In this document: positions 1 through 64,000 of the stretch, in pieces
Position numbering within the stretch: the first letter of the stretch is position 1
How the letters are laid out: each line of letters begins with the position of its first letter
Source of the DNA: Candidatus Chazhemtobacterium aquaticus
GTDB lineage: Bacteria > Patescibacteriota > Microgenomatia > UBA1400 > Chazhemtobacteraceae
Length of the DNA stretch: 64,000 nucleotides
Direction of reading: 5' to 3'
NCBI RefSeq assembly: GCF_009936135.1
Contig: NZ_CP047901.1
Coordinates: 152,984-216,983 of the forward strand
Notes under the pieces: generated by a model
Told to the model about the DNA's origin: nothing
The model's input: only the letters and a program-made list of their open reading frames with translations
Database searches by the model: none
Translations under genes and position numbers: made by a program

Positions 1-750
1 CCCCGGTACCAACCACGACAACACTACCGTATCCTGCTGTACATCATCCCTATGTATAAACTCTCGCTCCCCTGGTTTAATCTCACCCCTTCGTGGCCTC
101 GACAACCTTCCCTGATTACCCACAAAGATATCTCTCACCATCTTTTTTGCCTCCTCCACCTCAAAATCTCCCGTCAACGACAACACACAGTTTTCGTTAA
201 CAAAATACTTACCATGCAACTCCTTTAAATCATCTCTGCTTAAACTTGCAATATACTCTGGCTGACCCATTCCATCTCTTGTATATCTATGACTCTTGCC
301 AAAATGCTGCTCCTCAAAAGCTCGTTGAAACCGATTGTGAGGTGAGTCCCACTTATCGTTGTACTCCTGCCTAATTACCTCAATCTCCCTCTCCATTACC
401 TCTTCTGGTATCACCGGCTCAAACACCAACTCATAAAGCAACTCCAATGCCTGCTTAAATGATGAACTGGGACCATATGTGTAATACGAGATATCCTCCC
501 TCCCCGTCCCCGCATTGTTATTCAATCCATACTCTTCCTTAAACAACTCCAGCTCCAACTTGTTTTTAAACCTCTTCGTCTGGTGAAAAGTTAAGTGTTC
601 AATAAAGTGAAACGCACCCCAATCCTTCCCCTCCTCATAACTACTACCAGCCCTAATCACCAAATTCGCCTTCACCGCCGGTAATCCTTTAATTGGATAA
701 AGTATTACTCGCAAACCATTAATCTTGTCCAAAATATACGGTTTCGTCAT
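1..750 (-). CDS. M16-family zinc metallopeptidase (insulinase-like), N-terminal part; gene runs off the window start
   Basis: Minus-strand translation from the ATG at 750 reads MTKPYILDKINGLRV...GAFHFIEHLTFHQTKRF..., with the inverted zinc-binding motif HxxEH (HFIEH) and a downstream REIEVIRQE glutamate region as in M16 peptidases. It is missing from the ORF track because it has no stop within the window. Confidence 0.55.
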   Translation of the reverse strand, partial: MTKPYILDKINGLRVILYPIKGLPAVKANLVIRAGSSYEEGKDWGAFHFIEHLTFHQTKRFKNKLELELFKEEYGLNNNAGTGREDISYYTYGPSSSFKQALELLYELVFEPVIPEEVMEREIEVIRQEYNDKWDSPHNRFQRAFEEQHFGKSHRYTRDGMGQPEYIASLSRDDLKELHGKYFVNENCVLSLTGDFEVEEAKKMVRDIFVGNQGRLSRPRRGEIKPGEREFIHRDDVQQDTVVLSWLVPG

Positions 751-758
751 CAATAACC

Positions 759-980
759 CTAATATATCACCTCAACCACCTTTCGTTTAGACTTATGACC
801 TGCCACTATATCCACCTGACTTTTCCCAACTTCAAAATACTCAGCCAACATCTCTACTACCGCCTTGTTTGCCCTACCCTCTAATGCCGGCTTGTTTACA
901 TGCACATGCACCACTCCCAACAAGTCCTTCTCCACCCTAGCTCTTCTTGAATTCACATGCACTAATATCTCCAGTCGCAT
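759..980 (-). CDS. DUF167/YggU-family small protein
   Basis: 73 aa; the pattern VKANLV...GKANKAVVEMLAEYFEVGKSQVDIVAGHKSKRKVV resembles the YggU/DUF167 family. Confidence 0.45.
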   Translation of the reverse strand: MRLEILVHVNSRRARVEKDLLGVVHVHVNKPALEGRANKAVVEMLAEYFEVGKSQVDIVAGHKSKRKVVEVIY

Positions 981-1053
981 ACTTCATTTTCACCTCCACC
1001 ATTCTTAAATGCAAAAGAGCCGGTGTTGGTGGTGATAACACCGGCTCTTTCTC

Positions 1054-1500
1054 TTACTCCTCAACCACGATGAAGTTGACATCTCCCCGATGAAGCCGAT
1101 ACTGCACCTCATCAGCATCATGGAAGCAGAATGTCTCATCCTCAACCCGGTCAAAGACCAACCGAGCCCCTGCTTCCAACTCGCCCTCTTCGTCGTTGAT
1201 GAGCACCCACATCCAGATCTGAGTCAAGTAGGTCTTACCCACCTCCAACTCAATCGGCTCAAGGATCAGTTCGATCTTCCCATCCAGCAGATACGGCGCT
1301 CCGCCTGCCCTGCTGAACATCAGATGTCCACTTTCTGAGTGGACCCTACCGCACTTTACACACGCACAACTCGACGTGTAAGAGTGACAGCCGGTCTGCA
1401 TTGGGAAAGACTGCGAACCCAACTCTCCATCACATCCCAACATCTGGCATTTCATCACGTGCCTCCTATATATCGCGGTTGAAATGTACTGACGTCCCAA
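1054..1500 (-). CDS. hypothetical cysteine-rich protein
   Basis: ORF of 148 aa with several Cys/His clusters (CxxC-like). No recognised family. Confidence 0.35.
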   Translation of the reverse strand: MGRQYISTAIYRRHVMKCQMLGCDGELGSQSFPMQTGCHSYTSSCACVKCGRVHSESGHLMFSRAGGAPYLLDGKIELILEPIELEVGKTYLTQIWMWVLINDEEGELEAGARLVFDRVEDETFCFHDADEVQYRLHRGDVNFIVVEE

Positions 1501-1573
1501 TATACCAAATCACATCCCTATTTTCAACACTATCGGACACACACTTTATTTCCCACCTATCCAAAAAACCTCG

Positions 1574-2080
1574 CTAATCCAACCTCTTCTTGTTAAGACC
1601 TCTATCAATCATCAATGGCATTACAAACAACGCCACCAACACCCATATCCACGTCTCACCCTTCCAAAAATAATATGTCTGTAAAACATCACCCATGCTC
1701 AAACCTCGCAAATGCAAACTCATCCCCGTCTCAAACACCACTGTCATCACCACCCACATCAATCCAACCAACACCAAATCTCGATCTGTATATTCTCCCC
1801 GAACCATCTTCAAGAACCACAGAATCGCCCAGTAAAACAACACTATTCCCGTCAATGAACTCAGCTGATGTGCCCACATTCCAAGATATGGCTCCAGGAT
1901 AGGCTTATACGTCATCTCCCGCACCACCGCATTAAATATTGCCAACACCAACAAAACCAACCAAAACAATACTGCCTTGATATAAAACTTTTTCATTTCC
2001 ACTTGATTATACAAACAAAAAACCTCCACATATAACAAACAGCCCTCGGACTTAACACCTCGGGCTGTTCGTTTAATCAA
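1574..2080 (-). CDS. hypothetical polytopic membrane protein
   Basis: 168 aa with about 4 hydrophobic helices. Confidence 0.4.
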   Translation of the reverse strand: MIKRTARGVKSEGCLLYVEVFCLYNQVEMKKFYIKAVLFWLVLLVLAIFNAVVREMTYKPILEPYLGMWAHQLSSLTGIVLFYWAILWFLKMVRGEYTDRDLVLVGLMWVVMTVVFETGMSLHLRGLSMGDVLQTYYFWKGETWIWVLVALFVMPLMIDRGLNKKRLD

Positions 2081-2085
2081 GAGCC

Positions 2086-2784
2086 TTAGAACTTACCAAA
2101 ACCCGGACCCACCGGACTCTTGTACAAAACTCCATGCTCTCCAGTGCCTTGGTCGTTATATACTTCCAAAACGGTAGCAAACTCACCCCATATAACAGGA
2201 CCTATTTCCTCACCATCACTGGTGTACCACATACCACCATCCTTATAAGCATCAGCCGGTGCTGCCACTATTTTAGTAAAGTAATTCCACTCATATGTCT
2301 CATCCTCTTCTTCATAAGAATCCCACATATGATTAGTCAACCATGCTCCTGAACCTATATAGCTTGGATAATCGTAAAGGCGATCCAGCTCTCCATCATC
2401 ATCACAGTCTTTATTGCTCAACCAAGCATCATCCCACTTCATCAATAACTGCGTAGTGCGATATGGCCAATACCATGTACCCTCCGCTGTCGGATTATCA
2501 TCCAAATATGCTTCGTCATCACCCTCGTACGGCGGGAAACCATCCTTACCTAAATAAGTATTAGCGTAAGAGCCCTTAAACATATGGCCTTGGTAGTTGT
2601 AACCATAAGCATCAAAGCCATTAACCAGTGGCTCTCCCTCCAAAAAGTGACCAGCCGAATACGTCAACACACCATCCTGGATGGTGACACATTTATCAGC
2701 CTTAGCCTCAACCGTTGTTAAAGTGACCAAACCAAATAATGCCATCAACACCATCCCTATAAACATAAATGTTATCTTTTTCAT
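2086..2784 (-). CDS. hypothetical secreted protein (Sec signal peptide)
   Basis: N-terminus MKKITFMFIGMVLMALFGLVTLTTVEAKA; acidic and aromatic-rich mature part. No family recognised. Confidence 0.45.
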   Translation of the reverse strand: MKKITFMFIGMVLMALFGLVTLTTVEAKADKCVTIQDGVLTYSAGHFLEGEPLVNGFDAYGYNYQGHMFKGSYANTYLGKDGFPPYEGDDEAYLDDNPTAEGTWYWPYRTTQLLMKWDDAWLSNKDCDDDGELDRLYDYPSYIGSGAWLTNHMWDSYEEEDETYEWNYFTKIVAAPADAYKDGGMWYTSDGEEIGPVIWGEFATVLEVYNDQGTGEHGVLYKSPVGPGFGKF

Positions 2785-2951
2785 CTTTTTCTCACCTCCC
2801 TTCCTATCTATCTAAATAAAAAAAGCCGCCTATAGCGGACTAATACTTAATAACCAACCGGGAATAAACACCAACCACCCTCATTACCTTTAACCTACCA
2901 CACCACCACCAATAGTCAACCCAAAACAATCTTGCCCACCCCTCCATTTCC

Positions 2952-3254
2952 TTATGCCTTCTTCTTATCCAGCTTATCAAGTCCTAACATCTTGACTCCA
3001 AAATAAACCACCAAGGCAATCACCACAAAATCAATAAACACGTTAAGAAAGTCTCCCCACATAATCTTGGCTGCACCCACCTGAACATAAGCACTCTGTA
3101 GATTCTCAACATTGCTTAACCCAAGAGCCAATACCGGACCAATAATGTCCTCTACCAAAGCAGAGACTAGTTTTGATACCGCTCCTCCTAAAATAAAACC
3201 AACTGCCAATCCCACCACACCTTGCTCACGAATAAAATCAATAAATCCCTTCAT
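2952..3254 (-). CDS. mscL: large-conductance mechanosensitive channel MscL
   Basis: 100 aa; MKGFIDFIREQGVVGLAVGFILGGAVSKLVSALVEDIIGPVL...NVFIDFVVIALVVYFGVKMLG...KKKA matches the MscL TM1, loop and TM2 pattern. Confidence 0.8.
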   Translation of the reverse strand: MKGFIDFIREQGVVGLAVGFILGGAVSKLVSALVEDIIGPVLALGLSNVENLQSAYVQVGAAKIMWGDFLNVFIDFVVIALVVYFGVKMLGLDKLDKKKA

Positions 3255-3328
3255 CTCTACCTCCCTTTCTTTTTCTCTAAAGAACTAATACCAACCTACC
3301 TACGTTATAGATCTCCCCACTAACAATG

Positions 3329-3568
3329 TCAATTTACCCCCTCTTTATATTTTTTTAACCTAAACACCCCCCTACTCGGCTTATACACTCTATCCGGATA
3401 CTTCTCTACCAATCTCCACACACAGCCATTAACTGTCTTTGGATGAAACTCTGGATTAGACTCACCAATTCTTTTCAACAAATCCGTCCATCGCACTCCC
3501 TCAGGACTTTCCTCCAATAACTCAAACACTTTCTCATAAATCTGTCTCGTTACTGTCTTTTTACTCAT
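3329..3568 (-). CDS. small hypothetical protein, possibly winged-helix
   Basis: 79-aa ORF. No family assignment. Confidence 0.3.
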   Translation of the reverse strand: MSKKTVTRQIYEKVFELLEESPEGVRWTDLLKRIGESNPEFHPKTVNGCVWRLVEKYPDRVYKPSRGVFRLKKYKEGVN

Positions 3569-3657
3569 ACTAAAACTGTACCAGTCCAGACAACTATAAA
3601 CACATCAAGGCTCAAAAAGTATCACGTCGTACAACAACCATTACAATGTTTTTGTCA

Positions 3658-3939
3658 CTACTTGTTAAAGAAGGAATATGCCACCCCGATGAGAAACTTA
3701 ACAACAATTATTCCCAGAAGAAAAACCAGCGCCTCCCTATCTCCGGATATAAACAAAAATCTATTTCTAACCATTACCGACAAAAACAAAACTAAAGCCA
3801 AGATACCTAACGCATAACCAGCAATTGCATAAATACTCATCCAGTCATTGTTCTTGGCGATCAAGCCAATCCCCCGACTACAAAGAGCCATCCCAATAAT
3901 AAAAACAGCAATAAAAACATGGCGAACAGAAACACTCAT
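3658..3939 (-). CDS. hypothetical small membrane protein
   Basis: 93 aa with 3 hydrophobic segments. Confidence 0.3.
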   Translation of the reverse strand: MSVSVRHVFIAVFIIGMALCSRGIGLIAKNNDWMSIYAIAGYALGILALVLFLSVMVRNRFLFISGDREALVFLLGIIVVKFLIGVAYSFFNK

Positions 3940-4019
3940 ATAGCCATATTAACATCCTCACATCGATACCAAAAGGCAAATTTAAGACCTCATTACCCAA
4001 CACAGCGTATAATACCCTT

Positions 4020-4322
4020 ATGAGCAAGAATCCTATCCTCAACGCTCTCACTGCCACTGCATATATCACCCTTGTTTCCTCAATCATGTACTATGGCACC
4101 CAGTTCGCCCCCAAAAACGACTCTTTCCTTGCTCCCATTGCCATGCTCTCTCTATTCACGCTCTCAGCTGCCGTCATGGGCTATCTTTTCTGCTACCAAC
4201 CTCTTCTTCTACTTTTCGCCAAAAAACAAAAGGCTGCTCTCAATCTCTTTCTTCAAACCCTGGCTATCTTTGCCGTTACCACCATATTGTTTCTCCTACT
4301 TCTTTTCTCCGGACTAATCTAG
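4020..4322 (+). CDS. hypothetical small membrane protein
   Basis: 100 aa with 3 hydrophobic segments. It is the only + strand ORF in this stretch. Confidence 0.3.
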   Translation: MSKNPILNALTATAYITLVSSIMYYGTQFAPKNDSFLAPIAMLSLFTLSAAVMGYLFCYQPLLLLFAKKQKAALNLFLQTLAIFAVTTILFLLLLFSGLI

Positions 4323-5366
4323 TCAAACCACACTCACAACAACTGGATTAACTGACTCCTCACTCCCTACCAACACCTTATTCTCCCCAGCCTCCCTTAA
4401 CTCCTCCTTGTACAAATACTCAACTATCTCACCTGCTACATCCCGAGACTCTCCCTCCATCGGATAATGACGAATATCAATCCCAGGACAATCATTTAAC
4501 TCCAACACTGTCGGATTATTCAACATCTTGTCATAAATCATATCTACCCCCGTTATCTCCATCCCCACCGCTTTTGCCGCCCTCACCGCTATCTCTTTAA
4601 TTTCATCACTTACCTCATCAGTTGCATCAACCCCTATTCCCCCAGTGCTGATATTAGCGTTTTGTCGCAGAAACACCTTCTCTCCTCTTTGCGGAACATA
4701 TGTCAATTTCATATTTAGTTTTTTAAGATTCCTCATTATCTCTCCATTCACTTTTATCCTGCACAAAGGCTTCTCGTATCTCTCACCCACATCTGGATTC
4801 TCGTTGTATCTCTTAATCAGCTCTCGAATATTTTTAACACCATCACCTACCACATGAGCCGGTATTCTCTCCATCACCGCAACTACCCTGTCACCCACCA
4901 CAAAGAAACGATAATCCTTACCCTTTATATACTCCTCAACTAAAACATTCTTTTTCCCCGGACTCGTAAAAACCATCGACAACACCTCCTCAAACTCATC
5001 CAACGACTCAATATTGACCACCACCCTTCTACCATGAGCCCCTCTAACCGGCTTTAACACACAAGGGAAAAAATCTTTATCAGTCACCAACTTTCTCGCC
5101 TCAACCTTAGTTCTAACTAGCCAGCTTCTTGGTACCGGAATCCCATTAGCCAACAACACCTTCCTTGTCAGAAACTTATTATTTGCCACAAAACAAGCAG
5201 GTTGAGAGTTAACCGGAAAAGAAGTTCCCATCACAAATACCGATCTTCCTTTGTGTGAAAGCTCAAGTAAGTTAAAGCGGCTAGAGATCACCTTTACATC
5301 CAATCCTCTCACCAAAATTGCCTCCAAAATTAACTGGGCACTGTTTGTTTTAAGAACGGTCTTCTT
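4323..5366 (-). CDS. ATP-grasp family ligase (RimK / cyanophycin-synthetase-like)
   Basis: FPCVLKPVRGAHGRRVVVNIESLDEF...EEYIKGKDYRFFVVGDRVVAVMERIP... matches the ATP-grasp fold. The likely start is MKKTVLK at 5366, although the ORF track extends to 5402. Confidence 0.55.
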   Translation of the reverse strand, partial: KKTVLKTNSAQLILEAILVRGLDVKVISSRFNLLELSHKGRSVFVMGTSFPVNSQPACFVANNKFLTRKVLLANGIPVPRSWLVRTKVEARKLVTDKDFFPCVLKPVRGAHGRRVVVNIESLDEFEEVLSMVFTSPGKKNVLVEEYIKGKDYRFFVVGDRVVAVMERIPAHVVGDGVKNIRELIKRYNENPDVGERYEKPLCRIKVNGEIMRNLKKLNMKLTYVPQRGEKVFLRQNANISTGGIGVDATDEVSDEIKEIAVRAAKAVGMEITGVDMIYDKMLNNPTVLELNDCPGIDIRHYPMEGESRDVAGEIVEYLYKEELREAGENKVLVGSEESVNPVVVSVV

Positions 5367-5706
5367 CATATTAATTACCAAAAAACTACATAAATCAAAC
5401 AAATACTAATCACTTACTAAAGACACCCAAAACAATCAAAAGCAAACTATTCACCGTGAACATTCTCCTCAACAATTTCAATCCGCACCAACCCAAACGT
5501 ATATCTATTGCTCAGCTAATGACCACAAGATAATCACTTACTCAATCCCGATTATCACTTCTTCAATAAGCCTATTTAGATCATTATAGTCCCTTAATGC
5601 CATTCTGGCTATTTTCCCTCTCTTCACACCCTTAATCTAAAAAAACAAAGACCTAAAACACACATAGCAAAAATTAGTCAAATTCAAGCTAGATAAATAA
5701 AGTAAT

Positions 5707-6993
5707 TTACTGGCAATCACTATCACAAGCTATACCGTCCTTGTCTGCATCCCTTGCCCCACATCCGCAAGCATTCAACTGGTATTGAGCTTCGGCACAA
5801 GATGACATTTGAGAGCAAGTTTTAGAACAATCACAAGCATAGCTCCCTGAAGTTTGGTTAGACGGTCGAGGCTGAGTAGGAGTAGTGGTCTGCTGAATAA
5901 TCTGGGTTGGGGTAATAGTCTTTTGCTGGACTTGAGTGGGTTGGACATTACAGACATCTCCCCATAATCCTTTTTTCTCCTCTCTCGCTTGTCTTTGGGC
6001 TTCAACAAACTTATTTTGATACTTTAAATCTGGAGGGTAACTGCTTGATTGAGCATAACCTTCCCTAACTAGGTATTCATTCACCAATATATCACCAAGC
6101 CAAACATACCTTAAAAGTCTGCCATACCTATCGGTTTCAGAAACATCTTTTTCTAACCTAACTTCCTTGCCTTCAACCAACTCCCTATTCTTATCGGAAG
6201 CCTCCTTGCCAAAACACTGGACTGGTTTACTGGGGTGAACTGTTTCAGGTGTATCGATTCCAATATACCTGACTACTTGACCACCCTCAATTTTGATGGT
6301 GTCGCCGTCAACAACATTGATTACTTTTGCCTTATATCTGGAAGGGTTAAAGTTCACAAAAGTCCCGCCAACCGCACTCTCATTGCCAACAGCATCGATT
6401 GCCTTAACACTAATTGTATTAGCACCTAAAACCAAACCGGTTTTAATCTCAAACTCGCCTTTATCATTGGTTGTAGTAGCGGACAGCTCGTTATCCTGGA
6501 TAGAGGCAACAATTTTTACGTTAGGCTCAGAAACACCCTTAATAACTATTTCTTCTTCGCTATCATCAGGAAGATTATCGGGTAAAAAAATTTCTGGCTT
6601 AGGGGGAGAGGTTTGATCTATCGTAATGACGATATTTTCATTCCTACACTTTCCTTTTTCTTCTGAGCTACACACCTCAACCATATAGTTGTAGCTGCCA
6701 TCGGTTAGGTCATTCAAGACAAAGAAAAACTTCCCGCTGGAATCAGACTTAACTGATTGGATAACCTCATTATCTTTGATAAGATACACGGGTTTTCCTG
6801 AGTAGGTTTTACCAGCGATAGAAACAGAGCCTTTATTGATTGGGTCATTTTTTTCTAAGGTAAGGGAGGGAGCGGAAGGAAAGATAATAACCATCAAGAT
6901 TACAAAGACAAGCAAGTAAAAACCAGAGGCAATTATAGATTTCCACCACTTGCCAGATCGAAAACCAGGGACTCTCCTTAACCAAGAAAACAT
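5707..6993 (-). CDS. membrane-anchored secreted nuclease: N-terminal TM, Ig-like (Big) region, SNase/thermonuclease domain, C-terminal Excalibur Ca-binding motif
   Basis: SNase signature YKAKVINVVDGDTIKIEGGQVVRYIGIDTPE...RYGRLLRYVW. Cys-rich C-terminus ...RDADKDGIACDSDCQ (Excalibur DxDxDG-type). N-terminal hydrophobic anchor. Confidence 0.65.
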   Translation of the reverse strand: MFSWLRRVPGFRSGKWWKSIIASGFYLLVFVILMVIIFPSAPSLTLEKNDPINKGSVSIAGKTYSGKPVYLIKDNEVIQSVKSDSSGKFFFVLNDLTDGSYNYMVEVCSSEEKGKCRNENIVITIDQTSPPKPEIFLPDNLPDDSEEEIVIKGVSEPNVKIVASIQDNELSATTTNDKGEFEIKTGLVLGANTISVKAIDAVGNESAVGGTFVNFNPSRYKAKVINVVDGDTIKIEGGQVVRYIGIDTPETVHPSKPVQCFGKEASDKNRELVEGKEVRLEKDVSETDRYGRLLRYVWLGDILVNEYLVREGYAQSSSYPPDLKYQNKFVEAQRQAREEKKGLWGDVCNVQPTQVQQKTITPTQIIQQTTTPTQPRPSNQTSGSYACDCSKTCSQMSSCAEAQYQLNACGCGARDADKDGIACDSDCQ

Positions 6994-7111
6994 TTGCCGC
7001 GATTATACTATCTTACTTGAAGAATTTGTATAACTACGTCCTGGCCACACACTTTTGTCACAAGCTCCCTGTCTCCAAAGCAATACAAACCACAATCAAA
7101 TCGTGATTTAT

Positions 7112-7561
7112 TTATTGAACACAAAACCCCGAAAATGATTGGCTACCTGCCCAAACACTAGTACTCGATCGAGAAAACGTACCATCATTCTTATTTATAG
7201 TAATATTATCAGTACCCCCCGATGACGTAACAACCCCAATAGTTACTACATTTTCGTCTTCTAAGAGCTTATCCCAAACTTGAGTTCCCCCTAAAGGAAA
7301 ATTTACCGACGGAGTATTGGTAAACATATCTGTAAGAACCAGAAAATCACCAACGTCTGATTTTTTTGTTGATTCGGTTATTTCACATCTTAAAATGTTA
7401 GCCATTTGAAAAATAGGCTTATACAAATCCGATGTCCCAATCAATCCACTCATCCTTATCCAAAGACCACTAGCTATCATCAACATTATCACCAAAACAG
7501 CTTTATAAACTTTCTCATCAATCCACTTTTCACGAGTGGTTTCCTCTTTTATTACTGCCAT
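7112..7561 (-). CDS. hypothetical protein with N-terminal TM
   Basis: 149-aa ORF. Confidence 0.35.
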   Translation of the reverse strand: MAVIKEETTREKWIDEKVYKAVLVIMLMIASGLWIRMSGLIGTSDLYKPIFQMANILRCEITESTKKSDVGDFLVLTDMFTNTPSVNFPLGGTQVWDKLLEDENVVTIGVVTSSGGTDNITINKNDGTFSRSSTSVWAGSQSFSGFCVQ

Positions 7562-7568
7562 TTTATTT

Positions 7569-8522
7569 CTATTTATAAATATCCCTATGCAAATATAAAA
7601 ACGATTGCTCTGATAACCTTACTGCCTCAGGTATTTGCCTGCTATCAGATACAAGAGTATGACACGAACCATTGGTCCAATGGCCAACTTTGGAACAATC
7701 AATCATTTCCAAAGAAGTTTTAACATAATCGTGGTGGAAACGATAATATATCTTGAGCCCTCTTTTATTGGGAACGATTTCAGCATAATTGCGACCATGT
7801 CTTGACATGTAGGCAATATATTTCTTGGTATATTTAACCTTCGTTTCAGGTTTTACCACCATCAATTGTTTTTCAAACTCCGCAAGCAATGTCAACGTCT
7901 CTTCCCAGCCCTCTTTTACCAAGTCTTCAAGCTCATATACCTTAACTTCTTTTGCCACATCTTTTATAAGCTTATCCTTTGTGTATGCCTGAATTGATAC
8001 GGTCGTCTTAAAAGGTTTTATGGGGTCAAATTCAACTATTCCGTTTTCATACGTTTTTACCTCATATAAGGAAAACGGCAGATCTTTAAAGTTAATTGCG
8101 TTCTTCTGATAATTAGTAAACTCCGGAGAAATAAAGATCAATCTTGATTGCTCCCAGTCAATATCACCCTTATCAAAGTTTTTTTTCAAACGCCGATTAA
8201 GCTCTAAAACAAACTCAGCTTTATTATGAAGCATGGCAGAAAGATAAGAAAAACCCTGATCAATAACGCTAAAATTCCTGTCCTTCTTATACTCAATAAT
8301 TACGAACGATTTTTGATGTTCGTCAAAAGTCAGAGTGTCAATATAAAAATCCTGCTCCTGAACCCGTACACTAAACTCATTATTCAGATAACCACTAACA
8401 AATCTTAAGCCAAAAATTGTTTCTAGATTTTCCTCGGTAAGCTTCTGAATATCACGCTCAAGGCCAAGCCTTTTCTCTCTTACTAGTTCTAATCGATTCC
8501 CTTTCTTTGTATAAATTGCCAT
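7569..8522 (-). CDS. hypothetical protein with PD-(D/E)xK-like nuclease motif (NucS/DUF91-like N-domain)
   Basis: N-terminal region ...FYIDTLTFDE...FVIIEYKKD fits a D...ExK restriction-endonuclease-like core. Remainder unassigned. Confidence 0.3.
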   Translation of the reverse strand: MAIYTKKGNRLELVREKRLGLERDIQKLTEENLETIFGLRFVSGYLNNEFSVRVQEQDFYIDTLTFDEHQKSFVIIEYKKDRNFSVIDQGFSYLSAMLHNKAEFVLELNRRLKKNFDKGDIDWEQSRLIFISPEFTNYQKNAINFKDLPFSLYEVKTYENGIVEFDPIKPFKTTVSIQAYTKDKLIKDVAKEVKVYELEDLVKEGWEETLTLLAEFEKQLMVVKPETKVKYTKKYIAYMSRHGRNYAEIVPNKRGLKIYYRFHHDYVKTSLEMIDCSKVGHWTNGSCHTLVSDSRQIPEAVRLSEQSFLYLHRDIYK

Positions 8523-8709
8523 ATTAACTTACCTAGCTCCACACTGTAAACAGCGTTAGAAACATTATACGACAACAAGAAGAGTATATTTGTCTTTCAA
8601 ACTTAAAAAATAAGACAAACGAAATTAAAGATGTAGTGGCATGGCAACTATTCTAAAAAACACTATTGCAATTATGTAATAATTGTTTTAAATTTCAAAC
8701 AATTATTGT

Positions 8710-9456
8710 ATGACTAAAATCACAAAACCCGGACCAAAACCAGCTAAAAACACCTTCGGCTTTATGGACGAGGTGGGACTACTACACTCACCCTCAACAG
8801 AACGACTATTCGGCTTAGGGTTACTTAAGCTCCACCACCCATCAGAACTACATAAAAGTATCGTCAACTATAAAAATAAGACAGGGTTTCATTCAGAATT
8901 CAAGTTCGCAAATGTCAGCAATAGCAATCTCACGCTATATAAAGGATTTATAGATTTGTTTTTTGATACTAAACATTCCCACTTTAATAGCATATTGTTT
9001 GACAAAAAGAACCTAGATCTAAAAAGCTACTTTAGAAACAATCATCACAAAGCTTACAACTCTTTCACAAGCAAACTTATTGCGGAGTCACTTGAGGCAG
9101 GTGAATATATTGTTGTCCTCGCTGACGATTTGAGCACGCCTAAGCACGATAACTTTGAAAAAGAAGTTAAGAAAAAAGTTAAGGTGAAAGCCAGAAGGAA
9201 CGCCCTGTATGGTATTTGCCGGCTCGAATCTCATGCTGTAAGCGAACTTCAAATGGCAGATGTCCTCATTGGAACAGTGGCGTATTCATTTAAAATTAAA
9301 TACAAAGTGGCTGGGCTTAACAGAAAAAACGCCAAGTTCAGACTACTAGTTCATCTTCAAAACAAACTTAACACTGACTACTTAGCAGAATCTCACAACT
9401 ATAAAGCAAAATATGGAATTAAATTTAAAATTAACGAATTCTTTGATGAAAAATAA
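8710..9456 (+). CDS. DUF3800-family protein
   Basis: N-terminal FMDEVG motif (DUF3800 IDESG-like) and C-terminal H..SELQMADVLIG motif. Confidence 0.5.
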   Translation: MTKITKPGPKPAKNTFGFMDEVGLLHSPSTERLFGLGLLKLHHPSELHKSIVNYKNKTGFHSEFKFANVSNSNLTLYKGFIDLFFDTKHSHFNSILFDKKNLDLKSYFRNNHHKAYNSFTSKLIAESLEAGEYIVVLADDLSTPKHDNFEKEVKKKVKVKARRNALYGICRLESHAVSELQMADVLIGTVAYSFKIKYKVAGLNRKNAKFRLLVHLQNKLNTDYLAESHNYKAKYGIKFKINEFFDEK

Positions 9457-9562
9457 AAATAGACAGCGCTATGAATACAATCCCGAACAAGCAGGAATTC
9501 ACGCTCTCTGTCTATAAAACTATTATATTGTGATCCCCAAAATACGTCAACACTTCTAATAA

Positions 9563-9970
9563 TGACGAATTACTAAGGACTTCTGTGTTATAAAACGAAA
9601 AGAGTATCGGGTAAAACAGAAGGCAATCAACAAGAAAATTGAGAAGCTACAGTTTGCCGATGAGGAATACTACATAACCTCATCTTACCTGCTAAAGCTG
9701 GCTGAAAACGCTGGAAAAATCTTTGAGAGTTCTGAAGCTCACGAAAAACGGCTACTTTTGAAAATGGCACTTCAGAACTTAGAGCTAAAGGGCAAAAAAG
9801 CCCGATATGACTGGATAAAACCGTTTGACAAGATAGCTTTTTACGCCTCTCGTCAAAGTTGGCTCGAGGATCGCAGTGTTAATATAACTAACTTATTTAT
9901 AGCGCCTAAGAATTATAAGTTAGTTAGTAAGTTACAAAAAGAGATGGAGGAAACCAAGAATTCTTCTTAA
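9563..9970 (+). pseudogene. C-terminal gene fragment of an unidentified (recombinase/integrase-like?) family, copy 1 of 2
   Basis: The open frame begins right after a stop at 9563 with no catalytic N-terminal part. Its product ...KEYRVKQKAINKKIEKLQFADEEYYITSSYLLKLAENAGKIF...KRLLLKMALQNLELKGKKARYDWIKPFDKIAFYASRQSWL is homologous to 20439..20723. Confidence 0.35.
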
Positions 9971-10346
9971 CTTTTTCGTCTTGGGCGACGTTAATTCCTT
10001 GTTGTTTCTTTAGATTTTCCTCAAATTCCTTCTGCCTTGCTTTATACTCTTCTTCTGTTACCAATCGCTCTTCGTATAAAGATTGGTAAAGAGAAAACGC
10101 TGATGCTTCAAGTGTCCAAACGGCATTTGCAACGTCTTTTACTGCAGAATACATATTATTGTTAACGTCGACAACAATTCTCCTTAAACCTGTGGATATG
10201 CCGTTCGCGTCCTGCTGCCAAATTTTAACCTGTGATTTCTTATGTTCAGCGTCTTTACGAGCAGCAGAAAACTGCCAAATGTTAATACCTACAGAAATAA
10301 TTCCAAATACTGTAGTAAAAATAGTCCAACCCTCGGCAGTATCCAT
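9924..10346 (-). CDS. hypothetical protein with N-terminal TM
   Basis: 140-aa ORF. Confidence 0.3.
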   Translation of the reverse strand: MDTAEGWTIFTTVFGIISVGINIWQFSAARKDAEHKKSQVKIWQQDANGISTGLRRIVVDVNNNMYSAVKDVANAVWTLEASAFSLYQSLYEERLVTEEEYKARQKEFEENLKKQQGINVAQDEKVKKNSWFPPSLFVTY

Positions 10347-10717
10347 ATTATATTGGTTATATTAACAACTAACCTGCTCCGAGCGCTGGACGCTATTCGA
10401 ACTTGCATTAAGCATGATAATACCAGCTTTTACTCCCTCCTAAGCGCTTAAATACTGTAAATTGCCTCCACTGCTTCCACTGCCTCCATTTTCCCATTGG
10501 TTTTTATGTAACGATTACACACCTCTGTCCTCGAGGGGTACCCCCGGGGTGGCCTTGTTAAAACCTCTTACCTCCCCTGATGGAACAAAGCGCGAGTAAA
10601 GTAGCACCACCATAGAGATGTCGTTACCACCCCACACTATAAGCAAGATCTAATCTTTTTGAACCCTCCCTTCCGCTCTAACAGCTATAATTCACACTAT
10701 TCCTTCATTTATTCAGT

Positions 10718-11854
10718 TCATCTCAACACCACGTCCTCCAACAAATATTGACATAGGACCTCAGCCGAATATCGTTTGCTTCCTTCCAAACAGCTCTGTG
10801 ATAACTGACTCCAGTTACCAGGATCGTTAAGTAAGTTTAAAAACTGCACCATTTCTTTTCTTTGATCCATATCCATCAATGCTCCGAACGATCCATTAGT
10901 CTCTTCAAAAATTTCTAACGAACCTGGAGACGGCAAACACAAAACTGGAGTACCTTCTCTAGCCGCTTCAACGGTCACCTGTCCCCAACTTTCCGTCCGC
11001 GATGGCATAAACAAGAGATGTGATCCTGCGTAATAGTCGGCCAATTCCGGCCATCCTTTTTCTCCAACAAACTCAACAGGTAAACCACTAGTCTCTTGTT
11101 TTAACATCTGAAAATATTTCGGATCAGCAATTGGCCCAACTACTCTTATGTTCCAGTTCTCAATATTACTTCGCTTTAGTTCCTCTCCCAGCAATCTGAT
11201 GTTTTCTAAACCTTTCTCTGAAGATATCCTCGACACAACCAATATATTAAATTGGGATACACCTCGTTGATCAAAACTTAAATACTCCCTCTCTGGTCTG
11301 GGATGAAGTGGCGGTCTGTGGATAGTCACACCATTTTCGTCTTGAGCAATACCGGCCAAGACCAGCGAGTGCGCCACCGATCTTGAGTTAGCAATATGCC
11401 TTACACCATAGTCCTTCATTGACCGCCGCAAAGCGGTGACTAACCCCCTAGATGGCTTCCTTAACCAATGCTTTACTTCATCAATGGCTTTATCAAACTT
11501 TCTCTCGTGAGGCTGGTCTGTTTTAGTACGCCAATAAGCCACTACCCTACCCTTTAACTCATCTGGCAGCATATAAAAAGTTGCCAAGCCGTATCTCGTC
11601 GGATGGATCAATAAAATGGAGTCCGGGTTAACTCTTGAAATTTCTTCTGCAGCATCATGGGCTTCCAAGATAAAGTTTTTATCCCCACGTGGAGATAAAA
11701 ATTTCAGACCACCCAGTTGCGATGTCCATAGGTCAGCGTATGTCTGTAGCGAACTCGGTATACCACCTACCCCGTCCATACCATGGTCTGAAACTACAAC
11801 CAAATTCGATCCCGCCAACCTTTCCTTGGAAACTTCCCTCTCCAGGCGACTCAT
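10718..11854 (-). CDS. glycosyltransferase family 4 (GT-B fold)
   Basis: C-terminal SRTESWGQVTVEAAREGTPVL EX7E-type motif typical of GT4. Confidence 0.6.
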   Translation of the reverse strand: MSRLEREVSKERLAGSNLVVVSDHGMDGVGGIPSSLQTYADLWTSQLGGLKFLSPRGDKNFILEAHDAAEEISRVNPDSILLIHPTRYGLATFYMLPDELKGRVVAYWRTKTDQPHERKFDKAIDEVKHWLRKPSRGLVTALRRSMKDYGVRHIANSRSVAHSLVLAGIAQDENGVTIHRPPLHPRPEREYLSFDQRGVSQFNILVVSRISSEKGLENIRLLGEELKRSNIENWNIRVVGPIADPKYFQMLKQETSGLPVEFVGEKGWPELADYYAGSHLLFMPSRTESWGQVTVEAAREGTPVLCLPSPGSLEIFEETNGSFGALMDMDQRKEMVQFLNLLNDPGNWSQLSQSCLEGSKRYSAEVLCQYLLEDVVLR

Positions 11855-12345
11855 TTTAATAACCTAGTAAGCTGCCTATACAAATAAGTCAAAATTATTT
11901 CCGGCGACCGCAAATAATATAAAAAGAGCTTCTTGGTATTTATGTCCTGTTTTCTTTCAATAACACTTTCCAAATTCTTCGCAGCATCCTCAACCCAAAC
12001 CTTTTGATAAAAAGGTAGCTGAGAAGGTAGGCGTTTTAATGGCCAATACCTAACCGCCGCCGTTTCTTTTCCCAAACGGGGCTTTCCCGACACCACCCGA
12101 CACTCAAAGACATAGGTCTTGCCAGTTGGCTTGTTAGTCTGTTTTTGATAAACACCAGTTTGTCTTACCACCCTAACCTTAAAGCCCGTCTCCTCTTCGG
12201 TTTCCCTCTTAGAAGCATACTTGGGCTCTTCATTTGGGCCAATGCCTCCTCCAGGTACTACCCATACAGGCAGATCCCGCCTCTTTACCAGCAACACTCC
12301 TTTTCTAGTTTTGTTAAACACAATACCTGCCGCTCCATTTGTCAT
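11851..12345 (-). CDS. NUDIX hydrolase
   Basis: Nudix box GGGIGPNEEPKYASKRETEEETG (Gx5Ex7REUxEExGU). Confidence 0.7.
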   Translation of the reverse strand: MTNGAAGIVFNKTRKGVLLVKRRDLPVWVVPGGGIGPNEEPKYASKRETEEETGFKVRVVRQTGVYQKQTNKPTGKTYVFECRVVSGKPRLGKETAAVRYWPLKRLPSQLPFYQKVWVEDAAKNLESVIERKQDINTKKLFLYYLRSPEIILTYLYRQLTRLLK

Positions 12346-13271
12346 TTGTTTTTTAAGTGATATTTGATAACTTTACTCGCGGAAATGCCCCAATATACCA
12401 ACAGTCCCGCTTCAAGCATAATTCTCATCAGTAAATTATGCTCTGGAAGAAAGTGTTTGTTGTTAAACCTTCTCATTGAGCGGTAAAGATCAAGACTGGA
12501 CTTAAATGGAGCCTTTGCCCTACTCTTTCCTCCATGATGTACAACCTCAACCTCTGGAAAATAAAAAATGTCCCAAGTTTCACCAGTTTCCGGGTTGACT
12601 GTTTGACCTATACGATACATCCAATCAACGTCTTCTATCATCATGAAATATCCTTCATCCAACAAACCTGCCTGCTCAATTGCTTCCCTTCGTACCATCA
12701 TACAAGCCCCTGATACTGCCCCAACCTCTGCGGTTTCATTAGGATCGAGGTGACTAAGACTATATTGGCTAAATCGCGGATCATCAGGAAACAACTTCTT
12801 CAAGCCCAAGGCCTTGGCCAACATATTTTGGGGCGTTGGTAAACCCCTGCGGCAACGCCAATCAACCGAACCATCATTGTGGACTAACTTGGGGCCAACC
12901 ACTCCCACATTTTGGTTCTCCTTTAAGAAGTTAACCAAACTACCTAATGCTTCCTCAGTTACCTCTGTATCGGGGTTTAGAAGCAATACGAAAGGAGTAT
13001 CTGTCTCTTCAATTACCTTGTTATTTGCCCCAGCAAAACCGACATTTTTCTCGCTCTCTATTACCCTCACTTCAGGAAATTTATCAGTTACTTGCCTAAA
13101 CGGCTCTGGCGAAGCATTGTCAACCACTACGGTTTCAAAGATTACCCCTTGATCCTGACGTAAAGACTCCAAACAAGCATCAAGATAGTCGGCACTATTG
13201 TAGTTGACTATAATTACCGAAAGCTCTGGTCTATTTTCTCTTTCAGCCATATTAAAAGATACTATGTTCAC
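12342..13271 (-). CDS. glycosyltransferase family 2
   Basis: LSVIIVNYNSADYLDACLESL... GT2 N-terminal signature with DxD-like region. Confidence 0.65.
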   Translation of the reverse strand: MNIVSFNMAERENRPELSVIIVNYNSADYLDACLESLRQDQGVIFETVVVDNASPEPFRQVTDKFPEVRVIESEKNVGFAGANNKVIEETDTPFVLLLNPDTEVTEEALGSLVNFLKENQNVGVVGPKLVHNDGSVDWRCRRGLPTPQNMLAKALGLKKLFPDDPRFSQYSLSHLDPNETAEVGAVSGACMMVRREAIEQAGLLDEGYFMMIEDVDWMYRIGQTVNPETGETWDIFYFPEVEVVHHGGKSRAKAPFKSSLDLYRSMRRFNNKHFLPEHNLLMRIMLEAGLLVYWGISASKVIKYHLKNK

Positions 13272-14211
13272 CCATTGTTAAATACCAATTATCTACTAAC
13301 TCCTGGGCCGGAAAAAAGCCACCTGCAGTAAACATCGCCAACCGTCTTCCCCAACTGTTTTTTCTAAAACCCAACTCCTGTAACCACTGGCTCTCTGGAG
13401 CCACCAAGGGATAAGAAGAAACAAGTTTCATCCCCATTTGTGCTAATGCCTGTTGGCTGCCATCAACAACTTCTAAGAAACTCTCCTTGCCCATCGCTAC
13501 AACATCAACAATGTGCCCCTTGGTCTCTCCATAACTCTTAATAACCGCTACTGCCTCGCCTGACGAGGAACCAATAAAGCGGTAGTTACCAGACGGGTTT
13601 TCTAAATATCTCCATCTTAGATAGTCCACGCTTCTTACTGTTCCCGGGTTGGCAAATAGTCTCCGGTAATACAAAGCTGGCGCTAAACTCAAAAATTCCT
13701 CACCACTTAGCTCTACAAAAGTTCCCTTAACAGAAACTAATGGCCTCTCCCATAAAAATGCTTCCCTTTGTGCCGTCGCCCTCTTAAGCACCGTCCCTGC
13801 CGAAAAACTATTTGGAAATAAAATTGCGAAGTCAATACCATTAACATCAATTAGCTGGTGACGCACCTCCTGTATCAATTTATAAAGAGTGATGCCGCCC
13901 CTTAGTGATGGTTTGACTACACCCTCAATAATCTCTGCCCCTCTTATTGTATGATCACCTACCTGAACATCCTTAATTGTCGCTCCCAAATGGCCGGCTA
14001 CTTCTCCATCCTCCTGAAGCGCAACCAACCGTACAGAAGACCCATCCCTATATCTCCAGTCCCAACCGCTCATGTCACCTGCCATTAATTGTTGGATATA
14101 CGGACTGTAGTCCTTATAACCAAAAACATCCTGGTATAACCTTAAAGTGCTTTCGCTATGCTTAGCTTCAAAGGGAACTGTTTGAGTGTAAAAACCTCTT
14201 AGTCTTTCCAT
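13252..14211 (-). CDS. hypothetical protein (possible duplicated acyltransferase-like fold)
   Basis: 319-aa ORF; weak resemblance only. Confidence 0.3.
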   Translation of the reverse strand: MERLRGFYTQTVPFEAKHSESTLRLYQDVFGYKDYSPYIQQLMAGDMSGWDWRYRDGSSVRLVALQEDGEVAGHLGATIKDVQVGDHTIRGAEIIEGVVKPSLRGGITLYKLIQEVRHQLIDVNGIDFAILFPNSFSAGTVLKRATAQREAFLWERPLVSVKGTFVELSGEEFLSLAPALYYRRLFANPGTVRSVDYLRWRYLENPSGNYRFIGSSSGEAVAVIKSYGETKGHIVDVVAMGKESFLEVVDGSQQALAQMGMKLVSSYPLVAPESQWLQELGFRKNSWGRRLAMFTAGGFFPAQELVDNWYLTMGEHSIF

Positions 14212-14213
14212 TA

Positions 14214-15236
14214 TTAATCAATTAATTGATAAAAACCCTCTACTGCTTTAGCCATGACAACTTTCGACAAGTCTTTTTGCCGCAGCAAGCTATAAAACCT
14301 TGATGAGCTTAGAACAGCCATCCTCGACAAAAAAACCAGTTGATAACACGCCGCCCGCTGCTTCCACGAGTTATCCCCGACACTTGTAAGATAACTCCCC
14401 AGCACCATTGCCTCTGTTTCCATTAGTGAAACCAAATTGGGAACATCAGCCGAGTACTCAATTACATTTTTATTTCCCCGGAGAGAGTAAGAGCAACTGA
14501 CATCATTGGGATCATTAACGGTCAATGCCCACTGTCCGATCTGTCTAGCAATGATGTAGGCCGGGTCATACCAACCAGCCTTTTCAAAGTCAATTAATAC
14601 CCATCTTCCATCTTGAGCTATCAAAATATTTGATCCATTGGCATCACCAGTATCCAGCACTATCTCTTCTGGCTCTCCCACCAAAGAAACAGCCAAACCA
14701 AAAGTATCCTTCAAAGAAGGGTACTCTCTACCATTAATTACCATTGGTTGATCCCCGGCAAAACCAACTTTTCCACTTTCCAAACTCTTACCTATTTTCT
14801 TCAAGGTTTTTTCTGTCAAACGGCGGTGGTCATATACAGTCTTTTCCTCACCCGCCTTCCGCATATTTCCCGTCCATAATGCCATAGTCCTGTCTACATA
14901 GTCCTGATATGTTTGAAACGCTTCTTGCCTGTCTCCTCGAACCAAGTCAAACAACTCTTCTCCCTCAAAAAACTCATACTCGATCCCCCAATTAGAAACG
15001 GACAATATTTTAGGCTTAGGAAATATCTCTGGCACCAAACCATACCCTTCAACCTCTTTCTTCACTCTTCCCGGCGTCCCCATCTTCAAAATAATCTTCT
15101 CCCCATCCTCCTTCTCAAGGACACAAACATAAAAAGGGGAACCCGGACGAACTTCTATCTCGCTGGAAAAATTAGCTTCTTTAAGTTTGGGCAGGTTGAC
15201 GATACGGCTGACTTGCCGCTCAACCATTTCTAACAT
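14214..15236 (-). CDS. protein-kinase-like phosphotransferase (APH/choline-kinase family)
   Basis: DTGDANGSNILIAQDGRWVLIDFEKAGWYDPAYI matches the catalytic-loop and DFE motifs of the APH/CotS-like fold. Confidence 0.55.
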   Translation of the reverse strand: MLEMVERQVSRIVNLPKLKEANFSSEIEVRPGSPFYVCVLEKEDGEKIILKMGTPGRVKKEVEGYGLVPEIFPKPKILSVSNWGIEYEFFEGEELFDLVRGDRQEAFQTYQDYVDRTMALWTGNMRKAGEEKTVYDHRRLTEKTLKKIGKSLESGKVGFAGDQPMVINGREYPSLKDTFGLAVSLVGEPEEIVLDTGDANGSNILIAQDGRWVLIDFEKAGWYDPAYIIARQIGQWALTVNDPNDVSCSYSLRGNKNVIEYSADVPNLVSLMETEAMVLGSYLTSVGDNSWKQRAACYQLVFLSRMAVLSSSRFYSLLRQKDLSKVVMAKAVEGFYQLID

Positions 15237-15355
15237 TATGTGTGCATTATATAAGGTATTTCCCTATCTGTCGATAAAAAACTCCTCAAATGTAGTTCAA
15301 ATTTTTTGCGGAATCAGATACTAACTTTCCTCTCCGATCCTTCTCCCAACCCCTT

Positions 15356-15976
15356 TTAGACCGACTTCTTCTCAGCGTCCACCATCCGTTTATCCCAATC
15401 TCCATCCCACCCCTGAATTTTGGCTTGCTGACAAAGTTCAATAAGTTCTTTGTACTTACCTTGCTTCTTTAGGATGATAGCCAATTGCGTGTACCCAGCG
15501 TGACCAGGTAATGGCTGTTTGGGATATTCCTTCAGGAATTGTTTAGCTGCTGCCGGAGCAATCTTTATTTGGTTCTCACAAGCCTTAATTGCTTCATCTA
15601 GTGCATCGGGGTTAGCATCCCGTTCTCGATAGTAAATCTCCATCCGTTGTTGTAGTGCAAAATGCTGATCAAGAATATCATCACCTTCATCAGCCAACTC
15701 GTTTGCTTTTTCGATGATTTTCTTCGCTATCTCTCTGTCTCCTGGCTTGTTAAACCAACCAGCAAGGCAATGCAACAAACCCGCCGCGGTTTGTGATGAG
15801 TAGGTAAGCTTTCCCTCTGTTAGCGGCTTTGTTTCAGAATCACCACCCATGGGATGATACACCTCTTCAATCCGGTTTCTTTCATCCTTGGTAAACATGG
15901 ACAACCACCAATCCTCCAAACCATAGTAACCAATATCACCTTCGATTTTCTTTGGTTTGTTAAAAAGTCCCAGCAT
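15356..15976 (-). CDS. hypothetical protein
   Basis: 206-aa ORF whose stop overlaps the start of the 15976..17118 ORF (same coordinate). Confidence 0.35.
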   Translation of the reverse strand: MLGLFNKPKKIEGDIGYYGLEDWWLSMFTKDERNRIEEVYHPMGGDSETKPLTEGKLTYSSQTAAGLLHCLAGWFNKPGDREIAKKIIEKANELADEGDDILDQHFALQQRMEIYYRERDANPDALDEAIKACENQIKIAPAAAKQFLKEYPKQPLPGHAGYTQLAIILKKQGKYKELIELCQQAKIQGWDGDWDKRMVDAEKKSV

Positions 15977-17118
15977 TATTTAATCCTCACTAATAATGCG
16001 ATGTGATGCTCAAATGTTTTAGCAAACTCAGTAAAGGCGTCAAAGTTACTAAACATAAAAGACTCCTCTAGTCCCGCCTCTGAAGTGAGTGTTAAGTCAC
16101 CGTACTTCACAATCGGAATTTGGTAGTTACCCTTAAATCGTCGATCGCGAGAACCATCTTTGTTTGTTTTCTTCCATGTATGCTGGATTACCTCGGTGTC
16201 ACCAGGAACTTTTTCTTCTTCGACATATCCAGTAAGCTTCATTACTGCCTTTATTTCTTTCAAATCAAAAATACCAAACTCTTGATTGCCCTTATACAAA
16301 AGTAAAAAAGTGGGAAAGAAAAACAAATCTGGACCGTTACTATTTGCTAGGTACAAAGAGGGCAGATCACTTTTGATGAAATCGACCACTTTTTTATCAT
16401 CTCCGTTAATGAGAGTGCGCTTAGTGGCGGTTTGGGCAATAGTACGAGCTTTGGCTTTATCAACCGACTCAGCGTAGGTTAAATCCCAAATCTTCTTACT
16501 CTTCATCAGCTCGTCGAATGCGTCAATGCAGTTTAGCCAGCTCTTCTCCAACTGTGACTTATCTGCAAAGGTAAGCTTGACGTAAGTTTCCAAGACTAAT
16601 TCCTCAATTTTTTTGACGAGCTTTTGCTGATCGGTACGCATAACAGCGATTTTCTTGTTGAAGAATCCAACAATCAAAGGAAAACTGAGTAAATGAGCAG
16701 CTGTTAAGGCGTAAAACTTGATCTTAGCTGACCGAAGTTCTTTGTTAAGCTCCATTCGCTTGTTATAGATGTCAGTCACCTGATTTCGCAGCTCCACAAA
16801 ATTCTTACTCGTCACAGTTAAGGCCTTACTAGAGCTCCTGATTATGTTCCCCGTATTTGATATTTCGATGCCTGGACGAAGATCGTCATTAGCATTACGC
16901 GAGGATGAGTTCTTTCGCGTTTTCGGGACTTTAAGGAGCCTGTCAACACCCACAGTGGTCCTACTATAGACACGGTTGTAAAGTGCTTTTTTGGGATTTG
17001 TAAGCAACCCCATACCTCTTGGAGCCTTAAGACCCAAACTATGACGCACAACTCGCTTCCAGGAGGTTCTGGCAGCAATTCTTTTTTTAAGAGAGGGTGT
17101 TCTTAGTCCAAATTTCAT
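15976..17118 (-). CDS. hypothetical protein
   Basis: 380-aa ORF with a basic N-terminus. Confidence 0.35.
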   Translation of the reverse strand: MKFGLRTPSLKKRIAARTSWKRVVRHSLGLKAPRGMGLLTNPKKALYNRVYSRTTVGVDRLLKVPKTRKNSSSRNANDDLRPGIEISNTGNIIRSSSKALTVTSKNFVELRNQVTDIYNKRMELNKELRSAKIKFYALTAAHLLSFPLIVGFFNKKIAVMRTDQQKLVKKIEELVLETYVKLTFADKSQLEKSWLNCIDAFDELMKSKKIWDLTYAESVDKAKARTIAQTATKRTLINGDDKKVVDFIKSDLPSLYLANSNGPDLFFFPTFLLLYKGNQEFGIFDLKEIKAVMKLTGYVEEEKVPGDTEVIQHTWKKTNKDGSRDRRFKGNYQIPIVKYGDLTLTSEAGLEESFMFSNFDAFTEFAKTFEHHIALLVRIK

Positions 17119-17120
17119 AA

Positions 17121-18215
17121 TTAAAGACCACTTTCTAACTCCAAAACATCCAAACCTTTAAATGTCGGTATAGAAGATTGTCCAGCTATTCCTTGAACAT
17201 TCCCACAAACCCCCGCCAAGCCTAATAAATATCTATTTAATTGTTGTTCTCGCTTTTTCCATGAAGATTCATAAGCTTTCCTTTCTCTATCAATTTGATC
17301 TTTCATTTCCTGGTGAACCTCTACCATTGCCTCTACTTGTTGGCGAAATTCCGTCCCAGTAATGTAGTCAAACATCAAATCAGCCTTTTTACCTCTGTGT
17401 TCTCCTATTGCTTTTTGACGTGCGACATCATGTAAACGATCACGAAGTGCTGTAGCAAGAGGGACGACCAAGCTTGGCTTACAAACCCAAACGCCATCCC
17501 TAAATTCCATATCAGACTGCATGTTATTTGGAATCGTGCTCGAAACCAAAATCGCTACATCAGCACTTTCATTCCGTTGATCTTGTTTAAGTTTAGACAA
17601 CCAACTATCTGACCAGTTCTTCTGGTAGTTTTTAAATTCCCAAAGAATCACCCCACATTTCGTCCCATTTCGAGAACAAACCGTCTGTCTAATGTCTGCC
17701 CCGTTTTGTCCCTTTTTAATCTCATCTACCAAATCAAAGGCAAAGGTATCTCTTAATAGAGATTCTATTTCCAGCTCTAGGATCTCGCCTTGTGTTTGCT
17801 GAGATCCTTGTTGCAACTTGATCTGAGCATCTTTAAGTTGCTGCTCGAGATCACTCAACTTCTTGTCTTTTTCCCTATCCTTCAATTGATGCTCCGATTC
17901 TGCTTGCCTTCTAGCGTCAAGTCTAATCTTTTCTTCTTCCTCAGCTATAGTTTTTTTCATCTGAAGATCTCTCTCCTCATCCTTTCTTCTCAGACCTCTA
18001 ATCTCTGTATTTAAATCTTCCAATTGTTTAAGCAAGGCTTTATTCCTATCTTTTTCTTCATTTGCAGTTTCCGTGAGATTCTTGACTGTGAGCTCATATT
18101 GAGACTCAAGTTTTTTACCAGCATCCTGCTCTGCTTGTTTCCTCACTGATTCGAGCTCTTCCTCATGTTTTACACGCTCTGCTGCAATAACCTCATCCTG
18201 TATCTGCCTCGTCAA
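17121..18215 (-). CDS. coiled-coil protein with conserved C-terminal domain (DUF2130-like)
   Basis: N-terminal highly charged heptad-like region (EEELESVRKQAEQDAGKKLESQYELTVKNL...) followed by a Cys- and Trp-containing globular C-terminal part. Confidence 0.35.
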   Translation of the reverse strand: MTRQIQDEVIAAERVKHEEELESVRKQAEQDAGKKLESQYELTVKNLTETANEEKDRNKALLKQLEDLNTEIRGLRRKDEERDLQMKKTIAEEEEKIRLDARRQAESEHQLKDREKDKKLSDLEQQLKDAQIKLQQGSQQTQGEILELEIESLLRDTFAFDLVDEIKKGQNGADIRQTVCSRNGTKCGVILWEFKNYQKNWSDSWLSKLKQDQRNESADVAILVSSTIPNNMQSDMEFRDGVWVCKPSLVVPLATALRDRLHDVARQKAIGEHRGKKADLMFDYITGTEFRQQVEAMVEVHQEMKDQIDRERKAYESSWKKREQQLNRYLLGLAGVCGNVQGIAGQSSIPTFKGLDVLELESGL

Positions 18216-18309
18216 AGCTTCCGAAATTTCATTCTCCTCCCCCTACTGGACTCGTTCCTCAACCAAGAAATTGATCTATCAGAAACACTAATAAAGCTAG
18301 AAACCAAAA

Positions 18310-18999
18310 CTATTGCACCTCTATATCAAACTCTGGGGTAAGTAAAACTTCTTTACCTGTAGGTTTGAATTTATCTCCTTCAGTTTTCCCAAAAGACGAC
18401 GTTATAAAGGACCTTTCTTCCTTTGTGCCTAACACCTTGTCATAATCAAGATCTATTGCCACTATGTTAGGAAATACTTGCGTAATTCTCCATTCCTTTG
18501 AATCAGGAGTAACATCACCGATATACCAAATATCCTTAACTTTAGGATTTAAATTTGCAAATTTATCCTTCAAGATGGTTGCAGGGGGAATTACAACATT
18601 TCTCCGAACATAACAAAGTAAGGTAATATTTGGATCTACAATCTTATTCAATTTAATCTTCTTTACAGCTTCTACAATATCTTCTTCTTCAACTTCTTTC
18701 CTCCATTCAAAAACTTCAAGTTTCAACAGTTCCTTCGAATTACCAATCTCCCCTTCCACAAACGAGTAACAGTTAAAGTCTGGTGAACCATCATCTCTTA
18801 CAGGTGTAAACCACCATTCCATGCCAAACTTATCTTGAAGTGCGATCAGAAACATAGAAGCGATCCACGCCTCCCTCGTAACCTTATATCGCCTATCACT
18901 CAGTAAAACACCACCAACATTCAGATATGTCTTGGCAAAAAGACGCACGGCGGTGTAGGGACTAATCAAGACTTCTTCTTGTTTTTTACCCTTGGTCAT
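18310..18999 (-). CDS. hypothetical protein
   Basis: 229-aa ORF. Confidence 0.35.
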   Translation of the reverse strand: MTKGKKQEEVLISPYTAVRLFAKTYLNVGGVLLSDRRYKVTREAWIASMFLIALQDKFGMEWWFTPVRDDGSPDFNCYSFVEGEIGNSKELLKLEVFEWRKEVEEEDIVEAVKKIKLNKIVDPNITLLCYVRRNVVIPPATILKDKFANLNPKVKDIWYIGDVTPDSKEWRITQVFPNIVAIDLDYDKVLGTKEERSFITSSFGKTEGDKFKPTGKEVLLTPEFDIEVQ

Positions 19000-19007
19000 T
19001 CACAAAC

Positions 19008-19190
19008 CTAATAAAGACTCAAAGACGAAGTTGTCCGCCATTTTCCTTCTGTAGTAATCTCTTCTCTTTTTGTCTCAGGAATAAACGGCCCCATATCAAC
19101 ATAAATTTTCTTATACTCTTGCTTTGCCTTTTCAATTTTCTTAGTAATCTTCTTAACAGATGTAGCTTTTTTTATCGTCTTCTTCATACT
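19008..19190 (-). CDS. small Lys-rich hypothetical protein (not in ORF track)
   Basis: My own translation gives MKKTIKKATSVKKITKKIEKAKQEYKKIYVDMGPFIPETKREEITTEGKWRTTSSLSLY (60 aa) between two annotated genes. Confidence 0.2.
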   Translation of the reverse strand, partial: SMKKTIKKATSVKKITKKIEKAKQEYKKIYVDMGPFIPETKREEITTEGKWRTTSSLSLY

Positions 19191-19199
19191 TTCAATATA

Positions 19200-20096
19200 T
19201 CATTGATGTGCATCAATGCTGGAGACATATGACTGTTCTCTACTTTCCACGCACTTGGTTACCTGATTAGAAACAAAACTATTCAGACGCACAAATAGTT
19301 CATAACTAGGCGACCAAACCTTATCATCTTTTTCCATGTTCTCAACCACCAACTTGCAAGAATTAGCCTTGTCTCTATCAATTAGGCGGCCATGAGCCTT
19401 TGTAACTTTTGGCGTTAAGAACATCTTTATGTTCTTTTTTATGTCTTTTTTACTTAATGACGACATCATCCCTGTTTTCAAAGCTCCGACCGCAATATCT
19501 GCTGACAAGGAGATTGCATCTTCGTATTCTTTTATTTCTCTTGAGTCATATCTGAGAAGTTGTTGGAGATAAGGTTCGAGATTCCCTTTTTCATTTGTCG
19601 CCTTATCGAACAAGTCTCTATAACTCTCCACAATGTTATATAGCGAAAACCTCTTATACCTACCATCTTCCACAAACGACAATTGAGGATCAATAGGTCC
19701 CAACTCCGAAGCTGGTCCCATATATATTTTGCTTGCACCGAAACATACCATAGTCGCAGCAGATTTAGCTTTCCCTGGAATGATTACCCAGTAGTCACCT
19801 GTGCCACTGTACCGTCTACAAATATTTATTATTCGTTCTGCGGCCAAACCACTTCCGCCTGGCGAACTTAGCAATAAAGCAATACCATCACTCAAGTCCA
19901 TTGTCTGCAATAAAGCCTCTAGCATATCAGCATCATCATCACTCAAGATAACTGGATATTTAAAGCTAGTAAAAAGAGAAATAACAGTCCTGCCCAACTC
20001 TCGTTCAAGCTTAATTATTACCTTCTTTCTCGTATCGTGAGATTGATTTCTCTCATTAAGCACCTGTCCTATTACAGGTATCTTACTGCCTGCCAT
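19200..20096 (-). CDS. ClpP-fold serine protease (SDH / S49-like family)
   Basis: LLLSSPGGSGLAAERIINICR...GKAKSAATMVCFGASKIYMGPASELGPIDPQL matches the SPGG serine motif of ClpP/SppA-fold proteases. Confidence 0.55.
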   Translation of the reverse strand: MAGSKIPVIGQVLNERNQSHDTRKKVIIKLERELGRTVISLFTSFKYPVILSDDDADMLEALLQTMDLSDGIALLLSSPGGSGLAAERIINICRRYSGTGDYWVIIPGKAKSAATMVCFGASKIYMGPASELGPIDPQLSFVEDGRYKRFSLYNIVESYRDLFDKATNEKGNLEPYLQQLLRYDSREIKEYEDAISLSADIAVGALKTGMMSSLSKKDIKKNIKMFLTPKVTKAHGRLIDRDKANSCKLVVENMEKDDKVWSPSYELFVRLNSFVSNQVTKCVESREQSYVSSIDAHQ

Positions 20097-20157
20097 GAGC
20101 AGATTCTAACATAAACTTGATAAAATAAGATAAACAACAATAAAGATGTAACGACTA

Positions 20158-20541
20158 ATGACCTACGAAGAAAAACTCAACATCACTGTTGAAGCTATTA
20201 ACGAAGCTAGACAGTTCACTAGCAAAGAATACTTCACCAAACTCAGACTTGGCACAGGTAACGGACTTTCAAGAATTGATTTAGGCCAACTTCACGACAT
20301 CCTTCTTCAACTGGAACAAGACGAAAAGATAATCAAAATCGAAGACACTCCAACAGCTCTCAAAAGCCTGACCAATAAGACCTCTGACATCATGAATGCA
20401 GGAGGTAACAAGAACTACTTTCTTATAGATGTATTACTATGGACTTCTATGAGAAAAAACGAGAAGAGTATCGCAATAAACAAGACGAAATATCAACAAA
20501 AATATCAAGACTCCAAACAGTCGACAAGGACTACTATCTAG
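20158..20541 (+). CDS. hypothetical ORF, possibly the upstream part of a frameshifted gene
   Basis: 127-aa ORF that overlaps the fragment-copy-2 frame at 20439 in another frame. Confidence 0.25.
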   Translation: MTYEEKLNITVEAINEARQFTSKEYFTKLRLGTGNGLSRIDLGQLHDILLQLEQDEKIIKIEDTPTALKSLTNKTSDIMNAGGNKNYFLIDVLLWTSMRKNEKSIAINKTKYQQKYQDSKQSTRTTI

Positions 20542-20723
20542 CCTCAGAATACATCCTAAAACTCGCCAACAAGGCAGCAGATCTGCTAAAACGTTCCGAA
20601 CAGAAAGAAAAACGCATCCTAATCAACATGACACTTCAGAACCTTACCTTAGATGGCAAAAAAGTGCGATATGAATGGAAAAAACCATTCGACAAAATCG
20701 CATTTTATGCACATCGTCAAGCC
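20439..20723 (+). pseudogene. C-terminal gene fragment, copy 2 of 2 (homologous to 9563..9970), truncated by tRNA-Asn
   Basis: ...REEYRNKQDEISTKISRLQTVDKDYYLASEYILKLANKAADLL...KRILINMTLQNLTLDGKKVRYEWKKPFDKIAFYAHRQAW, after which the frame runs into the antisense of the tRNA (…LPGLDSNQRP). Confidence 0.35.
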
Positions 20724-20798
20724 TGGCTCCCCGGGCTGGATTCGAACCAGCGACCTTGAAGTTAACAGCTTCCTGCTCTACCGCTGAGCTACCGGGGA
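20724..20798 (-). tRNA. tRNA-Asn (anticodon GTT)
   Basis: Folded by hand on the minus strand: acceptor TCCCCGG/CCGGGGA, D-arm GCTC-AGCGGTA-GAGC, anticodon loop CT-GTT-AA, T-arm GCTGG-TTCGAAT-CCAGC, discriminator G, CCA encoded. Confidence 0.8.
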
Positions 20799-20865
20799 AT
20801 AAAAGAACTCTCTCATTCTACCGTAAAACTAATAAAACCTCTACCTCTCCAGCCTCAAAAAAACT

Positions 20866-21084
20866 TTATTTCTTCCCCTTTTTCTCAAAAAACAGCATAT
20901 AAACCACCGGCAATATCCCCACGCTATTTATCACCAACATTGCCACAAACCAGCCTTGCTGTCCTTTTCTAGCCGCTCTCCACATTCCCATGCCTCGTAA
21001 AATCACATCAGCCACGATTATCAACATCAACACCGTCCACCACCCACCCATTGCCGCCTCCATTATCTCCCAGTTACCTCTCAT
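20866..21084 (-). CDS. small two-TM membrane protein
   Basis: 72 aa, ...WRAARKGQQGWFVAMLVINSVGILPVVYMLFF... Confidence 0.35.
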   Translation of the reverse strand: MRGNWEIMEAAMGGWWTVLMLIIVADVILRGMGMWRAARKGQQGWFVAMLVINSVGILPVVYMLFFEKKGKK

Positions 21085-21413
21085 CTAATCCTTGATAGCA
21101 CCATATTAACCAAAGACAACATCACCGCTGCCAGTAACGCCACCCAGAAACTCACAATCTCAAATCCTGGTACCAATCTAGCCGTCAACATAAGTAGCAA
21201 CGCATTAATCACAAAGGTAAACAATCCCAGTGTTGCGATATTCACCGGCAACGTTAGTAATACCAGTAATGGCCTCACCAGCATCGCCATTATCCCCCAC
21301 ACTACCGCCACTACTAACAAAGCCTCCCATCCTGCAATCTCCACCCCAGGAATCAGATAAGCTACTACATAAAAAGCAATCGCATTCACTACTAAGTTTA
21401 CTAACATACCCAC
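21081..21413 (-). CDS. YvlD / phage-holin-4_2-family membrane protein
   Basis: 110 aa; MGMLVNLVVNAIAFYVVAYLIPGVEIAGWEALLVVAVVWGIMAMLVRPLLVLLTLPVNIATLGLFTFVINALLLMLTARLVPGFEI... matches the PF04020-type pattern. Confidence 0.5.
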   Translation of the reverse strand: MGMLVNLVVNAIAFYVVAYLIPGVEIAGWEALLVVAVVWGIMAMLVRPLLVLLTLPVNIATLGLFTFVINALLLMLTARLVPGFEIVSFWVALLAAVMLSLVNMVLSRIR

Positions 21414-21470
21414 ATCCTATCATTTCTTTCTCCCCTTGCAAACTTTTTTTAGGGCCATATAATCACCCCT

Positions 21471-22163
21471 GTGGCAGTTCCAAAAGAAAAACGAAACCAC
21501 GTAGAAAACCTTCGCGGAAAAGACGGCAAACTCCGCGTCATCGACGCCTCCATGTACTCCGGCAAAACCGAACGCCTCATCACCATGGCCAAACGATTTG
21601 AACGCTCCGGCATCCCCACCCAAGCCTTCAAGCACCCCATTGATAATCGTTACAACGGCCCCACTACCCTAAACTCCCACTCTGGTCTCTCCCATCCTTG
21701 CGAAGCCTATGCCCACCCTTTTGAGGTCTACCAACACATTAAGCCGGAAACTCTAGTCGTTCTCTGGGACGAAGCCCAGTTCTACACTGATCCCGACGAT
21801 CCTCATAAAGCCCACCAACTTCACCAAGCCATGATTCTCACTGTCGAACAACTGGTTCATGAAGGTCGCCTAGTTGTCATCGCCGGTCTCGGCCTTGACT
21901 TTAAAGGTGAGGGTTTTGGTCCCATGCCCGAACTCCTAGCCCATGCCAGCCAAGTCGAAAAGTTAACTGCCGTTTGTGCTCACTGTGGCTCACTCGATGC
22001 CGATCGCACCCAACGCCTCATTGATGGCCAGCCCGCTCCCTACAACAGCCCTCTCATTGTTGTTGGTGCCCAGGAAAACTACGAAGCCCGATGCCGTGAC
22101 TGCCATGATGTTCCAGGCGCTCCCAGCTTCCATGATCTCCTCGCTTCCTTTTTGGAAGAATAA
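21471..22163 (+). CDS. tdk: thymidine kinase
   Basis: P-loop ...SMYSGKTERL, WDEAQFYTD, VIAGLGLDFKGEGF, and C-terminal CAHCG...RCRDCH zinc-ribbon typical of Tdk. Confidence 0.8.
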   Translation: MAVPKEKRNHVENLRGKDGKLRVIDASMYSGKTERLITMAKRFERSGIPTQAFKHPIDNRYNGPTTLNSHSGLSHPCEAYAHPFEVYQHIKPETLVVLWDEAQFYTDPDDPHKAHQLHQAMILTVEQLVHEGRLVVIAGLGLDFKGEGFGPMPELLAHASQVEKLTAVCAHCGSLDADRTQRLIDGQPAPYNSPLIVVGAQENYEARCRDCHDVPGAPSFHDLLASFLEE

Positions 22164-22166
22164 CTC

Positions 22167-23276
22167 CTAAAGATAATCCTGCAGTTTTTTCTTTGATGAT
22201 GGATGGCGCAGTTTTCTTAATGCCTTAGCTTCAATCTGTCTAATCCGCTCTCTGGTCACTCCAAACTCTCTCCCCACCTCTTCTAAAGTCATTGGCTTCT
22301 CACCATGCAATCCAAATCGCATCTCTAACACCTTCTTCTCCCGATCAGACAACGAGTCCATCACTTCCTGTACATTTTCCTTAAGTAATCTCTGAGAAGT
22401 CTGGTCATAAGGTGAAGCCTGTGTCTCATCAGGAATAAAATCACCCAATAGCGAATCCTCTTCATCTCCAATCGGTGTCTCTAGTGAGGTTGTCTTCTGA
22501 GCAATCTTAAAAATCTCCCTAACTCTATCAGGATCTATCTCCAGCACACTTCCTACCTCTTCCGGAGTTGGCTCTCTGCCCAGTTCTTGCATCAACTGCC
22601 TCTGTGTCTTCATTAGCTTGTTGATTGTCTCCACCATGTGAACCGGAATTCGAATCGTCCTTGCCTGATCTGCAATCGCTCTAGTGATCGCCTGTCTAAT
22701 CCACCAAGTTGCATAGGTTGAAAACTTAAAACCCTTGGTCCAGTCATACTTCTCTACCGCTCGAATTAGTCCCTTGTTTCCCTCCTGGATTAAGTCCAAG
22801 AAGCTCATTCCTCTGCCGATATACTTCTTTGCAATCGACACCACCAATCTCAAGTTACTCGAGGTCAACTTCTCCTTTGCCTTTACATCTCCCTTATCCA
22901 CTCTCTGCGCTAAAGAAATCTCCTCCTCTCGAGCCAACAAAGGAATCCGACCAATCTCTTTTAAATACATTCTTACCGGATCCTTAATCGCCTTATCATC
23001 CAAAGCCGTTAATGCCTCAAGTTCCTTTTCTAGTTCCTCACTTACCTCGCTTACCTCAACCTCTTCACCTTCCTCCACCGTCTCAAATACATCAATCTCC
23101 TCCTTCAATAACTGATCATATAGCTTGTCAACCTCATCAATATGCTCCTCAGCCTCAGGAAATAGGCGCAAAATATCCTCTTGAGTCACAAACCCCTGTT
23201 CGCGGCCCTGTTCCAGCAATCCTTCCCAACTGATGGTTTGCTTTGGGATCGTTATCTTATTCTTCTTAGTAGCCAT
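22167..23276 (-). CDS. rpoD: RNA polymerase sigma-70 factor RpoD
   Basis: Regions 2-4 present: [37 protein letters not shown]..., [15 protein letters not shown]..., [30 protein letters not shown]. Confidence 0.9.
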
Positions 23277-23359
23277 CCTTTATACAACTGAAAAAATCCA
23301 CCCCTTTCTTTGGGTGGTTCATCAAACTGCGCCTAATATATCATTGCTTCTCATCTTTT

Positions 23360-25096
23360 TCAAACTTTAGCTATTTTTTTGCTCAATCTCACCACTTTAT
23401 CCCGAAGCTTAGCCACTCTCTCATCGTCTCCATTTTCCTCTGCTTCAACCAGCTCTTTCCTTAAGCTCTCCATCACCTCTCTCCACCTTTTTTTTCTCCA
23501 CTGTTCTACCACTTCACGTAAATCTCTCTCTGCCCTCTCTTCATCAACCTCCTGAATATACGCCTCCTCTGCCAAACCTCGTAGCTCAGCCGGCAGTGAT
23601 TTAATAAACTCAACCACTTCTTTCTTGCTTCCAAACCATTCCTTAACCACTCTTTGTAAACTATCCTCCATTAAATCCACTACTTCTTCTAATACCCCCT
23701 CACCTTTCTCTTTATCTAACCGCAACAACAAAGCCAATATCTGTCTCTCCATTCCACTACCCCTATCCTTCACCTCGCTCACATCCTCACTCATATTTTC
23801 TCCTCGCACCACACTCATCCTCCCTACTCTGGACATCTCACTTAAAACCACCTCCGTCTCCACCTCCAAGACTCTCGCCAACTTCTTTGCATAATGCATT
23901 CTCATGACTTCATTCTCGATTCTTGCCAGCACCGGCACCACCTCCTCACTCATCCTCCGTTTATCTTGTGCTTGAGCACCACCATATCTCTCCACCGCAC
24001 TCTCGATATAGTAGTCATATACATCCACCGCCTGTTCCACCATCTTCCGCCACTCTCCTGGTTTTTCCCTAGCCACGTCATCAGGATCCTTACCCCCACT
24101 TACCTTCACTACCCGCACATACATACCTTCCTTCTCAGCCAACTCAATCGACCTTCTTGTCGCCGTCTGACCAGCACCATCTGCATCCAACGCCAATATC
24201 AAATTCCTCGTCATCCTCCTTATCAGCCTTATCTGCCCCTCTGTTAATGCTGTTCCCTTTACCGCGACTGTTTCTCCCACACCTGCCACAAAACTACTAA
24301 TCATATCCATCTCACCCTCCACTAACACTACTCGATCCTTTTCTCGTATAGCTTGCTTGGCTTGATAAAAACCATACAACATCTCTGACTTGTGATACAC
24401 CTCAGTCTCGGGTGAGTTAATATATTTAGCCCCCGCTTTCTCATCAGCCCCTGGCATTACTCTACCTGCCAATCCCACCACCCTTCCCCTGTGATCAATC
24501 AATGGAAAAACCACCCTGTCCCTAAATCGATCATATGCCTTGTTCTCTCCCGTCTTGACCACCAAACCAGCTTGTTCCAGCAAATCAATCTTGTAACCCT
24601 TCTTACCCACCAAATACTTCACTAAACCATCCCACGTGGGCAATGCATATCCCAATCTAAAACTCTCTATCACCTTCTCGTTTAATCCTCTTCCCGACAA
24701 ATACTTTCTCGCTTCTCCTCCCACTTGGTGTTTACTTAACAAAAAATGATAATACTCAGCTGCCGCCTCATTCACAGCCAATAACTGATCTCTTACCCCT
24801 CCCCCTTGCTTACGCTCAAATTTTAAAACCACACCTGCCTTCTCAGCCAACATCTCCAGTGCCTCCCTAAACTCCACCCCTTCCACCTCCTGAATAAAGG
24901 AGATCGCATCGCCACCCTTTCCACACCCAAAGCACTTGTATATCTGCAGCTCCGGATTAACCATGAATGACGGCGTCTTTTCCTGATGAAACGGACACAA
25001 ACCCTTAAAGTTCCTCCCCGCCTGCTTTAGGTTCACATACGACCCCACCAACTCCACGATATCGATTTTTGCCTTAATCTCTTCTATTTGATCCAT
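23360..25096 (-). CDS. dnaG: DNA primase DnaG
   Basis: Zinc-binding CPFHQEKTPSFMVNPELQIYKCFGCGKGGD. TOPRIM region VVLVEGEMDMIS...LALDADGAG. Conserved dnaG-rpoD order. Confidence 0.9.
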   Translation of the reverse strand: MDQIEEIKAKIDIVELVGSYVNLKQAGRNFKGLCPFHQEKTPSFMVNPELQIYKCFGCGKGGDAISFIQEVEGVEFREALEMLAEKAGVVLKFERKQGGGVRDQLLAVNEAAAEYYHFLLSKHQVGGEARKYLSGRGLNEKVIESFRLGYALPTWDGLVKYLVGKKGYKIDLLEQAGLVVKTGENKAYDRFRDRVVFPLIDHRGRVVGLAGRVMPGADEKAGAKYINSPETEVYHKSEMLYGFYQAKQAIREKDRVVLVEGEMDMISSFVAGVGETVAVKGTALTEGQIRLIRRMTRNLILALDADGAGQTATRRSIELAEKEGMYVRVVKVSGGKDPDDVAREKPGEWRKMVEQAVDVYDYYIESAVERYGGAQAQDKRRMSEEVVPVLARIENEVMRMHYAKKLARVLEVETEVVLSEMSRVGRMSVVRGENMSEDVSEVKDRGSGMERQILALLLRLDKEKGEGVLEEVVDLMEDSLQRVVKEWFGSKKEVVEFIKSLPAELRGLAEEAYIQEVDEERAERDLREVVEQWRKKRWREVMESLRKELVEAEENGDDERVAKLRDKVVRLSKKIAKV

Positions 25097-25224
25097 ATCT
25101 TCTCCTCTATTCCGACATAGTATAACCCCTCAACAAATATCTATTCACAATATTTGACTTCACAATATCCATTCAGTCCCAATTCTACTTCATCTAGCCA
25201 TATAAATGGTAAAATTACCTATCT

Positions 25225-25298
25225 GCACCCGTAGCTCAGCTGGATAGAGCACCAGTTTGCGGAACTGGGGGTCGTGCGTTCGAATCGCGCCGGGTGCG
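25225..25298 (+). tRNA. tRNA-Arg (anticodon read as GCG)
   Basis: Hand fold: acceptor GCACCCG/CGGGTGC, D-arm GCTC-AGCTGGATA-GAGC, anticodon stem CCAGT/ACTGG with loop TT-GCG-GA, T-arm GTGCG-TTCGAAT-CGCGC. CCA not encoded. Confidence 0.7.
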
Positions 25299-25313
25299 CA
25301 TCCATATCCATTA

Positions 25314-25403
25314 GGTGGGGTGCAGGAGTGGTTGAACTGGTCGCTCTCGAAAAGCGATGTAGGCGCAAGCTTACCGTGGGTTCGAATCCCACCCCCACCG
25401 CCA
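25314..25403 (+). tRNA. tRNA-Ser (anticodon CGA)
   Basis: Acceptor GGTGGGG/CCCCACC, anticodon stem TCGCT/AGCGA with loop CT-CGA-AA, long variable arm, T-arm GTGGG-TTCGAAT-CCCAC. CCA encoded. Confidence 0.75.
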
Positions 25404-25419
25404 AATTTCATTCCCTCTA

Positions 25420-25491
25420 GCCCTCATAGTTTAATGGATAAAACAACGGTTTCCGGAACCGTAGCTGGAGGTTCGATTCCTCCTGGGGGCA
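25420..25491 (+). tRNA. tRNA-Arg (anticodon CCG)
   Basis: Acceptor GCCCTCA/TGGGGGC, D-arm GTTT-AATGGATA-AAAC, anticodon stem ACGGT/ACCGT with loop TT-CCG-GA, T-arm GGAGG-TTCGATT-CCTCC. Confidence 0.75.
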
Positions 25492-25570
25492 CTTCACCAC
25501 CAAATCAAACATCACCAGATCTCCCTAAATCTACTACTCAATAAAACAAGTCTTGGCCTTGGTATAATAA

Positions 25571-25656
25571 ACAAACTCCGGAGGAGTCAGATAGCGGTCC
25601 ATTCTGCCTGCTTGGAAAGCAGGTGTGCGCAAGCACACGTGGGTTCGAATCCCACC
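25571..25656 (+). tRNA. tRNA-Ser (anticodon GGA)
   Basis: Acceptor GGAGGAG/CTCCTCC, anticodon stem CCTGC/GCAGG with loop TT-GGA-AA, long variable stem-loop GTGTGC-GCAA-GCACAC, T-arm GTGGG-TTCGAAT-CCCAC. Confidence 0.75.
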
Positions 25657-25678
25657 TCCTCCGCCCCGTATAACCTAT

Positions 25679-26203
25679 CTACTCCAACGGAACTTTCTCA
25701 TTAAACCAACTCACCATCTTGTCTATTCTCGTCACAGTAGGCACCTCCCACTCCAGATACTCACTCAACACTCTCTTAACATCGTTTTCATTTACTCCAC
25801 CGCTCTTAGGTAACACCATTACCAACCTTGTCGGCCACCGTCGATATGTCATCACGTGCAATACCTTTCTACCTTCCTGCTCATCAATCCAATAATTGCC
25901 TAGCTCATCCCAAACATATCTTGCCCCTTCAGTCACAATTCCTTTATTCGTAATCTGATGCATCACTATTCTCGGCTCTGCATTAATCAATGCATACCCT
26001 ACAAATAAAATTGCCGCCACCACCAACACTGGCATAATTCCTTCAATGAAAAACAACACAATACCTACTAAGATCGCCAACACCATCATTGTGCTATAAA
26101 AATCCCTCGACTTCTTTATAGCCAACCTCTCCTCAGCTTCCCATCGCAACAACTCTCTCTCCTGACCATAATCCTGCACCACCTCTCCTTTCTTTTTCTC
26201 CAT
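25679..26203 (-). CDS. hypothetical membrane protein (2 TM)
   Basis: 174-aa ORF. Confidence 0.4.
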   Translation of the reverse strand: MEKKKGEVVQDYGQERELLRWEAEERLAIKKSRDFYSTMMVLAILVGIVLFFIEGIMPVLVVAAILFVGYALINAEPRIVMHQITNKGIVTEGARYVWDELGNYWIDEQEGRKVLHVMTYRRWPTRLVMVLPKSGGVNENDVKRVLSEYLEWEVPTVTRIDKMVSWFNEKVPLE

Positions 26204-26266
26204 ACCTTAATCGTATCATTTTTCCTCTTCTCACCAACCACACTAAAATACTTTAAATAATTACTC

Positions 26267-26351
26267 TGCGGAGACGGTGGGATTCGAACCCACGTGTCCC
26301 GTTAAGGACGCGGGTTAGCAACCCGCTGCCATCGGCCTCTAGGCGACGTCT
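26267..26351 (-). tRNA. tRNA-Ser (anticodon GCT)
   Basis: Minus strand: acceptor GGAGACG/CGTCTCC, anticodon stem GCGGG/CCCGC with loop TT-GCT-AA, long variable arm, T-arm GTGGG-TTCGAAT-CCCAC. Confidence 0.75.
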
Positions 26352-26369
26352 CCATGCTTATACATTCTA

Positions 26370-26996
26370 TCATGCCACCAGCCTCAGAACGCCTGAAGCC
26401 CACCTCGAATAAATCCCCATCAACCTGATATTCATCGAATAATCATAGTATCTCAAGCTACACGTTCCATGATAAACGCTCCTATACTTCCCACCAACCT
26501 TCCTCGTCACTTTAGGTCTGTAGAACCGTGACACAGGGATTGACAAAACGCCTGACCAAAACCCAATAACCTCCGACCTGTCGTGAGACTCATGAATCTG
26601 CAACCATACCCTAAATTTAGTCTCATCAAGAACAAACCCTCTTCTCAACAAACCAATAAAAACTTTTTGCATTTGCTCATCACTACTTGTAAACCCGAGG
26701 TGTGTCGTTGATGGATATTTACTTCCTTCACACCAATACAAAATTGCAGCCAAAACTCGAGCCTCGTCATCCCTCAAACTATCAACACTAACTCTATCCA
26801 TTCTGTAAAATCTCATTCTCTTTAAATGATTTTTCCTAACCAAACCATTTCTTTTCACCACCGACCTACCCAAATCGTTACACCAACAACTCACCATCGA
26901 GGGGTGCACTCCCAATTTTGACGCTATGGCCCTGTAACACCAACCCTCATCCCTAAGTTTCCTTGCTAAAACCACCTTAGACTCTCTCCCAACCAT
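26370..26996 (-). CDS. free-standing HTH plus LAGLIDADG-like homing-endonuclease-family protein
   Basis: N-terminal HTH (VLARKLRDEGWCYRAIASKLGVHPSMVSCW) and a single LAGLIDADG-like motif LAAILYWCEGSK. It sits between tRNA-Ser(GCT) and tRNA-Ser(TGA). Confidence 0.45.
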   Translation of the reverse strand: MVGRESKVVLARKLRDEGWCYRAIASKLGVHPSMVSCWCNDLGRSVVKRNGLVRKNHLKRMRFYRMDRVSVDSLRDDEARVLAAILYWCEGSKYPSTTHLGFTSSDEQMQKVFIGLLRRGFVLDETKFRVWLQIHESHDRSEVIGFWSGVLSIPVSRFYRPKVTRKVGGKYRSVYHGTCSLRYYDYSMNIRLMGIYSRWASGVLRLVA

Positions 26997-27037
26997 ACTA
27001 TTACCCTAACAAAACCCAAACACGCAGTCAACTACCT

Positions 27038-27122
27038 GGCGGTGGGGACAGGACTCGAACCTGCAAGCCCTTGCGGGCGCCAGTTTTCAAGACTGGTTCC
27101 TTACCATTCGGAGCACCCCACC
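27038..27122 (-). tRNA. tRNA-Ser (anticodon TGA)
   Basis: Minus strand: acceptor GGTGGGG/CCCCACC, anticodon stem CCAGT/ACTGG with loop CT-TGA-AA, long variable arm, T-loop TTCGAGT. CCA encoded. Confidence 0.75.
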
Positions 27123-27151
27123 AACACCATAATTTTACCATTTTTCAGCCT

Positions 27152-27805
27152 CTAGCCTGCCAAGGCCCATCCACCCACCCATCTTGCACCTCCCTTCTTA
27201 AGCACCTTAGCTACCTCCTTCATAGTTCCTCCTGTTGTCACTACATCATCTACCACCACCAATCTCTTCCCCTTAATCAACTCCATATTTACCAGCTCAA
27301 ATGCTCCCAAAATCTCCCTTTCCCTCTCATTTTTTCCCATCTCTGCCACAGGCCTGGTCGCTTTTTTTCTTTTAACCACTTCCAACACCTTAACACCCCA
27401 ACTCTCTGCCAAAATCTCAGCCAACATCATTGCTTGATTAAAACCTCTCCAGTTCTCTCTTACTCTATGTAGTGGCACCGGCACCACCCCATCCACTCTC
27501 ATAAAAACCTGTCTCCTTCCATACTCTCCCACGCACTCTCTAAGCAACTGGTGTCTAAACCGGTACTTAACTGCCTTAATTACCCTCTGCATCAATCCTT
27601 CATATCTAAAAACTCTAAAAACCGCATCTAGGCCCAACTCTTTACAACACCTCTTGTGAGTCCGACCACCAATCGAACCTTTTCTACACTCAACACAAAC
27701 CTGCCTCGCCTTAACTAACCTCAATCTACACCCCTCACACAACTCCACCCCCTCCTTACCACAACCAGCGCACTTAACTGGAAACAACCACTCCCATCCT
27801 CTCAC
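27152..27805 (-). CDS. comF: ComF-family phosphoribosyltransferase-domain protein
   Basis: N-terminal Cys4 zinc-finger CAGCGKEGVELCEGCR...CVEC, and a C-terminal PRTase motif RLVVVDDVVTTGGTMKE. Confidence 0.65.
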   Translation of the reverse strand: MRGWEWLFPVKCAGCGKEGVELCEGCRLRLVKARQVCVECRKGSIGGRTHKRCCKELGLDAVFRVFRYEGLMQRVIKAVKYRFRHQLLRECVGEYGRRQVFMRVDGVVPVPLHRVRENWRGFNQAMMLAEILAESWGVKVLEVVKRKKATRPVAEMGKNEREREILGAFELVNMELIKGKRLVVVDDVVTTGGTMKEVAKVLKKGGARWVGGWALAG

Positions 27806-27857
27806 TCTTATATCCTAAACCAAAAAAAAGACGCCCCCTAAAGGCGCCTTTCTTTTC

Positions 27858-28247
27858 TTGGTGGAGACGGTGGGAGTCGAACCCACGTCCGCAAACAATC
27901 TTTAATCAGCTTCTACAAGTTTAGTCTGTCTTTACTACTACCCGACAACAGCCGACAAACAGGTTTCATTATCAGGAGATGATTTTTTACTTAAGAAAGA
28001 CTCAATCACCTTCTTTCCTGCAGCTTGAGTATTTTCCACTCCTAGAGTTGCCCCAAGCATCTCCTCTAAGCGTGTCTTAGGCAGCGTAAGCGAAAGCGAA
28101 CGCAGCTTCAGAAGCGGGCTCACCTAAAGGTGAGTCGCTGGCTGAGATGATTTTATCCTCAGTTGTTTTTTTTAAGCCGTTTTACGAGTTGTGCCTAGCT
28201 CGACTTGCCGCTGTCAAAGTTCATCCACGTCAAAATCCTGACGTCCC
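27858..28247 (-). ncRNA. ssrA: tmRNA (ssrA)
   Basis: The minus strand begins GGGGACGTCAGGATTTTGACGTGG... and ends ...GTGGGTTCGACTCCCACCGTCTCCACCA, a tRNA-Ala-like T-arm and acceptor with a G3:U70 pair. The internal tag frame ...GEPASEAAFAFAYAA ends in TAA. smpB lies about 320 bp away. Confidence 0.8.
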
Positions 28248-28311
28248 CAATAGGAAACATTCTATCATCTTTAGCCTCAAAAATCAACTAAATAGCCCGA
28301 TATACCAACTA

Positions 28312-28572
28312 CTAAGCCCTTATCTCTTTAAACCACGTAATTATCTCCGTCAAATCAGTTCCCACAATACCCATGCCCGATGCTTTAATCACCAGCTGCG
28401 CTGTAAACAAATCGAACTCAGCCTCATCCAGATTTTTAAGCACTCCTTTCAAAGACTTCTGCACATCATCCTTTTTTTGGTTTTTTTTCAAAGCTGACCC
28501 CCACTCAAACCCCTCAACACAACTAGGTACCACCTCACTCCAAAATTTATCAGCCAACTTTAACTCACTCAA
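28312..28572 (-). CDS. hypothetical small protein
   Basis: 86-aa ORF overlapping the smpB start by 4 nt. Confidence 0.3.
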   Translation of the reverse strand: MSELKLADKFWSEVVPSCVEGFEWGSALKKNQKKDDVQKSLKGVLKNLDEAEFDLFTAQLVIKASGMGIVGTDLTEIITWFKEIRA

Positions 28573-29033
28573 TTTAGCCTCCTCTTTTTATAAGCTTGCT
28601 CTATTTCTCTCTTCTCACTTCTTTTCCTCAACTCCTCCCTTTTTTCGTACTTCTTCTTCCCCCGAACTAGAGCCAGCTCCACTTTTATTAAACCACGACT
28701 ATTATAGCACTTTAGAGGCACTACCGTCAAACCTTTTTGCCTCATTTTACCCGCCATCTCGTGCACCTCATCCCGCCTCAAAAGCAGCTTTCTTCGCCTC
28801 ACTGGGTCATACTCCTCATCACCTGAATACTCATACGGACTTATCTGCATTCCAACCACCCAAACCTCCTCTTTTCCACCATCATCCAACACCACTACCC
28901 GCGAACCACTCATCGATAACGCCCCCTTCTTCGCACTCTTAACCTCAGCACCCGTCAGCACTATTCCAGCCTGCCACTTATCTAGCACCTCATAATCACT
29001 CAAGGCCTTCTTATTTACCGCTTTCATGACCAT
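28569..29033 (-). CDS. smpB: SsrA-binding protein SmpB
   Basis: LSDYEVLDKWQAGIVLTGAEVKS...ISPYE...YDPVRRRKLLL...KGLTVVPLKCY...KVELALVRGKKKYEKRE matches the SmpB family. Confidence 0.85.
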   Translation of the reverse strand: MVMKAVNKKALSDYEVLDKWQAGIVLTGAEVKSAKKGALSMSGSRVVVLDDGGKEEVWVVGMQISPYEYSGDEEYDPVRRRKLLLRRDEVHEMAGKMRQKGLTVVPLKCYNSRGLIKVELALVRGKKKYEKREELRKRSEKREIEQAYKKRRLN

Positions 29034-29084
29034 ATTCTAACTCAAGTCCACACAAAAACCCTCGTTTACTCACAAAATCAACCT

Positions 29085-30947
29085 TTATATCCCCACCACC
29101 CACACCTCACCCTCAATTACCACCATCAATCTACCTCTCTCTTCATCAAAATCTACCCCCCCTGCCCTACCAAAACCCTCCCAAACCAATTTCTGTAAGT
29201 AATCTCCACTCTCTCTATCAAACTCAACCACCGCCCCCATCTCTCTATCCCAAACCCACACCCTGCCTCTCTCCTCGCTTACCATTATCTTTTCAGGCTT
29301 CTGCCACTCCTCAACTGGCTTTAATTCATAATCAACTACTAAGCCTTGGTTTAATCTCACCACCTCCCCATTACTCGCCAACAACCACACCTCTCCATCA
29401 ATGGCCATATCCACCACTCCACTCATATCCACCACCACACCAGGCGACAAAAATCGCCTTCTCTTACCATAACCTTCCCCCGTTCCTGGAAACCTAAACA
29501 AGTCATCCCCAGCCACCACATACGCATTAATCCCATATCCCTCCACCAACCTACCTACAACTCCTTCCATATCAAGCCTTGCTGTCTCTTCTCCTTCTTC
29601 GCTCACCACCACCACGTCACTCCCGTTTAGAGCCAAAATCTCTTCATCTGCCCCCGCAATATCCACCACCCCACTTAAGCTCTCACCCCCAGCCACCACC
29701 TCACCACTTTTGTCACTCAAGCTTACTCTCACCACCACTCTCTCATCCTCACCCCACAAATACATCCACTCATCCCGAACATCCACTCCTTCCATCCTTA
29801 GTCCCTCCTTAAACACTCCAGCATCCAACCACATCTGCCCCTCTGTCCTCACCTCACCACTCACCTCCCACCACACCTCATCGACTCTCTTGGCCAACTC
29901 CGCCCACTCTTCACTCAACCTACCTTCTACAAATCTATCTCCCTGACTCACTATCTCTTCTTTTGCCTCTATAACCAAACTCCTCGATCTCACCGCGTTC
30001 ACACTCTTAAGTCTCACCGCTTCCTCCAGCGCATACTCAATCGGTTCGCTCACCCCCTCAAACTCCTCACGTTCCTTCATCACCGATCTTCTTCCAGCTC
30101 CAACCACCACACTTACTAAAAATATCACCAAAAACACACTCCCCAATACCATCGCCCACCGTCTCTTTCCACTCTCTTCACTTCGCAGCGTAATTCCTCT
30201 ACCACCCAATCCCAACTTTCTCTTTAATCTAGCTAAACCTCTCTTCCAACCAGGTTCTTCATTAACTACCATCACCTGTGCTTTTGATGGCTCTATCCCA
30301 CTTATCTCAGGCTCAACCAACTCAATAATGCCCTCTTGCTCATTATCAACAACCTCCTCAACTAACTTAATTCTTTTTACCTTTACCACCAACCCTGCCA
30401 CCTTAGCTCCATCCTCCATCTCTCCCATCTTAGCCACCATCTCAACCTCACTCGCCCCCTCACTCCAAATACCATTCACAAATTCCTCACTCCCTATCAC
30501 CACTTCATCCTCTTCCAACAACCAGCCAGACACCGCTTCTCCACCTCCCCAAACCTCCACTCTCTCCCCTCCTCTCACTAACACCACCTTCATACCTCCC
30601 CAACCTCCTATATACACTCCTCGCTTCCCCTCATCATCAACCAATACCTGACCCACCACTACGCTTCCAATATCTCCTATCTCACTTCTTAACCTGTCCA
30701 CTTGTTCAACCACCCACTCCCATCCTTCTTTTTCACCCAACACAAAACTCTCCACCACCTCCTCCATCAATCCTCTCCCCTTCTCTTTTACTCCCCCCTC
30801 GCCACTCATCACCTCCTCCAAACTCATTACCACCAACATCGCCCGACCCTTCTCACCACCACTCTCCCAACGCACCTGAGACCAAACCTCATCACTAGCA
30901 CCACCCACCACCTGCTTCCACTCAATTCCCAGTCTCTTATCTCTCAT
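29085..30947 (-). CDS. hypothetical Gly/Val/Glu-rich membrane-anchored protein
   Basis: 620-aa ORF with one central TM (AMVLGSVFLVIFLVSVVVGAG). Its composition is driven by the G/T-rich coding strand. It is far longer than any antisense ORF. Confidence 0.4.
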   Translation of the reverse strand: MRDKRLGIEWKQVVGGASDEVWSQVRWESGGEKGRAMLVVMSLEEVMSGEGGVKEKGRGLMEEVVESFVLGEKEGWEWVVEQVDRLRSEIGDIGSVVVGQVLVDDEGKRGVYIGGWGGMKVVLVRGGERVEVWGGGEAVSGWLLEEDEVVIGSEEFVNGIWSEGASEVEMVAKMGEMEDGAKVAGLVVKVKRIKLVEEVVDNEQEGIIELVEPEISGIEPSKAQVMVVNEEPGWKRGLARLKRKLGLGGRGITLRSEESGKRRWAMVLGSVFLVIFLVSVVVGAGRRSVMKEREEFEGVSEPIEYALEEAVRLKSVNAVRSRSLVIEAKEEIVSQGDRFVEGRLSEEWAELAKRVDEVWWEVSGEVRTEGQMWLDAGVFKEGLRMEGVDVRDEWMYLWGEDERVVVRVSLSDKSGEVVAGGESLSGVVDIAGADEEILALNGSDVVVVSEEGEETARLDMEGVVGRLVEGYGINAYVVAGDDLFRFPGTGEGYGKRRRFLSPGVVVDMSGVVDMAIDGEVWLLASNGEVVRLNQGLVVDYELKPVEEWQKPEKIMVSEERGRVWVWDREMGAVVEFDRESGDYLQKLVWEGFGRAGGVDFDEERGRLMVVIEGEVWVVGI

Positions 30948-31001
30948 ACCTCTATATTAACAAGCCCGCCCTAATCAAACTAATCCCAATCCTCCAAAAG
31001 G

Positions 31002-31232
31002 TTAAAGTGTTCCCATCGCCCAAATCAATCCTACAGCTGCTCCAGCCATTAATCCTAAACCCATCACCTTCAAAGGCACTTCCAACACTCCATTTAAGGT
31101 TCTCGCCATCAACACTATCTGTCTCCACACAATCACTGAAAAAATCAAATACACTCCAAAGGCTGCCAAGTAAAACCACTTTACCAGTATCCAAATCTGT
31201 CCTGTCTCTCCTGTTATTTCTCCTAAGTCCAT
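31002..31232 (-). CDS. small two-TM membrane protein
   Basis: 76-aa ORF. Confidence 0.25.
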   Translation of the reverse strand: MDLGEITGETGQIWILVKWFYLAAFGVYLIFSVIVWRQIVLMARTLNGVLEVPLKVMGLGLMAGAAVGLIWAMGTL

Positions 31233-31271
31233 TTTTTACTCAACTTAATAATTTATACATCTTCCATCCAC

Positions 31272-31922
31272 CTATTTTAATCTACCTTCTAACTCCTCTT
31301 GTTGCTCCTCCTGCTGAAGCATATACAGAATCTCCACCACTCTTCCCGGATTTGGCACTCTCAAGAAATCAAACTCTCTCTGCTCTGCCGCCGTCTGAAT
31401 AAACACATCACCATAATTAAAAATGGCTGCCATACCCCCAGTCTGCACAAAGTTAACATCTTGTACATTAGCAATCTGTGTTACCGCCAAGTTCCTATGA
31501 ATCAGCCCGTGAAAATCAATATCCACTACTCGTTCATCAGTCACTATATACACATTAAAGTACCAATTTAAGAACTTCTCCAATACGTAAGCCAACACCA
31601 ATAAATACCACAGCACTGCGGTTGCCAATTGAAACCTCACCGGCAACCATGAAAACGGCAAATACTCCCAAAACGCTGGCATCAAGGCCATTCCCACTGC
31701 TACCACTATCCAACCTAAATTAACCACTGGATGCTGTCTCAACAATAGAATAATTTTCTCGTCTGGCTCCTGGGTCTCAAACCGCAAGTTAGGAGGAGTA
31801 ACAGCGAAAGCACTCCATACAGCACTATCTCTCTTCTTTGACAACTCCTCAAACACCGGACTATACCGACCCCCTCGTCTTCTTCCTTCACCTTTTTTCT
31901 TTGCGTCAAATACCTGAGGCAT
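31272..31922 (-). CDS. membrane-flanked bacterial PH domain protein (bPH_2 / YdbT-like)
   Basis: Two TM helices followed by ...YIVTDERVVDIDFHGLIHRNLAVTQIANVQDVNFVQTGGMAAIFNYGDVFIQTAA, typical of DUF304/bPH_2. Confidence 0.5.
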   Translation of the reverse strand: MPQVFDAKKKGEGRRRGGRYSPVFEELSKKRDSAVWSAFAVTPPNLRFETQEPDEKIILLLRQHPVVNLGWIVVAVGMALMPAFWEYLPFSWLPVRFQLATAVLWYLLVLAYVLEKFLNWYFNVYIVTDERVVDIDFHGLIHRNLAVTQIANVQDVNFVQTGGMAAIFNYGDVFIQTAAEQREFDFLRVPNPGRVVEILYMLQQEEQQEELEGRLK

Positions 31923-31940
31923 ATACTTAATTGTACCTCA

Positions 31941-33695
31941 TCACTTACTCTCAATATTAAACAAACCGCTCTTCACCGCTACCCTACCCGGCGCCCTCAA
32001 GTTAAACGCCTTGTAAAACTCCTCTCCCTTAATTGATATCGATCCCTTATCCGTCTGAAAATTAACCGAGTCAGTCACCCCATCATCTCGGTAAGTCACA
32101 CTCACCCCAGTCACTCTTCCATACCCACCCTTACTCTTAAGCTCAGATATTGAATACGGATTACCTCCCCAACAAGATCCAATTGGAGTCACCCGGTCAT
32201 CACTTTCACCTCTCTGATAAACCACTACCCAAGCATTAATAATGTCAGCCATCTCCTCTCCCGACAGCCATGGATTATCTCTTCCGCACATATCACCACT
32301 TCTACTCTTGTACCAAGCCTTGTAAAACCACGGACTGCCCGCCCTACTCTCCCATGCATTTGACGTCCAACCACTCCTTCCTCCCTCAGCATCCCAAAAC
32401 CCCGGCGTTGTGTGACCCAATGTCTGATAAGACTCCTGATATCCTCCTGACGTGCTGGCATACCATGCACTAATAATCTCCCCCGTATTGTTACTCACCA
32501 AAATCTTGCCCTTAGTATTATTCACTGCCTCCCCCCACTTAGCGTCCCCCACCTTGCTTGATCGATAGACCTGACAACTCTCTGTTGTACAAATCGAACC
32601 AGACGCTGATCTGTTTCCCATCCGCCACCCCACATATGACAACGCATAGCTTCTTGCCGCAATCGCCTGTGCCTCTAACGCCGCCATCCCTCCTTTATCC
32701 GCCCAAGAAGAGGGCATCTCTGAAATTCCTCTCATATAATTATCCTCAAAAGGCAAGCTCCCAACCGAGGTATTGATCGAAAAACTTGTATCAACCGTCT
32801 CAATCCTTACATTCCCGTAATAAGCCTTTAAAATCTCTTCCGCTGATTGTCCAGCCTTAGCCCTCCCATAGGCTCCATACTGACTCATTCCCTTAAAATG
32901 GGGCGCTCCAAAAGAAAATACTGCAAAACTTCCTCCAGGAGCTGAATTCCGAAAACCCTCTATTGAAGCGTTGTAATCATCCGCCAACGGCACATCACCT
33001 ACGGTCGTACTAAACGTCTCTGCCTTTGCTGACAAAACCGATTGTTGTAAAGCTGACAAACTCGCAATCTTACCCTCCAAACTCTTCTGATACTCCTTCG
33101 CCCCCGCAATCTCTTTCTTAAAGAAATCCGCCTCCTTATCCAAACTCGCTTGCAACCCCGACAACCTCGTTTTACTTGCCTCCAAATCAGCCCTATCAGA
33201 CTCGAGCCCTGCAATCTCCTCCGCTAATGATGCAATCATCACCCTGTCCTGATTCACTGCCACCTCCCGATAACCCAACTCTTGCTGCAACTCACCACTC
33301 CCCACCGCCAACAACCACTCTACTGCTCCTGAAGAAGTCCTCATCCTCTTGTAATATCCTTTTGTTTTCTCAGCCAACAGCAGGTACTGAACCGCCAAAT
33401 CTTTCTCCCTATCCTCTATCTCATCCGCTAAATCATCCAGCCTATCTTCCGCAGCTCCAATCTGCCTCTGAATTGAAGCAATCTCTCTCTCCAACCTATT
33501 TACTTCAGACTCTAGTGGTGCCGTCGCTGCCTTGCTATCTGCCAAGGCTTTAGACAAGTCGGTAATCTGCCTGCCTAAACATTCATACAGCGGCTCACCT
33601 CCCAAACCCTCACAATTTGTTTCTGCCACCACCGGCTTCGTCAACCAACCCAGCAAACCCACCAATAGCAACACTAGTATTACTCTCCATCTCAT
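31941..33695 (-). CDS. SpoIID/LytB-domain peptidoglycan-modifying protein with N-terminal signal peptide and coiled coil
   Basis: Signal peptide MRWRVILVLLLVGLLGWLTKPVVA. Long coiled-coil region. SpoIID-like core ...AALEAQAIAARSYALSY...AWYASTSGGYQESY. Confidence 0.6.
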   Translation of the reverse strand: MRWRVILVLLLVGLLGWLTKPVVAETNCEGLGGEPLYECLGRQITDLSKALADSKAATAPLESEVNRLEREIASIQRQIGAAEDRLDDLADEIEDREKDLAVQYLLLAEKTKGYYKRMRTSSGAVEWLLAVGSGELQQELGYREVAVNQDRVMIASLAEEIAGLESDRADLEASKTRLSGLQASLDKEADFFKKEIAGAKEYQKSLEGKIASLSALQQSVLSAKAETFSTTVGDVPLADDYNASIEGFRNSAPGGSFAVFSFGAPHFKGMSQYGAYGRAKAGQSAEEILKAYYGNVRIETVDTSFSINTSVGSLPFEDNYMRGISEMPSSWADKGGMAALEAQAIAARSYALSYVGWRMGNRSASGSICTTESCQVYRSSKVGDAKWGEAVNNTKGKILVSNNTGEIISAWYASTSGGYQESYQTLGHTTPGFWDAEGGRSGWTSNAWESRAGSPWFYKAWYKSRSGDMCGRDNPWLSGEEMADIINAWVVVYQRGESDDRVTPIGSCWGGNPYSISELKSKGGYGRVTGVSVTYRDDGVTDSVNFQTDKGSISIKGEEFYKAFNLRAPGRVAVKSGLFNIESK

Positions 33696-33770
33696 TACCT
33701 ACTATAATAACGCATCCAGGCCTACTCTTCCTTCTTTTACCAATGCTATCATCAAACTATACACTCAACC

Positions 33771-34154
33771 ATGAAAAAACTTTACTTTAATCTTCTCACC
33801 CTTATCACTACATCTCTTCTTTTTCCCTCATCAGTTCTCGCTCAAAACCCTGGCGATCTGTTCTGTAACGATAGCTCCGGCATCGCCACTGCTATCGGCT
33901 GTGTCTCACTTGAGCCTGGTGACTTTGCCGGAGACATCCTAAGATTCTCTGTTGGCATTGGTGGTGGTATTGCCCTCCTTCTCCTTCTTTACGGTTTTAC
34001 CCTACTCACCATGTCAGCTGGATCGCCCGACAAAGTCAACGCTGCTAAAGAAATCATCACCTCCGCCATCGGTGGTCTTATTTTTGTCACCATGGCCACT
34101 GTCCTCATGGGTTTTATCGGTATCAACATTCTTAATCTACCCGGCCTTAATTAA
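33771..34154 (+). CDS. VirB2/TrbC-like pilin paralogue P1 (Sec signal peptide plus two hydrophobic helices)
   Basis: Signal peptide ...SSVLA|QNPGD. Mature part has helix 1 (SVGIGGGIALLLLLYGFTLLTM), a polar loop (SAGSPDKVNAAKE), helix 2 (IITSAIGGLIFVTMATVLMGFIGI) and a GINILNLPGLN tail. It is a paralogue of the nine downstream genes. Confidence 0.55.
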   Translation: MKKLYFNLLTLITTSLLFPSSVLAQNPGDLFCNDSSGIATAIGCVSLEPGDFAGDILRFSVGIGGGIALLLLLYGFTLLTMSAGSPDKVNAAKEIITSAIGGLIFVTMATVLMGFIGINILNLPGLN

Positions 34155-34158
34155 TAAA

Positions 34159-35310
34159 ATGCGTACAACAATCTTCCTTTTCATCTTCCTCACAAACCTC
34201 TTTCTTTTCTCCGCTTCCCCCGCTCAAGCCGAATGTTGCGCCGCCAGCAGTTCTACATGCACCGGACCCTTCACCTGCGAAGGAGGCGAACTTATCTGTA
34301 CCACCTCTGCCGAATGCCCTCGCGATCCTTCCTGTTTTGACAGTGGCCAACCTTGCAACTCACTAAAGCCCTGCTGCGAAGAGGGTTTTGCCTGTTCTCC
34401 AACTACTTCAACCTGTCTGTCAACCGCTGCCCCCACCCCAGGCCCAGAACCAAGACCTATTGAGTGTGCACTCGCCCACATCGGCGCCGGCAGGGGAGGC
34501 CAAAACTGGGACGTCACTTACTGTGTCGCCGCCGACACTATTGAGGACCTCCATCGCGTCGCCCAAATCACCGGCATCTGCCGCCGCGGCGCCACCAGCA
34601 TTCTCGGCCAGTATGTCAACAACTGCTCTTGTCATGACGACGATTGGTACGACAACCCGCTCACTGCCGTGGGGGCTCGAGCGGTCTGCTGTGTCGCCGG
34701 ACTAGGTCGCTGCCCGTCAGCTGTTCGCACTACCCAAAGTGTCTCCGGCCAATTCCCCACTCTTTTTGACCCAAACACCAACCGCTACTACACCTGTTTC
34801 ACTCTCCAAGGCATTGATCGAAACGTTGGTATCATGGAAGTTCAGATCAAAGACGCCGATGGGCAACAAGTCTGTAGTGTTCCTCGCGTCACCGTCGCTC
34901 CGGGCAACTACAGCTGGTGGGAATACTTTGACAACACCCTTGAAACCCGCTTCGACACCTCTCTGCCTTTCTACGAAGACCCCACCGAACAAGATCGCTA
35001 CGATCTCACCTGTAGTACTGTCACTGGCAAGCGCGGCATCAACACCGCCATTGGCTGCATTGCCGTCAAACCAGTCGAATTTACTCAAGATTTCCTCACT
35101 GTCAGTATAGGCATTGGTGGTGGTATAGCTCTTTTACTGCTTCTCTATGCCACTGCTCTTATTACCCTTTCTCAAGGCAATCCTCAAAAAATCCAGTCGG
35201 GACAACAAATCATCGCCGCCGTCATCCAAGGCCTCATCCTCATTACCCTCTCAGTAGTTATGCTTAACTTCCTTGGTATTAACATTCTCAACCTCCCTGG
35301 TTTACAATAA
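34159..35310 (+). CDS. pilin-fusion P2: signal peptide, ~290-aa cysteine-rich extracellular domain, C-terminal VirB2-like pilin module
   Basis: The true start is the ATG at 34159 (MRTTIFLFIFLTNLFLFSASPAQA|ECC...). The ORF-track start at 33952 overlaps P1 in another frame. The mature N-domain has ~30 Cys (ECCAASSSTCTGPFTCEGGELICTTSAECPRDPSCF...). The C-terminal ~90 aa (GINTAIGCIAVKPVEF...SIGIGGGIALLLLLYATALITL...GINILNLPGLQ) is near-identical in pattern to P1. Confidence 0.55.
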   Translation: MRTTIFLFIFLTNLFLFSASPAQAECCAASSSTCTGPFTCEGGELICTTSAECPRDPSCFDSGQPCNSLKPCCEEGFACSPTTSTCLSTAAPTPGPEPRPIECALAHIGAGRGGQNWDVTYCVAADTIEDLHRVAQITGICRRGATSILGQYVNNCSCHDDDWYDNPLTAVGARAVCCVAGLGRCPSAVRTTQSVSGQFPTLFDPNTNRYYTCFTLQGIDRNVGIMEVQIKDADGQQVCSVPRVTVAPGNYSWWEYFDNTLETRFDTSLPFYEDPTEQDRYDLTCSTVTGKRGINTAIGCIAVKPVEFTQDFLTVSIGIGGGIALLLLLYATALITLSQGNPQKIQSGQQIIAAVIQGLILITLSVVMLNFLGINILNLPGLQ

Positions 35311-35314
35311 AGCC

Positions 35315-35653
35315 ATGCTACTTGCTCAAGCTGACATTACCAATGTCCCTAACCCTGCCACCAACTTTACCGACCCCGCCACCTGGAATATTGCTGGCCT
35401 TCTTACTGGGGGTACTGGAAGTTTTAATCTTGTCAACCTAGCCTTCTTCCTCGTCGGCTTCGTCTTCTTCTCAAACCTAGTCATCGCCGCCGTCACCTAT
35501 ATTATGTCCGAAGGTTCTCCCGATAACGTCTCCAAAGCCAACTCGCGCTTCACCACTGGATTAATTGGCCTCATCGTTGTCTTTGCCAGCTTTGTTATAG
35601 TCCGTTTAGTTGCTGCTCTTTTCAGTCTTGATGCTAGCGTTCCAATAAACTAG
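35315..35653 (+). CDS. VirB2/TrbC-like pilin paralogue P3
   Basis: Two-helix hairpin ...LVNLAFFLVGFVFFSNLVIAAVTYIMSEGSPDNVSKANSRFTTGLIGLIVVFASFVIVRLVAALF. The start is uncertain, either 35273 or 35315. Confidence 0.45.
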   Translation: MLLAQADITNVPNPATNFTDPATWNIAGLLTGGTGSFNLVNLAFFLVGFVFFSNLVIAAVTYIMSEGSPDNVSKANSRFTTGLIGLIVVFASFVIVRLVAALFSLDASVPIN

Positions 35654-35662
35654 AAACAAAAC

Positions 35663-36061
35663 ATGAAAACAAAAAAACTTCTCATTCTTCCACTAACCAC
35701 TCTCTTCTTTATCTCAAATCCCCATCTTGCCCACGCTCAACTCAATCCCTTTCAAACCAACCTTAAAGACATGTTTCCTGCTGCCCAAAACCTTCCCAAT
35801 CCAGGCAGTGGTGGCGTTCTCTCTACTTTCCTCAACCCAATCGTTAGTTTCGTTCCCATCGTCACTGGCATTCTCTCCTTCATTATTATCATCATTGCCG
35901 GCATCAAATATATAAGTCACGCAGGCAATGCCCAAGAAACCAAAAAAGTCAACGATATGATAACATACGCCTTAGTAGGACTGGCCTTGTCAGCCATCGC
36001 TTTCTGGATCACCCGCCTTCTCTTTATGGTCGGCGCTGGTGACTCTCAAAACTTATTCTAA
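35663..36061 (+). CDS. VirB2/TrbC-like pilin paralogue P4
   Basis: Signal peptide ...NPHLAHA|QLN, followed by two hydrophobic helices separated by the loop HAGNAQETKKVNDM. Confidence 0.5.
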   Translation: MKTKKLLILPLTTLFFISNPHLAHAQLNPFQTNLKDMFPAAQNLPNPGSGGVLSTFLNPIVSFVPIVTGILSFIIIIIAGIKYISHAGNAQETKKVNDMITYALVGLALSAIAFWITRLLFMVGAGDSQNLF

Positions 36062-36063
36062 CC

Positions 36064-36435
36064 ATGAACCTAATCAAACTCCTTATACCCGTCGTTTACG
36101 CTCAAACCGATCCTATTGGCACCATTCAAGCTCCCGCCTCTATTGTTACTGGACCCAGCGATATCTACAAAATATTTAACTCAGTCGTTAATCTCTTAGT
36201 TGTCGTTGCTGGTATCTGGTTTCTTGTCCAAATCATTCTAGCCGGTTTCAACTACATCACCGGTGCTGGTGATAGCAATAAAACTGGCGAAGCCATGAAA
36301 AAAATCACCGACTCTGTCATTGGTCTTGTGGTTGTCGCCGCCGCCTTTATCATCACCTACATTGCTGGTGCTCTCTTTTTTGGCACAGGCTTTAACATCC
36401 TACAACCAACCATAAAAACCATTACTGATTTCTAA
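36064..36435 (+). CDS. VirB2/TrbC-like pilin paralogue P5
   Basis: Short leader MNLIKLLIPVVYA|QTD. Helix 1, then loop GAGDSNKTGEAMKKITDS, then helix 2. Confidence 0.55.
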   Translation: MNLIKLLIPVVYAQTDPIGTIQAPASIVTGPSDIYKIFNSVVNLLVVVAGIWFLVQIILAGFNYITGAGDSNKTGEAMKKITDSVIGLVVVAAAFIITYIAGALFFGTGFNILQPTIKTITDF

Positions 36436-36440
36436 TAATC

Positions 36441-36812
36441 ATGAATCTAGTCAAACTTTTCATCCCCCAAGCTCACGCTGCATTCACCCAAGGAGGTGAT
36501 ATTGTCGGCCCGGGATCTCATCAAAACATCAGCTCCGCTACTGCTGGCACCTCACTTGAAACCCTCATTAGCACTCTTCTTGGTGCACTCACTGCCATCG
36601 CTGGTTTAGGTTTCCTCATCTACTTCGTCATTGGCGGCATCAACTGGATCACCGCTGGTGGTGACCAACAAAAACATCAAAAGGCCACCAAACAGCTTAC
36701 CGACGCCGCCATAGGCCTTATCGTCGTCGTCGTCGCCTACGCTATCGCCGGTATTGTTGGCACAGTCCTTGAAGTTGATATATTAAATCCAGCCAGCCTA
36801 CTCGGCTTATAA
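36441..36812 (+). CDS. VirB2/TrbC-like pilin paralogue P6
   Basis: Leader MNLVKLFIPQAHA|AFT. Conserved core GGINWITAGGDQQKHQKATKQLTDAAIGLIVVVVAYAIAG. Confidence 0.55.
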   Translation: MNLVKLFIPQAHAAFTQGGDIVGPGSHQNISSATAGTSLETLISTLLGALTAIAGLGFLIYFVIGGINWITAGGDQQKHQKATKQLTDAAIGLIVVVVAYAIAGIVGTVLEVDILNPASLLGL

Positions 36813-36819
36813 CCACAAT

Positions 36820-37158
36820 ATGTTTATCAAATCCGCCTACGCTGCCATCTCCAACCCTGCCCTCCAAAATTTTGGTACCGACACTACTGGTGGAGCCGGT
36901 TTAGCTTTCTATGTTTCTCAGCTCTGGAAAACCCTCGTCGTCGTTGGCGGCCTCGCCTTCCTCCTTTACACCATTATTGGCGGAATCAACTGGGTCATTG
37001 CCGGAGGCGACAAAACCAAAGTCGAATCCGCTCAAAAACACCTCACCAACGGACTCACCGGCCTTATCGTTCTTGCCGCTTCTTACGCCATCATGGCCGT
37101 GGTCAGTGATGTTGTTGGTATCAATATTCTTAATATTGATTGGACCTTTGGCAACTAA
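36820..37158 (+). CDS. VirB2/TrbC-like pilin paralogue P7
   Basis: Leader MFIKSAYA|AIS. Core GGINWVIAGGDKTKVESAQKHLTNGLTGLIVLAASYAIMA. Confidence 0.55.
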   Translation: MFIKSAYAAISNPALQNFGTDTTGGAGLAFYVSQLWKTLVVVGGLAFLLYTIIGGINWVIAGGDKTKVESAQKHLTNGLTGLIVLAASYAIMAVVSDVVGINILNIDWTFGN

Positions 37159-37162
37159 AACC

Positions 37163-37477
37163 ATGAATATTATCAAACCCGTCTACGCTCAAACATCAGA
37201 TATTGATAGCCAAGTCACCGGCTTCTTTGCTTATAGCAACGTTGGTGATCTTGTCAGCACCCTCGTCACCACTGCCATTGTCGTTGGTGCCCTTGCCACC
37301 CTTATCTATCTCATCATAGGTGGTATCAACTGGATCACCTCAGCCGGAGATACCCAAAAAGTCGAATCCGCTCAAAAACACCTCACCAACGCCCTTATTG
37401 GCCTAGTAATTCTCGTCGCTGCCTATGCCATTTTCACTGTCGTTAAAGCTTTTCTTGGTATCGGTGATGAAATCTGA
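37163..37477 (+). CDS. VirB2/TrbC-like pilin paralogue P8
   Basis: The true start is the ATG at 37163 (MNIIKPVYA|QTSD). The ORF-track start at 36911 overlaps P7 in another frame. Core GGINWITSAGDTQKVESAQKHLTNALIGLVILVAAYAIF shares an identical ~34-nt stretch with P7. Confidence 0.55.
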   Translation: MNIIKPVYAQTSDIDSQVTGFFAYSNVGDLVSTLVTTAIVVGALATLIYLIIGGINWITSAGDTQKVESAQKHLTNALIGLVILVAAYAIFTVVKAFLGIGDEI

Positions 37478-37543
37478 CCCATTTGACAGGGTCAAACCCA
37501 TCTGAATATAATCAGCTTAACCATTAATTATCTTATCCAAAGC

Positions 37544-37888
37544 ATGAAACTACTTGAATCGCTTATCAAACCAGTACAAGCCCAGTCCGATCTTGGTGTT
37601 CCCGAACCAGATTACGCTGTTAGTAGCATTGGCAACCTTCTCTCTGGTCTAGTTAACGCCGCTATCGTTATCGGCGCTCTCGCCGCCTTCCTCTATCTCA
37701 TCCTTGGTGGCCTTCAATGGATCACCGCCGGTGGAGATAAAACCAAAACCGAAGAAGCTCAGAAAAAAATCACTAATGCCATTATCGGCTTAGTCATTAT
37801 TGCTGCTGCCTATGCCATCATCACCGTCGTTGTCCAATTCCTTGGAATCGGTGAAATCAGCAGTCTTTCTCTTCCTGCCATCGAATAA
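37544..37888 (+). CDS. VirB2/TrbC-like pilin paralogue P9
   Basis: Leader MKLLESLIKPVQA|QSD. Core GGLQWITAGGDKTKTEEAQKKITNAIIGLVIIAAAYAIIT. Confidence 0.55.
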   Translation: MKLLESLIKPVQAQSDLGVPEPDYAVSSIGNLLSGLVNAAIVIGALAAFLYLILGGLQWITAGGDKTKTEEAQKKITNAIIGLVIIAAAYAIITVVVQFLGIGEISSLSLPAIE

Positions 37889-37916
37889 CTTTATTTTCAA
37901 CAAAGTTAATCAAAAG

Positions 37917-37941
37917 AACCTTCCACCAGGAAGGTTTTTTT
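37917..37941 (+). terminator. Rho-independent terminator between pilin genes P9 and P10
   Basis: AACCTTCC-ACCA-GGAAGGTT forms a perfect 8-bp stem with a 4-nt loop, immediately followed by a T7 run, in the 80-bp gap after P9. Confidence 0.65.
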
Positions 37942-37968
37942 GTTATCCCGCCATGCTACAATCTGCTC

Positions 37969-38322
37969 ATGAAGCTAAACTTCACCGCTCATGCCCAAGA
38001 CTGGGCTAGTATTGACCCAAACTGCGTTGCTGGACCCAACAACGATGTTGCCACCATCCAGGGCTTCAAATGTATCATCACTAATCTACTAGCTATCATC
38101 GCCCCCATCATCACCCTCGTCGCCATTGGCATGATCATCTTAGGCGGCGCCAAAATGATAGCAGGCGCAGATAACCCCAAAGCCGTTGACGAAGCCAAAA
38201 AAATCATCACCTTCGCCATCATTGGTGTCATTGGTATTGCTGCTGCCTGGATCATCCTCGTCCTCATTCAAGAATTTACCGGCGCTCCCGTCACCCAGTT
38301 CCAAATCATCACCAATCCTTAG
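37969..38322 (+). CDS. VirB2/TrbC-like pilin paralogue P10 (divergent, Cys-containing)
   Basis: Leader MKLNFTAHA|QDW. Two helices with the loop GGAKMIAGADNPKAVDEAKKII. Two Cys in the mature N-region. Confidence 0.5.
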   Translation: MKLNFTAHAQDWASIDPNCVAGPNNDVATIQGFKCIITNLLAIIAPIITLVAIGMIILGGAKMIAGADNPKAVDEAKKIITFAIIGVIGIAAAWIILVLIQEFTGAPVTQFQIITNP

Positions 38323-38386
38323 CCCCAAACCAGCTCTCACCCCAAGACCCATCTTCACCTCTACCCAAACCAGGCTAAAATGAATT

Positions 38387-41300
38387 ATGCGTTATCTACT
38401 CGCCACCCTCTCCACCCTACTAATCACATCTCTACTCACCAACACAGTTTTTGCCCAAGCTAACCCTGCGGGAACCGTTGGACCTGAAATAGCTGTTCCT
38501 AATGCGGGCACCACTGTCATAGCTGCCCAAAGTTACACTGGTGTTGTCTCTGTGATCAACTACATCGATATTGATGGTCCAGTCGCCTTTAACTCAGTGC
38601 CCATCAAAAATCTTAATGTTCCCACCATTTTAAGAGTCGACATTTCCGCTAACACCTCCAATGAAGACATTGTTGCCTACGCCAACAGTCTTAACAGCGT
38701 TGTCGACACTGAGTTTCCTAATGGTCTGAAAGTTGTTGTCCTAAGCGTCGAAACTAACAATCTCGACTGGTGGTACGGCAGCCCTGGCCAGTCCAATGAT
38801 GAAGCCTCCATCCGCCAAGGCGCGCGAGAATATGCCGAAAAATTCATCCTCTTTGCCCAAACTATTCGGCAAGACCTTCCCCTAGCCCCAGCTCCACCAG
38901 ATCTTTTCAATGGCGTCTTTAACGCCGATCCCTGGATGGACGAATTTACTCGTTCAGGCACATGTCCTTATGTGGATTACAATGTCTCCGATATTTTTGA
39001 GCTAACTCCCACTGTTGGTGGCGGAGCCTATGCTTGGAACACTGTCCACCTCTATCAACAAGAAAAAATGTGTGGCAAGGATGTCATCCATTTTGAAGGC
39101 TGGGGTATTAATCCCAACAACCCTCCGCCAACCGTTAAACAACAAGTTGATTGGTTTCAAAACACTCCTCTCCCTCCTGGCATTGAAACCGCCACCACTC
39201 TCATTCTTCCTCACTGTCCTCCAGAATATGACGCTAGTCTTGACCAAACCGTCAACGGCTTCATAGATTGGTGGTACTACATCAACGGCCGGGTCTTTAC
39301 CTCCGATGGACTTGAAATTGATCCCGAAAGCTGTACCGAAAGAGAAAAACCTGATTGTTACTACGACGGCAATCTCACCCGACCTGGTGGTACCTGCAAA
39401 TCCAGAGTTCCCTACGTCCATAGTGCTCTTGAACAATACGCACCTCAATGTACTCTCACGCCTCAAGGATCACTCTCCCGAACTTCTTGTGGCATTCCAC
39501 CCACCATCACCAATTTGCCCAATGACCCCCAGGAGTACATGGATGTACGACTCCTTGTTAACTACTCACAACTCCAACTTGGTGGTTTAGGACCAGACCA
39601 CACCGCCTGGCGATCTATACCTATCGACAACCTAGCTCGCGGCTACCCTTACAACGCCCTTGCCGATAAACCACTTTCTGTTACAGAAGATACTCCCAAA
39701 GAAGCCTTTCGTACCTGGTGGCGCCTATTAAGCCTCCGTCAACAAATTGAGGCCAAAGCTGAATTCTTCCAACGCTTCCGTATTCAAGACCCTCCCATTT
39801 TTGACTCCGAGTTTGCCTATTCTCAAGGTGGCAGCACTCAGACCTACACCATCAGTGAACTAGAGAACATTCTTCCCGACTGTCTTCGCCTTTTTCCAGT
39901 TCCCAATCGCTGTGGCATAACCGCTGATTCTCTTACCCCTGAACAAACCTACTACAGGCTCCCTGAAACTACTCGTGCCATGTACGACGCCTTTCTCCCT
40001 TTCGACTTCGACAACGTGCGCGGATATCTTGCTCTTCAATACAAAGACCCTACCGATTTCCTATCAGGAGAAAACCGCAATCGAGCCGGGGTCATCGCCG
40101 ACAATCTCCCATATATTCAAGCCCTAGTCGATATCTTAAGCAATAAAGTTAGTGGCATCTTAACCGCCCTAAGCCCTCAATGGCTAAACACCCTAAGAAC
40201 CGACACTCTACCTACCTCAAAAGATTACACCATCGAATACGAAGAAAGTGGCGAAATCAACCTCACCCCCGAATCCCAACAATCCTTCACTCACATGGCA
40301 GCCGCTGCTCGCACTAACTCAGAATATGGAGCAGACTGGGCTTCAGATCTAGCTACCACCTGTTACAATCCCGAAAATCAAGACCCAACTCTTTCTTCAC
40401 CCCTCACCTACCCTCAAAAGCTTGAGGCGCAAGACCCATATCTTCCTCTTCCTGGATCAGAATATACCGACGTTCTTGATCAATCAGTTCTTATCCCCAC
40501 CGAGACTTCAATTTACTATGGCACTCCCACCACCTCTGGATCAGATATCACTTGTACCTACGAAACTGGCAATACTTGCTCTTACGACATCAACACCGGC
40601 TCTTGTCCTCCTCTTTACATCACCAATACCACAGGTGGCATTCCTGGACAAAGAGACCCGGACCTTCCGGTTCGTTCTCAAGTCGGTCGTTCCATCATCA
40701 CCTTTGCCAACCCCCTTATGACAGACATTAGTCGCCTCATCTCCGAACCGTATCTTGGTATGCCTGACACCAGTGGTACATACAACTGGGCCTCCCATAT
40801 GAACCTCTCTCTCTACCATCAAATGCTCACTCGCGACTTTACCCCCCAACCCCAACCTTTTACCGAAATGTTTTCCGAATACACAGAAGATCCCATGTAT
40901 GCCAAACAAGCTCAGTATCAAGCTAGTAAAGACAATGACTCAGCTGTCACCCTCTCTGCCCAAGCCGGTGGAACTGGTGACCAAACAGGACTAGTCGCAC
41001 GCAAAGGTGGCCAACTTGAAATTGATCTCTGCAAACTTCGAAACTTCTGGCTCCGTCCCGATTCTCTCCAAATTGGTGACCCTGAAGATTGCCAACAACT
41101 TGATCAATACATCTCCACACCAAACCAACCCTATGAACTCACCACTCCTGGATCAACCGACTCAGCCTGTCAGGTCAAACAATATCTTTTCGAAAACATC
41201 TGTCCTGGCGGATCATGCTCTTCATACGTCGTCGACACAGCCCTCTCCACCTCTTGTTCTGGTAAAGTTATAAATCCTTACTTCGCCATCACTGTTGCTC

Positions 41301-41737
41301 TCAACGAAAACGGAGGGCTAACCAGCATTCACAGCGACGGCACCAATGTTAAACACTTCGGATGTGCTCCTTTTGATATCGGTGCCACAATGTACGGACA
41401 TGACATTCCCTCCAAAACTTCCTGTTTTACTGACACCATATCCAACGACTGTCGAGACAATAAAACTGACCTAGAAACCCTTCAAGAATATGGTTACTCC
41501 GCCTCCTATCTTCGCACCTTAAACAACATCCTGAGAGTCTTAGGTGCATGCTCCGCAGACCAAGTCAATCAACAACAGCTTTGCGTTCCCATCTGGGTTA
41601 GTCCTTCCCAGGCCCAATCCATCTCCAACAGTCTTCTACCCATTCTCACCTCTCAACGTAGTCTCTGGTTCCGCTACTACCAGGGGTATCTTGAAGCCAT
41701 GGCCACCGACAATCAGTGTTCACTCTACCAACCATAG
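38387..41737 (+). CDS. large (1116 aa) secreted protein of unknown function, candidate pilus- or T4SS-associated surface/adhesin component
   Basis: Sec signal peptide MRYLLATLSTLLITSLLTNTVFA|QA. No TM or sorting motif after it. Many Cys, Trp and Tyr. Co-oriented and tightly spaced with P10 upstream and the VirB6-like gene downstream. Confidence 0.5.
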   Translation: MRYLLATLSTLLITSLLTNTVFAQANPAGTVGPEIAVPNAGTTVIAAQSYTGVVSVINYIDIDGPVAFNSVPIKNLNVPTILRVDISANTSNEDIVAYANSLNSVVDTEFPNGLKVVVLSVETNNLDWWYGSPGQSNDEASIRQGAREYAEKFILFAQTIRQDLPLAPAPPDLFNGVFNADPWMDEFTRSGTCPYVDYNVSDIFELTPTVGGGAYAWNTVHLYQQEKMCGKDVIHFEGWGINPNNPPPTVKQQVDWFQNTPLPPGIETATTLILPHCPPEYDASLDQTVNGFIDWWYYINGRVFTSDGLEIDPESCTEREKPDCYYDGNLTRPGGTCKSRVPYVHSALEQYAPQCTLTPQGSLSRTSCGIPPTITNLPNDPQEYMDVRLLVNYSQLQLGGLGPDHTAWRSIPIDNLARGYPYNALADKPLSVTEDTPKEAFRTWWRLLSLRQQIEAKAEFFQRFRIQDPPIFDSEFAYSQGGSTQTYTISELENILPDCLRLFPVPNRCGITADSLTPEQTYYRLPETTRAMYDAFLPFDFDNVRGYLALQYKDPTDFLSGENRNRAGVIADNLPYIQALVDILSNKVSGILTALSPQWLNTLRTDTLPTSKDYTIEYEESGEINLTPESQQSFTHMAAAARTNSEYGADWASDLATTCYNPENQDPTLSSPLTYPQKLEAQDPYLPLPGSEYTDVLDQSVLIPTETSIYYGTPTTSGSDITCTYETGNTCSYDINTGSCPPLYITNTTGGIPGQRDPDLPVRSQVGRSIITFANPLMTDISRLISEPYLGMPDTSGTYNWASHMNLSLYHQMLTRDFTPQPQPFTEMFSEYTEDPMYAKQAQYQASKDNDSAVTLSAQAGGTGDQTGLVARKGGQLEIDLCKLRNFWLRPDSLQIGDPEDCQQLDQYISTPNQPYELTTPGSTDSACQVKQYLFENICPGGSCSSYVVDTALSTSCSGKVINPYFAITVALNENGGLTSIHSDGTNVKHFGCAPFDIGATMYGHDIPSKTSCFTDTISNDCRDNKTDLETLQEYGYSASYLRTLNNILRVLGACSADQVNQQQLCVPIWVSPSQAQSISNSLLPILTSQRSLWFRYYQGYLEAMATDNQCSLYQP

Positions 41738-41773
41738 CTTTTTCTTCTCATTATCTTGTTATAATCAACCCAG

Positions 41774-43564
41774 ATGCTCAAGAAAATCCTTCTCACTTTC
41801 ACCACTCTCTGCCTGTTTTTTACCTTATCCATTCCCGCTCATGCTCAAACAGACACTAAAGACATCTTAAGAGATTTCTGCGACAGTCGCCAAGGCAATG
41901 TTATCAATCTAGAAACCTGGTATGCCGGCAGATGCGATCCTGAGAGTGAAACATCAACTTTCATGGGTCAAAACCGCGGCTTTGGAGATATTGTCATCCT
42001 CCATCTCTATGAACTGATAAATGGCGAGCAAAACAAGGCAGATGAGGATATGATCAAAGACTTCTTCGAGTCCCTTGTTGACACCATTTCTCAAAACAAC
42101 GGCTTTAATTATCTCACCTACATTCAAGAAAATAATGCCACATTCAAAAACACATCATCGAACTCAGGTATGATATCCCAAATTAGTGGTGGCATTTCCT
42201 ACTTAATCTCAACCCCTCCGGCGAGTACCCAACAATATATCGCCTACATCAATAACAACCTCCAAAGACATAGCCTAACCCAACCAGCATACGCTCAAAA
42301 CGCCACTGGAGAAGGTGGTGGATATGGCTTTGCCCGTCTTGAAGGTTTTCTACCTCTCTGGAAAGCTTTCCGCAACATAGCCTACTTCTTCTTCATTCTC
42401 GCATTCGTCATCTACGGCTTCATGATCATGTTCCGTGTCAAAATTAACCCTCAAACAGCTGCCAATATTCAACTAGCTCTTCCTAAACTAATAGTCACCC
42501 TCATCCTCATCACCTTTTCCTATGCCATAGTCGGTCTACTTATCGACTTTATGTGGGTTGGTTACTATCTTATACTCAACACCTTAGACAGCTTTGGAGT
42601 CTTTGGAGAATCCAAAGGAGTACTTGGGTTCGTCAATGATATATTCCGCGGCCTCGCCTCAGGAGGAGGCGGACTAATCCTCACCTCAATTTTCCAAACA
42701 ATTTTAGCTGTTTACGCCGGCGTGCCTGGAACCTTAGGAGCCCTCACCGGAATATCTGGAAACATATTTACCATTATTATGGCACTCACTACTTTTACCG
42801 GCATAGGGCTAATTCTCATCCTTATCATACTCATTGCCGTCATTATCGCCCTCATTAAGCTATTTGTTAAACTTGTCACTGCTTACGTCACCATCTTTAT
42901 CAACCTAGTTCTTTCTCCCCTCATACTTCTTAGCGGTATTTTTCCCGGCAAGAATGACGTTTTTAGTACTTGGATTACCAACCTTGTTGCTAACATTATT
43001 GTCTTCCCTGTCGCCTCCATCCTTCTTCTTTTCTCCGGATATTTTATGACCCAACCAGTCGCCTCCTTAATCCAGGATACATTAAATGGTTTAGCAAACA
43101 TAATCCCCGGAATAGACGGGAATGTCTCACTGTCCCTAATAGAAAACACCCAAAGAATTCCTAACGTCCCCCTCCTATCACCTCAAACTGAGTGGCTTAG
43201 TAATTTTCCTATAATAGGAAGCGCGGTTGCCGCTGGAGCGTCCGAGTGGTATGCCCTGATAGGCCTCGCTCTTCTCCTCATGTCACCTAAGTTCGTAGAT
43301 ATGGTCATGGATGCCTTCAAAGTCAAACCATTCCCCTACGGTTCTGCTGCCATAGAATCTTTAACCGCAGGCTACAAAGCTGAGGCGGGCTTAATTGGTA
43401 AAGCTACTGAAGAAGGAGGGGTGTTAGCGAGAAGATTGCCTAGGTTTAGCAGTAAACTTAGAGGTAGGCAGGAGCAAATCGACACAAGCGTCAACATCCT
43501 CTCAGGAGGAAAAGTCAAACCAGCCGGCACTGAAGGAGATCAAACTCCAGTTAGTAGGTCATAA
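41774..43564 (+). CDS. VirB6/TrbL-like polytopic inner-membrane T4SS component with N-terminal signal peptide and ~190-aa extracytoplasmic domain
   Basis: Signal peptide MLKKILLTFTTLCLFFTLSIPAHA|QTD, followed by at least 6-7 hydrophobic helices (e.g. IAYFFFILAFVIYGFMIMF, LIVTLILITFSYAIVGLLIDFMWVGYYLIL, GIGLILILIILIAVIIALIKLFV...). Confidence 0.5.
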   Translation: MLKKILLTFTTLCLFFTLSIPAHAQTDTKDILRDFCDSRQGNVINLETWYAGRCDPESETSTFMGQNRGFGDIVILHLYELINGEQNKADEDMIKDFFESLVDTISQNNGFNYLTYIQENNATFKNTSSNSGMISQISGGISYLISTPPASTQQYIAYINNNLQRHSLTQPAYAQNATGEGGGYGFARLEGFLPLWKAFRNIAYFFFILAFVIYGFMIMFRVKINPQTAANIQLALPKLIVTLILITFSYAIVGLLIDFMWVGYYLILNTLDSFGVFGESKGVLGFVNDIFRGLASGGGGLILTSIFQTILAVYAGVPGTLGALTGISGNIFTIIMALTTFTGIGLILILIILIAVIIALIKLFVKLVTAYVTIFINLVLSPLILLSGIFPGKNDVFSTWITNLVANIIVFPVASILLLFSGYFMTQPVASLIQDTLNGLANIIPGIDGNVSLSLIENTQRIPNVPLLSPQTEWLSNFPIIGSAVAAGASEWYALIGLALLLMSPKFVDMVMDAFKVKPFPYGSAAIESLTAGYKAEAGLIGKATEEGGVLARRLPRFSSKLRGRQEQIDTSVNILSGGKVKPAGTEGDQTPVSRS

Positions 43565-43618
43565 AACCCCAATACAACTTACTCAACCCGTCATGGTGTA
43601 CAAACTAATCACCACCAA

Positions 43619-46147
43619 CTACCTGCCAGCTGAAGGAACCGCTCTCGAATCAAATTTCCTTTGTCGCTCAAGCTTAGCCTTCTTTCTATCACCCTCATTC
43701 CTACTCGACCCAAAAACCAAAACGGTCTTCCCCCAAACCAATTCTGCGTACCTCCGAAAGTCGCTCATTACTCTCACACTTCGTTCATAAGCCTCCATGT
43801 CCTCCTCGTATTGTTCATTGGACGCATACTCTTCAGGCACTGGTTTCTTACTCAAAGCAAAAAAACCCGAATCAAGCGCTCTGTGAAAAGCCATTCTTAC
43901 GTTACCTGGGTCATTAAACTGATTAGCCTTTTGGTTATACGGACTGTAATACCATAACAAGGATTTTGCATACAACAACTTCACCAAATCAGCCTCTTCA
44001 GGCGTCAACACACCCTGCGCTTTAAGTGCTTCAATTTTAATTTTCCATCCAACCCACATACCTTCAGTAGTTAACTCTTGTTGCTTAACCTCGGGAATCT
44101 TGATCACCATCTCCCATACCCCCTTAGAAGCAACTGCCGCAGTCACCATGTTCTCGTATGGCGATCTATCCATTTCGGACAAGGCTAATCTAGATATCAA
44201 TCTGCCCTCACGGATTAAATTCCATCCATTTTGCCCTGACACAGTCATCAACTCAAACCCATCCTTCATTAACCTAGGAATGTCTCCCCCACCTCTTTCA
44301 TACTTCTCTCCTTCTGCTCCACTCAAGAATCTATCAAGCGCTCCCCAAAACCGACCTGGCCCTGACTCTCTCTCACTCTTCAAAAACTCACCTACCGGTA
44401 ATATACCCTTCTCTAAAAACTTCTGTCTAAAATTTACCGCATTATATAGAGGATGGCCAGGCCACAATCCTGCCTCCGCCTCATGGCTTTGCCAAAAATC
44501 CCAAGCGAGATCCAAAGCGTCGCGAACTCCTGGGCTACCTCCACCAAAGGCTTGAATCATTCTACGCCTCACCTCATTTCTGCTCGCATCAGTCAGCTCC
44601 CCACCTGGAGCATACCCCCCCCTCTCCACCTCAGTATACAACCACTGCAATGCCCTATCCATTAACGCCACTGAAAATCCTCCAGCCTCTTGCATCCTAC
44701 CCAAAACCACATAATCGGGCACCCTCAAACCCACCTGATCCCACTCTGGTTTTTTCATCAACTCCTGCCAATTCTCCACCCATGTCGAGTAATCCCCACC
44801 TTTTCTCGCCACCATGCCATTATGCAGCCTTACTCGCATCCCAATCTCCGCTTCCAACACCTCTCTGTACGCCCCCATCACCTCGGGAACACGATATCTA
44901 GCAAAACCTAAATCAATTACCCCAATTCCTGACATCAGCTCACTTGGGTCTACAAAATCCATTGAGTTAGACAATCTCTGTCTTACCAACCTTCTAACCT
45001 CAACAAACAATTCCTCACGCGATGCAGGCAACTCAACCACACCAGAGTCACTCTCCACTGAACCACTATCTCTGCCAACCGCACTTCTGGCTCTAACCTC
45101 ATCTCTTCTTCCAACATACTCCTCATATCTCCCTGATCTTCTTATCTCTCTCATCACATTCCTTCTCACACTTCGATTCATATATCCTCTATCCCTATAC
45201 TCAGCCATCCAGTCAATCAACAGACCAACGTCACCATCTTCAGCCAATGCATCCATCGCCGCATAATACTCTCCCTCAAAGTTCTGGATGTCTCTCATAA
45301 TCTCAGGATTATCTCTCACATCCTTTCTTATCTCCGAACAACTACCACACCTTAACCCTCCGTCGTTATGACCTCCACAGCTATCGCAATCAAACGGCGT
45401 TCCCCAATAAGGCTCCTCCATTGGCTCTTCATCATCATCTTCTTTTCTCTCTCCATTACCACCATCAGGGGGTGGAGGCACCCCATCCCCTCTACCACCT
45501 TCCCCATTATTCCTTCTGTTGCCACCCCCTCGTCCACCTCCTTCAGTTTCACCTCCACCTCCACCACCCCCACTATCTCCACTCACCGGATCTAATGACT
45601 GGTTAGGCACAGCAATATTCATTCTAGCTTGCGCAATTTCCTCGTCGGTCATTGGCCTATGTCCTTCTTCACCGTCATCACTACCAGTGTTATCGCTTTC
45701 ACTCTCATTCACACTCTCACTTCGAGGGGGAGTCCACTCCTCCCAACTCTCAGGTACGCTCGCTTTTATCCTCTCCTTTACATCTCCTCTAACTGGAAAA
45801 CCATTCTTGTTAATATTCTCCATCTCTCTCACGAATCCTGCATGCACCTGCGCTCGTAACACCTGTCGTTCCTCAATTTCTTCTGGCGTTGGACCTATTC
45901 TCTGCTCCAATACCCCCAATCTCACCACTCCCTCTCTTTTGCCCAAACCAATCATTGTCCTTAGCTCCATATCACTCGCTTTTCTATCCGGATTAATCAC
46001 ATTGACCGTCTGACCACCCCTCTCCTCAGTCACAAACATACCTTTCAACTCATCCCTCAAAGCATCTCCGGAGTTTTCCAAAACCTGAACCACAGTTTCC
46101 TGTCTTCGTCTTTCTCGTTCCATATCTGACTGAGCCTTCTCACTCAT
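43619..46147 (-). CDS. hypothetical 842-aa protein with Gly-rich low-complexity segment and Cys4 zinc-ribbon-like motif
   Basis: Minus-strand ORF inside the + strand locus. Contains GGGGGGGETEGGGRGGGNRRNNGEGGRGDG and CDSCGGHNDGGLRCGSC. No recognised family. Far longer than the low-complexity + strand ORFs overlapping it. Confidence 0.4.
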   Translation of the reverse strand: MSEKAQSDMERERRRQETVVQVLENSGDALRDELKGMFVTEERGGQTVNVINPDRKASDMELRTMIGLGKREGVVRLGVLEQRIGPTPEEIEERQVLRAQVHAGFVREMENINKNGFPVRGDVKERIKASVPESWEEWTPPRSESVNESESDNTGSDDGEEGHRPMTDEEIAQARMNIAVPNQSLDPVSGDSGGGGGGGETEGGGRGGGNRRNNGEGGRGDGVPPPPDGGNGERKEDDDEEPMEEPYWGTPFDCDSCGGHNDGGLRCGSCSEIRKDVRDNPEIMRDIQNFEGEYYAAMDALAEDGDVGLLIDWMAEYRDRGYMNRSVRRNVMREIRRSGRYEEYVGRRDEVRARSAVGRDSGSVESDSGVVELPASREELFVEVRRLVRQRLSNSMDFVDPSELMSGIGVIDLGFARYRVPEVMGAYREVLEAEIGMRVRLHNGMVARKGGDYSTWVENWQELMKKPEWDQVGLRVPDYVVLGRMQEAGGFSVALMDRALQWLYTEVERGGYAPGGELTDASRNEVRRRMIQAFGGGSPGVRDALDLAWDFWQSHEAEAGLWPGHPLYNAVNFRQKFLEKGILPVGEFLKSERESGPGRFWGALDRFLSGAEGEKYERGGGDIPRLMKDGFELMTVSGQNGWNLIREGRLISRLALSEMDRSPYENMVTAAVASKGVWEMVIKIPEVKQQELTTEGMWVGWKIKIEALKAQGVLTPEEADLVKLLYAKSLLWYYSPYNQKANQFNDPGNVRMAFHRALDSGFFALSKKPVPEEYASNEQYEEDMEAYERSVRVMSDFRRYAELVWGKTVLVFGSSRNEGDRKKAKLERQRKFDSRAVPSAGR

Positions 46148-46207
46148 CTGGGCAGTAAAAATAACCTATAACTACCTCTAGATTTTAACATACTTACCCT
46201 CAAACAA

Positions 46208-47330
46208 CACCTGGGTGTACAGGTTACACACATATTGGACTTTTCGGGGTTTGGTAATTGATATTGTAACCGATGACTTGTGAAGGGGTTTGATCAGCTA
46301 AAGATTCATGGATTCGGTCGTGGTGATAGAAGGTAAGATACTCTTTGATTCGCTGGTTGATGAGTTTAAGATCTAGCATTTCATCCTGATATTGATCAAG
46401 GCAATCTTCCTGGATCGTTCGGTTGAATCTCTCAACTACTCCGTTGATCTTAGGAGAGTGAGGATAGGTCCAGCAATGCTTAATCTTTTGTTGCTGGCAG
46501 TATTGATCAAAGACTCCTTCAAACTCACTACCATTGTCTGTTTGGACGGTGTGAATTGATACCGGTAGGACACTGGCAATGGTCTTTAATACCTCAAGAG
46601 CGTTCCTGGCATGTTTGGTAGTAAAGGTTTGAGCGTAGACAACCTTTAACTTAACATCAATAGCAGTAATGGTGTAACGCCTAATCCCATCAATAATGGT
46701 TTCAATGGTGTCTAACTCTACATATCCTCCAGTTTCTGGTTTAGGAGCCTTGTTTACTCTCGTTTTCTGTTTCTTTTGAGGCTGCTTTCTCCCCGGATCA
46801 TGGTAACCAAAGGTGGGTTGATCGTAGAAGAGACGATTCCGTTTGATGATCTTGCCAATGGTAGATTCCTTAGGAGCAACAAGACCTAAACTATCGGTAT
46901 ATCGTTTAACAAGAGGGTAGAGTTTGTGTTTACCCAAGCGGTAATGGGTTTTTCTTAACCTACAGATTTCCGCTAGAACCAGAGGATGGGTGTTCATCTG
47001 GCGAAACACTTTAGGGCGAGTAGTCTTGGGAATTAAGGAGGACAATTTACCTCTACTTTCCTTTAACGTTTTCTGCCAAAGAAACAAAGTGCTTCTTTTA
47101 ACCGGAAAAGCAGACAAAGTGGCAGCCAAACCAAACCGATGGTAGTGGGTGATGACTCGCAAGCGATATCGGGCAGTTTCAGAATCAGCAAAGGCTGAAG
47201 TGGAAACAACTTTTTTCATCCAGACATTGTAGCCAGGACGTCTGGGGAGAATGGTTCTAAGTCTGTCTGTTTCGTGACTCATATGGACTTTCCCTAGTCC
47301 AATATGTGTCGTAACTTATGCACTGGGCTA
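46208..47330 (-). mobile_element. IS481-family insertion sequence (IS3 superfamily) with imperfect terminal inverted repeats
   Basis: A single 352-aa transposase ORF at 46224..47282 is flanked by GTTACACACATATTGGAC (46223..46240) and its inverted copy GTCCAATATGTGTCGTAAC (47298..47316). The + strand here is G-rich, opposite to the rest of the window. Confidence 0.6.
46224..47282 (-). CDS. IS481-family DDE transposase (HTH plus rve integrase core)
   Basis: rve core ...TVQTDNGSEFEG...HSPKINGVVERFNRTIQEDCL... (D, D, 35-E spacing). N-terminal HTH. Single uninterrupted ORF of ~350 aa, as expected for IS481. Confidence 0.65.
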   Translation of the reverse strand: MSHETDRLRTILPRRPGYNVWMKKVVSTSAFADSETARYRLRVITHYHRFGLAATLSAFPVKRSTLFLWQKTLKESRGKLSSLIPKTTRPKVFRQMNTHPLVLAEICRLRKTHYRLGKHKLYPLVKRYTDSLGLVAPKESTIGKIIKRNRLFYDQPTFGYHDPGRKQPQKKQKTRVNKAPKPETGGYVELDTIETIIDGIRRYTITAIDVKLKVVYAQTFTTKHARNALEVLKTIASVLPVSIHTVQTDNGSEFEGVFDQYCQQQKIKHCWTYPHSPKINGVVERFNRTIQEDCLDQYQDEMLDLKLINQRIKEYLTFYHHDRIHESLADQTPSQVIGYNINYQTPKSPICV

Positions 47331-47363
47331 TACTAGTTTCATTACCAACCAAGCTTAAGGCAT

Positions 47364-48353
47364 ATGCCCGTCCAACAGCATCCCATCCCCCAAAACGTCA
47401 CCAGCTATCAATTCCGCTTAGTTGGCGACATGACTCTCAAACAATTTCTCCAGCTAGCAGCTGGCATAGTCATTGGTCTAGTTATCTACGCCACCCCCCT
47501 TCCTTCCTTCTTCAAATGGCCTCTCATCTCTATCATTGTTGGCCTTGGTGCTGCCATTGCCTTTGTCCCTGTTCAGGGCCGACCCTTGGATCAATGGATT
47601 GTTGCCTTTATCCGCTCCATCTACGCTCCCACCATCTATGTCTGGCAAAAACCCAACAACCAACAACCATCTCTAAACCAAGCTCCCACCTCCATTACGC
47701 AGGCTCTACAATCCTCTCCCCCCACTAGTCCTTCCCCCACTGCCACTCAACCTCAAACCTCAAAAATCGAGCGCCCTAATTTAGTCCCTCAAATCCACAC
47801 CTTAACCAGAGCTACTCCACCCACTCCCAACCCTACTCCACCACCCCAACCCGAACCCCTCATCCCCACTAGCCAAGATATCAAAAAATCAGCCAAAAAC
47901 GTATTTGCTTCACCACCAAAACCAATTGCTGTCACTCCGCAATCTCATCAAAACACCAATCATCAATCAACTCAATCCTCTTCTAAGCCCGCTCCAACCA
48001 CCTCTACCGCTACTGTTTCCGATACACCAGCTCAACCAGGAACCTCCGCTTCCTTCTCAACCGACCTCCCCATCCCCAGCACCCCTCAAACCCCCAACAC
48101 TATCGTTGGCATGACTCTCTCCCCACAGGGTAAAATCCTGGAATCAGTCATTGTTGAGATCCTTAAAAACGGTCAGACCATCCGCGCCACCAAAAGCAAC
48201 AAGCTCGGCCAGTTTCTCTTTGCCAAACCTCTTGATGACGGAATCTTCCAGATTACTGCCGACAAAGACGGTTTCACTTTTCCCCGCTTCGATCTTAAAC
48301 TAGACGGTCAAATCATTCCCCCAATTAAACTCCAAGCCACAGGTACAAAATAA
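47364..48353 (+). CDS. PrgI/VirB3-like T4SS membrane protein fused to a Pro/Thr-rich linker and a C-terminal CarboxypepD_reg-like beta-sandwich domain
   Basis: N-terminal ~100 aa (SYQFRLVGDMTLKQFLQLAAGIVIGLVIYATPLPSFFKWPLISIIVGLGAAIAFVPVQGRPLDQWIVAFIRSIY) fits the PrgI/VirB3 two-TM pattern and precedes VirB4 as in Gram-positive-type T4SS. The C-terminus ...ILESVIVEILKNGQTIRATKSNKLGQFLFAKPLDDGIFQITADKDGFTF resembles CarbopepD_reg/Cna-B folds. Confidence 0.45.
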   Translation: MPVQQHPIPQNVTSYQFRLVGDMTLKQFLQLAAGIVIGLVIYATPLPSFFKWPLISIIVGLGAAIAFVPVQGRPLDQWIVAFIRSIYAPTIYVWQKPNNQQPSLNQAPTSITQALQSSPPTSPSPTATQPQTSKIERPNLVPQIHTLTRATPPTPNPTPPPQPEPLIPTSQDIKKSAKNVFASPPKPIAVTPQSHQNTNHQSTQSSSKPAPTTSTATVSDTPAQPGTSASFSTDLPIPSTPQTPNTIVGMTLSPQGKILESVIVEILKNGQTIRATKSNKLGQFLFAKPLDDGIFQITADKDGFTFPRFDLKLDGQIIPPIKLQATGTK

Positions 48354-48354
48354 C

Positions 48355-49476
48355 ATGATCGACAAAGCCATCAAAGCTACCACCCAAGAACATCTTGATA
48401 TTTACACCATCAAAGAACACTTTGTTATCTTAAAAGACGGTTCAACTGCTCTAGTTCTTCAAATTTCTGCCATAAACTTTGGTCTTCTCTCTGAGGAAGA
48501 ACAAGATGCTCTCATCTTCTCCTACGCCTCACTCCTAAACTCTCTTTCCTTTCCTATCCAAATCATTGTCCGCTCCGTCAAAAAAGATATCACTTCATAC
48601 TTAGAGCTTCTTGATGATCGTCTCGAACAAACCTCTTCTCAAAAGCTCAAAGAGCAGATCGTCAAATACCGCAGCTTCATCAGGAGTCTTGTTAAAAAGA
48701 ACAAAGTTCTTGAAAAAAAATTCTACGTCGTCATCCCTTACAGCTATCTAAGTGTCAATCAAGTCTCCAACAACCTTAATCCACTCGCTAAACCACCCCA
48801 AAAACCACCCCAAGATGTTGACTTTCTCGTTGCCAAATCCAAACAAGAACTCTATCCTCGTCGCGACCACCTCATTCGTCAATTTGCTCGTTTAGGCCTC
48901 CAGTGTCGCCAACTCACCACTCAAGAGCTAGTTACCCTTTTCTACAAAACCTACAACCCCTCCACTCAAGGCATTGAGCAATATCTCACTCTACCCACTG
49001 ACTATGAAACCCCAGCCGTTCAAACCAAAGTCAGAAATCTGTACACCGAAAAAGACACTCCCACTACCCCTATCGCCCCAACACCAACGGCTCCTACTCC
49101 TTCTCCAACCACCCCCACTCAACCCACGACTCCAACTCCACCCATTCCCCCTATTACTCCACACCAAACTACCACCACCCCTCAAAACCAACCTCATTCA
49201 CCTACTCCTCAACCAGTAACTCCACCCAATCCTTCTCCTATCACACCACCAACTCAACCAACCTTTTCTTCTCCATCACCCTCTCCATTACCATCTCCAT
49301 CGCCCACACCCCCGCCAGCCTCACCAACACAAAACCAAACTCTATCCATGCCCACTCCACCATCTACACCCACTAACCCAAACCCCCAAACCTCTCCACC
49401 TCCCGACCCAGCCGACTCAGTTATCCCTCCCTCCCCTCCGGTCACCTCACCGCCTCCACCTTTTCCTTTCTCGTAA
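48355..49476 (+). CDS. VirB4/TrbE N-terminal domain (CagE_TrbE_VirB-like) followed by a Pro/Thr-rich tail; first half of a split VirB4
   Basis: ...LDIYTIKEHFVILKDGSTALVLQISAINFGLLSEEEQDALIFSYASLLNSLSFPIQIIVRS... (the hallmark L.KDGS region of the VirB4 N-domain), then ~160 aa of PTPS low complexity ending at a TAA. Confidence 0.5.
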   Translation: MIDKAIKATTQEHLDIYTIKEHFVILKDGSTALVLQISAINFGLLSEEEQDALIFSYASLLNSLSFPIQIIVRSVKKDITSYLELLDDRLEQTSSQKLKEQIVKYRSFIRSLVKKNKVLEKKFYVVIPYSYLSVNQVSNNLNPLAKPPQKPPQDVDFLVAKSKQELYPRRDHLIRQFARLGLQCRQLTTQELVTLFYKTYNPSTQGIEQYLTLPTDYETPAVQTKVRNLYTEKDTPTTPIAPTPTAPTPSPTTPTQPTTPTPPIPPITPHQTTTTPQNQPHSPTPQPVTPPNPSPITPPTQPTFSSPSPSPLPSPSPTPPPASPTQNQTLSMPTPPSTPTNPNPQTSPPPDPADSVIPPSPPVTSPPPPFPFS

Positions 49477-49538
49477 CACACTTCCTGCCTTGATATACTT
49501 TAACCACTGTCATCAGTATTTAACTTCTTACCCTACAT

Positions 49539-51437
49539 ATGGCTTTCCTGCCCTTTTTAACCAAAAAAACACCCACCCCTAACTCTGCTCCACCACCACC
49601 CAACCTTGCTACCACACCCAAAGCCAGTCCGCTTACTCCACCACTGTCTCAACTAGACAATCAACACACCTCTCCAAATCAACCTCAAAAACCTGGTGGT
49701 GAAGTCAATATCCAAGATATCATCGCTCCTCCTTCAATTGAGGTCGATTTTTCTCACCTAAAAATTGGCTCAACCTACTTCCGTACCATTTTTATTGCCG
49801 GTTACCCCCGCTATGTCTCTGCCAACTGGCTTTCCCCCCTTATCAATTTCGATCACAGTATCGACGTCTCCATGTTCATCTATCCAGTCGAGGTCAAAGG
49901 CACTCTCGAACAACTCCGTCGTCGTATTGCTGAAATGGAGGCCGAGATATCAGCTGACATCGAACGCGGCCGCATCCCTCAAGCCTCAACCCAAGCCCAA
50001 CTAGAAGATGCCAACTCCCTCCAAGAACAACTCGTCAAAGGTATCGAGCGCTTCTTCCAGTTCTCTCTCTATATCACCATTTCTGCAGACTCCAAAAAAG
50101 AACTAGACACCGTCACCAGCCAAGTCCAAAGCCTTCTCGGATCTTTAATCATAGTCAGTAAAATTGCCTCGTATTCTCAAGTTGAAGCCTTCAAATCCAC
50201 CCTTCCATACTGTAAAGACAAGCTTCTTGTTACCCGCAATATGGACACAACCGCTCTCTCCACTACTTTCCCATTTACCAGCTCCGAACTCACCGACAAT
50301 AAAGGCGTCCTTTTCGGAATCAACGAACACAACGAGTCACTCGTCATTTTTGATCGCTTCTCTATGGAAAACGCCAACATGCTCATTCTCGCCACTTCCG
50401 GGGCCGGCAAATCCTACGCCGTCAAAATCGAAATTATGCGCTCCCTCATGTTTGGCACTCATGTCATCATCATCGATCCAGAAAATGAATATGAAATGCT
50501 TTGTAAGGCCGTCGGCGGTAACTACATTGCTTTTAATGTCAGCAGCAATCATAAAATCAACCCCTTCCAACTAGCCGACCCAGACAACAGCTCTGAAGAC
50601 GAGATGGGTTACAAATATCTCTATCTCAACTCTCTGCTCAAAATCATGCTCGGATCTATGTCGGCCGACGAAGACGCCATTTTAAACCAGGCTCTCGTCC
50701 TAGCGTACCAGCAAAAAGGCATCACCCAAGACCCACTCACTCACACTAAAGAACCTCCCCGCATGGAGGACCTTTACAAGGCCTTAATTGGTATGGAGGA
50801 GCCAGAAGCCATTTCTCTATCTCGCCGTCTTGAAAAATACGTTAAAGGGGCCCTTAAAGGCATCTTCGATCAACAAAGCAATGTCTCTATCGACTCACCC
50901 ATCACTGTCTTTACTCTCCGCGAACTCGCCGACGAAATTCGCCCCATTGTCATGTTCATGATCCTGGACTACATCTGGACCCAAATCCGTAAAGAACTCA
51001 AGCGCCGTCTTCTAGTTGTCGACGAAGCCTGGTATCTCATGCGCCACGAAGACTCTGCCAAAGTCCTTCAGGGTTTGGTCAAGCGCGCTCGCAAATACTA
51101 CCTTGGCGTCTCCATCATTTCCCAAAACGCCGATGACTTTTTAGGCTCTCCCTATGGCAAAGCCATTGTCACCAACTCGGCCATTCAGTTTTTAATGAAA
51201 CAATCGCCTGCCGCCATCGACGAAGTTGCCCAAGTCTTCTATCTCTCCCAAGGAGAACGCTCCCTCCTCCTTTCAGCCAATGTCGGAGAAGGCCTCTTCT
51301 TTGCAGGCCAAAACCATATTGCTCTCAGAGTTGTCGGTTCTCCCGATGAACACGCTCTTGCCACCAGTAAACCTCAAGACATCCTCGCCCGCCAACAGCA
51401 GGCCAAGAAGGAACAATCTCTTTCCTCTGCCCTCTAA
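49539..51437 (+). CDS. virB4: VirB4-like T4SS ATPase (central and C-terminal ATPase domains)
   Basis: Begins with a Pro-rich segment, then ...IAPPSIEVDFSHLKIGSTYFRTIFIAGYPRYVSANWLSPLI.... Walker A LILATSGAGKSYAVK. Walker B-like LLVVDEAWYLM (the DEAW characteristic of VirB4/TraC). Confidence 0.7.
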   Translation: MAFLPFLTKKTPTPNSAPPPPNLATTPKASPLTPPLSQLDNQHTSPNQPQKPGGEVNIQDIIAPPSIEVDFSHLKIGSTYFRTIFIAGYPRYVSANWLSPLINFDHSIDVSMFIYPVEVKGTLEQLRRRIAEMEAEISADIERGRIPQASTQAQLEDANSLQEQLVKGIERFFQFSLYITISADSKKELDTVTSQVQSLLGSLIIVSKIASYSQVEAFKSTLPYCKDKLLVTRNMDTTALSTTFPFTSSELTDNKGVLFGINEHNESLVIFDRFSMENANMLILATSGAGKSYAVKIEIMRSLMFGTHVIIIDPENEYEMLCKAVGGNYIAFNVSSNHKINPFQLADPDNSSEDEMGYKYLYLNSLLKIMLGSMSADEDAILNQALVLAYQQKGITQDPLTHTKEPPRMEDLYKALIGMEEPEAISLSRRLEKYVKGALKGIFDQQSNVSIDSPITVFTLRELADEIRPIVMFMILDYIWTQIRKELKRRLLVVDEAWYLMRHEDSAKVLQGLVKRARKYYLGVSIISQNADDFLGSPYGKAIVTNSAIQFLMKQSPAAIDEVAQVFYLSQGERSLLLSANVGEGLFFAGQNHIALRVVGSPDEHALATSKPQDILARQQQAKKEQSLSSAL

Positions 51438-51482
51438 TACCTCGCTGCTGTAAACTGTAACCATCACCAATCCCGATTATCT

Positions 51483-54104
51483 ATGGAAAGCCATAAAATC
51501 CACGAACTTACCCAAGAACTTCGCCTTTTACGGACTCTTCCTCAAAGTCCAGACGTTCTCGACCAAATCAACTCTATCTACGAGCAACTATCTAGCCTTG
51601 GTATCAATCCACAATCCGTTATCACCAATCTTGAACATGAAGCACTTCTACAATCCCATAGCGGCGCTGATGTCGACCTCCTCGCTCTCCTTACTGGCCA
51701 GCAGAATCTTCTCACTGAAAAACTCAATCTCGACAAAAGCAAGCTTACTGATAAACAGATAGCCATCATCGAACTTTTAGTGGAACGCCGCCGTCGCCAA
51801 ATCTTACGCGACAAATTTCAAGCCAAACTTGATCAGCAAAAACAATTAAGGTCCCAGCTTTCTTCTGCTCTATCAGGCAAACCAGAAACTGACCCCAGCC
51901 GCACTAATACACAAGACGCCACCACTCTGATTGAGCGTAAACAGCTCACCACCAACACCACTCTTTCTTCCGATCAAACAAAGCAAGCTGTTGCCCAACT
52001 TTCTTCCGACTTAGTCACTCTCAGCGCCCTCACACCATCTCTACCCCACGCAACCCCCGACTTCGACGAAGAAATCAGTCCTCAACCACTATCCCCCCTT
52101 GGTATTGCTCTCATCACAGAACTTGCTTTCGCTAAAGTCGCCGGACCATCCTACTCATCACCTAGTACAGAACTAGAAACAATCATTGATCAAATCGTTC
52201 GACCAGCTACTGAAACAGATTATCAAATCACCATTACTAATTCAGACCAAGATCAACTCACCTACGACCACACTGGATACGTAGTTGTTCAAGATCAATC
52301 TCTAACCGAAGCAATCACCCAACCAGCTATCCTGCAAACACTCACCACCCTTTCCATACCACCCGAGCACAACCCACTAGTTGCCGACCTAGCCTCATCA
52401 GCTTATCGAGATGCTCCCGAACAAGATCCTCTCATCACCGATGCTATTCCCAAGCACCAAATAAGTAATACATATGCCACTGTCAGTATTCTCACCAATC
52501 AAACACTCTCACGCCAACTCAATCAAGCCACTGGTATCAAATCCAACCAAGCTGAAACTCTTATCATCTCAGAAATAGGCCAACAACCTGTCAGGTCCTT
52601 CCAAGATTTGTCGAGTATTGGCCACTCTATTCATCCCTCACCCTACGCTGCTGCCGCTGCCGCCGTCTCTACCTCTTTCCCTCAACAAAACACTCTCAGT
52701 CCAGAACTAGCCCGGCTTCTAGGTAGAGGTATCTCCTCAGATCAAATAATTGCCACTGCTCAATCAGCTCTTAATAAACGTGGTGCCAAATTCTCCCCCG
52801 ATCAAAGACGCCTTCTCTCCCAACTTGTAAGCCAGGCTCGTTCTGTCAGTAAACCTTTAGAGACAGATTTGCTCGCCTCAGCCAAACCTCGACTCTTTGG
52901 CGCCAGGGTTCCGCGCTACATCGAACGCTTTAATTCATATCTTAACGGCTCTAGAAACAAATTCCTGTCTGCTTTCTCAGGTAGATATGCTCGTTTTTTC
53001 CAAGCCGCTACCAATCCTATGGGTTTCGCCTCCAGTCAACTTGGAACCTACGCTGGCAAGCGCATCGCCAGCCACCTAGCCGGCAAACTTAGCTCCACCG
53101 CTCTTAAAGAAGGTTTTGGCATCATGGCCAATCAAGGCTTTAAACAGGGTATCAACTTCTTAAGCCAAGAAGCGGCCAAAAAAGTTGGTGCCAAGTTACT
53201 CTCAAACGCCGCCGTTCACGCCCTCGCTCAATCATTAAACGTCATTCCAGGACTAGGTATCATCGTCGACATTGCCCTCACTCTGGCTATGGCTGCTATC
53301 GATAAAATCAAAAACTCTCTTCACCAACTAGCCATCTCTCTCTATGGCAGTAAAATCGACGCTAAAGAAGCTGCTGCCGGAGGAGCCGCCTTTATTGGTG
53401 GAGCGATTGTCTCAGGAATCGCCCTTGTTGGTCTCGGTGCCCAAGCAGCTCTAGCTGCCACCTTTACCGCTGCTGCCTCCGCTTTCGCAACTCTCTTTTT
53501 TGCTGCTGCTGCTGCCATCATTATTTACTTAAGTGCTTTTAACATAGCTCCCATTATTTCCACCATCGCTCAACTAGACTCAGGCCTGGGTACTTCCGGT
53601 TATGGTTCCAATCTCAATGTTGACTACGGCGAATACACTGGCCCAGTCATCCCAGGATGCCATCCAATCTGGCCAACCAATACTGGAGAAATTATTCAAG
53701 GCCCGTATGGATCCTTCTCACACAAAACCATCGAGGCCATCGATGTCGATGCTCAAACCGGCGAACCAGTTTACTCAATCTCAGACGGGGAAGTTATTGC
53801 TGCTGGCTGGGCTATCTCAGAACCTGTTTACGGCAACTGGGTTATCATTCAGTCTACCATTCAAGGTAGAACCTATCGCGTTTTATACGGCCACTTATCA
53901 ACTTGGAATGTAGAAACTGGACAGCAAGTATCTACCGGCGACCCTATTGGAGCTGTAGGTGCTACCAGCTCTGTTGGACTTTATCAAAACTCCCACCTAC
54001 ATCTTGAGTATCGCGGGCTAGTCTATAACGAATGTCCGGCAGCTGGTCAACAAATTCGCAATGGTTGCTATGGCTTTGCATCCTGTGGAAGCATAGCTTG
54101 GTAA
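51483..54104 (+). CDS. T4SS-associated cell-wall hydrolase candidate: N-terminal coiled region, hydrophobic Ala/Gly-rich membrane segment, C-terminal M23 (LytM-type) metallopeptidase domain
   Basis: C-terminal ...GPYGSFSHKTIEAIDVD...YGNWVIIQS...LYGHLS...GDPIGAVGATS...NSHLHLEYR has the M23 H..D and HLHxE motifs. A long hydrophobic stretch sits at ~aa 610-690. Directly downstream of VirB4. Confidence 0.55.
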   Translation: MESHKIHELTQELRLLRTLPQSPDVLDQINSIYEQLSSLGINPQSVITNLEHEALLQSHSGADVDLLALLTGQQNLLTEKLNLDKSKLTDKQIAIIELLVERRRRQILRDKFQAKLDQQKQLRSQLSSALSGKPETDPSRTNTQDATTLIERKQLTTNTTLSSDQTKQAVAQLSSDLVTLSALTPSLPHATPDFDEEISPQPLSPLGIALITELAFAKVAGPSYSSPSTELETIIDQIVRPATETDYQITITNSDQDQLTYDHTGYVVVQDQSLTEAITQPAILQTLTTLSIPPEHNPLVADLASSAYRDAPEQDPLITDAIPKHQISNTYATVSILTNQTLSRQLNQATGIKSNQAETLIISEIGQQPVRSFQDLSSIGHSIHPSPYAAAAAAVSTSFPQQNTLSPELARLLGRGISSDQIIATAQSALNKRGAKFSPDQRRLLSQLVSQARSVSKPLETDLLASAKPRLFGARVPRYIERFNSYLNGSRNKFLSAFSGRYARFFQAATNPMGFASSQLGTYAGKRIASHLAGKLSSTALKEGFGIMANQGFKQGINFLSQEAAKKVGAKLLSNAAVHALAQSLNVIPGLGIIVDIALTLAMAAIDKIKNSLHQLAISLYGSKIDAKEAAAGGAAFIGGAIVSGIALVGLGAQAALAATFTAAASAFATLFFAAAAAIIIYLSAFNIAPIISTIAQLDSGLGTSGYGSNLNVDYGEYTGPVIPGCHPIWPTNTGEIIQGPYGSFSHKTIEAIDVDAQTGEPVYSISDGEVIAAGWAISEPVYGNWVIIQSTIQGRTYRVLYGHLSTWNVETGQQVSTGDPIGAVGATSSVGLYQNSHLHLEYRGLVYNECPAAGQQIRNGCYGFASCGSIAW

Positions 54105-54120
54105 AATTATTACAAACTAC

Positions 54121-55158
54121 ATGAACAACATCACCAGCTCTCTTCACCAAACCATCTTAGTACTTCGTAAGACCAAGTTTGTCATCCTTGCTGGTATAGT
54201 CTTAGTTCTCCTTATTCTCGTTATTATTCAACAACAATCTCGCCAGACACTAACCCAACCACAACCCACAACACCACCACCTTCCCCCAATCTACCCACT
54301 CCACCACCAGACCGAGACTTGAAAATTGTCTGGAATATAACTCAACCCTCGCTTCCCCAAAGTCTTCCTTACTACCAATCAAACCCTGTAACCTTCAACA
54401 CTCAGTATACCGACAACTTCGTCTCTTACCTCGGCTTTGCTCCAAATCATCTTCTTTCTACAAATCCGCACACTCGTCTCTGGGTAAACGATCAATTATC
54501 ACTCAATATAAATCTTCCTTACGGACCACTAACTTTCATCAACAGCTCACTTCCAGACTCAACCTCACCACCATCTCTCGATTTCCTACTTCAATCAGCC
54601 ACACAGCATCTAAACAACATCTTCCCTGCTCTCCAAATCAATCCGGACCTCAAAAATATTAAATATCTAGCCACAGACCCAAATACTACTGCTTTTAAAG
54701 AGACTACTTCAGACCAAGCTGAATATACCTTAATTGGCTTCTATCAAACCATCGAGTCACTTCCAACCATCGCACCGTCAAGTACTACCACCCCCATCAC
54801 CATCGTTCTAAACAATTATGGGCAGATTCAACAACTGGAAGTTATATCAATCATCAATCAACATCAAAAAATATCTGGCAATATATCACTCCTCTCTTTT
54901 GAAGAACTTATGCAAATAGCACCCCAACAAGCTATTAAAATATCCTCCGACAAAATAGACACAGAAACCAATCTAACCAAAGATAAAGATCAAACACTTA
55001 CAGTTAACCAATTAGACCTAGTCTATCTATCCATCTCTAATGACGACATTCTCCAACCTGTTTTCCGTCTCACTGGTACACTTTCCACTTCCACCACATC
55101 CTTCCCGGCTGTCTTTATCGTTCCTGCTTTCGCCAACTCAACAAATCCTCAAAACTAA
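54121..55158 (+). CDS. bitopic membrane protein (N-terminal TM, PT-rich linker, extracytoplasmic domain); possible VirB8-like T4SS component
   Basis: TM FVILAGIVLVLLILVII, then PPPSPNLPTPPP, then a ~270-aa domain. The VirB8-like call rests only on size, topology and position. Confidence 0.3.
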   Translation: MNNITSSLHQTILVLRKTKFVILAGIVLVLLILVIIQQQSRQTLTQPQPTTPPPSPNLPTPPPDRDLKIVWNITQPSLPQSLPYYQSNPVTFNTQYTDNFVSYLGFAPNHLLSTNPHTRLWVNDQLSLNINLPYGPLTFINSSLPDSTSPPSLDFLLQSATQHLNNIFPALQINPDLKNIKYLATDPNTTAFKETTSDQAEYTLIGFYQTIESLPTIAPSSTTTPITIVLNNYGQIQQLEVISIINQHQKISGNISLLSFEELMQIAPQQAIKISSDKIDTETNLTKDKDQTLTVNQLDLVYLSISNDDILQPVFRLTGTLSTSTTSFPAVFIVPAFANSTNPQN

Positions 55159-55160
55159 TA

Positions 55161-56270
55161 TCAACTCTGTACTCTCACTGGCATAATAATATGGACCCAT
55201 TCTTCACCCTCTTCTCGAAAAACTCCTGGTTTCAATGATCCCTCGCTTTCAATTATTACCTTATTCGCTCTCACCACTCCTAAATACTCAAGCAAATACC
55301 GACTGTTAAATGCCATCTCTACCTCCTCACCCTCAGTCTCAACATCTATACCAGTCTCACTACTTCCCAACTGCGGACTGTTAGCACTCACCTTTAGCTG
55401 ATTATCACCCATCTTCACCTTCACAATATTTGCACTCTCCCTAGCGAATATAGATGCCCTTTTAACCGCCTCTGTTAGCTCTTCCCGACTTACCAACACT
55501 CGAGTCGAATAACTCTCCGGCATTATCTGTTCAAAGGGCGGAAAATCGCCAGCAAGCAACCGGCTCACTATCTCAATCTCACCAATCTTAAAAATTACCT
55601 GTTGTTTATTAATCTCAAACTTAATCAACACTGTTTTAACTTCCTGTTTATCTACTATTCTTACCAACTCCAACAATGCTCTTGCTGGCAAAATCAGCTT
55701 ACTCAAGCCCTCCTTTTCAACCGATAATCTTAAACCTCCAATCCCCAGTCTGTATCCATCAGTCGCCACCAATCGAATTCTATCCTTCTCAAACTTCCAC
55801 AACACTCCCATTAACACCGGACGCGCATCGTCTTTAGCAACAGCCACACCAACTCGCTCTATTTCCTCAACCAACTCTTCTACTCCAATTTCAATATCAC
55901 ATTTACCTGAAAAACTCGGAATCGAAGGATACTCTCCCGAAGCCATACCTGCCACCATAGACCTAATTCCATTAGTCTCTATCACCAAACTATCTTTATC
56001 AACTTCTAAATCAACCGGACCAGCTGGTAATGTCCCCACCAGCTCACTCAACACCCTTCCTGAAACACTCACTTCACCTTCCTCTCTAACCTTTGCCCCT
56101 ACTTTAATCCGAAAACTAATCTCTAAATCAGTACTTAAAATCTCAACTCCACCAGCCGTTGATCTGATCAATACATTTGCCAACACTGGCAATTGAGGTC
56201 TACTCGCCACTCCTCTACCAACCACAGCAAGCGCATTACTTAAGCGTTCATTCAAAATCGTTACTTTCAT
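55161..56270 (-). CDS. dnaN: DNA polymerase III beta sliding clamp DnaN
   Basis: MKVTILNERLSNALAVVGRGVASRPQLPVLANVLI... with the three-domain length typical of DnaN. Located immediately downstream of dnaA. Confidence 0.85.
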   Translation of the reverse strand: MKVTILNERLSNALAVVGRGVASRPQLPVLANVLIRSTAGGVEILSTDLEISFRIKVGAKVREEGEVSVSGRVLSELVGTLPAGPVDLEVDKDSLVIETNGIRSMVAGMASGEYPSIPSFSGKCDIEIGVEELVEEIERVGVAVAKDDARPVLMGVLWKFEKDRIRLVATDGYRLGIGGLRLSVEKEGLSKLILPARALLELVRIVDKQEVKTVLIKFEINKQQVIFKIGEIEIVSRLLAGDFPPFEQIMPESYSTRVLVSREELTEAVKRASIFARESANIVKVKMGDNQLKVSANSPQLGSSETGIDVETEGEEVEMAFNSRYLLEYLGVVRANKVIIESEGSLKPGVFREEGEEWVHIIMPVRVQS

Positions 56271-56591
56271 CTTTCTATTCTTCTTTCTTATTAATTAAAT
56301 TAGTAGCAGTCATAATAGGTACTGTGGATATGTTAATTTCGTGCTAAATATATGCCTCGCAATATTGTTGTTATTTAATAATCATCGGCTAAACCAACCA
56401 TTTCTCTAAATCAACCCTTTGCTCAACGCTCACCTTTTCGGGTTTTTGTCTCCGCATATCAACTAGCATTCTGTGGATAATTTTGCGAAAAACTTATTTT
56501 CCCAAGTGTATAACATTTTTCTATCAACTTGAGTTTCTCACAATCACAGTGTTTTTTCACCAAGTCCATAACAGTTTTCCCCAATCTAGCC
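56271..56591. promoter_or_regulatory. candidate oriC segment (dnaA-dnaN intergenic, AT-rich, DnaA boxes)
   Basis: 321-bp AT-rich spacer (TTATTAATTAAATTAG...) containing TGTGGATAA at 56472..56480 (a perfect reverse-orientation DnaA box) and TGTGGATAT at 56322..56330 (1 mismatch). Confidence 0.45.
56472..56480 (-). promoter_or_regulatory. perfect DnaA box (TTATCCACA on minus strand)
   Basis: The + strand reads TGTGGATAA. Confidence 0.5.
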
Positions 56592-58010
56592 TCAATTTGA
56601 ACCATAGATTTCTTGTTTCATTCTAATTACCTGTTCTCTAACCTCCTGATTGATACCAATCTCTCTCTCCATTTTCTCTACCGCGTGCATTACTGTCGTA
56701 TGATCCCTTCCTCCCATTAACTGAGCCACGTTCTGAAGTGTTAAACCCATCTCTTCTCTGAGTAAATACATGGCAATATGTCTTGCTCGTACCAGTTCCG
56801 CTCTCCTGCTTTTACCCACAATCTCCTTGTTTTTACACTCAAACTGCTTAGCCACCAAACTTATTAGCTGCTGAGGCCTTAATTTCTTAACCTCCCTTTT
56901 CGCACTTACTCCAATCTCCTTCTCCACCAAATCCTTAGTTAAATAACCATTGCCAAGAGTAGCCGCATTTACCAGTCTAGTTAAAATCCCCTCCAACTCT
57001 CTTGCGTTAGTGTTTACACTACTTGCGATTAACTCCAATGCTTCATTATCTGCATCCGTTTTTAGTTCACTACACTTCTGTTTTAATATAGCCAGCCGCA
57101 TTTCATAATCCGGTAATCCAATATCAACTGTCAGTCCGCCCAAGAATCTAGAAATCAATCTTTGCTCCACTTGTTCAATATCCTGAGGCCTACGGTCAGA
57201 CGTCAGGATAATTTGCTTACCCTTCATATACAACTCGTTGAAGGTGTGAAAAAACTCCTCCTGAGTACTCTCCTTTCCTGCGATAAACTGAACGTCGTCA
57301 ATTAACAACACATCAACATTCCTATATTTTTTCTTAAAACTATCAACACTCTTGCTTCTAATTGTCGCAATCAGCTCATTAGTAAACTGCTCACTAGTTA
57401 CTGCTCTCACCTTCATCCCCTTGGCTAACAACATCCTTCCCACGGCGTGCATTAAGTGTGTTTTTCCTACCCCTACTCCACCCCACAAAAACAAGGGATT
57501 GTGTTTTACTCCCGGACTGTCCGTCACTCCTTTGGCTGCCGCGTAAGCCAAGTTATTCGACCCTCCAACCACAAAGTTTTCAAAACTAAATCTAGGGTTA
57601 AGCCCCACCTCAATCAGTTGTTGAGAATCAAACTCACTTTCCTTATCCTCGCTAAACAAGTCATTAGCCTCTTCATTTTCTGGCTCCACACTTTCGATTC
57701 TTTGTTTTACAACCAATCCAATCTCACACCTTTTACCTACTTGTCGTTCCAGTATTTGTTTAATTTGTCCATAATATCTTTCATCAATCGTTCGCAAGTG
57801 AAATCCTGACGGACACGCCAGCTCTATCAACCACCTCTCCGCATCTATTTCATTTATAGAATCAATAAAACACGGCTTAACCCAGGATGAAAAAGCAGCT
57901 GGAGATATGCTCACCTCAAGCTCTCCTAATACATTTTTCCAAATCTCGTTACTGTCCAGATTATCGATCATTTTCATCGCTACTCTATCCAAGTTTTCCA
58001 CAACTGCCAA
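56592..58010 (-). CDS. dnaA: chromosomal replication initiator DnaA
   Basis: AAA+ Walker A GGVGVGKTHLMHAVG. Walker B VDVLLIDDVQF. C-terminal DNA-binding domain ...LVRARHIAMYLLREEMGLTLQNVAQLMGGRDHTTVMHAVEKM. Confidence 0.9.
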   Translation of the reverse strand: MAVVENLDRVAMKMIDNLDSNEIWKNVLGELEVSISPAAFSSWVKPCFIDSINEIDAERWLIELACPSGFHLRTIDERYYGQIKQILERQVGKRCEIGLVVKQRIESVEPENEEANDLFSEDKESEFDSQQLIEVGLNPRFSFENFVVGGSNNLAYAAAKGVTDSPGVKHNPLFLWGGVGVGKTHLMHAVGRMLLAKGMKVRAVTSEQFTNELIATIRSKSVDSFKKKYRNVDVLLIDDVQFIAGKESTQEEFFHTFNELYMKGKQIILTSDRRPQDIEQVEQRLISRFLGGLTVDIGLPDYEMRLAILKQKCSELKTDADNEALELIASSVNTNARELEGILTRLVNAATLGNGYLTKDLVEKEIGVSAKREVKKLRPQQLISLVAKQFECKNKEIVGKSRRAELVRARHIAMYLLREEMGLTLQNVAQLMGGRDHTTVMHAVEKMEREIGINQEVREQVIRMKQEIYGSN

Positions 58011-58089
58011 CCCCGAATATTCCCAAATAAAAACTTTGATTTCTTTGATCCACCCTCATCAAAACCCAGAATCCGAACATCACATAATC

Positions 58090-58098
58090 TTATCCACA
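58090..58098 (+). promoter_or_regulatory. perfect DnaA box TTATCCACA in the dnaA-rpmH spacer
   Basis: Exact consensus 9-mer, 80 bp upstream of the dnaA start and 109 bp upstream of rpmH. A weaker TGTCCACG lies at 58184..58191. Confidence 0.5.
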
Positions 58099-58206
58099 TT
58101 GCTTTCACACAAGCTCAATGAACAACTTATTGAACAATACTCTTAACTCAGGCATAAAAGGCCTCACAATCTTTCTTTAAGGCTGTCCACGTGTTAAAAT
58201 CACTTC

Positions 58207-58338
58207 ATGCCAAAAAGAACCTATCAACCCAAGAAAACTAAAAGAGCACGCACTCACGGCTTTCTGCATCGACAAGCTAAACATACCAAAGTCATAAAAC
58301 AGCGTCGACTTAAAAAACGCCGCCAGCTTTCTGCATAA
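58207..58338 (+). CDS. rpmH: 50S ribosomal protein L34
   Basis: My own translation gives MPKRTYQPKKTKRARTHGFLHRQAKHTKVIKQRRLKKRRQLSA (43 aa). It is missing from the ORF track because it is shorter than 60 aa. Canonical position upstream of rnpA. Confidence 0.85.
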   Translation: MPKRTYQPKKTKRARTHGFLHRQAKHTKVIKQRRLKKRRQLSA

Positions 58339-58373
58339 ACAAAACACCCCCATCTTTAGGATAAGATAGACCT

Positions 58374-58718
58374 ATGCTTCCCCGCCATCATCGCCTTCCT
58401 CTTCGCTTTTTTCGCCATCAGCTTCAAAAAAGTGGCCGCTCAATCTCCACCCTCGACCTGACACTGTATTACGGTTCTCGGGAATCACCCGAGTCACCAT
58501 CTCGACTAGCCATAATCATCTCTAAAAAACTAATCCCCTCAGCAGTCAAAAGGAATCTCTTTCGTCGCCAGCTTCAGCATCATCTTCACTCTCTATTACC
58601 CACCATTCCGGTCGGATATGATTTTCTCATCTTACCCAAACCTTCATCACTCCACCTCAACTTTGACCAACAAAGAGAGTCCCTAGAAAAACTTTTTTCA
58701 AAAATTAACACAGATTAA
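58374..58718 (+). CDS. rnpA: RNase P protein component RnpA
   Basis: ...[30 protein letters not shown]... is the RnpA basic motif. Located between rpmH and yidD. Confidence 0.8.
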
Positions 58719-58732
58719 TCAAAACACCGAAC

Positions 58733-58954
58733 ATGATAATCTCTATTTATCAGCGTTATGTCTCACCAGTCCTTCACGGTTTAATCTCCTTGGTTTTTGG
58801 TTCTCCCGCTGGTTGCCGCTTTTACCCGACTTGTTCTGAATATAGTCATCAAGCTATCCGCAAATATGGTATTATTCGAGGCAGTGTTTTAAGTCTTAAA
58901 CGCTTACTCCGCTGTCACCCTTTATCATCCGGAGGTTATGATCCTGTTGTTTAA
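58733..58954 (+). CDS. yidD: membrane protein insertion efficiency factor YidD
   Basis: [10 protein letters not shown]...[36 protein letters not shown] is a YidD family signature. Confidence 0.8.
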
Positions 58955-58962
58955 TATATCTC

Positions 58963-59706
58963 ATGCTTTCATTTCTCACTGACCCCATTGTCCACCTACT
59001 AATCTTTCTTTACGGCAACCTAGGCCAGAGTCTGGGTCTCGCCATCATAGTTCTTACCCTCTTGGTCCGAACTGCCCTTCTTCCCATCTCGCTACCCGCA
59101 CTTAAATCAGCTCGAAAAATGCAGGAGCTTAAGCCTCAACTTGACAAACTTAAGAAAAAACATAAAGACAAGACCAAACTCCAACAGGCTCAACTTGAGC
59201 TCTATCGTCACCATGGCATCAATCCCCTAAGCGGCTGCCTACCCCAACTTGTTCAAATCGTTGTTCTTATTGCACTTTATCAAGCTTTTATCGGTTTTAT
59301 CACCAGTGGCCAATTCAACGGTTCAGCCCTTCACACCTCTTTTCTCTGGCTTGACCTTTCTCAGTCTGATCCTTATTACATATTGCCAATTCTAGCCGGT
59401 GGGACTCAACTACTTTATTCACTTGCCATGCAAACCGGCTTAGAATCCCACCTCAAAGCTCCTAAACAAAAATCACCTCGTCAAAAGGAAGAAGACTCAC
59501 TTGAAATGGCTCAGTCCATTCAACAACAAATGATCTATCTTATGCCTCTTATGACCCTCATTATCGCCACTCGTTTTCCTTCTGGACTTGCTCTCTACTG
59601 GGTTGTTACCACCATTTATTCATTCGTCCAACAACTCATTATTTCCGGACCTGGTGGACTTACTCACTACAAGAACTTAATACTTGCTAGGTTTAATTTT
59701 CGCTAA
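58963..59706 (+). CDS. yidC: membrane protein insertase YidC (short Oxa1-like form)
   Basis: ...AIIVLTLLVRTALLPIS...KMQELKPQLDKLKKKHKDK...LYRHHGINPLSGCLPQLVQIVVLIALYQAF... matches YidC conserved TM2/TM3 motifs. Confidence 0.8.
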   Translation: MLSFLTDPIVHLLIFLYGNLGQSLGLAIIVLTLLVRTALLPISLPALKSARKMQELKPQLDKLKKKHKDKTKLQQAQLELYRHHGINPLSGCLPQLVQIVVLIALYQAFIGFITSGQFNGSALHTSFLWLDLSQSDPYYILPILAGGTQLLYSLAMQTGLESHLKAPKQKSPRQKEEDSLEMAQSIQQQMIYLMPLMTLIIATRFPSGLALYWVVTTIYSFVQQLIISGPGGLTHYKNLILARFNFR

Positions 59707-59751
59707 TCATCGGTTATAATCCGCCTTGGTCAATTACTAACACAACATATC

Positions 59752-60219
59752 ATGGACTCACAACAACAAACAAAGATTACCGATATCATCAACAACGTCT
59801 TCTCGTTGCTGGGCATTCCAGTAGATCAATTTGAACTTGACTTTAATAAAGACTCTCTTGTTGTTCAAATCAATTTACCAGCCGAGGAGTCAGGTGTTTT
59901 TATTGGTCATCAAGGTGAAACTCTATCTTCTCTTCAATTAATACTTTCCTTAATCGTTAGTCAGCGACTAAATCAATGGTATCGAATTAAAGTCAATGTC
60001 GGCGATTATCAACAACGCCGAGAGCAACAGCTTATTGTCAAAGCCGATCAAGCAGCTCAAAGAGCAGTTGAAAACGGACAGGAAATTATCATCCCTGGTC
60101 TCAACTCTTATGAGCGCCATCTTATTCACGACCATCTCAGTCATAACTCTCAGGTTGCCACCGAATCTCGAGGAGAAGAACCCAACCGACAACTCTTTGT
60201 CTCACCCAAAAACAGCTAA
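59752..60219 (+). CDS. khpB: Jag/KhpB-like RNA-binding protein (KH plus R3H)
   Basis: C-terminal R3H motif LNSYERHLIHDHLSH. Conserved position after yidC. Confidence 0.65.
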   Translation: MDSQQQTKITDIINNVFSLLGIPVDQFELDFNKDSLVVQINLPAEESGVFIGHQGETLSSLQLILSLIVSQRLNQWYRIKVNVGDYQQRREQQLIVKADQAAQRAVENGQEIIIPGLNSYERHLIHDHLSHNSQVATESRGEEPNRQLFVSPKNS

Positions 60220-60237
60220 GACTCGTATACTGTCCAT

Positions 60238-61416
60238 ATGCTTCGGACGGTCTTGACTCTCATCACTTTTCTGCTCCCTACTCAGCTAGGGCTTCATCTC
60301 TGGCCGTCATGGTCTTTCCTCCATGGTTTATCCATAGACTATCTCTCTATCACTGTTTATTTCACTGATCTACTCCTACTCACTCTTCTATTCATTCACC
60401 CACCACGCTTTCTGTTTAACAAATCGGTAAAAATTGTGGTTTCCACGATTCTCCTCTCCTCGTTCCTCGGACTGCAACCTCTCAACTCACTTGTCCTTCT
60501 TTTTCGCATCCTACTTCTTTTAAATTTTTCTCTTGCAGTATCGACCCAAAACAAGTCAACTCTATCCTCACTCCTTACCTCTATCTCGGTCTCAACAATC
60601 CTAGTCTCCTTACTTGCCATTTTCCAGTTTATATCCCAATCGTCACTTGATGGCCCCTTTTATTGGTTGGGTGAGAGACACTACTCTCTCACCACACCAG
60701 ATATCGCCAAAACCATTCTACCCTTTACCGGCCAACAAATTTTAAGATCATACTCAATGTTTTCTCACCCAAACTCACTTGCTGGATATCTAGTTGTTGT
60801 ATCCCTTTTGATTATTATCCTTAAAAGAAAACTTAATCTCAAAAACGTCTTAATCCAAATAACACTATTACTCAGTTTTCTCGCACTTCTTACCACATTT
60901 TCAAGATCAGCTATATTTGCGCTTATCGCATCCGTAATATCACTATTTTTTTCTGTTTCATACTCACCCTTCCTAATCATTCTGATTCCCCTACTTCTCA
61001 CTCTTATCTTCACAGTTCCACTATCACTTGGATCTCAAGTCAGCGTTACCACACGTCAACTTCTCAACTTCTATGCACTCAAAGCGACTTGGTCACATCT
61101 CTTTTTTGGCTTAGGTCTTAACAACTTCACCATATATTTAAGCCAAATTACTCCTCCTCTAAATCACTATCTACTTCAGCCGGTTCATAATATATACCTT
61201 CTTCTTTTATCTGAACTAGGTTTTGTCCCAATAATTACCCTTCTCTCCATCAGACCACAACGAAAAATAAACACACTTTTTCTTCCCGTCATTCTTGCCA
61301 TTCTCATTACTGGATCTCTAGACCACTACTGGCTTACTCTACCCCAAAACCGCTTGCTTATTAGTTTCTTTGTTGGATTATTATTCAACTCGAACCTCTC
61401 CAGACACTCCAGCTGA
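60238..61416 (+). CDS. polytopic membrane protein, O-antigen-ligase (Wzy_C)-like
   Basis: 392 aa with about 10 TM helices. ...TTFSRSAIFALIASV... resembles the Wzy_C core. Confidence 0.4.
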   Translation: MLRTVLTLITFLLPTQLGLHLWPSWSFLHGLSIDYLSITVYFTDLLLLTLLFIHPPRFLFNKSVKIVVSTILLSSFLGLQPLNSLVLLFRILLLLNFSLAVSTQNKSTLSSLLTSISVSTILVSLLAIFQFISQSSLDGPFYWLGERHYSLTTPDIAKTILPFTGQQILRSYSMFSHPNSLAGYLVVVSLLIIILKRKLNLKNVLIQITLLLSFLALLTTFSRSAIFALIASVISLFFSVSYSPFLIILIPLLLTLIFTVPLSLGSQVSVTTRQLLNFYALKATWSHLFFGLGLNNFTIYLSQITPPLNHYLLQPVHNIYLLLLSELGFVPIITLLSIRPQRKINTLFLPVILAILITGSLDHYWLTLPQNRLLISFFVGLLFNSNLSRHSS

Positions 61417-61428
61417 TACAATACCACC

Positions 61429-61848
61429 ATGTCAACCCTAACAATTCATACCGATGGCGGATCTCGCGGCAACCCAGGACCGGCTGCTTGTGCTGCAGTT
61501 TTTCTCAACCCTGACCGAGAGGTTGTCTACTCCACCAGTCGCTATCTAGGCCATACAACCAATAACGAAGCTGAATATCGTGGCGTTATTCTTGCTCTCG
61601 AAACTATTCTTGCCGACCTCAATAAGTACTCCGAGTTTTCCAGTCTTCAATTCGTGCTCGACTCCGAACTTGTGGTTTTTCAACTAACTGGTCGGTATAA
61701 AATCAAAAACACCAATCTTCAACAGCTTGCCACGACTACCCATCAACTTATCCGTCAAATCAACAAACCTACTAGCTTTACTCACGTCAAACGTCACCTC
61801 AATACTCTTCCAGACGAACTCCTTAATCAAGAACTCGATCGACACTAA
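61429..61848 (+). CDS. rnhA: ribonuclease H (RNase HI-like)
   Basis: LTIHTDGGSRGNPGPAACAAVF...NNEAEYRGVILALE contains the DEDD-family RNase H catalytic motifs. Confidence 0.75.
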   Translation: MSTLTIHTDGGSRGNPGPAACAAVFLNPDREVVYSTSRYLGHTTNNEAEYRGVILALETILADLNKYSEFSSLQFVLDSELVVFQLTGRYKIKNTNLQQLATTTHQLIRQINKPTSFTHVKRHLNTLPDELLNQELDRH

Positions 61849-61886
61849 GCCTTTCATTCTCTAGGATTTGTATAACTCATCATCCT

Positions 61887-61895
61887 TGTGGATAA
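61887..61895 (-). promoter_or_regulatory. additional perfect DnaA box (TGTGGATAA on + strand)
   Basis: Exact 9-mer in the 263-bp AT-rich spacer between the rnhA stop (61848) and the ATG at 62112. Confidence 0.3.
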
Positions 61896-62111
61896 AGAGA
61901 TATCTATTTGTACCTAGGTTTTCATGTGGAAGCGTAAGAACAAAAGCACGGCATATATACGCACAATCAACAGCTAACAACAAGGCTAAACACTAACACA
62001 AAAAACGTACATACGAAATAATCAAGATCTCTAACTACTTATATAAGCCTAATAAACACGAATTGCCGCCACTCATCCAACCCGGTATGCTAATAACAGA
62101 CCCAAACCGCC

Positions 62112-64000
62112 ATGAAAGACCTGCCCATCATTGAACAACAATCTCAAAAACCAAAAGCAGCTATTCTTAGCCACACATCACTTCTAGCAGGAGAACTTTC
62201 TAATGCCCTACAAACACTACAAATTGAAGCTCAGCTCATCTTTCTTCCTTCCGCACTTGGAGATGTTTCTCGATCTTCATTAACACATCAACACACAAGA
62301 GTCAGCTCTATCACCCAGGCTAAAACACAAGGTATCGATTATCTCTTTTACCTCTATCCCTCTCTTGGTGCCATTAGTCCACACGAATACGAACGCTTCT
62401 TCTATAACACCCCACCCCAATCCAAAATAATAATCATTGACAACTTTCGTAATCAAGCCAAGACAGACCAGCTCATCACCTATCTCCGCAACCACAACTT
62501 TAGAGTTGCCTTGTTAACCGATGTATTTGGACCACTTACCACGCCTCAGTACACCAACCCAGCTCTCTCACATATTTCCCACGCACTAAACCATCAATCC
62601 CTCGAGCTTATGGATACAGGACAGACACCTTTGTATCCTACATACAGCCAGGATGTCGTCAAGGGAATTATCAAAGCAATTTTTTCTGGTAATACCCAGT
62701 CACAGTCTTACCTCCTCTCCACCCTTGAACCCATATCTGAACTAAGCTTCTCCCAACACCTCAAAACACACTCCGCAGAGATTCTTGACCACACTCCACC
62801 CATTGAGTATATTTCCCCAGCTCCCAACCCTCCAGTTTTACCTGATCCTAACCAAATAATTGCCACTCAAGCCCAATTAAACTGGTCCCCAGACACAGAC
62901 CTTGACATTGCTATTAGCGAAACACTCGCCATTAGTCATGAAGTTTATTCACCTCCAATCAACGAGAGTTTAACTCAGGAAACTCGACCACCATTATCAC
63001 CAACACCAAACCAAAGCGTTCAGTCAGATCAAGTTAATGACATTCCACCAAAACCATCTTTGACTAAATCTCCAAACTATTTTGATTTAGCCAAGAAGCC
63101 TAAGACGAAAAAAAGAAAAAAAGCCCTCTTGCTCTTTCTTTCTGTCGTGTTTATTGTTTTTCTCCTACCTCTAATATCTCTCTACATCACAATTACCCAG
63201 GGGATTAGTCAGTTTAGCCAGTCCTACGCGTATCTCGAGCAGGGGAGATATCAGCAATCTCAAACAGCCGCACAAAAATCAAAATCATCATTCATTCGTG
63301 CACGAGTCACCTTAGGAATCACAAAAAAGCTCATACCTCTTTTTCCAAAAACTAAATACGACAAATATGACCAACAACTCGATATTGCCGTAAGACTTAG
63401 CGATATTCTAAGTCTAACCTCAACCACTCTCGTCAAGGCTGACCAACTTTACTCCATCATAACCAATACTAATACCGGAAACTTTCACTCAGCTAACTCC
63501 GACCTCAAGGTTAGCCTAGACTCGCTCTATCAACATCTCTCATTAGTCCAAGCGAGTGTTGATCAGGTTGACTTTAACTCAAATCTATTTGCTTATGACA
63601 AACTAAAAACCGCCAAGGACAATCTACCAGAAATGAGAAAAACAACTGAACAGGCCTTAAAACTAGTATCCATTCTTCCTGATCTAATCGCCCAGGAACA
63701 ACCACAAACACACCTTCTTTTACTCCAGAATAATCTAGAACTTCGTCCTGCTGGAGGCTTAGTGGCGGTTGCTGGTTTACTTACATTCACCAATGGGCGA
63801 TTGACCAACTTTCAAACCTATAACGTGCCAACCCTCGACAGCCAACTTGACGGTATTGTTACACCACCTCCCGATATTGCCACCTATCTGGGGGAGGATC
63901 GATGGTTTCTACGAGACTCAAACTGGTCTGCTCACTTTCCTTCATCTGCTCTCCAAGCTCAATGGTTTGTCGACAAAATGCTTAACCGGCCCACCAATGG
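62112..64000 (+). CDS. membrane protein with DUF4012-like extracytoplasmic domain (partial, continues beyond window end)
   Basis: Open frame from the ATG at 62112 to the window end with no stop. It is missing from the ORF track because it has no stop within the window. TM ALLLFLSVVFIVFLLPLISLYITI at ~aa 335. Downstream ...LLLLQNNLELRPAGGLVAVAGLLTFTNGRL is typical of DUF4012. Confidence 0.5.
   Translation, partial: MKDLPIIEQQSQKPKAAILSHTSLLAGELSNALQTLQIEAQLIFLPSALGDVSRSSLTHQHTRVSSITQAKTQGIDYLFYLYPSLGAISPHEYERFFYNTPPQSKIIIIDNFRNQAKTDQLITYLRNHNFRVALLTDVFGPLTTPQYTNPALSHISHALNHQSLELMDTGQTPLYPTYSQDVVKGIIKAIFSGNTQSQSYLLSTLEPISELSFSQHLKTHSAEILDHTPPIEYISPAPNPPVLPDPNQIIATQAQLNWSPDTDLDIAISETLAISHEVYSPPINESLTQETRPPLSPTPNQSVQSDQVNDIPPKPSLTKSPNYFDLAKKPKTKKRKKALLLFLSVVFIVFLLPLISLYITITQGISQFSQSYAYLEQGRYQQSQTAAQKSKSSFIRARVTLGITKKLIPLFPKTKYDKYDQQLDIAVRLSDILSLTSTTLVKADQLYSIITNTNTGNFHSANSDLKVSLDSLYQHLSLVQASVDQVDFNSNLFAYDKLKTAKDNLPEMRKTTEQALKLVSILPDLIAQEQPQTHLLLLQNNLELRPAGGLVAVAGLLTFTNGRLTNFQTYNVPTLDSQLDGIVTPPPDIATYLGEDRWFLRDSNWSAHFPSSALQAQWFVDKMLNRPTN

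What the first reader, a model, noticed from the sequence alone, without database searches (positions are those of the whole stretch)
9563..20798. About 11-kb accessory segment bracketed by two diverged direct copies of a gene C-terminus, the distal one truncated by tRNA-Asn
9563..9970 and 20439..20723 encode clearly homologous ~100-aa C-terminal fragments (…YY(I/L)(T/A)S(S/E)Y(L/I)LKLA…NLEL/TLDGKK(A/V)RY(D/E)WKKPFDKIAFYA(S/H)RQ(S/A)W), both on +. Neither has an upstream catalytic part. The second runs straight into the 3' end of tRNA-Asn(GTT) on the opposite strand. The enclosed genes (GT4, NUDIX, GT2, kinase-like, unknowns, DUF2130-like, ClpP-fold protease) are all on the minus strand. This looks like the scar of an integrated or decayed island at a tRNA-Asn site, with the fragments being remnants of its integrase or another element gene. 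DUF3800 and a PD-(D/E)xK-like gene lie just outside.
Basis: seen in the sequence. Interest (0 to 1): 0.6.

Follow-up and report, generated by a model that had tools for sequence, protein, structure and literature searches.

The report
Stacked recombinase-island remnants at tRNA-Asn
Two decayed mobile islands sit one behind the other next to a tRNA-Asn gene in a Patescibacteria genome, each leaving only the last ~97 codons of its large serine recombinase gene, cut at a spot where dozens of related elements are cut too.

Summary
Windows 9566-9862 and 20430-20726 (+) are homologous (56% aa, E 3e-39), and the second ends on the CCA end of tRNA-Asn(GTT).

Both are the last ~97 codons of ~500-aa large serine recombinases (Resolvase+Recombinase+Zn_ribbon). 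In Patescibacteria/Microgenomates relatives, the full-length genes end on the CCA end of tRNA-Asn in the same way. The window has no catalytic part.

The two copies are not one island's attL/attR repeat. They come from two different elements stacked at the tRNA:
- an older remnant, 7034-9865, carrying candidate defence genes;
- a younger 10.86-kb element, 9866-20723, inserted between fragment 1 and the tRNA.

The relative L027 has the same flanks with one fragment abutting tRNA-Asn and neither cargo block.

The unexpected part is the 5' edge of the fragments. It falls within a few bases of one point (G-N-ATTACT, codons G-(S/R)-I-T). The same cut appears in 17 DNA junctions and 37 of 63 scorable short representatives. 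Truncated and full-length genes are interspersed in the tree, so the truncation recurs. Its mechanism is unresolved.

The island itself is ordinary. The element family and its stereotyped truncation appear undescribed.

The parts
7034..9565 (.). Cargo of the older element remnant: unknown ORF 7112-7561(-), PD-(D/E)xK protein 7569-8522(-), DUF3800 protein 8710-9456(+)
   Evidence: Homology to the relative L027 stops at window 7033 and resumes at 9569. Homologues of the PD-(D/E)xK gene lie in the cargo of full-length elements L019 and L030, and directly upstream of a truncated copy in L032. PADLOC hits: PDC-S18 (3.7e-88) and PDC-M04A (5.4e-25). The lowest GC in the surveyed 1-32 kb (0.34-0.37) is here. 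Window 8599-8638 matches the backbone promoter region of L010.
9566..9862 (+). Fragment 1: last ~97 codons of the older element's large serine recombinase gene. It has no usable start codon. The hot-spot junction lies just 5' of ATTACT at 9569
   Evidence: It is 92.6% nt identical to the 3' end of the full-length gene in L020.
9860..9865 (+). TGGCTC, the only sequence shared with the tRNA-Asn 3' end at the distal copy. Inferred old crossover point (attL-type junction)
   Evidence: The sequence after it is not significantly tRNA-like.
9866..20157 (-). Cargo of the younger element, all on the minus strand: g9924 (9924-10346), GT4 (10718-11854), NUDIX (11851-12345), GT2 (12342-13271), GNAT-like (13252-14211), APH-like (14214-15236), TPR-like (15356-15976), unknown/phrog_17982 (15976-17118), DUF2130 (17121-18215), unknown (18310-18999), SDH/ClpP-like protease (19200-20096)
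   Evidence: A g9924 homologue sits immediately after a truncated copy in L015, the same position. This block is absent from L027.
20158..20436 (+). 5' stub (93 codons) of the element backbone gene 'g20158-like', with its promoter region from about 20103. It is cut by the hot-spot junction
   Evidence: Homologous to residues 1-93 of 340-371-aa proteins in full-length elements L012, L019 and L020, and in L034. Promoter-region homology was found.
20430..20726 (+). Fragment 2: last ~97 codons of the younger element's recombinase gene. ATTACT at 20433, ATG at 20439, and the final TGG is the CCA end of the tRNA
20724..20798 (-). tRNA-Asn(GTT), the host integration target. rpoD and its neighbour to the right are conserved in relatives
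   Evidence: Synteny with rpoD and g23360 holds in L023, L027, L031, L033, L037 and L040.

Best explanation
Window 7034-20723 is a stack of two immobilised integrative elements of one Patescibacteria family.

Shown:
- Intact members (L019, L020, L025 and others) carry a variable minus-strand cargo block. A plus-strand backbone follows: g20158-like gene, SpoVG-like gene, a conserved 390-aa protein, usually a restriction-modification or methylase gene, and a ~500-aa large serine recombinase.
- The recombinase gene ends exactly on the CCA end of a tRNA gene on the opposite strand. The target is mostly tRNA-Asn, and also tRNA-Gln and tRNA-Glu.
- The window has no recombinase catalytic part. Both copies start at the same internal point, just 5' of G-N-ATTACT (codons G-(S/R)-I-T). 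The same truncation recurs independently in many lineages. It removes the mobility backbone and keeps the cargo with its divergent promoter.

Inferred:
- A new element inserts by a crossover at or just inside the tRNA 3' end (TGGCTC...). That places its own recombinase 3' end against the tRNA and pushes the previous element's recombinase 3' end outward.
- Fragment 1 is the displaced end of the older element. Fragment 2 is the end of the younger 10.86-kb element.

Open: the cause of the fixed breakpoint. My leading guess (about 0.35) is a cis-acting site inside the recombinase gene at which DNA is cut or replication pauses. Rejoining would then occur at short microhomologies upstream. This could happen in the chromosome, or in the free circle, giving recombinase-less cargo circles that a helper recombinase integrates.
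For: Parent family:
- A profile of the fragments finds 2725 cluster representatives. The full-length ones (485-512 aa) carry PF00239, PF07508 and PF13408, and match over their last ~97 residues.

tRNA association:
- In 31 genome loci, all in MAGs with Patescibacteria/Microgenomates-type gene content, the match ends 2 nt inside tRNA-Asn(gtt) in about a dozen loci.
- It also abuts tRNA-Gln. In L001 it is followed by a 22-nt copy of the tRNA-Glu 3' end, 133 bp before the intact tRNA.
- Full-length gene plus tRNA-Asn occurs in L020, L024, L025 and L030.

Stacking:
- L024 has a 4.6-kb element with an intact recombinase. It is flanked by a 290-bp direct repeat, about 97% identical, running from ATTACT to TGGCTCCCCC. 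The outer copy is truncated.

Presence/absence:
- L027 (Ca. Microgenomatus) matches window 5708-7033 at 83.5% nt.
- After only 89 bp it has a fragment that abuts tRNA-Asn and matches window fragment 1 (80.8%) better than fragment 2 (69%).

Composition:
- GC is 0.34-0.44 with weak skew across roughly 5-20.7 kb. The flanks show 0.44-0.50 and very strong skew.

Recurrent hot spot:
- 17 distinct DNA junctions share G-N-ATTACT, with unrelated sequence to the left.
- 37 of 63 short cluster representatives with at least 12 upstream residues have unrelated sequence up to the two residues before 'IT'.
- Truncated copies are nearest neighbours of full-length ones: window-1/L020 92.6%, L032/L020 94.6%, L014/L037 93.3%, L024 pair 96.6%.

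Left breakpoints:
- They map to element genes: the g20158-like 5' part in 7 loci, plus SpoVG, recombinase codon ~44, a methylase and an Xis-like gene. Microhomologies are 2-6 nt.

Backbone conservation:
- The backbone is conserved in 8 full-length elements.
Against: - At fragment 1 only 6 bp (TGGCTC) are shared with the tRNA. The crossover point in this window is therefore inferred from register and from relatives, not from a significant repeat.
- Fragment 1 is closer to L020's gene than to L027's fragment. The L027 comparison therefore shows presence/absence, not strict orthology of the fragment.
- An alternative geometry cannot be excluded from single loci: integration at the internal ATTACT site into a resident fragment.
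- It is not known whether the younger element's recombinase was lost before or after insertion.
- No excised circle or empty site from this organism was seen.
- Inferred crossover points at the hot spot scatter over about 10 nt. That fits a break or pause plus microhomology better than a precise recombinase crossover.
Confidence: 0.8

Rival explanations
1. One island with flanking repeats. A single integration created or used the two fragment copies as its attL/attR-type direct repeats, so 9563-20798 is one element.
For: Two direct copies bracket an accessory segment, and the distal one is at a tRNA. L024 shows a near-identical 290-bp repeat around one intact element.
Against: The window copies are only 56% (aa) and about 69% (nt) identical, and they sit on different branches of the family tree. 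Fragment 1 is 92.6% identical to an intact gene elsewhere. Conservative site-specific recombination does not duplicate 290 bp. Foreign DNA with element-type cargo continues left of fragment 1 to 7034.
Confidence: 0.07
2. Landing-pad model. The family's real attachment site is the internal ATTACT site. A resident 'stub + fragment + tRNA' acts as the target, and the incoming circle inserts upstream of the resident fragment. That rebuilds a full recombinase gene from its own N-terminal part and the resident C-terminal part. Truncated fragments would then be empty or left-end sites, not deletions.
For: The 5' boundary is fixed to within a few bases in many lineages. In L024 the repeat is bounded by both ATTACT and TGGCTC, so that locus fits either geometry. 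ATTACT is invariant in 28 distinct copies, and third-codon positions are most conserved for about 45 nt downstream of it.
Against: - In the window, fragment 2 has no recombinase N-terminal part upstream, so a fixed-end deletion is still required.
- L027's tRNA-adjacent copy resembles the window's distal copy, as expected for insertion at the tRNA side.
- Left flanks are cut element genes at varying positions with only microhomology.
- The model does not explain why the fragment always ends on the tRNA CCA end, across three tRNA species.
Confidence: 0.1
3. Rolling-circle origin model for the hot spot. The conserved 390-aa backbone protein is a gpII-like initiator that nicks within (GG)TAGTATTACTA inside the recombinase gene. 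Premature termination at nick-like sequences upstream would release circles holding fragment, attachment site, cargo and promoter, but no backbone. A helper recombinase would then integrate those circles.
For: - One endpoint is fixed and the other variable, the side downstream of the site is retained, and left partners have short matches to the site.
- The 390-aa protein is a core gene of the family, with 1905 homologues and no annotation.
- Its invariant residues line up colinearly with invariant motifs of M13 gpII: MID..VL.L, S.PK.L.G.N.F, Y191 with Y197, and R.E.R. Global alignment gives z 3.4, 2.5 and 1.9.
- Fold hits to three unnamed viral proteins reach E 6e-9 to 4e-8.
- L034 may be a circular recombinase-less element.
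- From my own memory, not checked here: fixed-end deletions at the nick site are classic for pC194 and f1.
Against: - Profile-profile comparison with the gpII family is negative: hhalign probability 0.3%, E 0.18.
- There are no Pfam, NCBIfam, PHROG or PDB hits.
- The structure model is only moderate (pLDDT 64).
- Inferred crossover points scatter from about -7 to +5 rather than sitting at one phosphodiester bond.
- L024's intact element lacks the 390-aa gene.
- L034's circularity is not proven.
Confidence: 0.2
4. The fragments are kept because they work: either as a small protein (second coiled-coil helix plus C-terminal subdomain) that interferes with incoming recombinases, or as DNA that supplies the left half of the target site for the next element.
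For: - Most truncated copies keep an open frame, and fragment 2 has its own ATG at the junction.
- dN/dS for truncated-versus-full pairs (0.11-0.49) is no higher than for full-versus-full pairs (0.06-0.59).
- The junctions place the fragment behind the retained backbone promoter.
- Elements do stack at such sites.
Against: - Fragment 1 has no start codon.
- L003, L036, L038 and L040 copies carry frameshifts or internal deletions.
- Low dN/dS is equally expected if the truncations are recent.
- Selection cannot by itself give a boundary precise to a few bases.
Confidence: 0.15

Closest known systems
tRNA-gene-associated genomic islands and integrative elements (classically with tyrosine integrases, e.g. 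P4-like islands)
   Same: Accessory DNA inserted at the 3' end of a tRNA gene, with the integrase gene next to the tRNA. Composition is atypical, presence varies between relatives, and islands form tandem arrays at one tRNA.
   Different: The recombinase here is a large serine recombinase. Its reading frame runs right onto the CCA end. There is no long tRNA-derived direct repeat at the far end: 6 bp here, and 10-26 bp in some relatives.
Large serine recombinase elements (phiC31/Bxb1/A118 integrases, SCCmec Ccr, XisF, Tn4451 TnpX / Tn5397 TndX)
   Same: Parent proteins have the Resolvase + Recombinase + zinc-ribbon architecture. NCBIfam's best, sub-threshold similarities are to XisF and CcrA/B.
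   Different: To my knowledge, known serine integrases mostly target protein-coding or intergenic sites. This family targets tRNA 3' ends of several species. It also has an extra ~97-aa C-terminal region with no Pfam model, which is the only part left in the window.
Accretion and CIME-type (cis-mobilisable) elements of streptococcal ICEs, and SGI1 tandem arrays
   Same: Successive site-specific insertions at one target give arrays. The older members have lost their recombination module but keep attachment-site sequence and cargo.
   Different: The module loss here is stereotyped: the same breakpoint inside the recombinase gene in dozens of lineages. No conjugation genes are present. Mobilisation in trans is only inferred.
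SSV1-type integrases whose attP lies inside the integrase gene
   Same: In copies not abutting a tRNA, the reading frame continues for 25-35 codons with a conserved tail (W..FRT.DW..YLEYPE). At a tRNA this tail is replaced by tRNA-encoded residues. The crossover therefore appears to lie within the last part of the ORF.
   Different: Only the extreme C-terminal tail would be exchanged, and the gene is not split into two large parts. This was not shown directly.
Fixed-end deletions at rolling-circle origins (pC194, f1 miniphage)
   Same: One deletion endpoint is constant and the other variable with short sequence matches. The side downstream of the site is retained.
   Different: No recognised initiator or origin was found, and the junctions are not at a single bond. 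This is a resemblance recalled from memory and only weakly tested here.

Membership tests
Large serine recombinase (LSR) gene remnants | Homology to proteins with Resolvase (PF00239) + Recombinase (PF07508) + Zn_ribbon_recom (PF13408) | tested here: met
   The fragment profile matches the last ~97 aa of 485-512-aa proteins with that architecture.
Large serine recombinase (LSR) gene remnants | Catalytic and DNA-binding domains present in the window copies (a functional recombinase) | tested here: not met
   tblastn with residues 1-392 of P0007 and 1-404 of P0037 finds nothing in the window. There is no Pfam hit on either fragment.
tRNA-targeting integrative element / genomic island | Insertion abuts the 3' end of a tRNA gene, with the recombinase gene adjacent | tested here: met
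   The last codon of fragment 2 is the CCA end of tRNA-Asn. The same arrangement with intact genes occurs in L020, L024, L025 and L030.
tRNA-targeting integrative element / genomic island | Direct repeat of the tRNA 3' end at the distal boundary | tested here: inconclusive
   Only TGGCTC (6 bp) follows fragment 1. No longer match exists in the window, and the downstream sequence is not significantly tRNA-like. Relatives show 10-26 bp.
tRNA-targeting integrative element / genomic island | Segment absent from a related genome with conserved flanks | tested here: met
   L027 has window 5708-7033, then 89 bp, one fragment and tRNA-Asn. rpoD synteny to the right is conserved.
tRNA-targeting integrative element / genomic island | Atypical base composition | tested here: met
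   GC and GC skew differ from the flanks between roughly 5 and 20.7 kb.
Accretion array / CIME-like immobilised elements | Two or more elements in tandem at one target, with older ones lacking the recombinase but keeping attachment-site sequence | tested here: met
   The two fragments come from different lineages. Element-type cargo lies on both sides of fragment 1. L024 shows an intact element stacked on a truncated one.
Accretion array / CIME-like immobilised elements | Mobilisation in trans by a helper recombinase | not testable with these tools
   Only the possibly circular recombinase-less contig L034 hints at it.
Rolling-circle replicon (gpII / Rep_trans-type initiator with nick site) | Initiator protein recognisable by sequence or fold | tested here: inconclusive
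   No Pfam, NCBIfam, PHROG or PDB match, and hhalign against the gpII family is negative. Colinear motif matches exist, with global alignment z of 1.9-3.4. BFVD fold hits are to unnamed proteins.
Anti-phage defence island | Genes matching known or candidate defence families | tested here: met
   The older remnant matches PDC-S18 (3.7e-88) and PDC-M04A (5.4e-25). These are candidate systems only. None of the 8 younger-element proteins tested matches PADLOC. Intact relatives carry restriction-modification genes.

The most novel reading that the evidence does not exclude
The recombinase gene of this widespread Patescibacteria element family contains a cis-acting site: a small palindrome, (GG)TAGTATTACTA, at the codons for the tip of the coiled-coil. 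At this site the element is repeatedly and directionally truncated. Each event removes replication and recombination genes in one step. It leaves the cargo, its promoter and a ~290-bp recombinase 3' end, which still forms the target for the next element. This would be a built-in route that turns mobile elements into fixed cargo (or helper-dependent satellites) and builds tRNA-linked islands in reduced genomes. The site may be the origin of a new, unannotated rolling-circle initiator family (the 390-aa protein).
Probability: 0.25. Interest if true: 0.7.

Novelty: new variant of a known kind. Interest (0 to 1): 0.5.

Why it matters
Patescibacteria (CPR) have tiny genomes, and little is known about how they gain and fix accessory genes. 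This locus gives a concrete, recurrent route. A family of serine-recombinase elements lands on tRNA 3' ends, stacks, and loses its mobility genes at a stereotyped point, leaving cargo behind. In this window the cargo is glycosyltransferases, a NUDIX enzyme, a kinase-like protein, a protease and candidate defence genes.

The family is abundant: 2725 cluster representatives for the fragment and 1905 homologues of the 390-aa backbone protein. Its backbone genes and the fragment have no match in any library searched, and the full-length recombinase is recognised only by generic recombinase domains. It is also absent from the phage, plasmid and viral collections searched.

Practical points:
- Short ORFs of this kind next to tRNA genes should be annotated as recombinase remnants that mark island boundaries.
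- tRNA-targeting large serine recombinases with attachment sites readable from such loci could interest genome engineers.

Tried and rejected
- Pfam on the fragments themselves gave no meaningful hit. The word-based homologue search found only five short ORFs. The parent family appeared only with the exhaustive profile search.
- I searched for a longer copy of the tRNA-Asn 3' end in the window and found none.
- I tested the idea that the sequence after TGGCTC mimics the tRNA T-arm (an attP mimic). A shuffle test was not significant for any of 12 tails, the window included. Only L010 and L036a contain a TTCGAAC heptamer. The claim is dropped.
- I considered that tRNA-like 3' halves after intact genes in L011, L017, L018, L019 and L033 might be intron-containing tRNAs. 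ARAGORN with introns finds nothing credible.
- Prophage idea: no relatives in IMG/VR. PHROG hits are only to unknown-function families and a ClpP-like protease. There are no structural genes.
- dN/dS as a test for function of the truncated fragments was uninformative, because the truncations look recent.
- A 16-nt match between the left flank of fragment 1 and the Xis-like stub of L027 is not a general motif.
- Diversity-generating retroelement (template/variable repeat) idea: rejected. No reverse transcriptase is present, and the differences between copies are not adenine-specific.
- Literature searches found no description of this family or of the stereotyped truncation.

Full report
**Observation**

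The two stretches are real homologues.
- BLASTP of the translated 9566-9967 against 20439-20756 gives 57/102 identities, E 3e-39.
- At the DNA level the similarity begins at ATTACT (9569 and 20433) and ends at TGGCTC (9860-9865 and 20724-20729).
- ARAGORN finds tRNA-Asn(gtt) at 20724-20798 on the minus strand. The last codon of fragment 2 (TGG, Trp) is therefore the encoded CCA end of the tRNA.
- Neither fragment has a Pfam match.
- tblastn with the N-terminal ~390-400 residues of two full-length parents finds nothing in the whole window.
- The genes between the fragments are on the minus strand, as described. The exception is a short plus-strand ORF at 20158.

**What the fragments are**

A word-based search found only five short ORFs. 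Their contexts were still telling.
- In L008/L009 the fragment abuts tRNA-Gln exactly at TGG.
- In L001 it is followed by a 22-nt copy of the tRNA-Glu 3' end, 133 bp before the intact tRNA.

An exhaustive profile search found 2725 cluster representatives. The full-length ones (485-512 aa) carry Resolvase, Recombinase and Zn_ribbon_recom domains and match the profile with their last ~97 residues. The fragments are therefore C-terminal remnants of large serine recombinases.

A scan of one genome per species returned 31 loci.
- The named ones are Patescibacteria/Microgenomates (Levy-, Shapiro- and Woesebacteria, Ca. Microgenomatus).
- In about a dozen, the match ends 2 nt inside tRNA-Asn(gtt).
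- L020, L024, L025 and L030 have an intact ~490-500-aa gene in that position.

**Architecture of intact elements**

In L019, L020, L025 and five others, the recombinase gene is preceded on the same strand by:
- a 340-470-aa protein, here called g20158-like;
- a SpoVG-like protein;
- a conserved 390-aa protein;
- usually a methylase or restriction-modification gene.

To the left of that backbone lies a variable block of minus-strand genes. No phage structural or conjugation genes were seen. The family is absent from IMG/VR, INPHARED and PLSDB.

**The window in that frame**

- The plus-strand ORF at 20158 is the first 93 codons of the g20158-like backbone gene, with its promoter region.
- Immediately after it comes ATTACT and fragment 2. 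Compared with an intact element, the rest of that gene, the SpoVG-like gene, the 390-aa gene and the first ~385 codons of the recombinase are missing.
- Left of fragment 1, the PD-(D/E)xK gene (7569-8522) has homologues in the cargo of L019 and L030, and directly upstream of a truncated copy in L032.
- That gene and the DUF3800 gene match the PADLOC candidate families PDC-S18 and PDC-M04A.
- Window 8599-8638 matches the backbone promoter region.
- A homologue of the first gene right of fragment 1 (9924-10346) sits in the same place after a truncated copy in L015.
- GC content and skew set roughly 5-20.7 kb apart from the flanks.

**Comparison with a relative**

- L027 (Ca. Microgenomatus sp.) matches window 5708-7033 at 83.5% nt.
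- After only 89 bp it has a truncated fragment that abuts tRNA-Asn.
- That fragment matches window fragment 1 (80.8%) better than fragment 2 (69%).
- rpoD and its neighbour lie to the right of tRNA-Asn in L023, L027, L031, L033, L037 and L040, as in the window.

So 7034-9565 and 9866-20723 are both extra DNA relative to L027. The younger block lies between a fragment-1-type copy and the tRNA.

L024 shows the process with an intact element. A 4.6-kb element with a full recombinase gene is flanked by a 290-bp direct repeat, about 97% identical, running from ATTACT to TGGCTCCCCC. The outer copy is truncated.

I conclude that new elements insert at the tRNA end and displace the previous recombinase 3' end. 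The window's two fragments belong to two successive elements.

A neighbour-joining tree supports this.
- Fragment 1 is 92.6% identical to the intact gene of L020.
- Fragment 2 sits on a distant branch, with a best identity of 70.7%.

**The stereotyped 5' boundary**

This is the part I did not expect.
- In 17 distinct DNA junctions, the sequence left of G-N-ATTACT is unrelated to the recombinase gene. Identity to intact genes starts there.
- Among cluster representatives shorter than 300 aa with at least 12 residues upstream, 37 of 63 have unrelated sequence right up to the two residues before 'IT'. Many more simply start there.
- Truncated copies are interspersed with full-length ones in the tree, often as nearest neighbours. 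The truncation is therefore recurrent, not inherited from one ancestor.
- The left sides are cut element genes:
  - the 5' part of the g20158-like gene, at about codons 1, 25, 28, 35, 83 and 93, in seven loci;
  - the SpoVG-like gene (L024);
  - recombinase codon ~44 (L022);
  - a methylase (P0006);
  - an Xis-like gene (L027).
- Where the native left partner can be inferred, it shares 2-6 nt with the site. Inferred crossover points scatter from about -7 to +5.
- The clustering of left ends just inside the first backbone gene is what selection for keeping the divergent cargo promoter would give. This is an inference.
- The fixed right end needs a mechanism. ATTACT is invariant in 28 distinct copies. 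Third-codon positions are most conserved at and for about 45 nt after it, although two-fold-degenerate codons inflate that signal.
- The site is a small palindrome, (GG)TAGTATTACTA.

**Attempts to explain the hot spot**

1. *Rolling-circle origin nicked by the 390-aa protein.*
   - For: the protein is a core gene with 1905 unannotated homologues.
   - For: its invariant residues line up colinearly with invariant motifs of M13 gpII, including Y191 with gpII Y197. Global alignment gives z of 3.4, 2.5 and 1.9.
   - For: a moderate model (pLDDT 64) hits three unnamed viral proteins at E 6e-9 to 4e-8.
   - Against: profile-profile comparison with the gpII family is negative. Nothing is found in Pfam, NCBIfam, PHROGs or the PDB.
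   - I rate this at about 0.2.
2. *The recombinase acting on a secondary site in its own gene.* This is possible but untestable here.
3. *Pausing at the palindrome, with slippage.* The stem is very short.
4. *Integration at the internal site into a resident fragment.* The window and L027 speak against this.

dN/dS does not separate truncated from intact copies. That fits recent truncation and says little about function.

**Claims I withdrew**

- The sequence after TGGCTC is not a significant tRNA mimic, in the window or in 11 relatives.
- tRNA-like halves after some intact genes are not detectable tRNAs.
- The circularity of L034 is only suggested. Its fragment is split across the contig ends and no recombinase catalytic part is present, but it could equally be a repeat-bounded contig.

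**Verdict**

- The finding is a correct observation of a decayed tRNA-Asn island.
- The 'integrase remnant' guess is right in kind: the parent is a large serine recombinase.
- The structure is two stacked elements rather than one island with flanking repeats, and the foreign DNA begins at about 7.0 kb.
- As a locus it is an ordinary kind of thing. The element family, its tRNA-CCA-end targeting by a serine recombinase, and above all the recurrent truncation at one internal point are not described in the literature I could search. They deserve follow-up.

Noticed in passing
window 1-5000 and 21000-32000: The plus strand of the host flanks has an extremely negative GC skew, -0.4 to -0.79 in 1-kb windows. 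It is much weaker inside the island. This is a useful marker of foreign DNA in this genome, but the cause of so strong a skew was not examined.
   Followed up: no
window 25225-28248: A dense RNA gene cluster lies 4.4 kb right of the island: tRNA-Arg(gcg), Ser(cga), Arg(ccg), Ser(gga), Ser(gct), Ser(tga) and a tmRNA with tag EPASEAAFAFAYAA.
   Followed up: no
L019 5151-6320, L020 6572-7741 (family P0156-P0275): A 390-aa protein is conserved at 65-91% identity in 1905 database proteins, all 'hypothetical', with no Pfam, NCBIfam, PHROG or PDB match. It is a core gene of the element family. It shows motif-level resemblance to filamentous-phage gpII, but the profile comparison is negative.
   Followed up: partly
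L034 1-7777: In this 7.8-kb contig the recombinase fragment is split across the two ends (residues 2-80 at 7536-7772, residues 80-96 at 2-52). It has no catalytic recombinase part of this family. It is either a free circular recombinase-less element or a contig bounded by repeats. It also holds a second, degraded serine recombinase (4092-5414).
   Followed up: partly
L011 1652, L017 10283, L018 8986, L019 10283, L033 10187: The recombinase genes or fragments here (intact in L011, L017 and L019) are followed by a tRNA-like 3' half (TGGCTCCCCCG..GGACTCGAACC..). A conserved ...GGACTATCTYATC... motif follows about 70 nt on. ARAGORN finds no tRNA, even when introns are allowed.
   Followed up: partly
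L023 16612-18246: A second, distant serine recombinase lineage (about 29% identity) sits next to tRNA-Asn with a 132-nt gap. It has displaced a frameshifted copy of the family studied here. Different recombinase lineages therefore compete for the same tRNA.
   Followed up: no
P0006 (254 aa); L024 5217-5350; L027 9917-9991: The hot-spot junction creates gene fusions and stubs: an EcoRI-methylase-like protein fused in frame to the fragment, a SpoVG-like gene cut at ...RPQGG, and an Xis/HTH_17-like gene cut after 26 codons.
   Followed up: partly
L032 1039-3851 versus 10001-10285: In this Woesebacteria contig, rpoD and its neighbour lie left of the fragment and in the opposite orientation to the arrangement in the window. 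This suggests an inversion or rearrangement at the island.
   Followed up: no
window 10718-15236: The younger element carries a tightly packed minus-strand run: GT4, NUDIX, GT2, GNAT-like and APH-like kinase genes, some with overlapping stops and starts. It looks like a sugar-nucleotide or cell-surface modification operon. The GT4 also matches the 'GT4 in conflict systems' Pfam model (2.3e-07).
   Followed up: no

Follow-up and report, generated by a model that had tools for sequence, protein, structure and literature searches.

A probable resident type IV secretion system of the Patescibacteria lineage beside dnaN and dnaA in a Microgenomatia chromosome

Introduction

Patescibacteria (CPR) account for a large part of the diversity of bacteria, and they live on the surface of, or otherwise attached to, other microbes. 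Theirs is the only type IV secretion system (T4SS) known to be essential to its bearer: in Candidatus Southlakia epibionticum ML1 (Saccharimonadia), epibiotic growth requires the T4SS encoded by SEML1_0004-0019 (Wang et al. 2023, PMC10633639). The T4SSs of Patescibacteria have also been surveyed (Quinonero-Coronel et al. 2025, PMC12102498); in the sections of the survey drawn on here, arrays of VirB2 copies are proposed to give surface variation, and VirD4-like homologues lie far from virB4 in most genomes.

The locus described here is of a kind already published, with its pilin array, absence of a relaxase and proximity to dnaA (PMC10633639, PMC12102498, PMC12857230); such a cluster is found beside dnaN/dnaA in most ultrasmall Patescibacteria. 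As this kind was described in 2023-2025, the locus is a good example and not a discovery, and the current picture of Patescibacteria T4SSs is unchanged by it. It is a clean, complete example from Microgenomatia, with ten pilins against published arrays of up to eleven. The additions made here are small: evidence for a VirB6 fold in Microgenomatia, and an antisense gene that is conserved in position, hypervariable in sequence and equipped with a basic C-terminal tail.

Results

Layout and chromosomal setting

The window, a stretch of 64 kb analysed as a whole, contains two tightly packed gene blocks on the + strand. Block 1 consists of ten VirB2-like pilins, a 1116-aa secreted protein and a VirB6-like protein; block 2 consists of PrgI/VirB3, TrsD, VirB4, an M23 membrane protein and a bitopic protein. 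Between them lie an antisense gene for a predicted cytoplasmic protein of 842 aa and, in the intergenic spacer, a 1.1-kb IS481-family element. All 19 ORFs of the locus are intact. Every gene listed in a preliminary description of this DNA was found in its place on the + strand; the TrsD-like gene and the antisense gene had been overlooked. The cluster abuts the replication genes, as had been noted, with dnaN ending 2 nt past the last cluster gene.

55161-58010, - strand: dnaN (55161-56270) and dnaA (56592-58010); ORFs, with Pfam calls on the near-identical genes of L001.

For comparison, 80 related loci were fetched from species genomes, mostly labelled as Microgenomates lineages, in which VirB4 is 57-83% identical. 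The order prgI, trsD, virB4, large transmembrane (TM) protein, bitopic protein, dnaN, dnaA is conserved, and adjacency to dnaN/dnaA is kept in most of the 80; this recurrence at such VirB4 divergence argues for vertical inheritance. The locus shares the extreme strand composition of its genome, a GC skew published for this order (PMC7143001), and the sole exception is the transposase gene. Housekeeping genes stand on both flanks (rpoD, dnaG, tmRNA, dnaN, dnaA, rnpA, yidC). Pfam and NCBIfam scans of the ORFs in the 64-kb window found no VirD4 or other coupling protein (T4CP), relaxase, VirB11 or VirB9/10, in agreement with the preliminary description; a VirD4-like gene may lie elsewhere in the genome.

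Taken as a whole, the locus is best explained, with a probability of about 0.82, as the resident chromosomal T4SS of a Microgenomatia (Patescibacteria/CPR) bacterium, belonging to a Patescibacteria-specific lineage derived from monoderm MPF_FATA conjugation machinery. It shares with the Patescibacteria clade the similarity of VirB4, the adjacency of TrsD and PrgI, an array of PF18895 pilins, and the absence of relaxase and coupling protein (over 64 kb) together with proximity to dnaA/dnaN. The earlier view of a minimised Gram-positive/CPR-type T4SS is supported by the CD1110-type VirB4, its Patescibacteria homologues and a layout in agreement with that of published Patescibacteria T4SSs.

The pilin array

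33771-34154, + strand: pilin paralogue 1, 127 aa; PF18895 E 1.2e-7, above the gathering score (GA); two hydrophobic helices.
34159-35310, + strand: pilin paralogue 2, 383 aa; PF18895 E 9e-4 at residues 308-373, below GA.
35273-35653, + strand: pilin paralogue 3; TTG start, alternative ATG at 35315; PF18895 E 1.8e-5, 25.2 bits, just below GA 26.6.
35663-36061, + strand: pilin paralogue 4, 132 aa; PF18895 E 5.1e-7; PF04956 TrbC sub-threshold, E 0.001.
36064-36435, + strand: pilin paralogue 5, 123 aa; PF18895 E 2.4e-9.
36441-36812, + strand: pilin paralogue 6, 123 aa; PF18895 E 6.1e-14.
36820-37158, + strand: pilin paralogue 7, 112 aa; PF18895 E 1.9e-5, 25.1 bits.
37163-37477, + strand: pilin paralogue 8, 104 aa; PF18895 E 1.1e-9.
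37544-37888, + strand: pilin paralogue 9, 114 aa; PF18895 E 1.1e-11.
37969-38322, + strand: pilin paralogue 10, 117 aa; PF18895 E 4.5e-9.

The ten consecutive small ORFs all match the Pfam family PF18895 T4SS_pilin (E 6e-14 to 9e-4), seven of them above the gathering score, which bears out the ten pilin paralogues first proposed. Their designation as VirB2/TrbC-like holds for the two-helix pilin form and fails for the family, which is PF18895 instead of PF04956 TrbC/VirB2: no pilin exceeds the threshold of the latter, and two of the ten match below it (E 0.001 and 0.031; 19.7 and 14.9 bits against GA 27.9). Every pilin begins with a short leader (9-25 aa) whose end reads A-x-A or AQ, and all share a pair of hydrophobic helices and a conserved loop. 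In alignment the paralogues are divergent, at about 25-30% identity, with 52% between paralogue 1 and the pilin domain of paralogue 2. Gene starts were corrected to 34159 for pilin 2, to 37163 for pilin 8 and to TTG 35273 or ATG 35315 for pilin 3.

Paralogue 2 is the predicted fusion of a pilin to an extra domain: a signal peptide and a Cys-rich N-terminal domain of ~280 aa (24 Cys) precede the C-terminal pilin domain. The region of the N-terminal domain (34163-35080) has no DNA-level alignment to the relative L005. Pilin fusions recur: the orthologue in L005 has 334 aa, and L062 has an extended pilin of 307 aa.

The secreted protein and the VirB6-like protein

38387-41737, + strand: secreted Cys-rich protein, 1116 aa, no assigned family; an N-terminal hydrophobic segment only; 26 Cys.
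41774-43564, + strand: VirB6-like polytopic membrane protein, 596 aa; identified by its hydrophobic segments and fold comparison.

Sequence searches of the 1116-, 596-, 842- and 345-aa proteins against Pfam, NCBIfam, PADLOC and the PDB gave nothing usable. The N-terminal segment of the 1116-aa protein is signal-like, as its description as a secreted protein implied, and the protein has no sequence match in Pfam, NCBIfam or the PDB. In related loci, the gene immediately upstream of the VirB6-like one encodes a homologue (22-36% identity), and the protein is a candidate pilus-tip or adhesin component.

The 596-aa protein has 10 hydrophobic segments in all, an N-terminal signal-like one followed by about nine others. 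Its best three Foldseek matches are all TrwI, with modest scores (E 0.04; TM-score about 0.35 when normalised by target length), and it combines a polytopic topology with a VirB6-like helical fold. No match to the VirB6/TrbL profiles (PF04610 or equivalents) was found in Pfam or NCBIfam at E<=0.1, and a profile of 78 VirB6-like homologues found no VirB6 among PDB sequences. The assignment as VirB6/TrbL-like is therefore supported in topology and, through a predicted model with modest structural scores, in fold, and is not matched by sequence profiles.

PrgI, a split VirB4 and the wall-associated genes

47364-48353, + strand: PrgI/VirB3-like protein, 329 aa, with a Pro/Thr-rich linker and a C-terminal domain; PF12666 E 1.6e-8 at residues 7-89; two TM segments.
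48355-49476, + strand: TrsD-like protein, 373 aa; homologue of the VirB4 N-terminal domain with a proline-rich tail (18% Pro in the whole protein).
49539-51437, + strand: VirB4 ATPase, 632 aa, MPF_FATA-like; conju_CD1110 362.5 bits, above the cut-off of 325.
51483-54104, + strand: membrane-anchored protein, 873 aa, with a C-terminal M23 peptidase domain; PF01551 E 9.9e-21 at residues 751-844.
54121-55158, + strand: bitopic protein, 345 aa, last gene of the cluster; single N-terminal TM segment at residues 11-35.

The prgI, trsD and virB4 genes are separated by gaps of 1 and 62 nt. The TrsD-like protein matches the NCBIfam models VirB4_plasma (positions 104-234, E 2.4e-11) and TrsD NF041427 (E 4.7e-8), and a 99% identical 373-aa protein at the equivalent position in L001 has a precomputed match to PF26593 TraC-like. 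Together, TrsD and VirB4 tile a full-length Firmicutes VirB4, the first matching positions 26-137 and the second positions 185-733 of the 752 in conju_CD1110. The relation is visible via family profiles only: direct BLAST of TrsD against the VirB4 N-terminus shows no similarity.

VirB4 matches P-loop_TraG (2.5e-30) and CagE_TrbE_VirB (7.7e-5) in Pfam, and its best solved relative is the Gram-positive VirB4 of Thermoanaerobacter (PDB 4ag5, E 2.6e-45). Residues 286-293 form the Walker A motif, ATSGAGKS, and DEAW stands at 495. Thousands of Patescibacteria proteins form its closest homologues; the best 120 listed are 67-99% identical (67-80% minus two near-identical entries) and mostly come from Patescibacteria/Microgenomates records, which account for nearly all of those that bear a name.

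The 873-aa protein has four TM segments at 581-690, and a large protein with 3-7 TM segments follows VirB4 in most related loci. Its M23 domain carries the metal motif HLH at 838 and a first motif H-x6-D or H-x8-D of non-canonical spacing compared with HxxxD; by its domain match the protein is a candidate wall hydrolase. The single N-terminal segment of the 345-aa protein is shared by 42 of 51 positional equivalents, and a VirB8-like role is possible. Its AlphaFold model is poor because a word-index homologue search found only 5 close relatives; the profile of a 21-sequence family assembled from related loci matched nothing in the PDB or Pfam. The PrgI/VirB3-like protein (by its PF12666 match), the ATPase with its Walker A and DEAW Walker B motifs, the M23-peptidase fusion (PF01551) and the bitopic topology of the last protein had all been named beforehand and stand.

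The antisense gene and the insertion sequence

43619-46147, - strand: soluble, highly charged protein, 842 aa, with a basic C-terminal tail; no TM segment and no family match.
46216-47322, - strand: IS481-family insertion sequence, 1107 bp, with its transposase at 46224-47282; rve/rve_3 domains.

The antisense gene is lineage-specific, conserved in position and separate from the insertion sequence (IS). Its product is homologous to that of the gene in the corresponding position of L004 (33% over 474 aa, E 1e-67), and likewise of L005, and has only 6 representative clusters among 1.84 billion proteins. As the gene is present without the IS in both relatives, a passenger of the IS is ruled out. 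In 38 of 40 loci, the VirB6-like gene and prgI are separated by an antisense ORF of 530-1130 aa. These proteins contain no TM segment and no Pfam domain (Pfam run on ten) and fall into many clusters, which neither BLAST nor hhalign links (hhalign probability <= 1.4%); an iterated HMM search reached close relatives only. Their C-terminal 30 residues have a mean net charge of +2.7, compared with -0.07 in 215 control proteins of the same loci (p = 4e-10, for sequences that are not independent), and that of the 842-aa protein is +6. A rather doubtful reading of these sequences would make the large, fast-evolving product of the gene a so far unrecognised component of Microgenomatia T4SSs, either a dedicated translocated substrate (effector) or a cytoplasmic adaptor replacing the missing coupling protein. 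On that reading it may correspond to SEML1_0011, the essential 999-aa protein of Southlakia.

The best NCBIfam match of the transposase is IS481 (E 4.3e-48, 164 bits, below the curated 224). The element has imperfect terminal inverted repeats of ~27 bp and is flanked by a 5-bp direct repeat, CTGGG, at 46211-46215 and 47323-47327; L005 has the empty site with a single CTGGG. An IS481 insertion before prgI had been described, and the element is indeed there, with an extent of only 1107 bp that leaves the 842-aa gene outside. The GC skew of the transposase gene is foreign to the genome, and the insertion looks recent because this composition has not been ameliorated.

Discussion

The components suggest how the system could work. 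PrgI, TrsD and the VirB4 ATPase would form a motor at the cytoplasmic membrane, with TrsD supplying the N-terminal domain missing from VirB4, and the VirB6-like protein would serve as membrane platform. Leader-processed pilins would be pulled from the membrane by VirB4 and polymerised on this platform, while the M23 domain would open the peptidoglycan locally. Many divergent pilins could provide surface variation, and the Cys-rich domain of pilin 2 and the 1116-aa protein may act as host-binding modules presented at or on the filament.

Since the window contains no coupling protein or relaxase, the most likely role is contact with a host cell, or exchange of protein or other macromolecules with it, instead of conjugation, in agreement with the proposal for the essential T4SS of Southlakia epibionticum (PMC10633639). 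Here, as in the literature, pilus biogenesis rather than conjugation is inferred. VirB4, PrgI and TrsD are nevertheless homologous to conjugation proteins of Firmicutes elements and a transposase is present, so that an ordinary conjugative element (an ICE or integrated plasmid) with its relaxase and coupling protein just beyond the window has to be weighed. It is extremely improbable given the recurrence of the same order by dnaN/dnaA in most of the 80 species-level genomes, the base composition of the host genome, the housekeeping flanks, and a window that holds no integrase or replication module, att-like boundary, relaxase or T4CP within its 64 kb; according to the survey, moreover, relaxases occur in only 103 of 3,035 genomes (PMC12102498).

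An importer that works inwards on DNA or nutrients, like archaeal Ced or Helicobacter ComB, and feeds nucleotides to an auxotrophic cell would also dispense with relaxase and T4CP. Patescibacteria are known to lack nucleotide synthesis, and the window includes a ComFC-like gene at 27152-27805 as well as a gene for a secreted SNase nuclease at 5707-6993. The match of VirB4 to the CedB DNA-import family (E 1.2e-18) points the same way, but is far weaker than those to conjugative VirB4. In Southlakia comEC is dispensable and the T4SS essential, so that essentiality does not act via ComEC-dependent natural transformation (PMC12857230); import is unlikely on balance. A T4SS that is inactivated or decaying, its prgI-virB4 operon severed from the promoter by the IS481 insertion, is less likely again. 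The IS interrupts a 109-bp spacer, continuous in L005, at 41 bp upstream of the prgI start and may have displaced the block-2 promoter, and a consensus scan around it found no sigma-70-like promoter, non-canonical ones being outside the reach of such a scan. IS481-family elements can, however, supply outward promoters, the insertion looks recent, and besides the intact ORFs of the whole locus, block 2 retains 97.5% DNA identity over 7.6 kb with the IS-free relative L005, with zero frameshifts.

As a probable resident T4SS of Microgenomatia, the locus provides three handles: structure-level support for a VirB6 component that escapes sequence profiles in this class, a VirB4 visibly split into TrsD and ATPase, and a conserved antisense gene as a testable candidate substrate or adaptor.

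Comparison with known systems

The Southlakia T4SS and this locus are both origin-proximal chromosomal clusters with a PF18895 pilin array and no recognisable coupling protein or relaxase. They share the order VirB6-like protein, large protein, PrgI, TrsD-size protein, VirB4, large protein (~1100-aa), wall hydrolase, small exported proteins and recF/dnaN/dnaA. The six pilins of Southlakia are on the opposite strand, whereas the ten found here lie upstream and are co-oriented; in Southlakia a separate gene encodes the hydrolase, a lysozyme, whereas here an M23 domain is fused to a membrane protein; and the large Southlakia protein between VirB6 and PrgI (999 aa, essential) is co-oriented, whereas here the one in that position is antisense. 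No equivalent of the NTF2-like SEML1_0012 was identified here, and the 1116-aa secreted protein, the pilin with a Cys-rich domain and the IS are extra. Essentiality has been tested in Southlakia only.

The clade delineated in the survey, in the sections used here (PMC12102498), likewise has a VirB4 of MPF_FATA ancestry with TrsD and PrgI beside virB4, arrays of 2-11 VirB2 genes (most frequent in Microgenomatia and Saccharimonadia) and M23-type hydrolases; it has no relaxase, and its neighbours are dnaA, dnaN and rnpA. VirB6 is scarce in Microgenomatia in those sections and there is hardly any VirB8, whereas here a VirB6-like fold has structural support. The position-conserved antisense gene and the bitopic last gene are not singled out there.

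With MPF_FATA systems (C. difficile CTn2/CD1110 type, pGO1 Trs, pCF10 Prg) the locus shares a VirB4 above the CD1110 cut-off, TrsD and PrgI homologues, a wall hydrolase (here a candidate) and the lack of outer-membrane core proteins. Unlike this locus, those systems have a relaxase and coupling protein, lack VirB2 pilins and reside on mobile elements, and the CD1110-type VirB4 is a single polypeptide, whereas this locus encodes the N-terminal part separately. The likeness to the Gram-negative VirB/Trw systems (R388, Agrobacterium) lies in two-helix pilins of VirB2 type, the VirB6 fold, VirB3 and VirB4; in contrast to them, the locus has no VirB7/9/10 core, VirB11 or VirD4, its pilin leaders are short, and in sequence the likeness to TrbC and VirB6 stays under the family thresholds. 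Tandem divergent VirB2 copies are also a feature of the Bartonella, Anaplasma and Rickettsia T4SSs, which translocate effectors from diderm cells and have VirD4, whereas here the presumed host is another microbe and one of the paralogues carries an extra domain.

Genomic setting and gene order

On the + strand, a co-oriented gene cluster at 33771-55158 can be followed by ORF listing and translation of the window. It comprises two closely packed blocks, with intergenic gaps of −38 to 80 nt, and two genes of opposite orientation between them:

33771-43564, + strand: block 1, with ten small genes, the 1116-aa gene and the 596-aa gene
43619-46147, − strand: 842-aa gene between blocks 1 and 2
46224-47282, − strand: 352-aa transposase gene between blocks 1 and 2
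47364-55158, + strand: block 2, with five genes of 329, 373, 632, 873 and 345 aa

A reverse-strand dnaN ORF lies 2 nt past the 345-aa gene, followed by dnaA and, beyond it, rnpA-yidD-yidC-jag. The upstream side holds a SpoIID-domain protein, tmRNA, tRNAs, dnaG and rpoD, so that the flanking genes on both sides make the setting a chromosomal, housekeeping one. The preliminary description of a co-oriented block next to dnaN/dnaA is confirmed, and its reading as a type IV secretion system (T4SS) is supported in substance; the genes it listed are present, but its inventory left out a TrsD-like gene and the 842-aa antisense gene.

Between dnaG and the T4SS region are the tmRNA gene and seven genes for tRNAs, of which four form a cluster on the + strand (20727-20798, 25225-25663, 26269-26353, 27040-27122 and 27859-28248). 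Divergent from the first pilin gene and immediately upstream of it lies 31941-33695 (−). Its 584-aa product is secreted, has an N-terminal coiled coil and contains a SpoIID (lytic transglycosylase) domain; the same neighbour is found in the related locus L005, and the protein could serve the T4SS as a second factor for wall remodelling. Further afield, a 428-aa protein with staphylococcal-nuclease and bacterial Ig-like domains (5707-6993, −) and a ComFC-like protein with a double zinc ribbon and a phosphoribosyltransferase domain (27152-27805, −) would both fit an auxotroph that scavenges or takes up DNA.

About 8,000 VirB4 homologues were scored, the best 120 of which are 67-99% identical; named entries among these 120 belong to Patescibacteria, Collierbacteria, Woesebacteria and the Microgenomates group. 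With each species represented by a single genome, a scan yielded 80 related loci, in which prgI-trsD-virB4 is nearly universal, with a VirB6-like gene 2-8 kb upstream and, in most, opposite-strand dnaN and dnaA coming next. Synteny is conserved across these loci.

Core components

PF12666 (E 1.6e-8) marks the 329-aa protein as PrgI/VirB3-like. The 632-aa protein is a VirB4 (P-loop_TraG, E 2.5e-30; NCBIfam conju_CD1110, 362.5 bits against a cut-off of 325); among PDB entries it is closest to Thermoanaerobacter VirB4 (4ag5, E 2.6e-45), and it has ATSGAGKS as Walker A and DEAW within Walker B. In the 873-aa protein, four membrane segments are combined with an M23 domain at the C-terminus (E 9.9e-21). 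Profile searches thus uphold the PrgI/VirB3-like protein, the VirB4-like ATPase and the M23-peptidase fusion as they were originally called.

Among NCBIfam models, the 373-aa ORF (48355-49476) hits TrsD (E 4.7e-8) and, in several VirB4 families, the N-terminal region. On the CD1110 VirB4 model (752 positions) it spans 26-137, and the 632-aa VirB4 spans 185-733; the two adjacent genes jointly tile one Firmicutes VirB4, which can be read as a split VirB4. This tiling agrees with a remark in the survey by Quinonero-Coronel et al. (2025, PMC12102498) that TrsD, the commonest partner of Patescibacteria VirB4, is similar to the VirB4 N-terminus.

The 596-aa protein, described earlier as a VirB6/TrbL-like polytopic protein, is matched by none of the sequence profiles searched. 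An AlphaFold model built on a 78-sequence homologue alignment has a mean pLDDT of 74.9, exceeding 90 in most membrane helices; in a Foldseek search against 350,542 PDB chains, TrwI/VirB6 chains of the R388 T4SS take the first three ranks (E 0.043-0.14, probability up to 0.92, TM by target 0.33-0.37). Two methods concur, with modest scores, and the protein is here called VirB6-like in fold and not a member of the VirB6 sequence family. It adds a little to the 2025 survey, in which VirB6 was scarce among Microgenomatia (PMC12102498).

For the 345-aa protein, put forward earlier as a VirB8-like candidate, the evidence is positional: of 51 related loci, 42 have as last + strand gene before dnaN one for a bitopic protein of 140-370 aa. 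The window's 345-aa protein, itself bitopic, yielded only five close relatives in a first homologue search, and a poor model (pLDDT 43.6). It falls within a BLAST-linked family of 19 such last-gene proteins; a 21-sequence profile found no match in PDB or Pfam. Across the related loci the last gene belongs to at least five unrelated sequence families of the same topology. In the related locus L001, an unrelated 201-aa bitopic gene (6262-6867) stands where the window has 54121-55158, and the M23 protein is 914 aa instead of 873 aa; the VirB4 proteins are 98-99% identical, so the distal end of the cluster has been exchanged between very close strains.

Strand composition

The + strand of the window is 30.1% C and 14.1% G (GC skew −0.36; AT skew near 0). 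Third-codon-position GC skew runs from −0.6 to −0.95 in + strand genes and from +0.5 to +0.86 in most minus-strand genes, and within the window there is no sign change across dnaA/rnpA. The most extreme skew, −0.78, is that of a 620-aa ORF (29085-30947, −) rich in Val, Glu and Gly, with a hydrophobic stretch mid-protein, for which Pfam, NCBIfam and PADLOC searches returned zero matches. Related loci fall into two groups, one with a mild skew that flips sign at dnaA and one with a strong skew and no flip; extreme disparity is also seen in L004, L010, L016, L033, L041 and L053. The bias is imprinted on the proteins: + strand genes encode long Pro/Thr/Ser/Gln-rich linkers (e.g. 47364-49476; Pro content 18% in TrsD and 14% in PrgI), and minus-strand products are rich in Gly, Glu and Arg (11.6%, 11.3% and 10% in the 842-aa protein, 43619-46147).

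Such skew is already known for the order UBA1400. The Microgenomates genome Ch65, at 29.83% C and 14.97% G, is almost identical in composition to the window, which on this ground belongs to that lineage or close to it; a like disparity occurs in Collierbacteria and Beckwithbacteria of that order, and near-unidirectional replication has been put forward as the explanation (Kadnikov et al. 2020, PMC7143001).

Pilins and the 1116-aa protein

All ten small proteins match PF18895 (T4SS_pilin; E 6e-14 to 9e-4), seven of them above the Pfam gathering score. The ten pilins of the preliminary description therefore stand, although the VirB2/TrbC family to which it likened them (PF04956) gives sub-threshold matches only. 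Common to them are a short leader with A-x-A or AQ at its end, a pair of hydrophobic helices and a conserved loop; pairwise identities are ~25-30% (52% for pilins 1 and 2). In pilin 2 (34159-35310) the pilin domain is preceded by a domain of ~280 aa that contains 24 cysteines. At the DNA level this region (34163-35080) does not align to L005 2524-3293, in a locus otherwise 90-97% identical, which marks the domain, as judged from this comparison, as a strain-level hypervariable module. Together with the divergence of the ten pilins, it suggests surface variation. A 307-aa pilin in the related locus L062 (19822-20769) has an N-terminal extension unrelated to that of pilin 2.

Pilin arrays lie upstream of the VirB6-like gene in every related locus whose 10-kb flank extends far enough. 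In L005, public gene calls at 2500-6600 and 14100-16400 omit most pilin genes, prgI and trsD and place short minus-strand ORFs there instead; a six-frame HMM search recovered all ten pilins. It would seem that the strand bias confuses gene callers, and surveys of this lineage may for that reason undercount pilins.

The gene for the 1116-aa protein immediately precedes the VirB6-like gene. In VirB-type operons virB5 comes before virB6, and by this comparison the protein is a candidate for a tip or binding role.

Insertion sequence and antisense gene

The IS481 insertion reported ahead of prgI is borne out. The element (46216-47322, 1107 bp) is intergenic, situated 41 bp upstream of prgI; its transposase has IS481 as best NCBIfam match, its terminal inverted repeats, ~27 bp long, are imperfect, and a 5-bp sequence, CTGGG, is duplicated. 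L005 aligns continuously across the site with one CTGGG copy. The insertion is recent, because the transposase gene alone has a strand composition unlike the genome's. The element aside, block 2 is 97.5% identical to L005 over 7.6 kb, with all ORFs intact.

The 842-aa gene is not part of the element: homologues are alike in position and orientation in the IS-free loci L004 (33% identity over 474 aa, E 1e-67) and L005. Of the 40 related loci in which VirB6-like and PrgI hits occur together, 38 have an opposite-strand ORF of 530-1130 aa directly between these genes. Membrane segments and signal peptides were found in none of the encoded proteins, all of which are highly charged and net acidic overall, and none of ten tested has a Pfam domain. 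They split into many BLAST clusters, among which hhalign gave no significant pairing; in a set of 1.84 billion proteins, the window's family accounts for only six representative clusters. Net charge over the C-terminal 30 residues is positive in 34 of 42 proteins (mean +2.7; window protein +6), against a mean of −0.07 in 215 soluble control proteins from the same loci (Mann-Whitney p = 4e-10, on non-independent sequences). A positively charged C-terminal tail is a recognised VirB/D4 substrate signal, which makes testable the idea that the antisense protein is a candidate T4SS substrate or adaptor.

Proposed mechanism and alternatives

A mechanism can be proposed by analogy with other T4SS, in which the roles of the homologous parts are established, and on the basis of published work (PMC10633639, PMC12102498, PMC12857230). 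PrgI would tether VirB4 to the membrane, and TrsD would provide the N-terminal domain missing from VirB4. VirB4 would then pull processed pilins out of the membrane and onto the VirB6-like platform, and the M23 domain would open the wall. Binding modules at the tip or surface may be provided by the secreted, Cys-rich 1116-aa protein and by the additional domain of pilin 2.

Conjugation is unlikely as the function of the locus. Gene order across the relatives points to a chromosomal system that is vertically inherited, not to a mobile element; in the 2025 survey, relaxases occur in only 103 of 3,035 genomes and T4CP homologues are mostly distant from virB4 (PMC12102498). That the apparatus works as an import system, as in Ced or ComB, has a low probability.

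Comparison with published systems

The T4SS of Southlakia epibionticum is origin-proximal, has no recognisable coupling protein or relaxase, has an essential pilin array and is itself essential for epibiotic growth (Wang et al. 2023, PMC10633639). Its gene order, very close to that of the window, runs VirB6-like, NTF2-like, 999-aa essential, PrgI, 294-aa, VirB4, 1114-aa, lysozyme, small exported proteins and recF-dnaN-dnaA (PMC10633639). The essential 999-aa protein occupies the equivalent position to the 842-aa protein, but its gene is co-oriented whereas that of the window is antisense.

The survey of 3,035 genomes places Patescibacteria VirB4 as a monophyletic clade nested in MPF_FATA, and reports TrsD, PrgI and hydrolases with M23 domains, arrays of 2-11 VirB2 genes, notably in Microgenomatia, and enrichment of dnaA, dnaN and rnpA beside virB4 (PMC12102498); a 2025 review restates this picture (PMC12857230). 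All headline features of the locus, and its kind, are already published, and its novelty is therefore low. What it adds to these systems is structural support for VirB6 in Microgenomatia, the split-VirB4 reading, a dated IS insertion and, as a lead, the conserved antisense gene.

Follow-up and report, generated by a model that had tools for sequence, protein, structure and literature searches.

The + strand run at positions 33771-38322 of the window (i.e. the entire 64-kb stretch of Candidatus Chazhemtobacterium aquaticus DNA that was analysed) comprises ten adjoining genes for small membrane proteins (P1 to P10), paralogues that are pilin-like, T4SS-associated and built as two-helix hairpins. 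Comparison with related loci indicates that these are ten individually conserved subunits and not variants of one another. We moderately favour the reading that the array encodes the subunits of an ordered, heteromeric fibre or stalk of the T4SS, including an adhesin module that varies between strains, rather than ten alternative antigenic variants. The array represents a large, well-preserved example of a kind known in ultrasmall Patescibacteria, not a new kind of system.

A tandem family of pilin-like hairpin proteins

The gene coordinates confirmed the sequence-only reading of this region as ten consecutive genes separated by gaps of 2-80 bp, one of them encoding a fusion. Nine of the deduced proteins are 104-132 aa in length and the P2 fusion is 383 aa. 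The intergenic spacers measure, in order from P1 to P10, 4, 4, 9, 2, 5, 7, 4, 66 and 80 bp, and the packing of P1 to P8 (2-9 bp apart) suggests that these genes are co-transcribed. A profile scan of the window using our own HMM identified exactly ten pilin-like copies, none of which was located outside the array:

P1, 33771-34154, + strand: 127 aa; 25-aa Sec-type leader; two Cys in the N-segment; C-terminal motif GINILNLPGLN; PF18895 E 1.2e-7, above cut-off
P2, 34159-35310, + strand: 383-aa fusion of a signal peptide, a Cys-rich N-domain and a C-terminal pilin hairpin; PF18895 E 9e-4, residues 307-372
P3, 35315-35653, + strand: 112 aa; ATG start, alternative TTG at 35273; PF18895 E 2.2e-5
P4, 35663-36061, + strand: 132 aa; 26-aa Sec-type leader; PF18895 E 5.1e-7; weak TrbC match, E 0.001
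P5, 36064-36435, + strand: 123 aa; short 14-aa leader; PF18895 E 2.4e-9
P6, 36441-36812, + strand: 123 aa; PF18895 E 6.1e-14, the strongest among the ten; NF045849 E 8.9e-9
P7, 36820-37158, + strand: 112 aa; 9-aa leader; PF18895 E 1.9e-5
P8, 37163-37477, + strand: 104 aa; PF18895 E 1.5e-9; NF045849 42.3 bits versus a cut-off of 40
P9, 37544-37888, + strand: 114 aa; PF18895 E 1.1e-11; sequence identical to QHO63188.1, annotated 'pilin'
P10, 37969-38322, + strand: 117 aa; two Cys in the N-segment; PF18895 E 4.5e-9

The sequence TACAAT is present at 37957-37962, 6 nt 5' of the P10 ATG, and is retained in two related loci (L093 and L003).

All ten paralogues were matched by Pfam PF18895 (T4SS_pilin; E 6e-14 to 9e-4), with six exceeding its gathering score. 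Hydropathy analysis (Kyte-Doolittle) revealed two hydrophobic segments of ~30 residues in each protein, and the AF2 model of P9 is represented by two helices (residues 24-61 and 66-100) with a core pLDDT >90, consistent with the shared core and hairpin topology that had been proposed. The charged-loop and second-helix consensus was likewise reproduced by alignment, as GGxxWITAGGDKxKTEEAQKKITNAIIGLVIIAAAYAI. The N- and C-segments are neutral or acidic, while the loop contains 2-4 Lys. Pairwise identity among the paralogues ranges from 15 to 55% (mean 27%), the N-segment, taken as exposed, being the most variable part (20%); P1 pairs with P2 (core identity of 48%).

The leader, which had been proposed as common to all members, is of the Sec type (24-26 aa) in P1, P2 and P4 only, whereas the leader of each of the remaining seven paralogues is only 5-14 aa long and terminates in [V/A/L]-x-A, with Q or A as the next residue. 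The leaders of P5, P6, P7, P9 and P10 are not extendable upstream, as no other start codon lies between the preceding in-frame stop and the one at which each ORF begins. Leaders of 5-14 aa are atypical of signal-peptidase substrates.

The proposed designation of these proteins as VirB2-like holds in that they represent a T4SS-associated, pilin-like family within a T4SS cluster, whereas homology to canonical VirB2/TrbC appears weak and is not established: the best Pfam TrbC score among the ten was 19.7 bits versus a cut-off of 27.9, and hhalign of the array family against a VirB2/TrbC alignment returned a probability of 35% (E 4e-4). A Mycoplasma ICE 'pilin-like conjugal transfer protein' family, NF045849, matched nine of the ten paralogues (E 4.5e-11 to 3e-3), of which P8 alone passed the curated cut-off and the other eight scored below it.

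The downstream T4SS cluster

The array lies at the head of a chromosomal T4SS cluster of the monoderm type (VirB6-like, PrgI/VirB3, TrsD, VirB4 and M23 hydrolase) that adjoins dnaN/dnaA. The following genes were identified downstream of the array:

38387-41737, + strand: 1116-aa secreted Cys-rich protein, directly after the array; signal peptide, no other TM segment
41774-43564, + strand: 596-aa polytopic membrane protein; signal peptide, ~170-aa outer domain, six or more TM segments
47364-48353, + strand: PrgI/VirB3-like protein, 329 aa; PF12666 E 1.6e-8
48355-49476, + strand: TrsD-like protein, 373 aa; NF041427 TrsD E 4.7e-8; Pro/Thr-rich tail
49539-51437, + strand: VirB4 ATPase, CD1110 family (monoderm MPF-FATA type); NF045971 362.5 bits versus a cut-off of 325
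51483-54104, + strand: 873-aa protein; TM segments and a C-terminal M23 peptidase (PF01551 E 1e-20)
54121-55158, + strand: 345-aa bitopic membrane protein; one N-terminal TM segment; last gene before dnaN

The 1116-aa secreted protein, which had no Pfam or NCBIfam matches, has homologues at the same position in L093, L094, L017 and L006, and its gene exhibits a mosaic identity profile against L094 (69-98% nt). The 596-aa protein, for which profile searches returned no family match, is 35% identical (E 2e-47) to the product of the gene following the array in L001; of 81 loci, 56 encode a homologue 3' of the array. The protein is a candidate divergent VirB6 equivalent. The TrsD-like protein resembles the N-terminal part of VirB4 (VirB4_plasma N-terminal region, E 2.4e-11). 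VirB4 itself is identical in sequence to QHO63196.1, was matched by Pfam P-loop_TraG, AAA_10 and CagE_TrbE_VirB, and scored 285 bits against the Mycoplasma ICE VirB4 model. The exact matches of P9 and VirB4 assign the window to Ca. Chazhemtobacterium aquaticus Ch65 or to a strain that is identical to it at these two proteins. The 873-aa M23 protein is a candidate for the VirB1 role as the system's cell-wall hydrolase, while the 345-aa bitopic protein, without a match in family searches, might from its position be a VirB8-like component. The linkage of the array to VirB6-like, PrgI, TrsD and VirB4 genes is conserved in many genomes; in L006 and L017 the array and the genes for the secreted protein, polytopic protein, PrgI, TrsD and VirB4 are located inside ~10 kb.

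The array proteins could alternatively be small integral translocon subunits or a short wall-spanning stalk, with no extracellular pilus, similar to VirB3-like proteins and Mycoplasma ICE CDS13/CDS15. The NF045849 matches are consistent with such a role, as the equivalent Mycoplasma ICE genes have been termed VirB3-like (PMC12857230), and monoderm T4SSs are generally without a pilus according to the available text of PMC12102498 and PMC10633639. Furthermore, neither a VirB5-like tip protein (nucleator) nor a coupling protein was found in the 64-kb window, and fold searches with the array proteins returned non-specific matches that did not discriminate between the two models. However, the cluster already encodes a separate PrgI/VirB3 homologue, and the A-x-A↓Q leader ends parallel the invariant A-x-A-Q of our own VirB2/TrbC alignment. 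The presence of ten paralogues, the P9 promoter and the extracellular Cys-rich fusion of P2 (see below) would also be easier to reconcile with a tipped polymer than with a channel of fixed stoichiometry, and we regard the membrane-component role as rather unlikely.

Orthology, the P2-P4 cassette and P9

The same ten genes were found in the same order in L093, L003 and L094, and each paralogue best matches its positional orthologue (e.g. P1: 99, 94 and 69% identity in L094, L093 and L003, respectively; P7: 100 and 97% in L094 and L093). Simple Nei-Gojobori estimates of dN/dS, obtained for a genome of extreme base composition, were 0.013-0.085 versus L093 (0.013 for P5) and 0.065-0.185 versus L003, for which dS is saturated, indicative of strong purifying selection. 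The P5 subfamily holds the same array position throughout Microgenomatia, and ~80 species-level Microgenomatia loci share the collinear subfamily order (x)-5-6-(7)-9-9-10.

These observations bear on the antigenic diversification that the sequence-only reading had suggested. Ten equivalent major pilins, of which one or a few would be used at a time, might confer antigenic variation or a wider host range; the divergence among the paralogues, greatest in the N-segment, and the strain differences in P2-P4 are compatible with this, and versatility is proposed in the available text of PMC12102498 to help adaptation to different host strains. Such use as alternatives is nevertheless improbable, given the one-to-one orthology and purifying selection of every paralogue (dN/dS 0.01-0.19), the class-wide subfamily order, the operon-like packing of eight of the ten genes, which are probably co-transcribed, and the restriction of a strong promoter of its own to a single gene (P9). 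No gene conversion, pseudogene cassettes or sign of an expression site was seen. A heteropolymeric fibre is the best fitting of the three explanations originally put forward.

Diversification between strains is real but limited to the P2-P4 module. Relative to L094, the window displays flanks of 96-100% nt identity and P7-P9 of 100% aa identity, while P2, P3 and P4 are 51, 70 and 69% identical, respectively. Window-type P2-P4 alleles (92-95% identity; P3 95%, P4 93%) are carried by L093, which is more distant genome-wide, although both L093 and L094 are metagenome assemblies in which strain chimerism could displace apparent recombination breakpoints. The P2 N-domain (about 270-290 aa) is Cys-rich, mostly β and predicted to be extracellular, with an AF2 model of low confidence (pLDDT 59.6). 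Ten full-length homologues of P2 with conserved Cys were identified, and among 1.84 billion cluster representatives the N-domain was present in only 14, each 278-354 aa long. Between strains, it is 34-39% identical, compared with 88-89% for the pilin core. This pattern suggests that P2-P4 is a recombining, strain-variable cassette in which the P2 N-domain diverges on a constant pilin anchor, P2 being a candidate adhesin or tip subunit at the core of the cassette.

P9 is flanked by two predicted signals, each based on a consensus motif plus conservation:

37483-37512, + strand: sigma-70-type promoter TTGACA-18-TATAAT, 12/12 consensus match, inside the 66-bp gap 5' of P9
37907-37945, + strand: intrinsic terminator 3' of P9; core stem AACCTTCC-ACCA-GGAAGGTT, then seven T

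L093 and L003 share both promoter hexamers unchanged despite near-saturated synonymous sites (dS 0.6 to >1), and a P9-type promoter also scores 12/12 in L005 and L006; across the class, promoter-like sites recur 5' of the P9-like gene. The terminator RNA fold (-18.6 kcal/mol, z -6.1) retains its stem and T-run in L093 and L003, and all 17 simple terminator matches in related arrays are 3' of a P9-like gene. P9 is also the most consensus-like of the ten paralogues, most arrays of relatives carry two or three copies of its subfamily, and its dN/dS is 0.034 (versus L093) and 0.065 (versus L003). Its conserved promoter and terminator imply that P9 is probably the major subunit, made in excess.

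The proposed fibre and comparison with known systems

In the heteromeric fibre or stalk that we favour, each protein would be a helical hairpin in the membrane, its N- and C-terminal ends exposed outside and its Lys-rich loop on the inner side, following removal of the leader at the [V/A/L]-x-A↓Q site. The ten would represent old, non-interchangeable subunits, individually conserved and in a fixed order. P9, overproduced from its own transcription unit, would form the bulk of the fibre or stalk, P5-P8 and P10 would be low-abundance (minor) subunits, and P1 together with P2-P4 would constitute a front module centred on P2, whose disulfide-rich extracellular domain is a probable host-binding tip or adhesin. 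Swapping of P2-P4 between strains by recombination would tune host specificity while the core is kept constant. Assembly would rely on the downstream VirB6-like, PrgI, TrsD and VirB4 machinery, with the wall opened by the M23 hydrolase, and we infer a role in contact and exchange with a host cell rather than in conjugation.

Holin and bacteriocin-immunity loci can resemble tandem small two-TM genes such as these, yet unrelated small membrane proteins (holins, bacteriocins, immunity proteins or type IV-pilus minor pilins) merely located near a T4SS are a very improbable explanation, since profile searches with the ten proteins matched no holin, bacteriocin or type IV prepilin family even at E 0.1, the G↓F-x-x-x-E prepilin motif is absent from all ten sequences and the T4SS linkage is retained in many genomes.

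The VirB2/TrbC proteins of diderm T4SSs (PF04956; Agrobacterium VirB2, RP4 TrbC) resemble the array proteins in size, leader-hairpin layout, A-x-A↓Q leader end, and Trp and small residues after helix 1, with 73 hhalign columns in register from leader end to helix 2. They differ in that the sequence relationship is not significant, the array loop is longer and Lys-rich, the host is monoderm, and A-x-A↓Q is located ~30-47 residues from the start in our own alignment, compared with 5-14 aa for most array leaders. The Mycoplasma ICE Mbov_0395 family (NF045849) shares the ~80-residue two-helix core and a monoderm T4SS setting, but belongs, by its family name, to a mobile conjugative element, as opposed to ten chromosomal copies here. 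In Bartonella and Anaplasma, VirB2 paralogues have been proposed to provide antigenic variation or to widen the host range, and the same has been suggested for Patescibacteria. The Bartonella and Anaplasma phagocytophilum clusters similarly contain several tandem virB2-like genes per T4SS locus; the hallmarks that a variation system would be expected to show were not found here, where only P2-P4 vary between strains. The major and minor pilin operons of type II secretion systems and type IV pili offer a functional analogy only (an abundant subunit, ordered minor paralogues and a larger possible cap), as the array family is unrelated to them, lacking both the prepilin G↓F motif and PilD-type processing and having another assembly ATPase.

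The closest counterparts are the arrays of other Patescibacteria. According to the available text of Quinonero-Coronel et al. 2025 (PMC12102498), 441 VirB2-like arrays of 2-11 genes occur in this group, most abundantly in Microgenomatia (the class to which the window belongs), sited near dnaA and with a mean identity of 25% (maximum 54%), while that of Wang et al. 2023 (PMC10633639) describes an essential six-pilin array in Southlakia epibionticum, in which neither a relaxase nor a coupling protein is recognisable. A T4SS filament has not been seen in any Patescibacterium, a pilus being called a possibility only (PMC12857230). Since such arrays are common, with a mode of 6-7 genes in our own count of ~80 relatives, a ten-member family is not exceptional for this group. 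The present array is alike in its PF18895 membership, tandem layout, similar divergence, monoderm MPF-FATA-type VirB4 with TrsD and PrgI, position next to dnaN/dnaA and absence of a relaxase or coupling protein nearby; it does not differ in kind, and its ten contiguous genes place it near the top of the range. Three features were not found in the available text of PMC12102498 and PMC10633639: a subfamily order that is fixed, together with one-to-one orthology; a promoter and terminator dedicated to a single member; and recombination of a P2-P4 cassette whose extracellular domain varies while its anchor is constant. These features, the class-wide extent of the collinearity and the match to the Mycoplasma ICE family are what this analysis adds to the known arrays.

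Family membership and membrane topology of the array

Ten back-to-back ORFs, designated P1 through to P10, were identified on the + strand at 33771-38322, in agreement with the ten tandem genes described in the sequence-only reading, and are separated by gaps of 2-80 bp (from P1 to P10: 4, 4, 9, 2, 5, 7, 4, 66 and 80 bp).

ORFs of the pilin-like array (33771-38322, + strand)
P1, 127 aa
P2, 383 aa, a fusion
P3, 112 aa
P4, 132 aa
P5, 123 aa
P6, 123 aa
P7, 112 aa
P8, 104 aa
P9, 114 aa (37544-37888)
P10, 117 aa

All ten deduced proteins were matched by the Pfam profile PF18895 (T4SS_pilin; E 6e-14 to 9e-4). Seven of these (P1, P4, P5, P6, P8, P9 and P10; 30-52 bits) passed its gathering score of 26.6 bits, P1 (32.1 bits) and P4 (30.1 bits) only barely, whereas P2, P3 and P7 scored below it (19.7-25.1 bits) yet aligned in register with E≤9e-4. 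A family HMM built here recovered exactly ten copies across the 64-kb window, none of them outside the array, and pairwise identity among P1-P10 was shown to range from 15 to 55% (mean 27%). Hydropathy analysis revealed two hydrophobic stretches of ~30 residues each in all ten proteins, and the AF2 model of P9 consists of helices at residues 24-61 and 66-100 with a core pLDDT >90, bearing out the two-helix hairpin that had been proposed. The two long hydrophobic helices and short polar loop characteristic of PF18895 are present in the array, and the earlier consensus was reproduced by alignment (GGxxWITAGGDKxKTEEAQKKITNAIIGLVIIAAAYAI). Judged by profile and alignment, membership of PF18895 is solid, and the ten genes very probably form an array of PF18895 pilin-like proteins that belongs to a Patescibacterial T4SS.

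The shared leader that had been proposed stood in part: a leader-like start is present in all ten proteins, but a Sec-type leader of 24-26 aa was found only in P1, P2 and P4. The leaders of the remaining paralogues comprise 5-14 aa, for example MKLLESLIKPVQA/Q and MNIIKPVYA/Q (the slash marking the leader end), and those of P5, P6, P7, P9 and P10 begin at the first start codon past an in-frame stop, so that they cannot be lengthened. Both leader types occur throughout the wider family. In all ten proteins and their homologues the leader ends in (V/A/L)-x-A followed by Q or A, and A-x-A-Q was invariant in the VirB2/TrbC alignment made here. The N- and C-terminal segments are neutral or acidic, and the loop carries 2-4 Lys. 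Each protein would be inserted as an N-out/C-out hairpin, with its leader predicted to be cut off between A and Q. At the extreme C-terminus of P1 and P2 (34122-34151 and 35278-35307), the motif GINILNLPGL(N/Q) was observed, which is invariant or nearly so across all P2 homologues and is related to the G(I/F)NIL(N/Q) tails of P5-P7; it could represent a processing or recognition signal.

The relationship to canonical VirB2/TrbC appears weak. The Pfam cut-off of PF04956 (TrbC/VirB2; 27.9 bits) was reached by none of the ten proteins, the best scores being those of P4 (19.7 bits, E 0.001) and P5 (14.9 bits); in the Pfam HMM search the other eight gave no match to this profile. Alignment with hhalign of A1, a broad alignment of the pilin-like family, to eight plasmid VirB2/TrbC proteins was weak (probability 34.6%, E 4e-4), with 73 columns in register from the A-x-A-Q leader end through both helices. 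A pilin profile search of PDB sequences gave no informative match, the best (E 0.009) being to a TM segment from a viral glycoprotein, and fold searches with the pilin-like proteins were non-specific. P9 had no tblastn match among 72,556 plasmids, the family being undetectable there at that sensitivity.

A stronger and more telling relative seems to be NF045849, the NCBIfam model of the Mbov_0395 family pilin-like conjugal transfer protein. Nine of the ten paralogues matched it (E 4.5e-11 to 3e-3): P8 exceeded the cut-off of 40 bits (42.3 bits), P1, P3-P7, P9 and P10 scored below it (17-35 bits, E 9e-9 to 3e-3), and P2 gave no match to this model. The paralogues are probably homologous to the NF045849 proteins, but not members of the same equivalog. 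Since both the pilins and the VirB4 of the window match Mycoplasma ICE models, the small hairpin protein may be native to monoderm T4SSs rather than borrowed from diderm ones, a matter left undecided in the passages of PMC12102498 cited here. A live alternative is that the hairpins constitute a membrane component and not a pilus, in line with a review in which the corresponding Mycoplasma genes are called VirB3-like (PMC12857230). Assignment to the other families that had been raised as rivals was looked for by homology search, and none arose. Type IV pilus and T2SS (pseudo)pilins, defined by a short basic leader ending in G, an F/M-x-x-x-E motif and a single N-terminal hydrophobic helix, were rejected because the leader-G and F/M-x-x-x-E motif occurs in 0/10 proteins, all of which have two helices, and because T4P pilins were absent among the Pfam and NCBIfam matches. 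Holins and bacteriocins were dismissed, as no such family was matched at E≤0.1 in Pfam or NCBIfam and the genomic context is that of a T4SS.

Conserved paralogues, P9 and the P2-P4 module

Quinonero-Coronel et al. (2025) searched 3,035 genomes of Patescibacteria with PF18895 and profiles related to it, and in the passages cited here the T4SS often adjoins dnaA and dnaN, usually without a relaxase (PMC12102498). The Ch65 genome paper reports type IV pili and neither a T4SS nor this array (PMC7143001). In our scan of relatives (one genome per species), 80 loci were obtained. Those carrying lineage names are all of Microgenomatia type (Gottesman-, Woese-, Collier-, Chisholm- and Cerribacteria); the others are generically labelled, some seemingly with wrong placeholders such as 'uncultured Pseudomonadales'. 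The largest contiguous array comprises six genes in 36 of the 80 loci, seven in 24 and 9-11 in a few, and a layout of 2 + 6/7 + 1 is frequent. Ten members, which had been considered unusual, therefore lie at the upper end of the range without being exceptional. The locus is genuine and represents a large, well-preserved example of an already published kind, and the exact P9 protein is publicly available as QHO63188.1 of Ca. Chazhemtobacterium aquaticus, annotated 'pilin'.

The same ten genes were found in the same order in related loci L093, L003/L004 and L094, and each paralogue of the window best matches its own positional orthologue, one-to-one in three genomes. With a simple Nei-Gojobori estimator applied to a genome of extreme composition, dN/dS was 0.013-0.085 for all ten genes against L093 (dS 0.55-1.0) and 0.065-0.185 against L003, where dS is saturated. 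When each pilin in ~80 species-level loci was labelled by its nearest window paralogue ('?' denoting ambiguity), the arrays were collinear as subfamily strings, typically x-5-6-(7)-9-9-10; the closest lineages (L006, L017, L067 and L071, Collierbacteria) read 1-3-(4)-5-6-7-8-9-10. Orthology, low dN/dS and collinearity together indicate that the paralogues are old, individually constrained and kept in order, and the spacing of 2-9 bp between eight of them implies probable co-transcription. Such a pattern is that expected of separate components of a single assembly, not of interchangeable antigenic variants. Of the earlier readings, antigenic diversification is not supported for the ten genes as alternatives, given dN/dS of 0.013-0.185, one-to-one orthology and collinear order in ~80 species.

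P9 differs in its flanking signals. A perfect TTGACA-18-TATAAT promoter motif is located at 37483-37512, in the 66-bp gap before P9; its hexamers and spacing are identical in L093 and L003, where synonymous sites are near or past saturation, and it also scores 12/12 in L005 and L006. The 3' side of P9 carries a hairpin with core AACCTTCC-ACCA-GGAAGGTT followed by seven T (fold -18.6 kcal/mol, z -6.1), of which the stem and T-run are conserved. Throughout the class, sites resembling promoters (≥10/12) appear repeatedly ahead of the first gene of the array and ahead of the P9-like gene, where they keep the same relative position, and all simple terminator matches in related arrays (17/17) follow a P9-like gene. 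Of the ten paralogues, P9 also comes closest to the consensus, and most arrays carry extra copies of its subfamily. The motifs and their conservation lead us to infer separate, strong transcription of P9, which is probably the major subunit.

Conversely, P2-P4 vary between strains. In L094 (GCA_048500475.1), the flanks are 96-100% identical to the window at the nucleotide level, as are P1 (99%) and P7-P9 (100%) at the protein level, whereas P2, P3 and P4 are 51, 70 and 69% identical, respectively, and nucleotide identity falls to 52-84% over ~34150-36100. L093, which is more distant genome-wide than L094, carries the P2-P4 alleles of the window at 92-95%, an incongruence indicative of probable recombination; both are metagenome assemblies, in which chimerism could shift breakpoints but not create divergent alleles. 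At least three deep cassette allele types were distinguished (window/L093, L094 and L003). Compared with its homologues P0077, P0078, P0079 and P0081, P2 is 34-39% identical in the extracellular N-domain and 88-89% in the C-terminal pilin core. The N-domain contains nine conserved Cys positions, is predicted with low confidence to be mostly β (AF2 pLDDT 59.6) and, among 1.84 billion cluster representatives, was found in no more than 14, each of them as long as a fusion; the N-domains borne by other long pilins of the family differ from it, and one of these matches Pfam fn3. The N-domain of P2 is a variable, probably host-facing domain on a constant anchor. The diversification that had been proposed thus applies to the P2-P4 module at strain level, by allele swaps and N-domain divergence, and not to the ten genes as alternatives.

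A mosaic was also observed downstream, where 38387-43564, compared with L094 12150-17053, contains patches of 69-86% nucleotide identity among stretches of 96-100%. These patches fall within the 1116-aa secreted protein and within the outer N-domain of the VirB6-like protein; variation driven by recombination thus seems to affect further exposed components of the system as well.

T4SS neighbourhood and strand composition

Features downstream of the array
First gene downstream, 1116-aa secreted Cys-rich protein
Second gene downstream, 596-aa polytopic membrane protein (VirB6-like)
43619-46147, - strand, 842-aa ORF, acidic and Gly-rich, no family match
46224-47282, - strand, IS-type integrase (rve)
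After the IS integrase, PrgI/VirB3 (PF12666)
48355-49476, + strand, TrsD-like protein, 373 aa (NF041427, E 5e-8)
11 kb downstream of the array, VirB4 of the monoderm CD1110 family (362 bits; cut-off 325)
After VirB4, 873-aa membrane protein with an M23 peptidase domain
54121-55158, + strand, bitopic 345-aa protein, after the M23 protein
55161-58010, dnaN and dnaA, end of the series

The TrsD-like and PrgI genes adjoin that of VirB4 (exact sequence QHO63196.1). The TrsD assignment comes from NCBIfam; BLASTP found no similarity between the 373-aa protein and the VirB4 of the window. In L006 and L017, the array, secreted protein, polytopic protein, PrgI, TrsD and VirB4 follow in the same order within ~10 kb, and 56 of 81 loci encode a homologue of the polytopic protein downstream of the array. 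Judging from this gene order and its conservation in relatives, the array belongs to a monoderm (MPF-FATA-like) T4SS cluster. Neither a relaxase nor a coupling protein was found within the 64-kb window; the 842-aa ORF was rejected as a coupling protein, being unlike the T4CP of related locus L001 and without a P-loop family match.

The 842-aa ORF and the IS integrase (43619-47282, - strand) sit between the VirB6-like gene and PrgI. In L006 and L017, the slot of the 842-aa ORF holds a minus-strand ORF of 716-742 aa, and the IS is absent. No similarity was detected between the L006 ORF and the 842-aa protein, and the latter gave no tblastn match in the related loci fetched, L017 included; the slot is conserved in position, with contents unrelated in sequence.

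The + strand of the window contains 30.1% C and 14.1% G, and all 2-kb bins (1-64000) have a negative GC skew, between -0.1 and -0.64. Third-codon-position skew is ~-0.6 to -0.9 in + genes and +0.5 to +0.86 in most - genes; the bias is independent of gene orientation and does not flip at dnaA/dnaN. It is neither an artefact nor novel, having been published for this genome and the order UBA1400 (29.83% C, 14.97% G; Kadnikov 2020, PMC7143001), together with a proposal of unidirectional replication (PMC7143001). The bias reaches protein composition: + genes carry long Pro/Thr/Ser/Gln-rich tracts (e.g. 48355-49476 and 54121-55158), and - strand genes are rich in Gly/Glu/Val/Arg/Trp (e.g. 29085-30947 and 43619-46147). 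Public gene calls contain one of the ten array genes in L003/L004 (L003 6400-10950) and two of ten in L094 (7500-12100), short spurious ORFs being called on the G-rich opposite strand instead. The strand bias likely misleads the gene finder on these contigs, and, since public calls miss most of the array, censuses built on predicted proteins, published ones included, are likely to count too few arrays in this lineage.

Within 22 nt upstream of 49 starts, Shine-Dalgarno cores (GGAG/GAGG/AGGA) precede 0/22 + genes and 6/27 - strand genes, and a TAnAAT box ends ~6-10 nt before the ATG of several genes, including P10 (37957-37962) and those at 41774, 35315, 21471 and 14214. Together, these features suggest that initiation may be leaderless or SD-independent. 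At 5700-20100, the strand bias is far weaker (GC3 skew ~0 in 5707-6993 and 15976-17118) and GC content drops to 0.355-0.41. Genes located there encode a secreted SNase nuclease with Ig-like domains, a restriction-like nuclease domain, glycosyltransferases, NUDIX and DUF2130; the region may have been acquired too recently to have adopted the strand bias of its host. Seven tRNA genes (Asn, two Arg and four Ser) and a tmRNA (27859-28248, - strand; tag EPASEAAFAFAYAA) lie at 20724-28248. An adjacent ORF (28569-29033, - strand) is syntenic with smpB (PF01668) called in L003 and L094, and a ComF-like phosphoribosyltransferase gene, dnaG and a sigma-70 gene lie nearby.

Proposed assembly and comparison with known systems

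The comparative analysis favours a heteromer of ordered subunits, one of which is the major one. P9 would form the bulk of the fibre or a wall-spanning stalk, P5-P8 and P10 would serve as minor subunits, and P1 with P2-P4 would make up a front module in which P2 acts as tip or adhesin, its alleles setting host specificity; the VirB6-like, PrgI, TrsD and VirB4 proteins and the M23 hydrolase would carry out assembly. We consider the chances of this heteromeric model, with its major subunit and variable tip, to be close to even, if slightly short of it. A role of the strain-variable P2-P4 module as host-specificity element is likely. With no relaxase or coupling protein nearby, host contact or exchange is a more likely function than conjugation, in line with the cited passages of PMC10633639.

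The most specific form of the model, a true heteromeric T4SS pilus of a monoderm built from ten ordered subunits (P9 as shaft, P5-P8/P10 as minor subunits and P2 as a swappable, disulfide-rich tip adhesin, with P2-P4 exchanged by recombination so as to retarget the fibre to new hosts), is rather unlikely. If it were true, the array would determine the host range of an ultrasmall episymbiont in a modular way, and pilin-like subunits native to monoderm (MPF-FATA) T4SSs, hinted at by the Mycoplasma ICE homology, would be suggested. The T4SS and pilin array are described as essential in the only genetically tractable Patescibacterium in the cited passages of PMC10633639 and PMC11665869, and it is testable in Saccharibacteria which paralogue is abundant, which lies at the tip and which sets host range.

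The locus opens no new category, and its comparative analysis sharpens the question of array function. It resembles the arrays of PMC12102498, as described in the passages cited here, in being tandem and divergent (mean identity 27% and maximum 55%, against a published mean of 25% and maximum of 54%), in its MPF-FATA-like VirB4, TrsD and PrgI and nearby dnaA, and in its Patescibacterium host, here Ca. Chazhemtobacterium aquaticus. To Mycoplasma integrative conjugative elements it is linked by the matches of nine paralogues to NF045849, mostly below the cut-off, and by a VirB4 that matches the Mycoplasma ICE model. Conversely, the rapid turnover, diversifying selection and gene conversion of Bartonella/Anaplasma-type VirB2 clusters are unmatched here, the sole exception being the allelic replacement of P2-P4 between strains.
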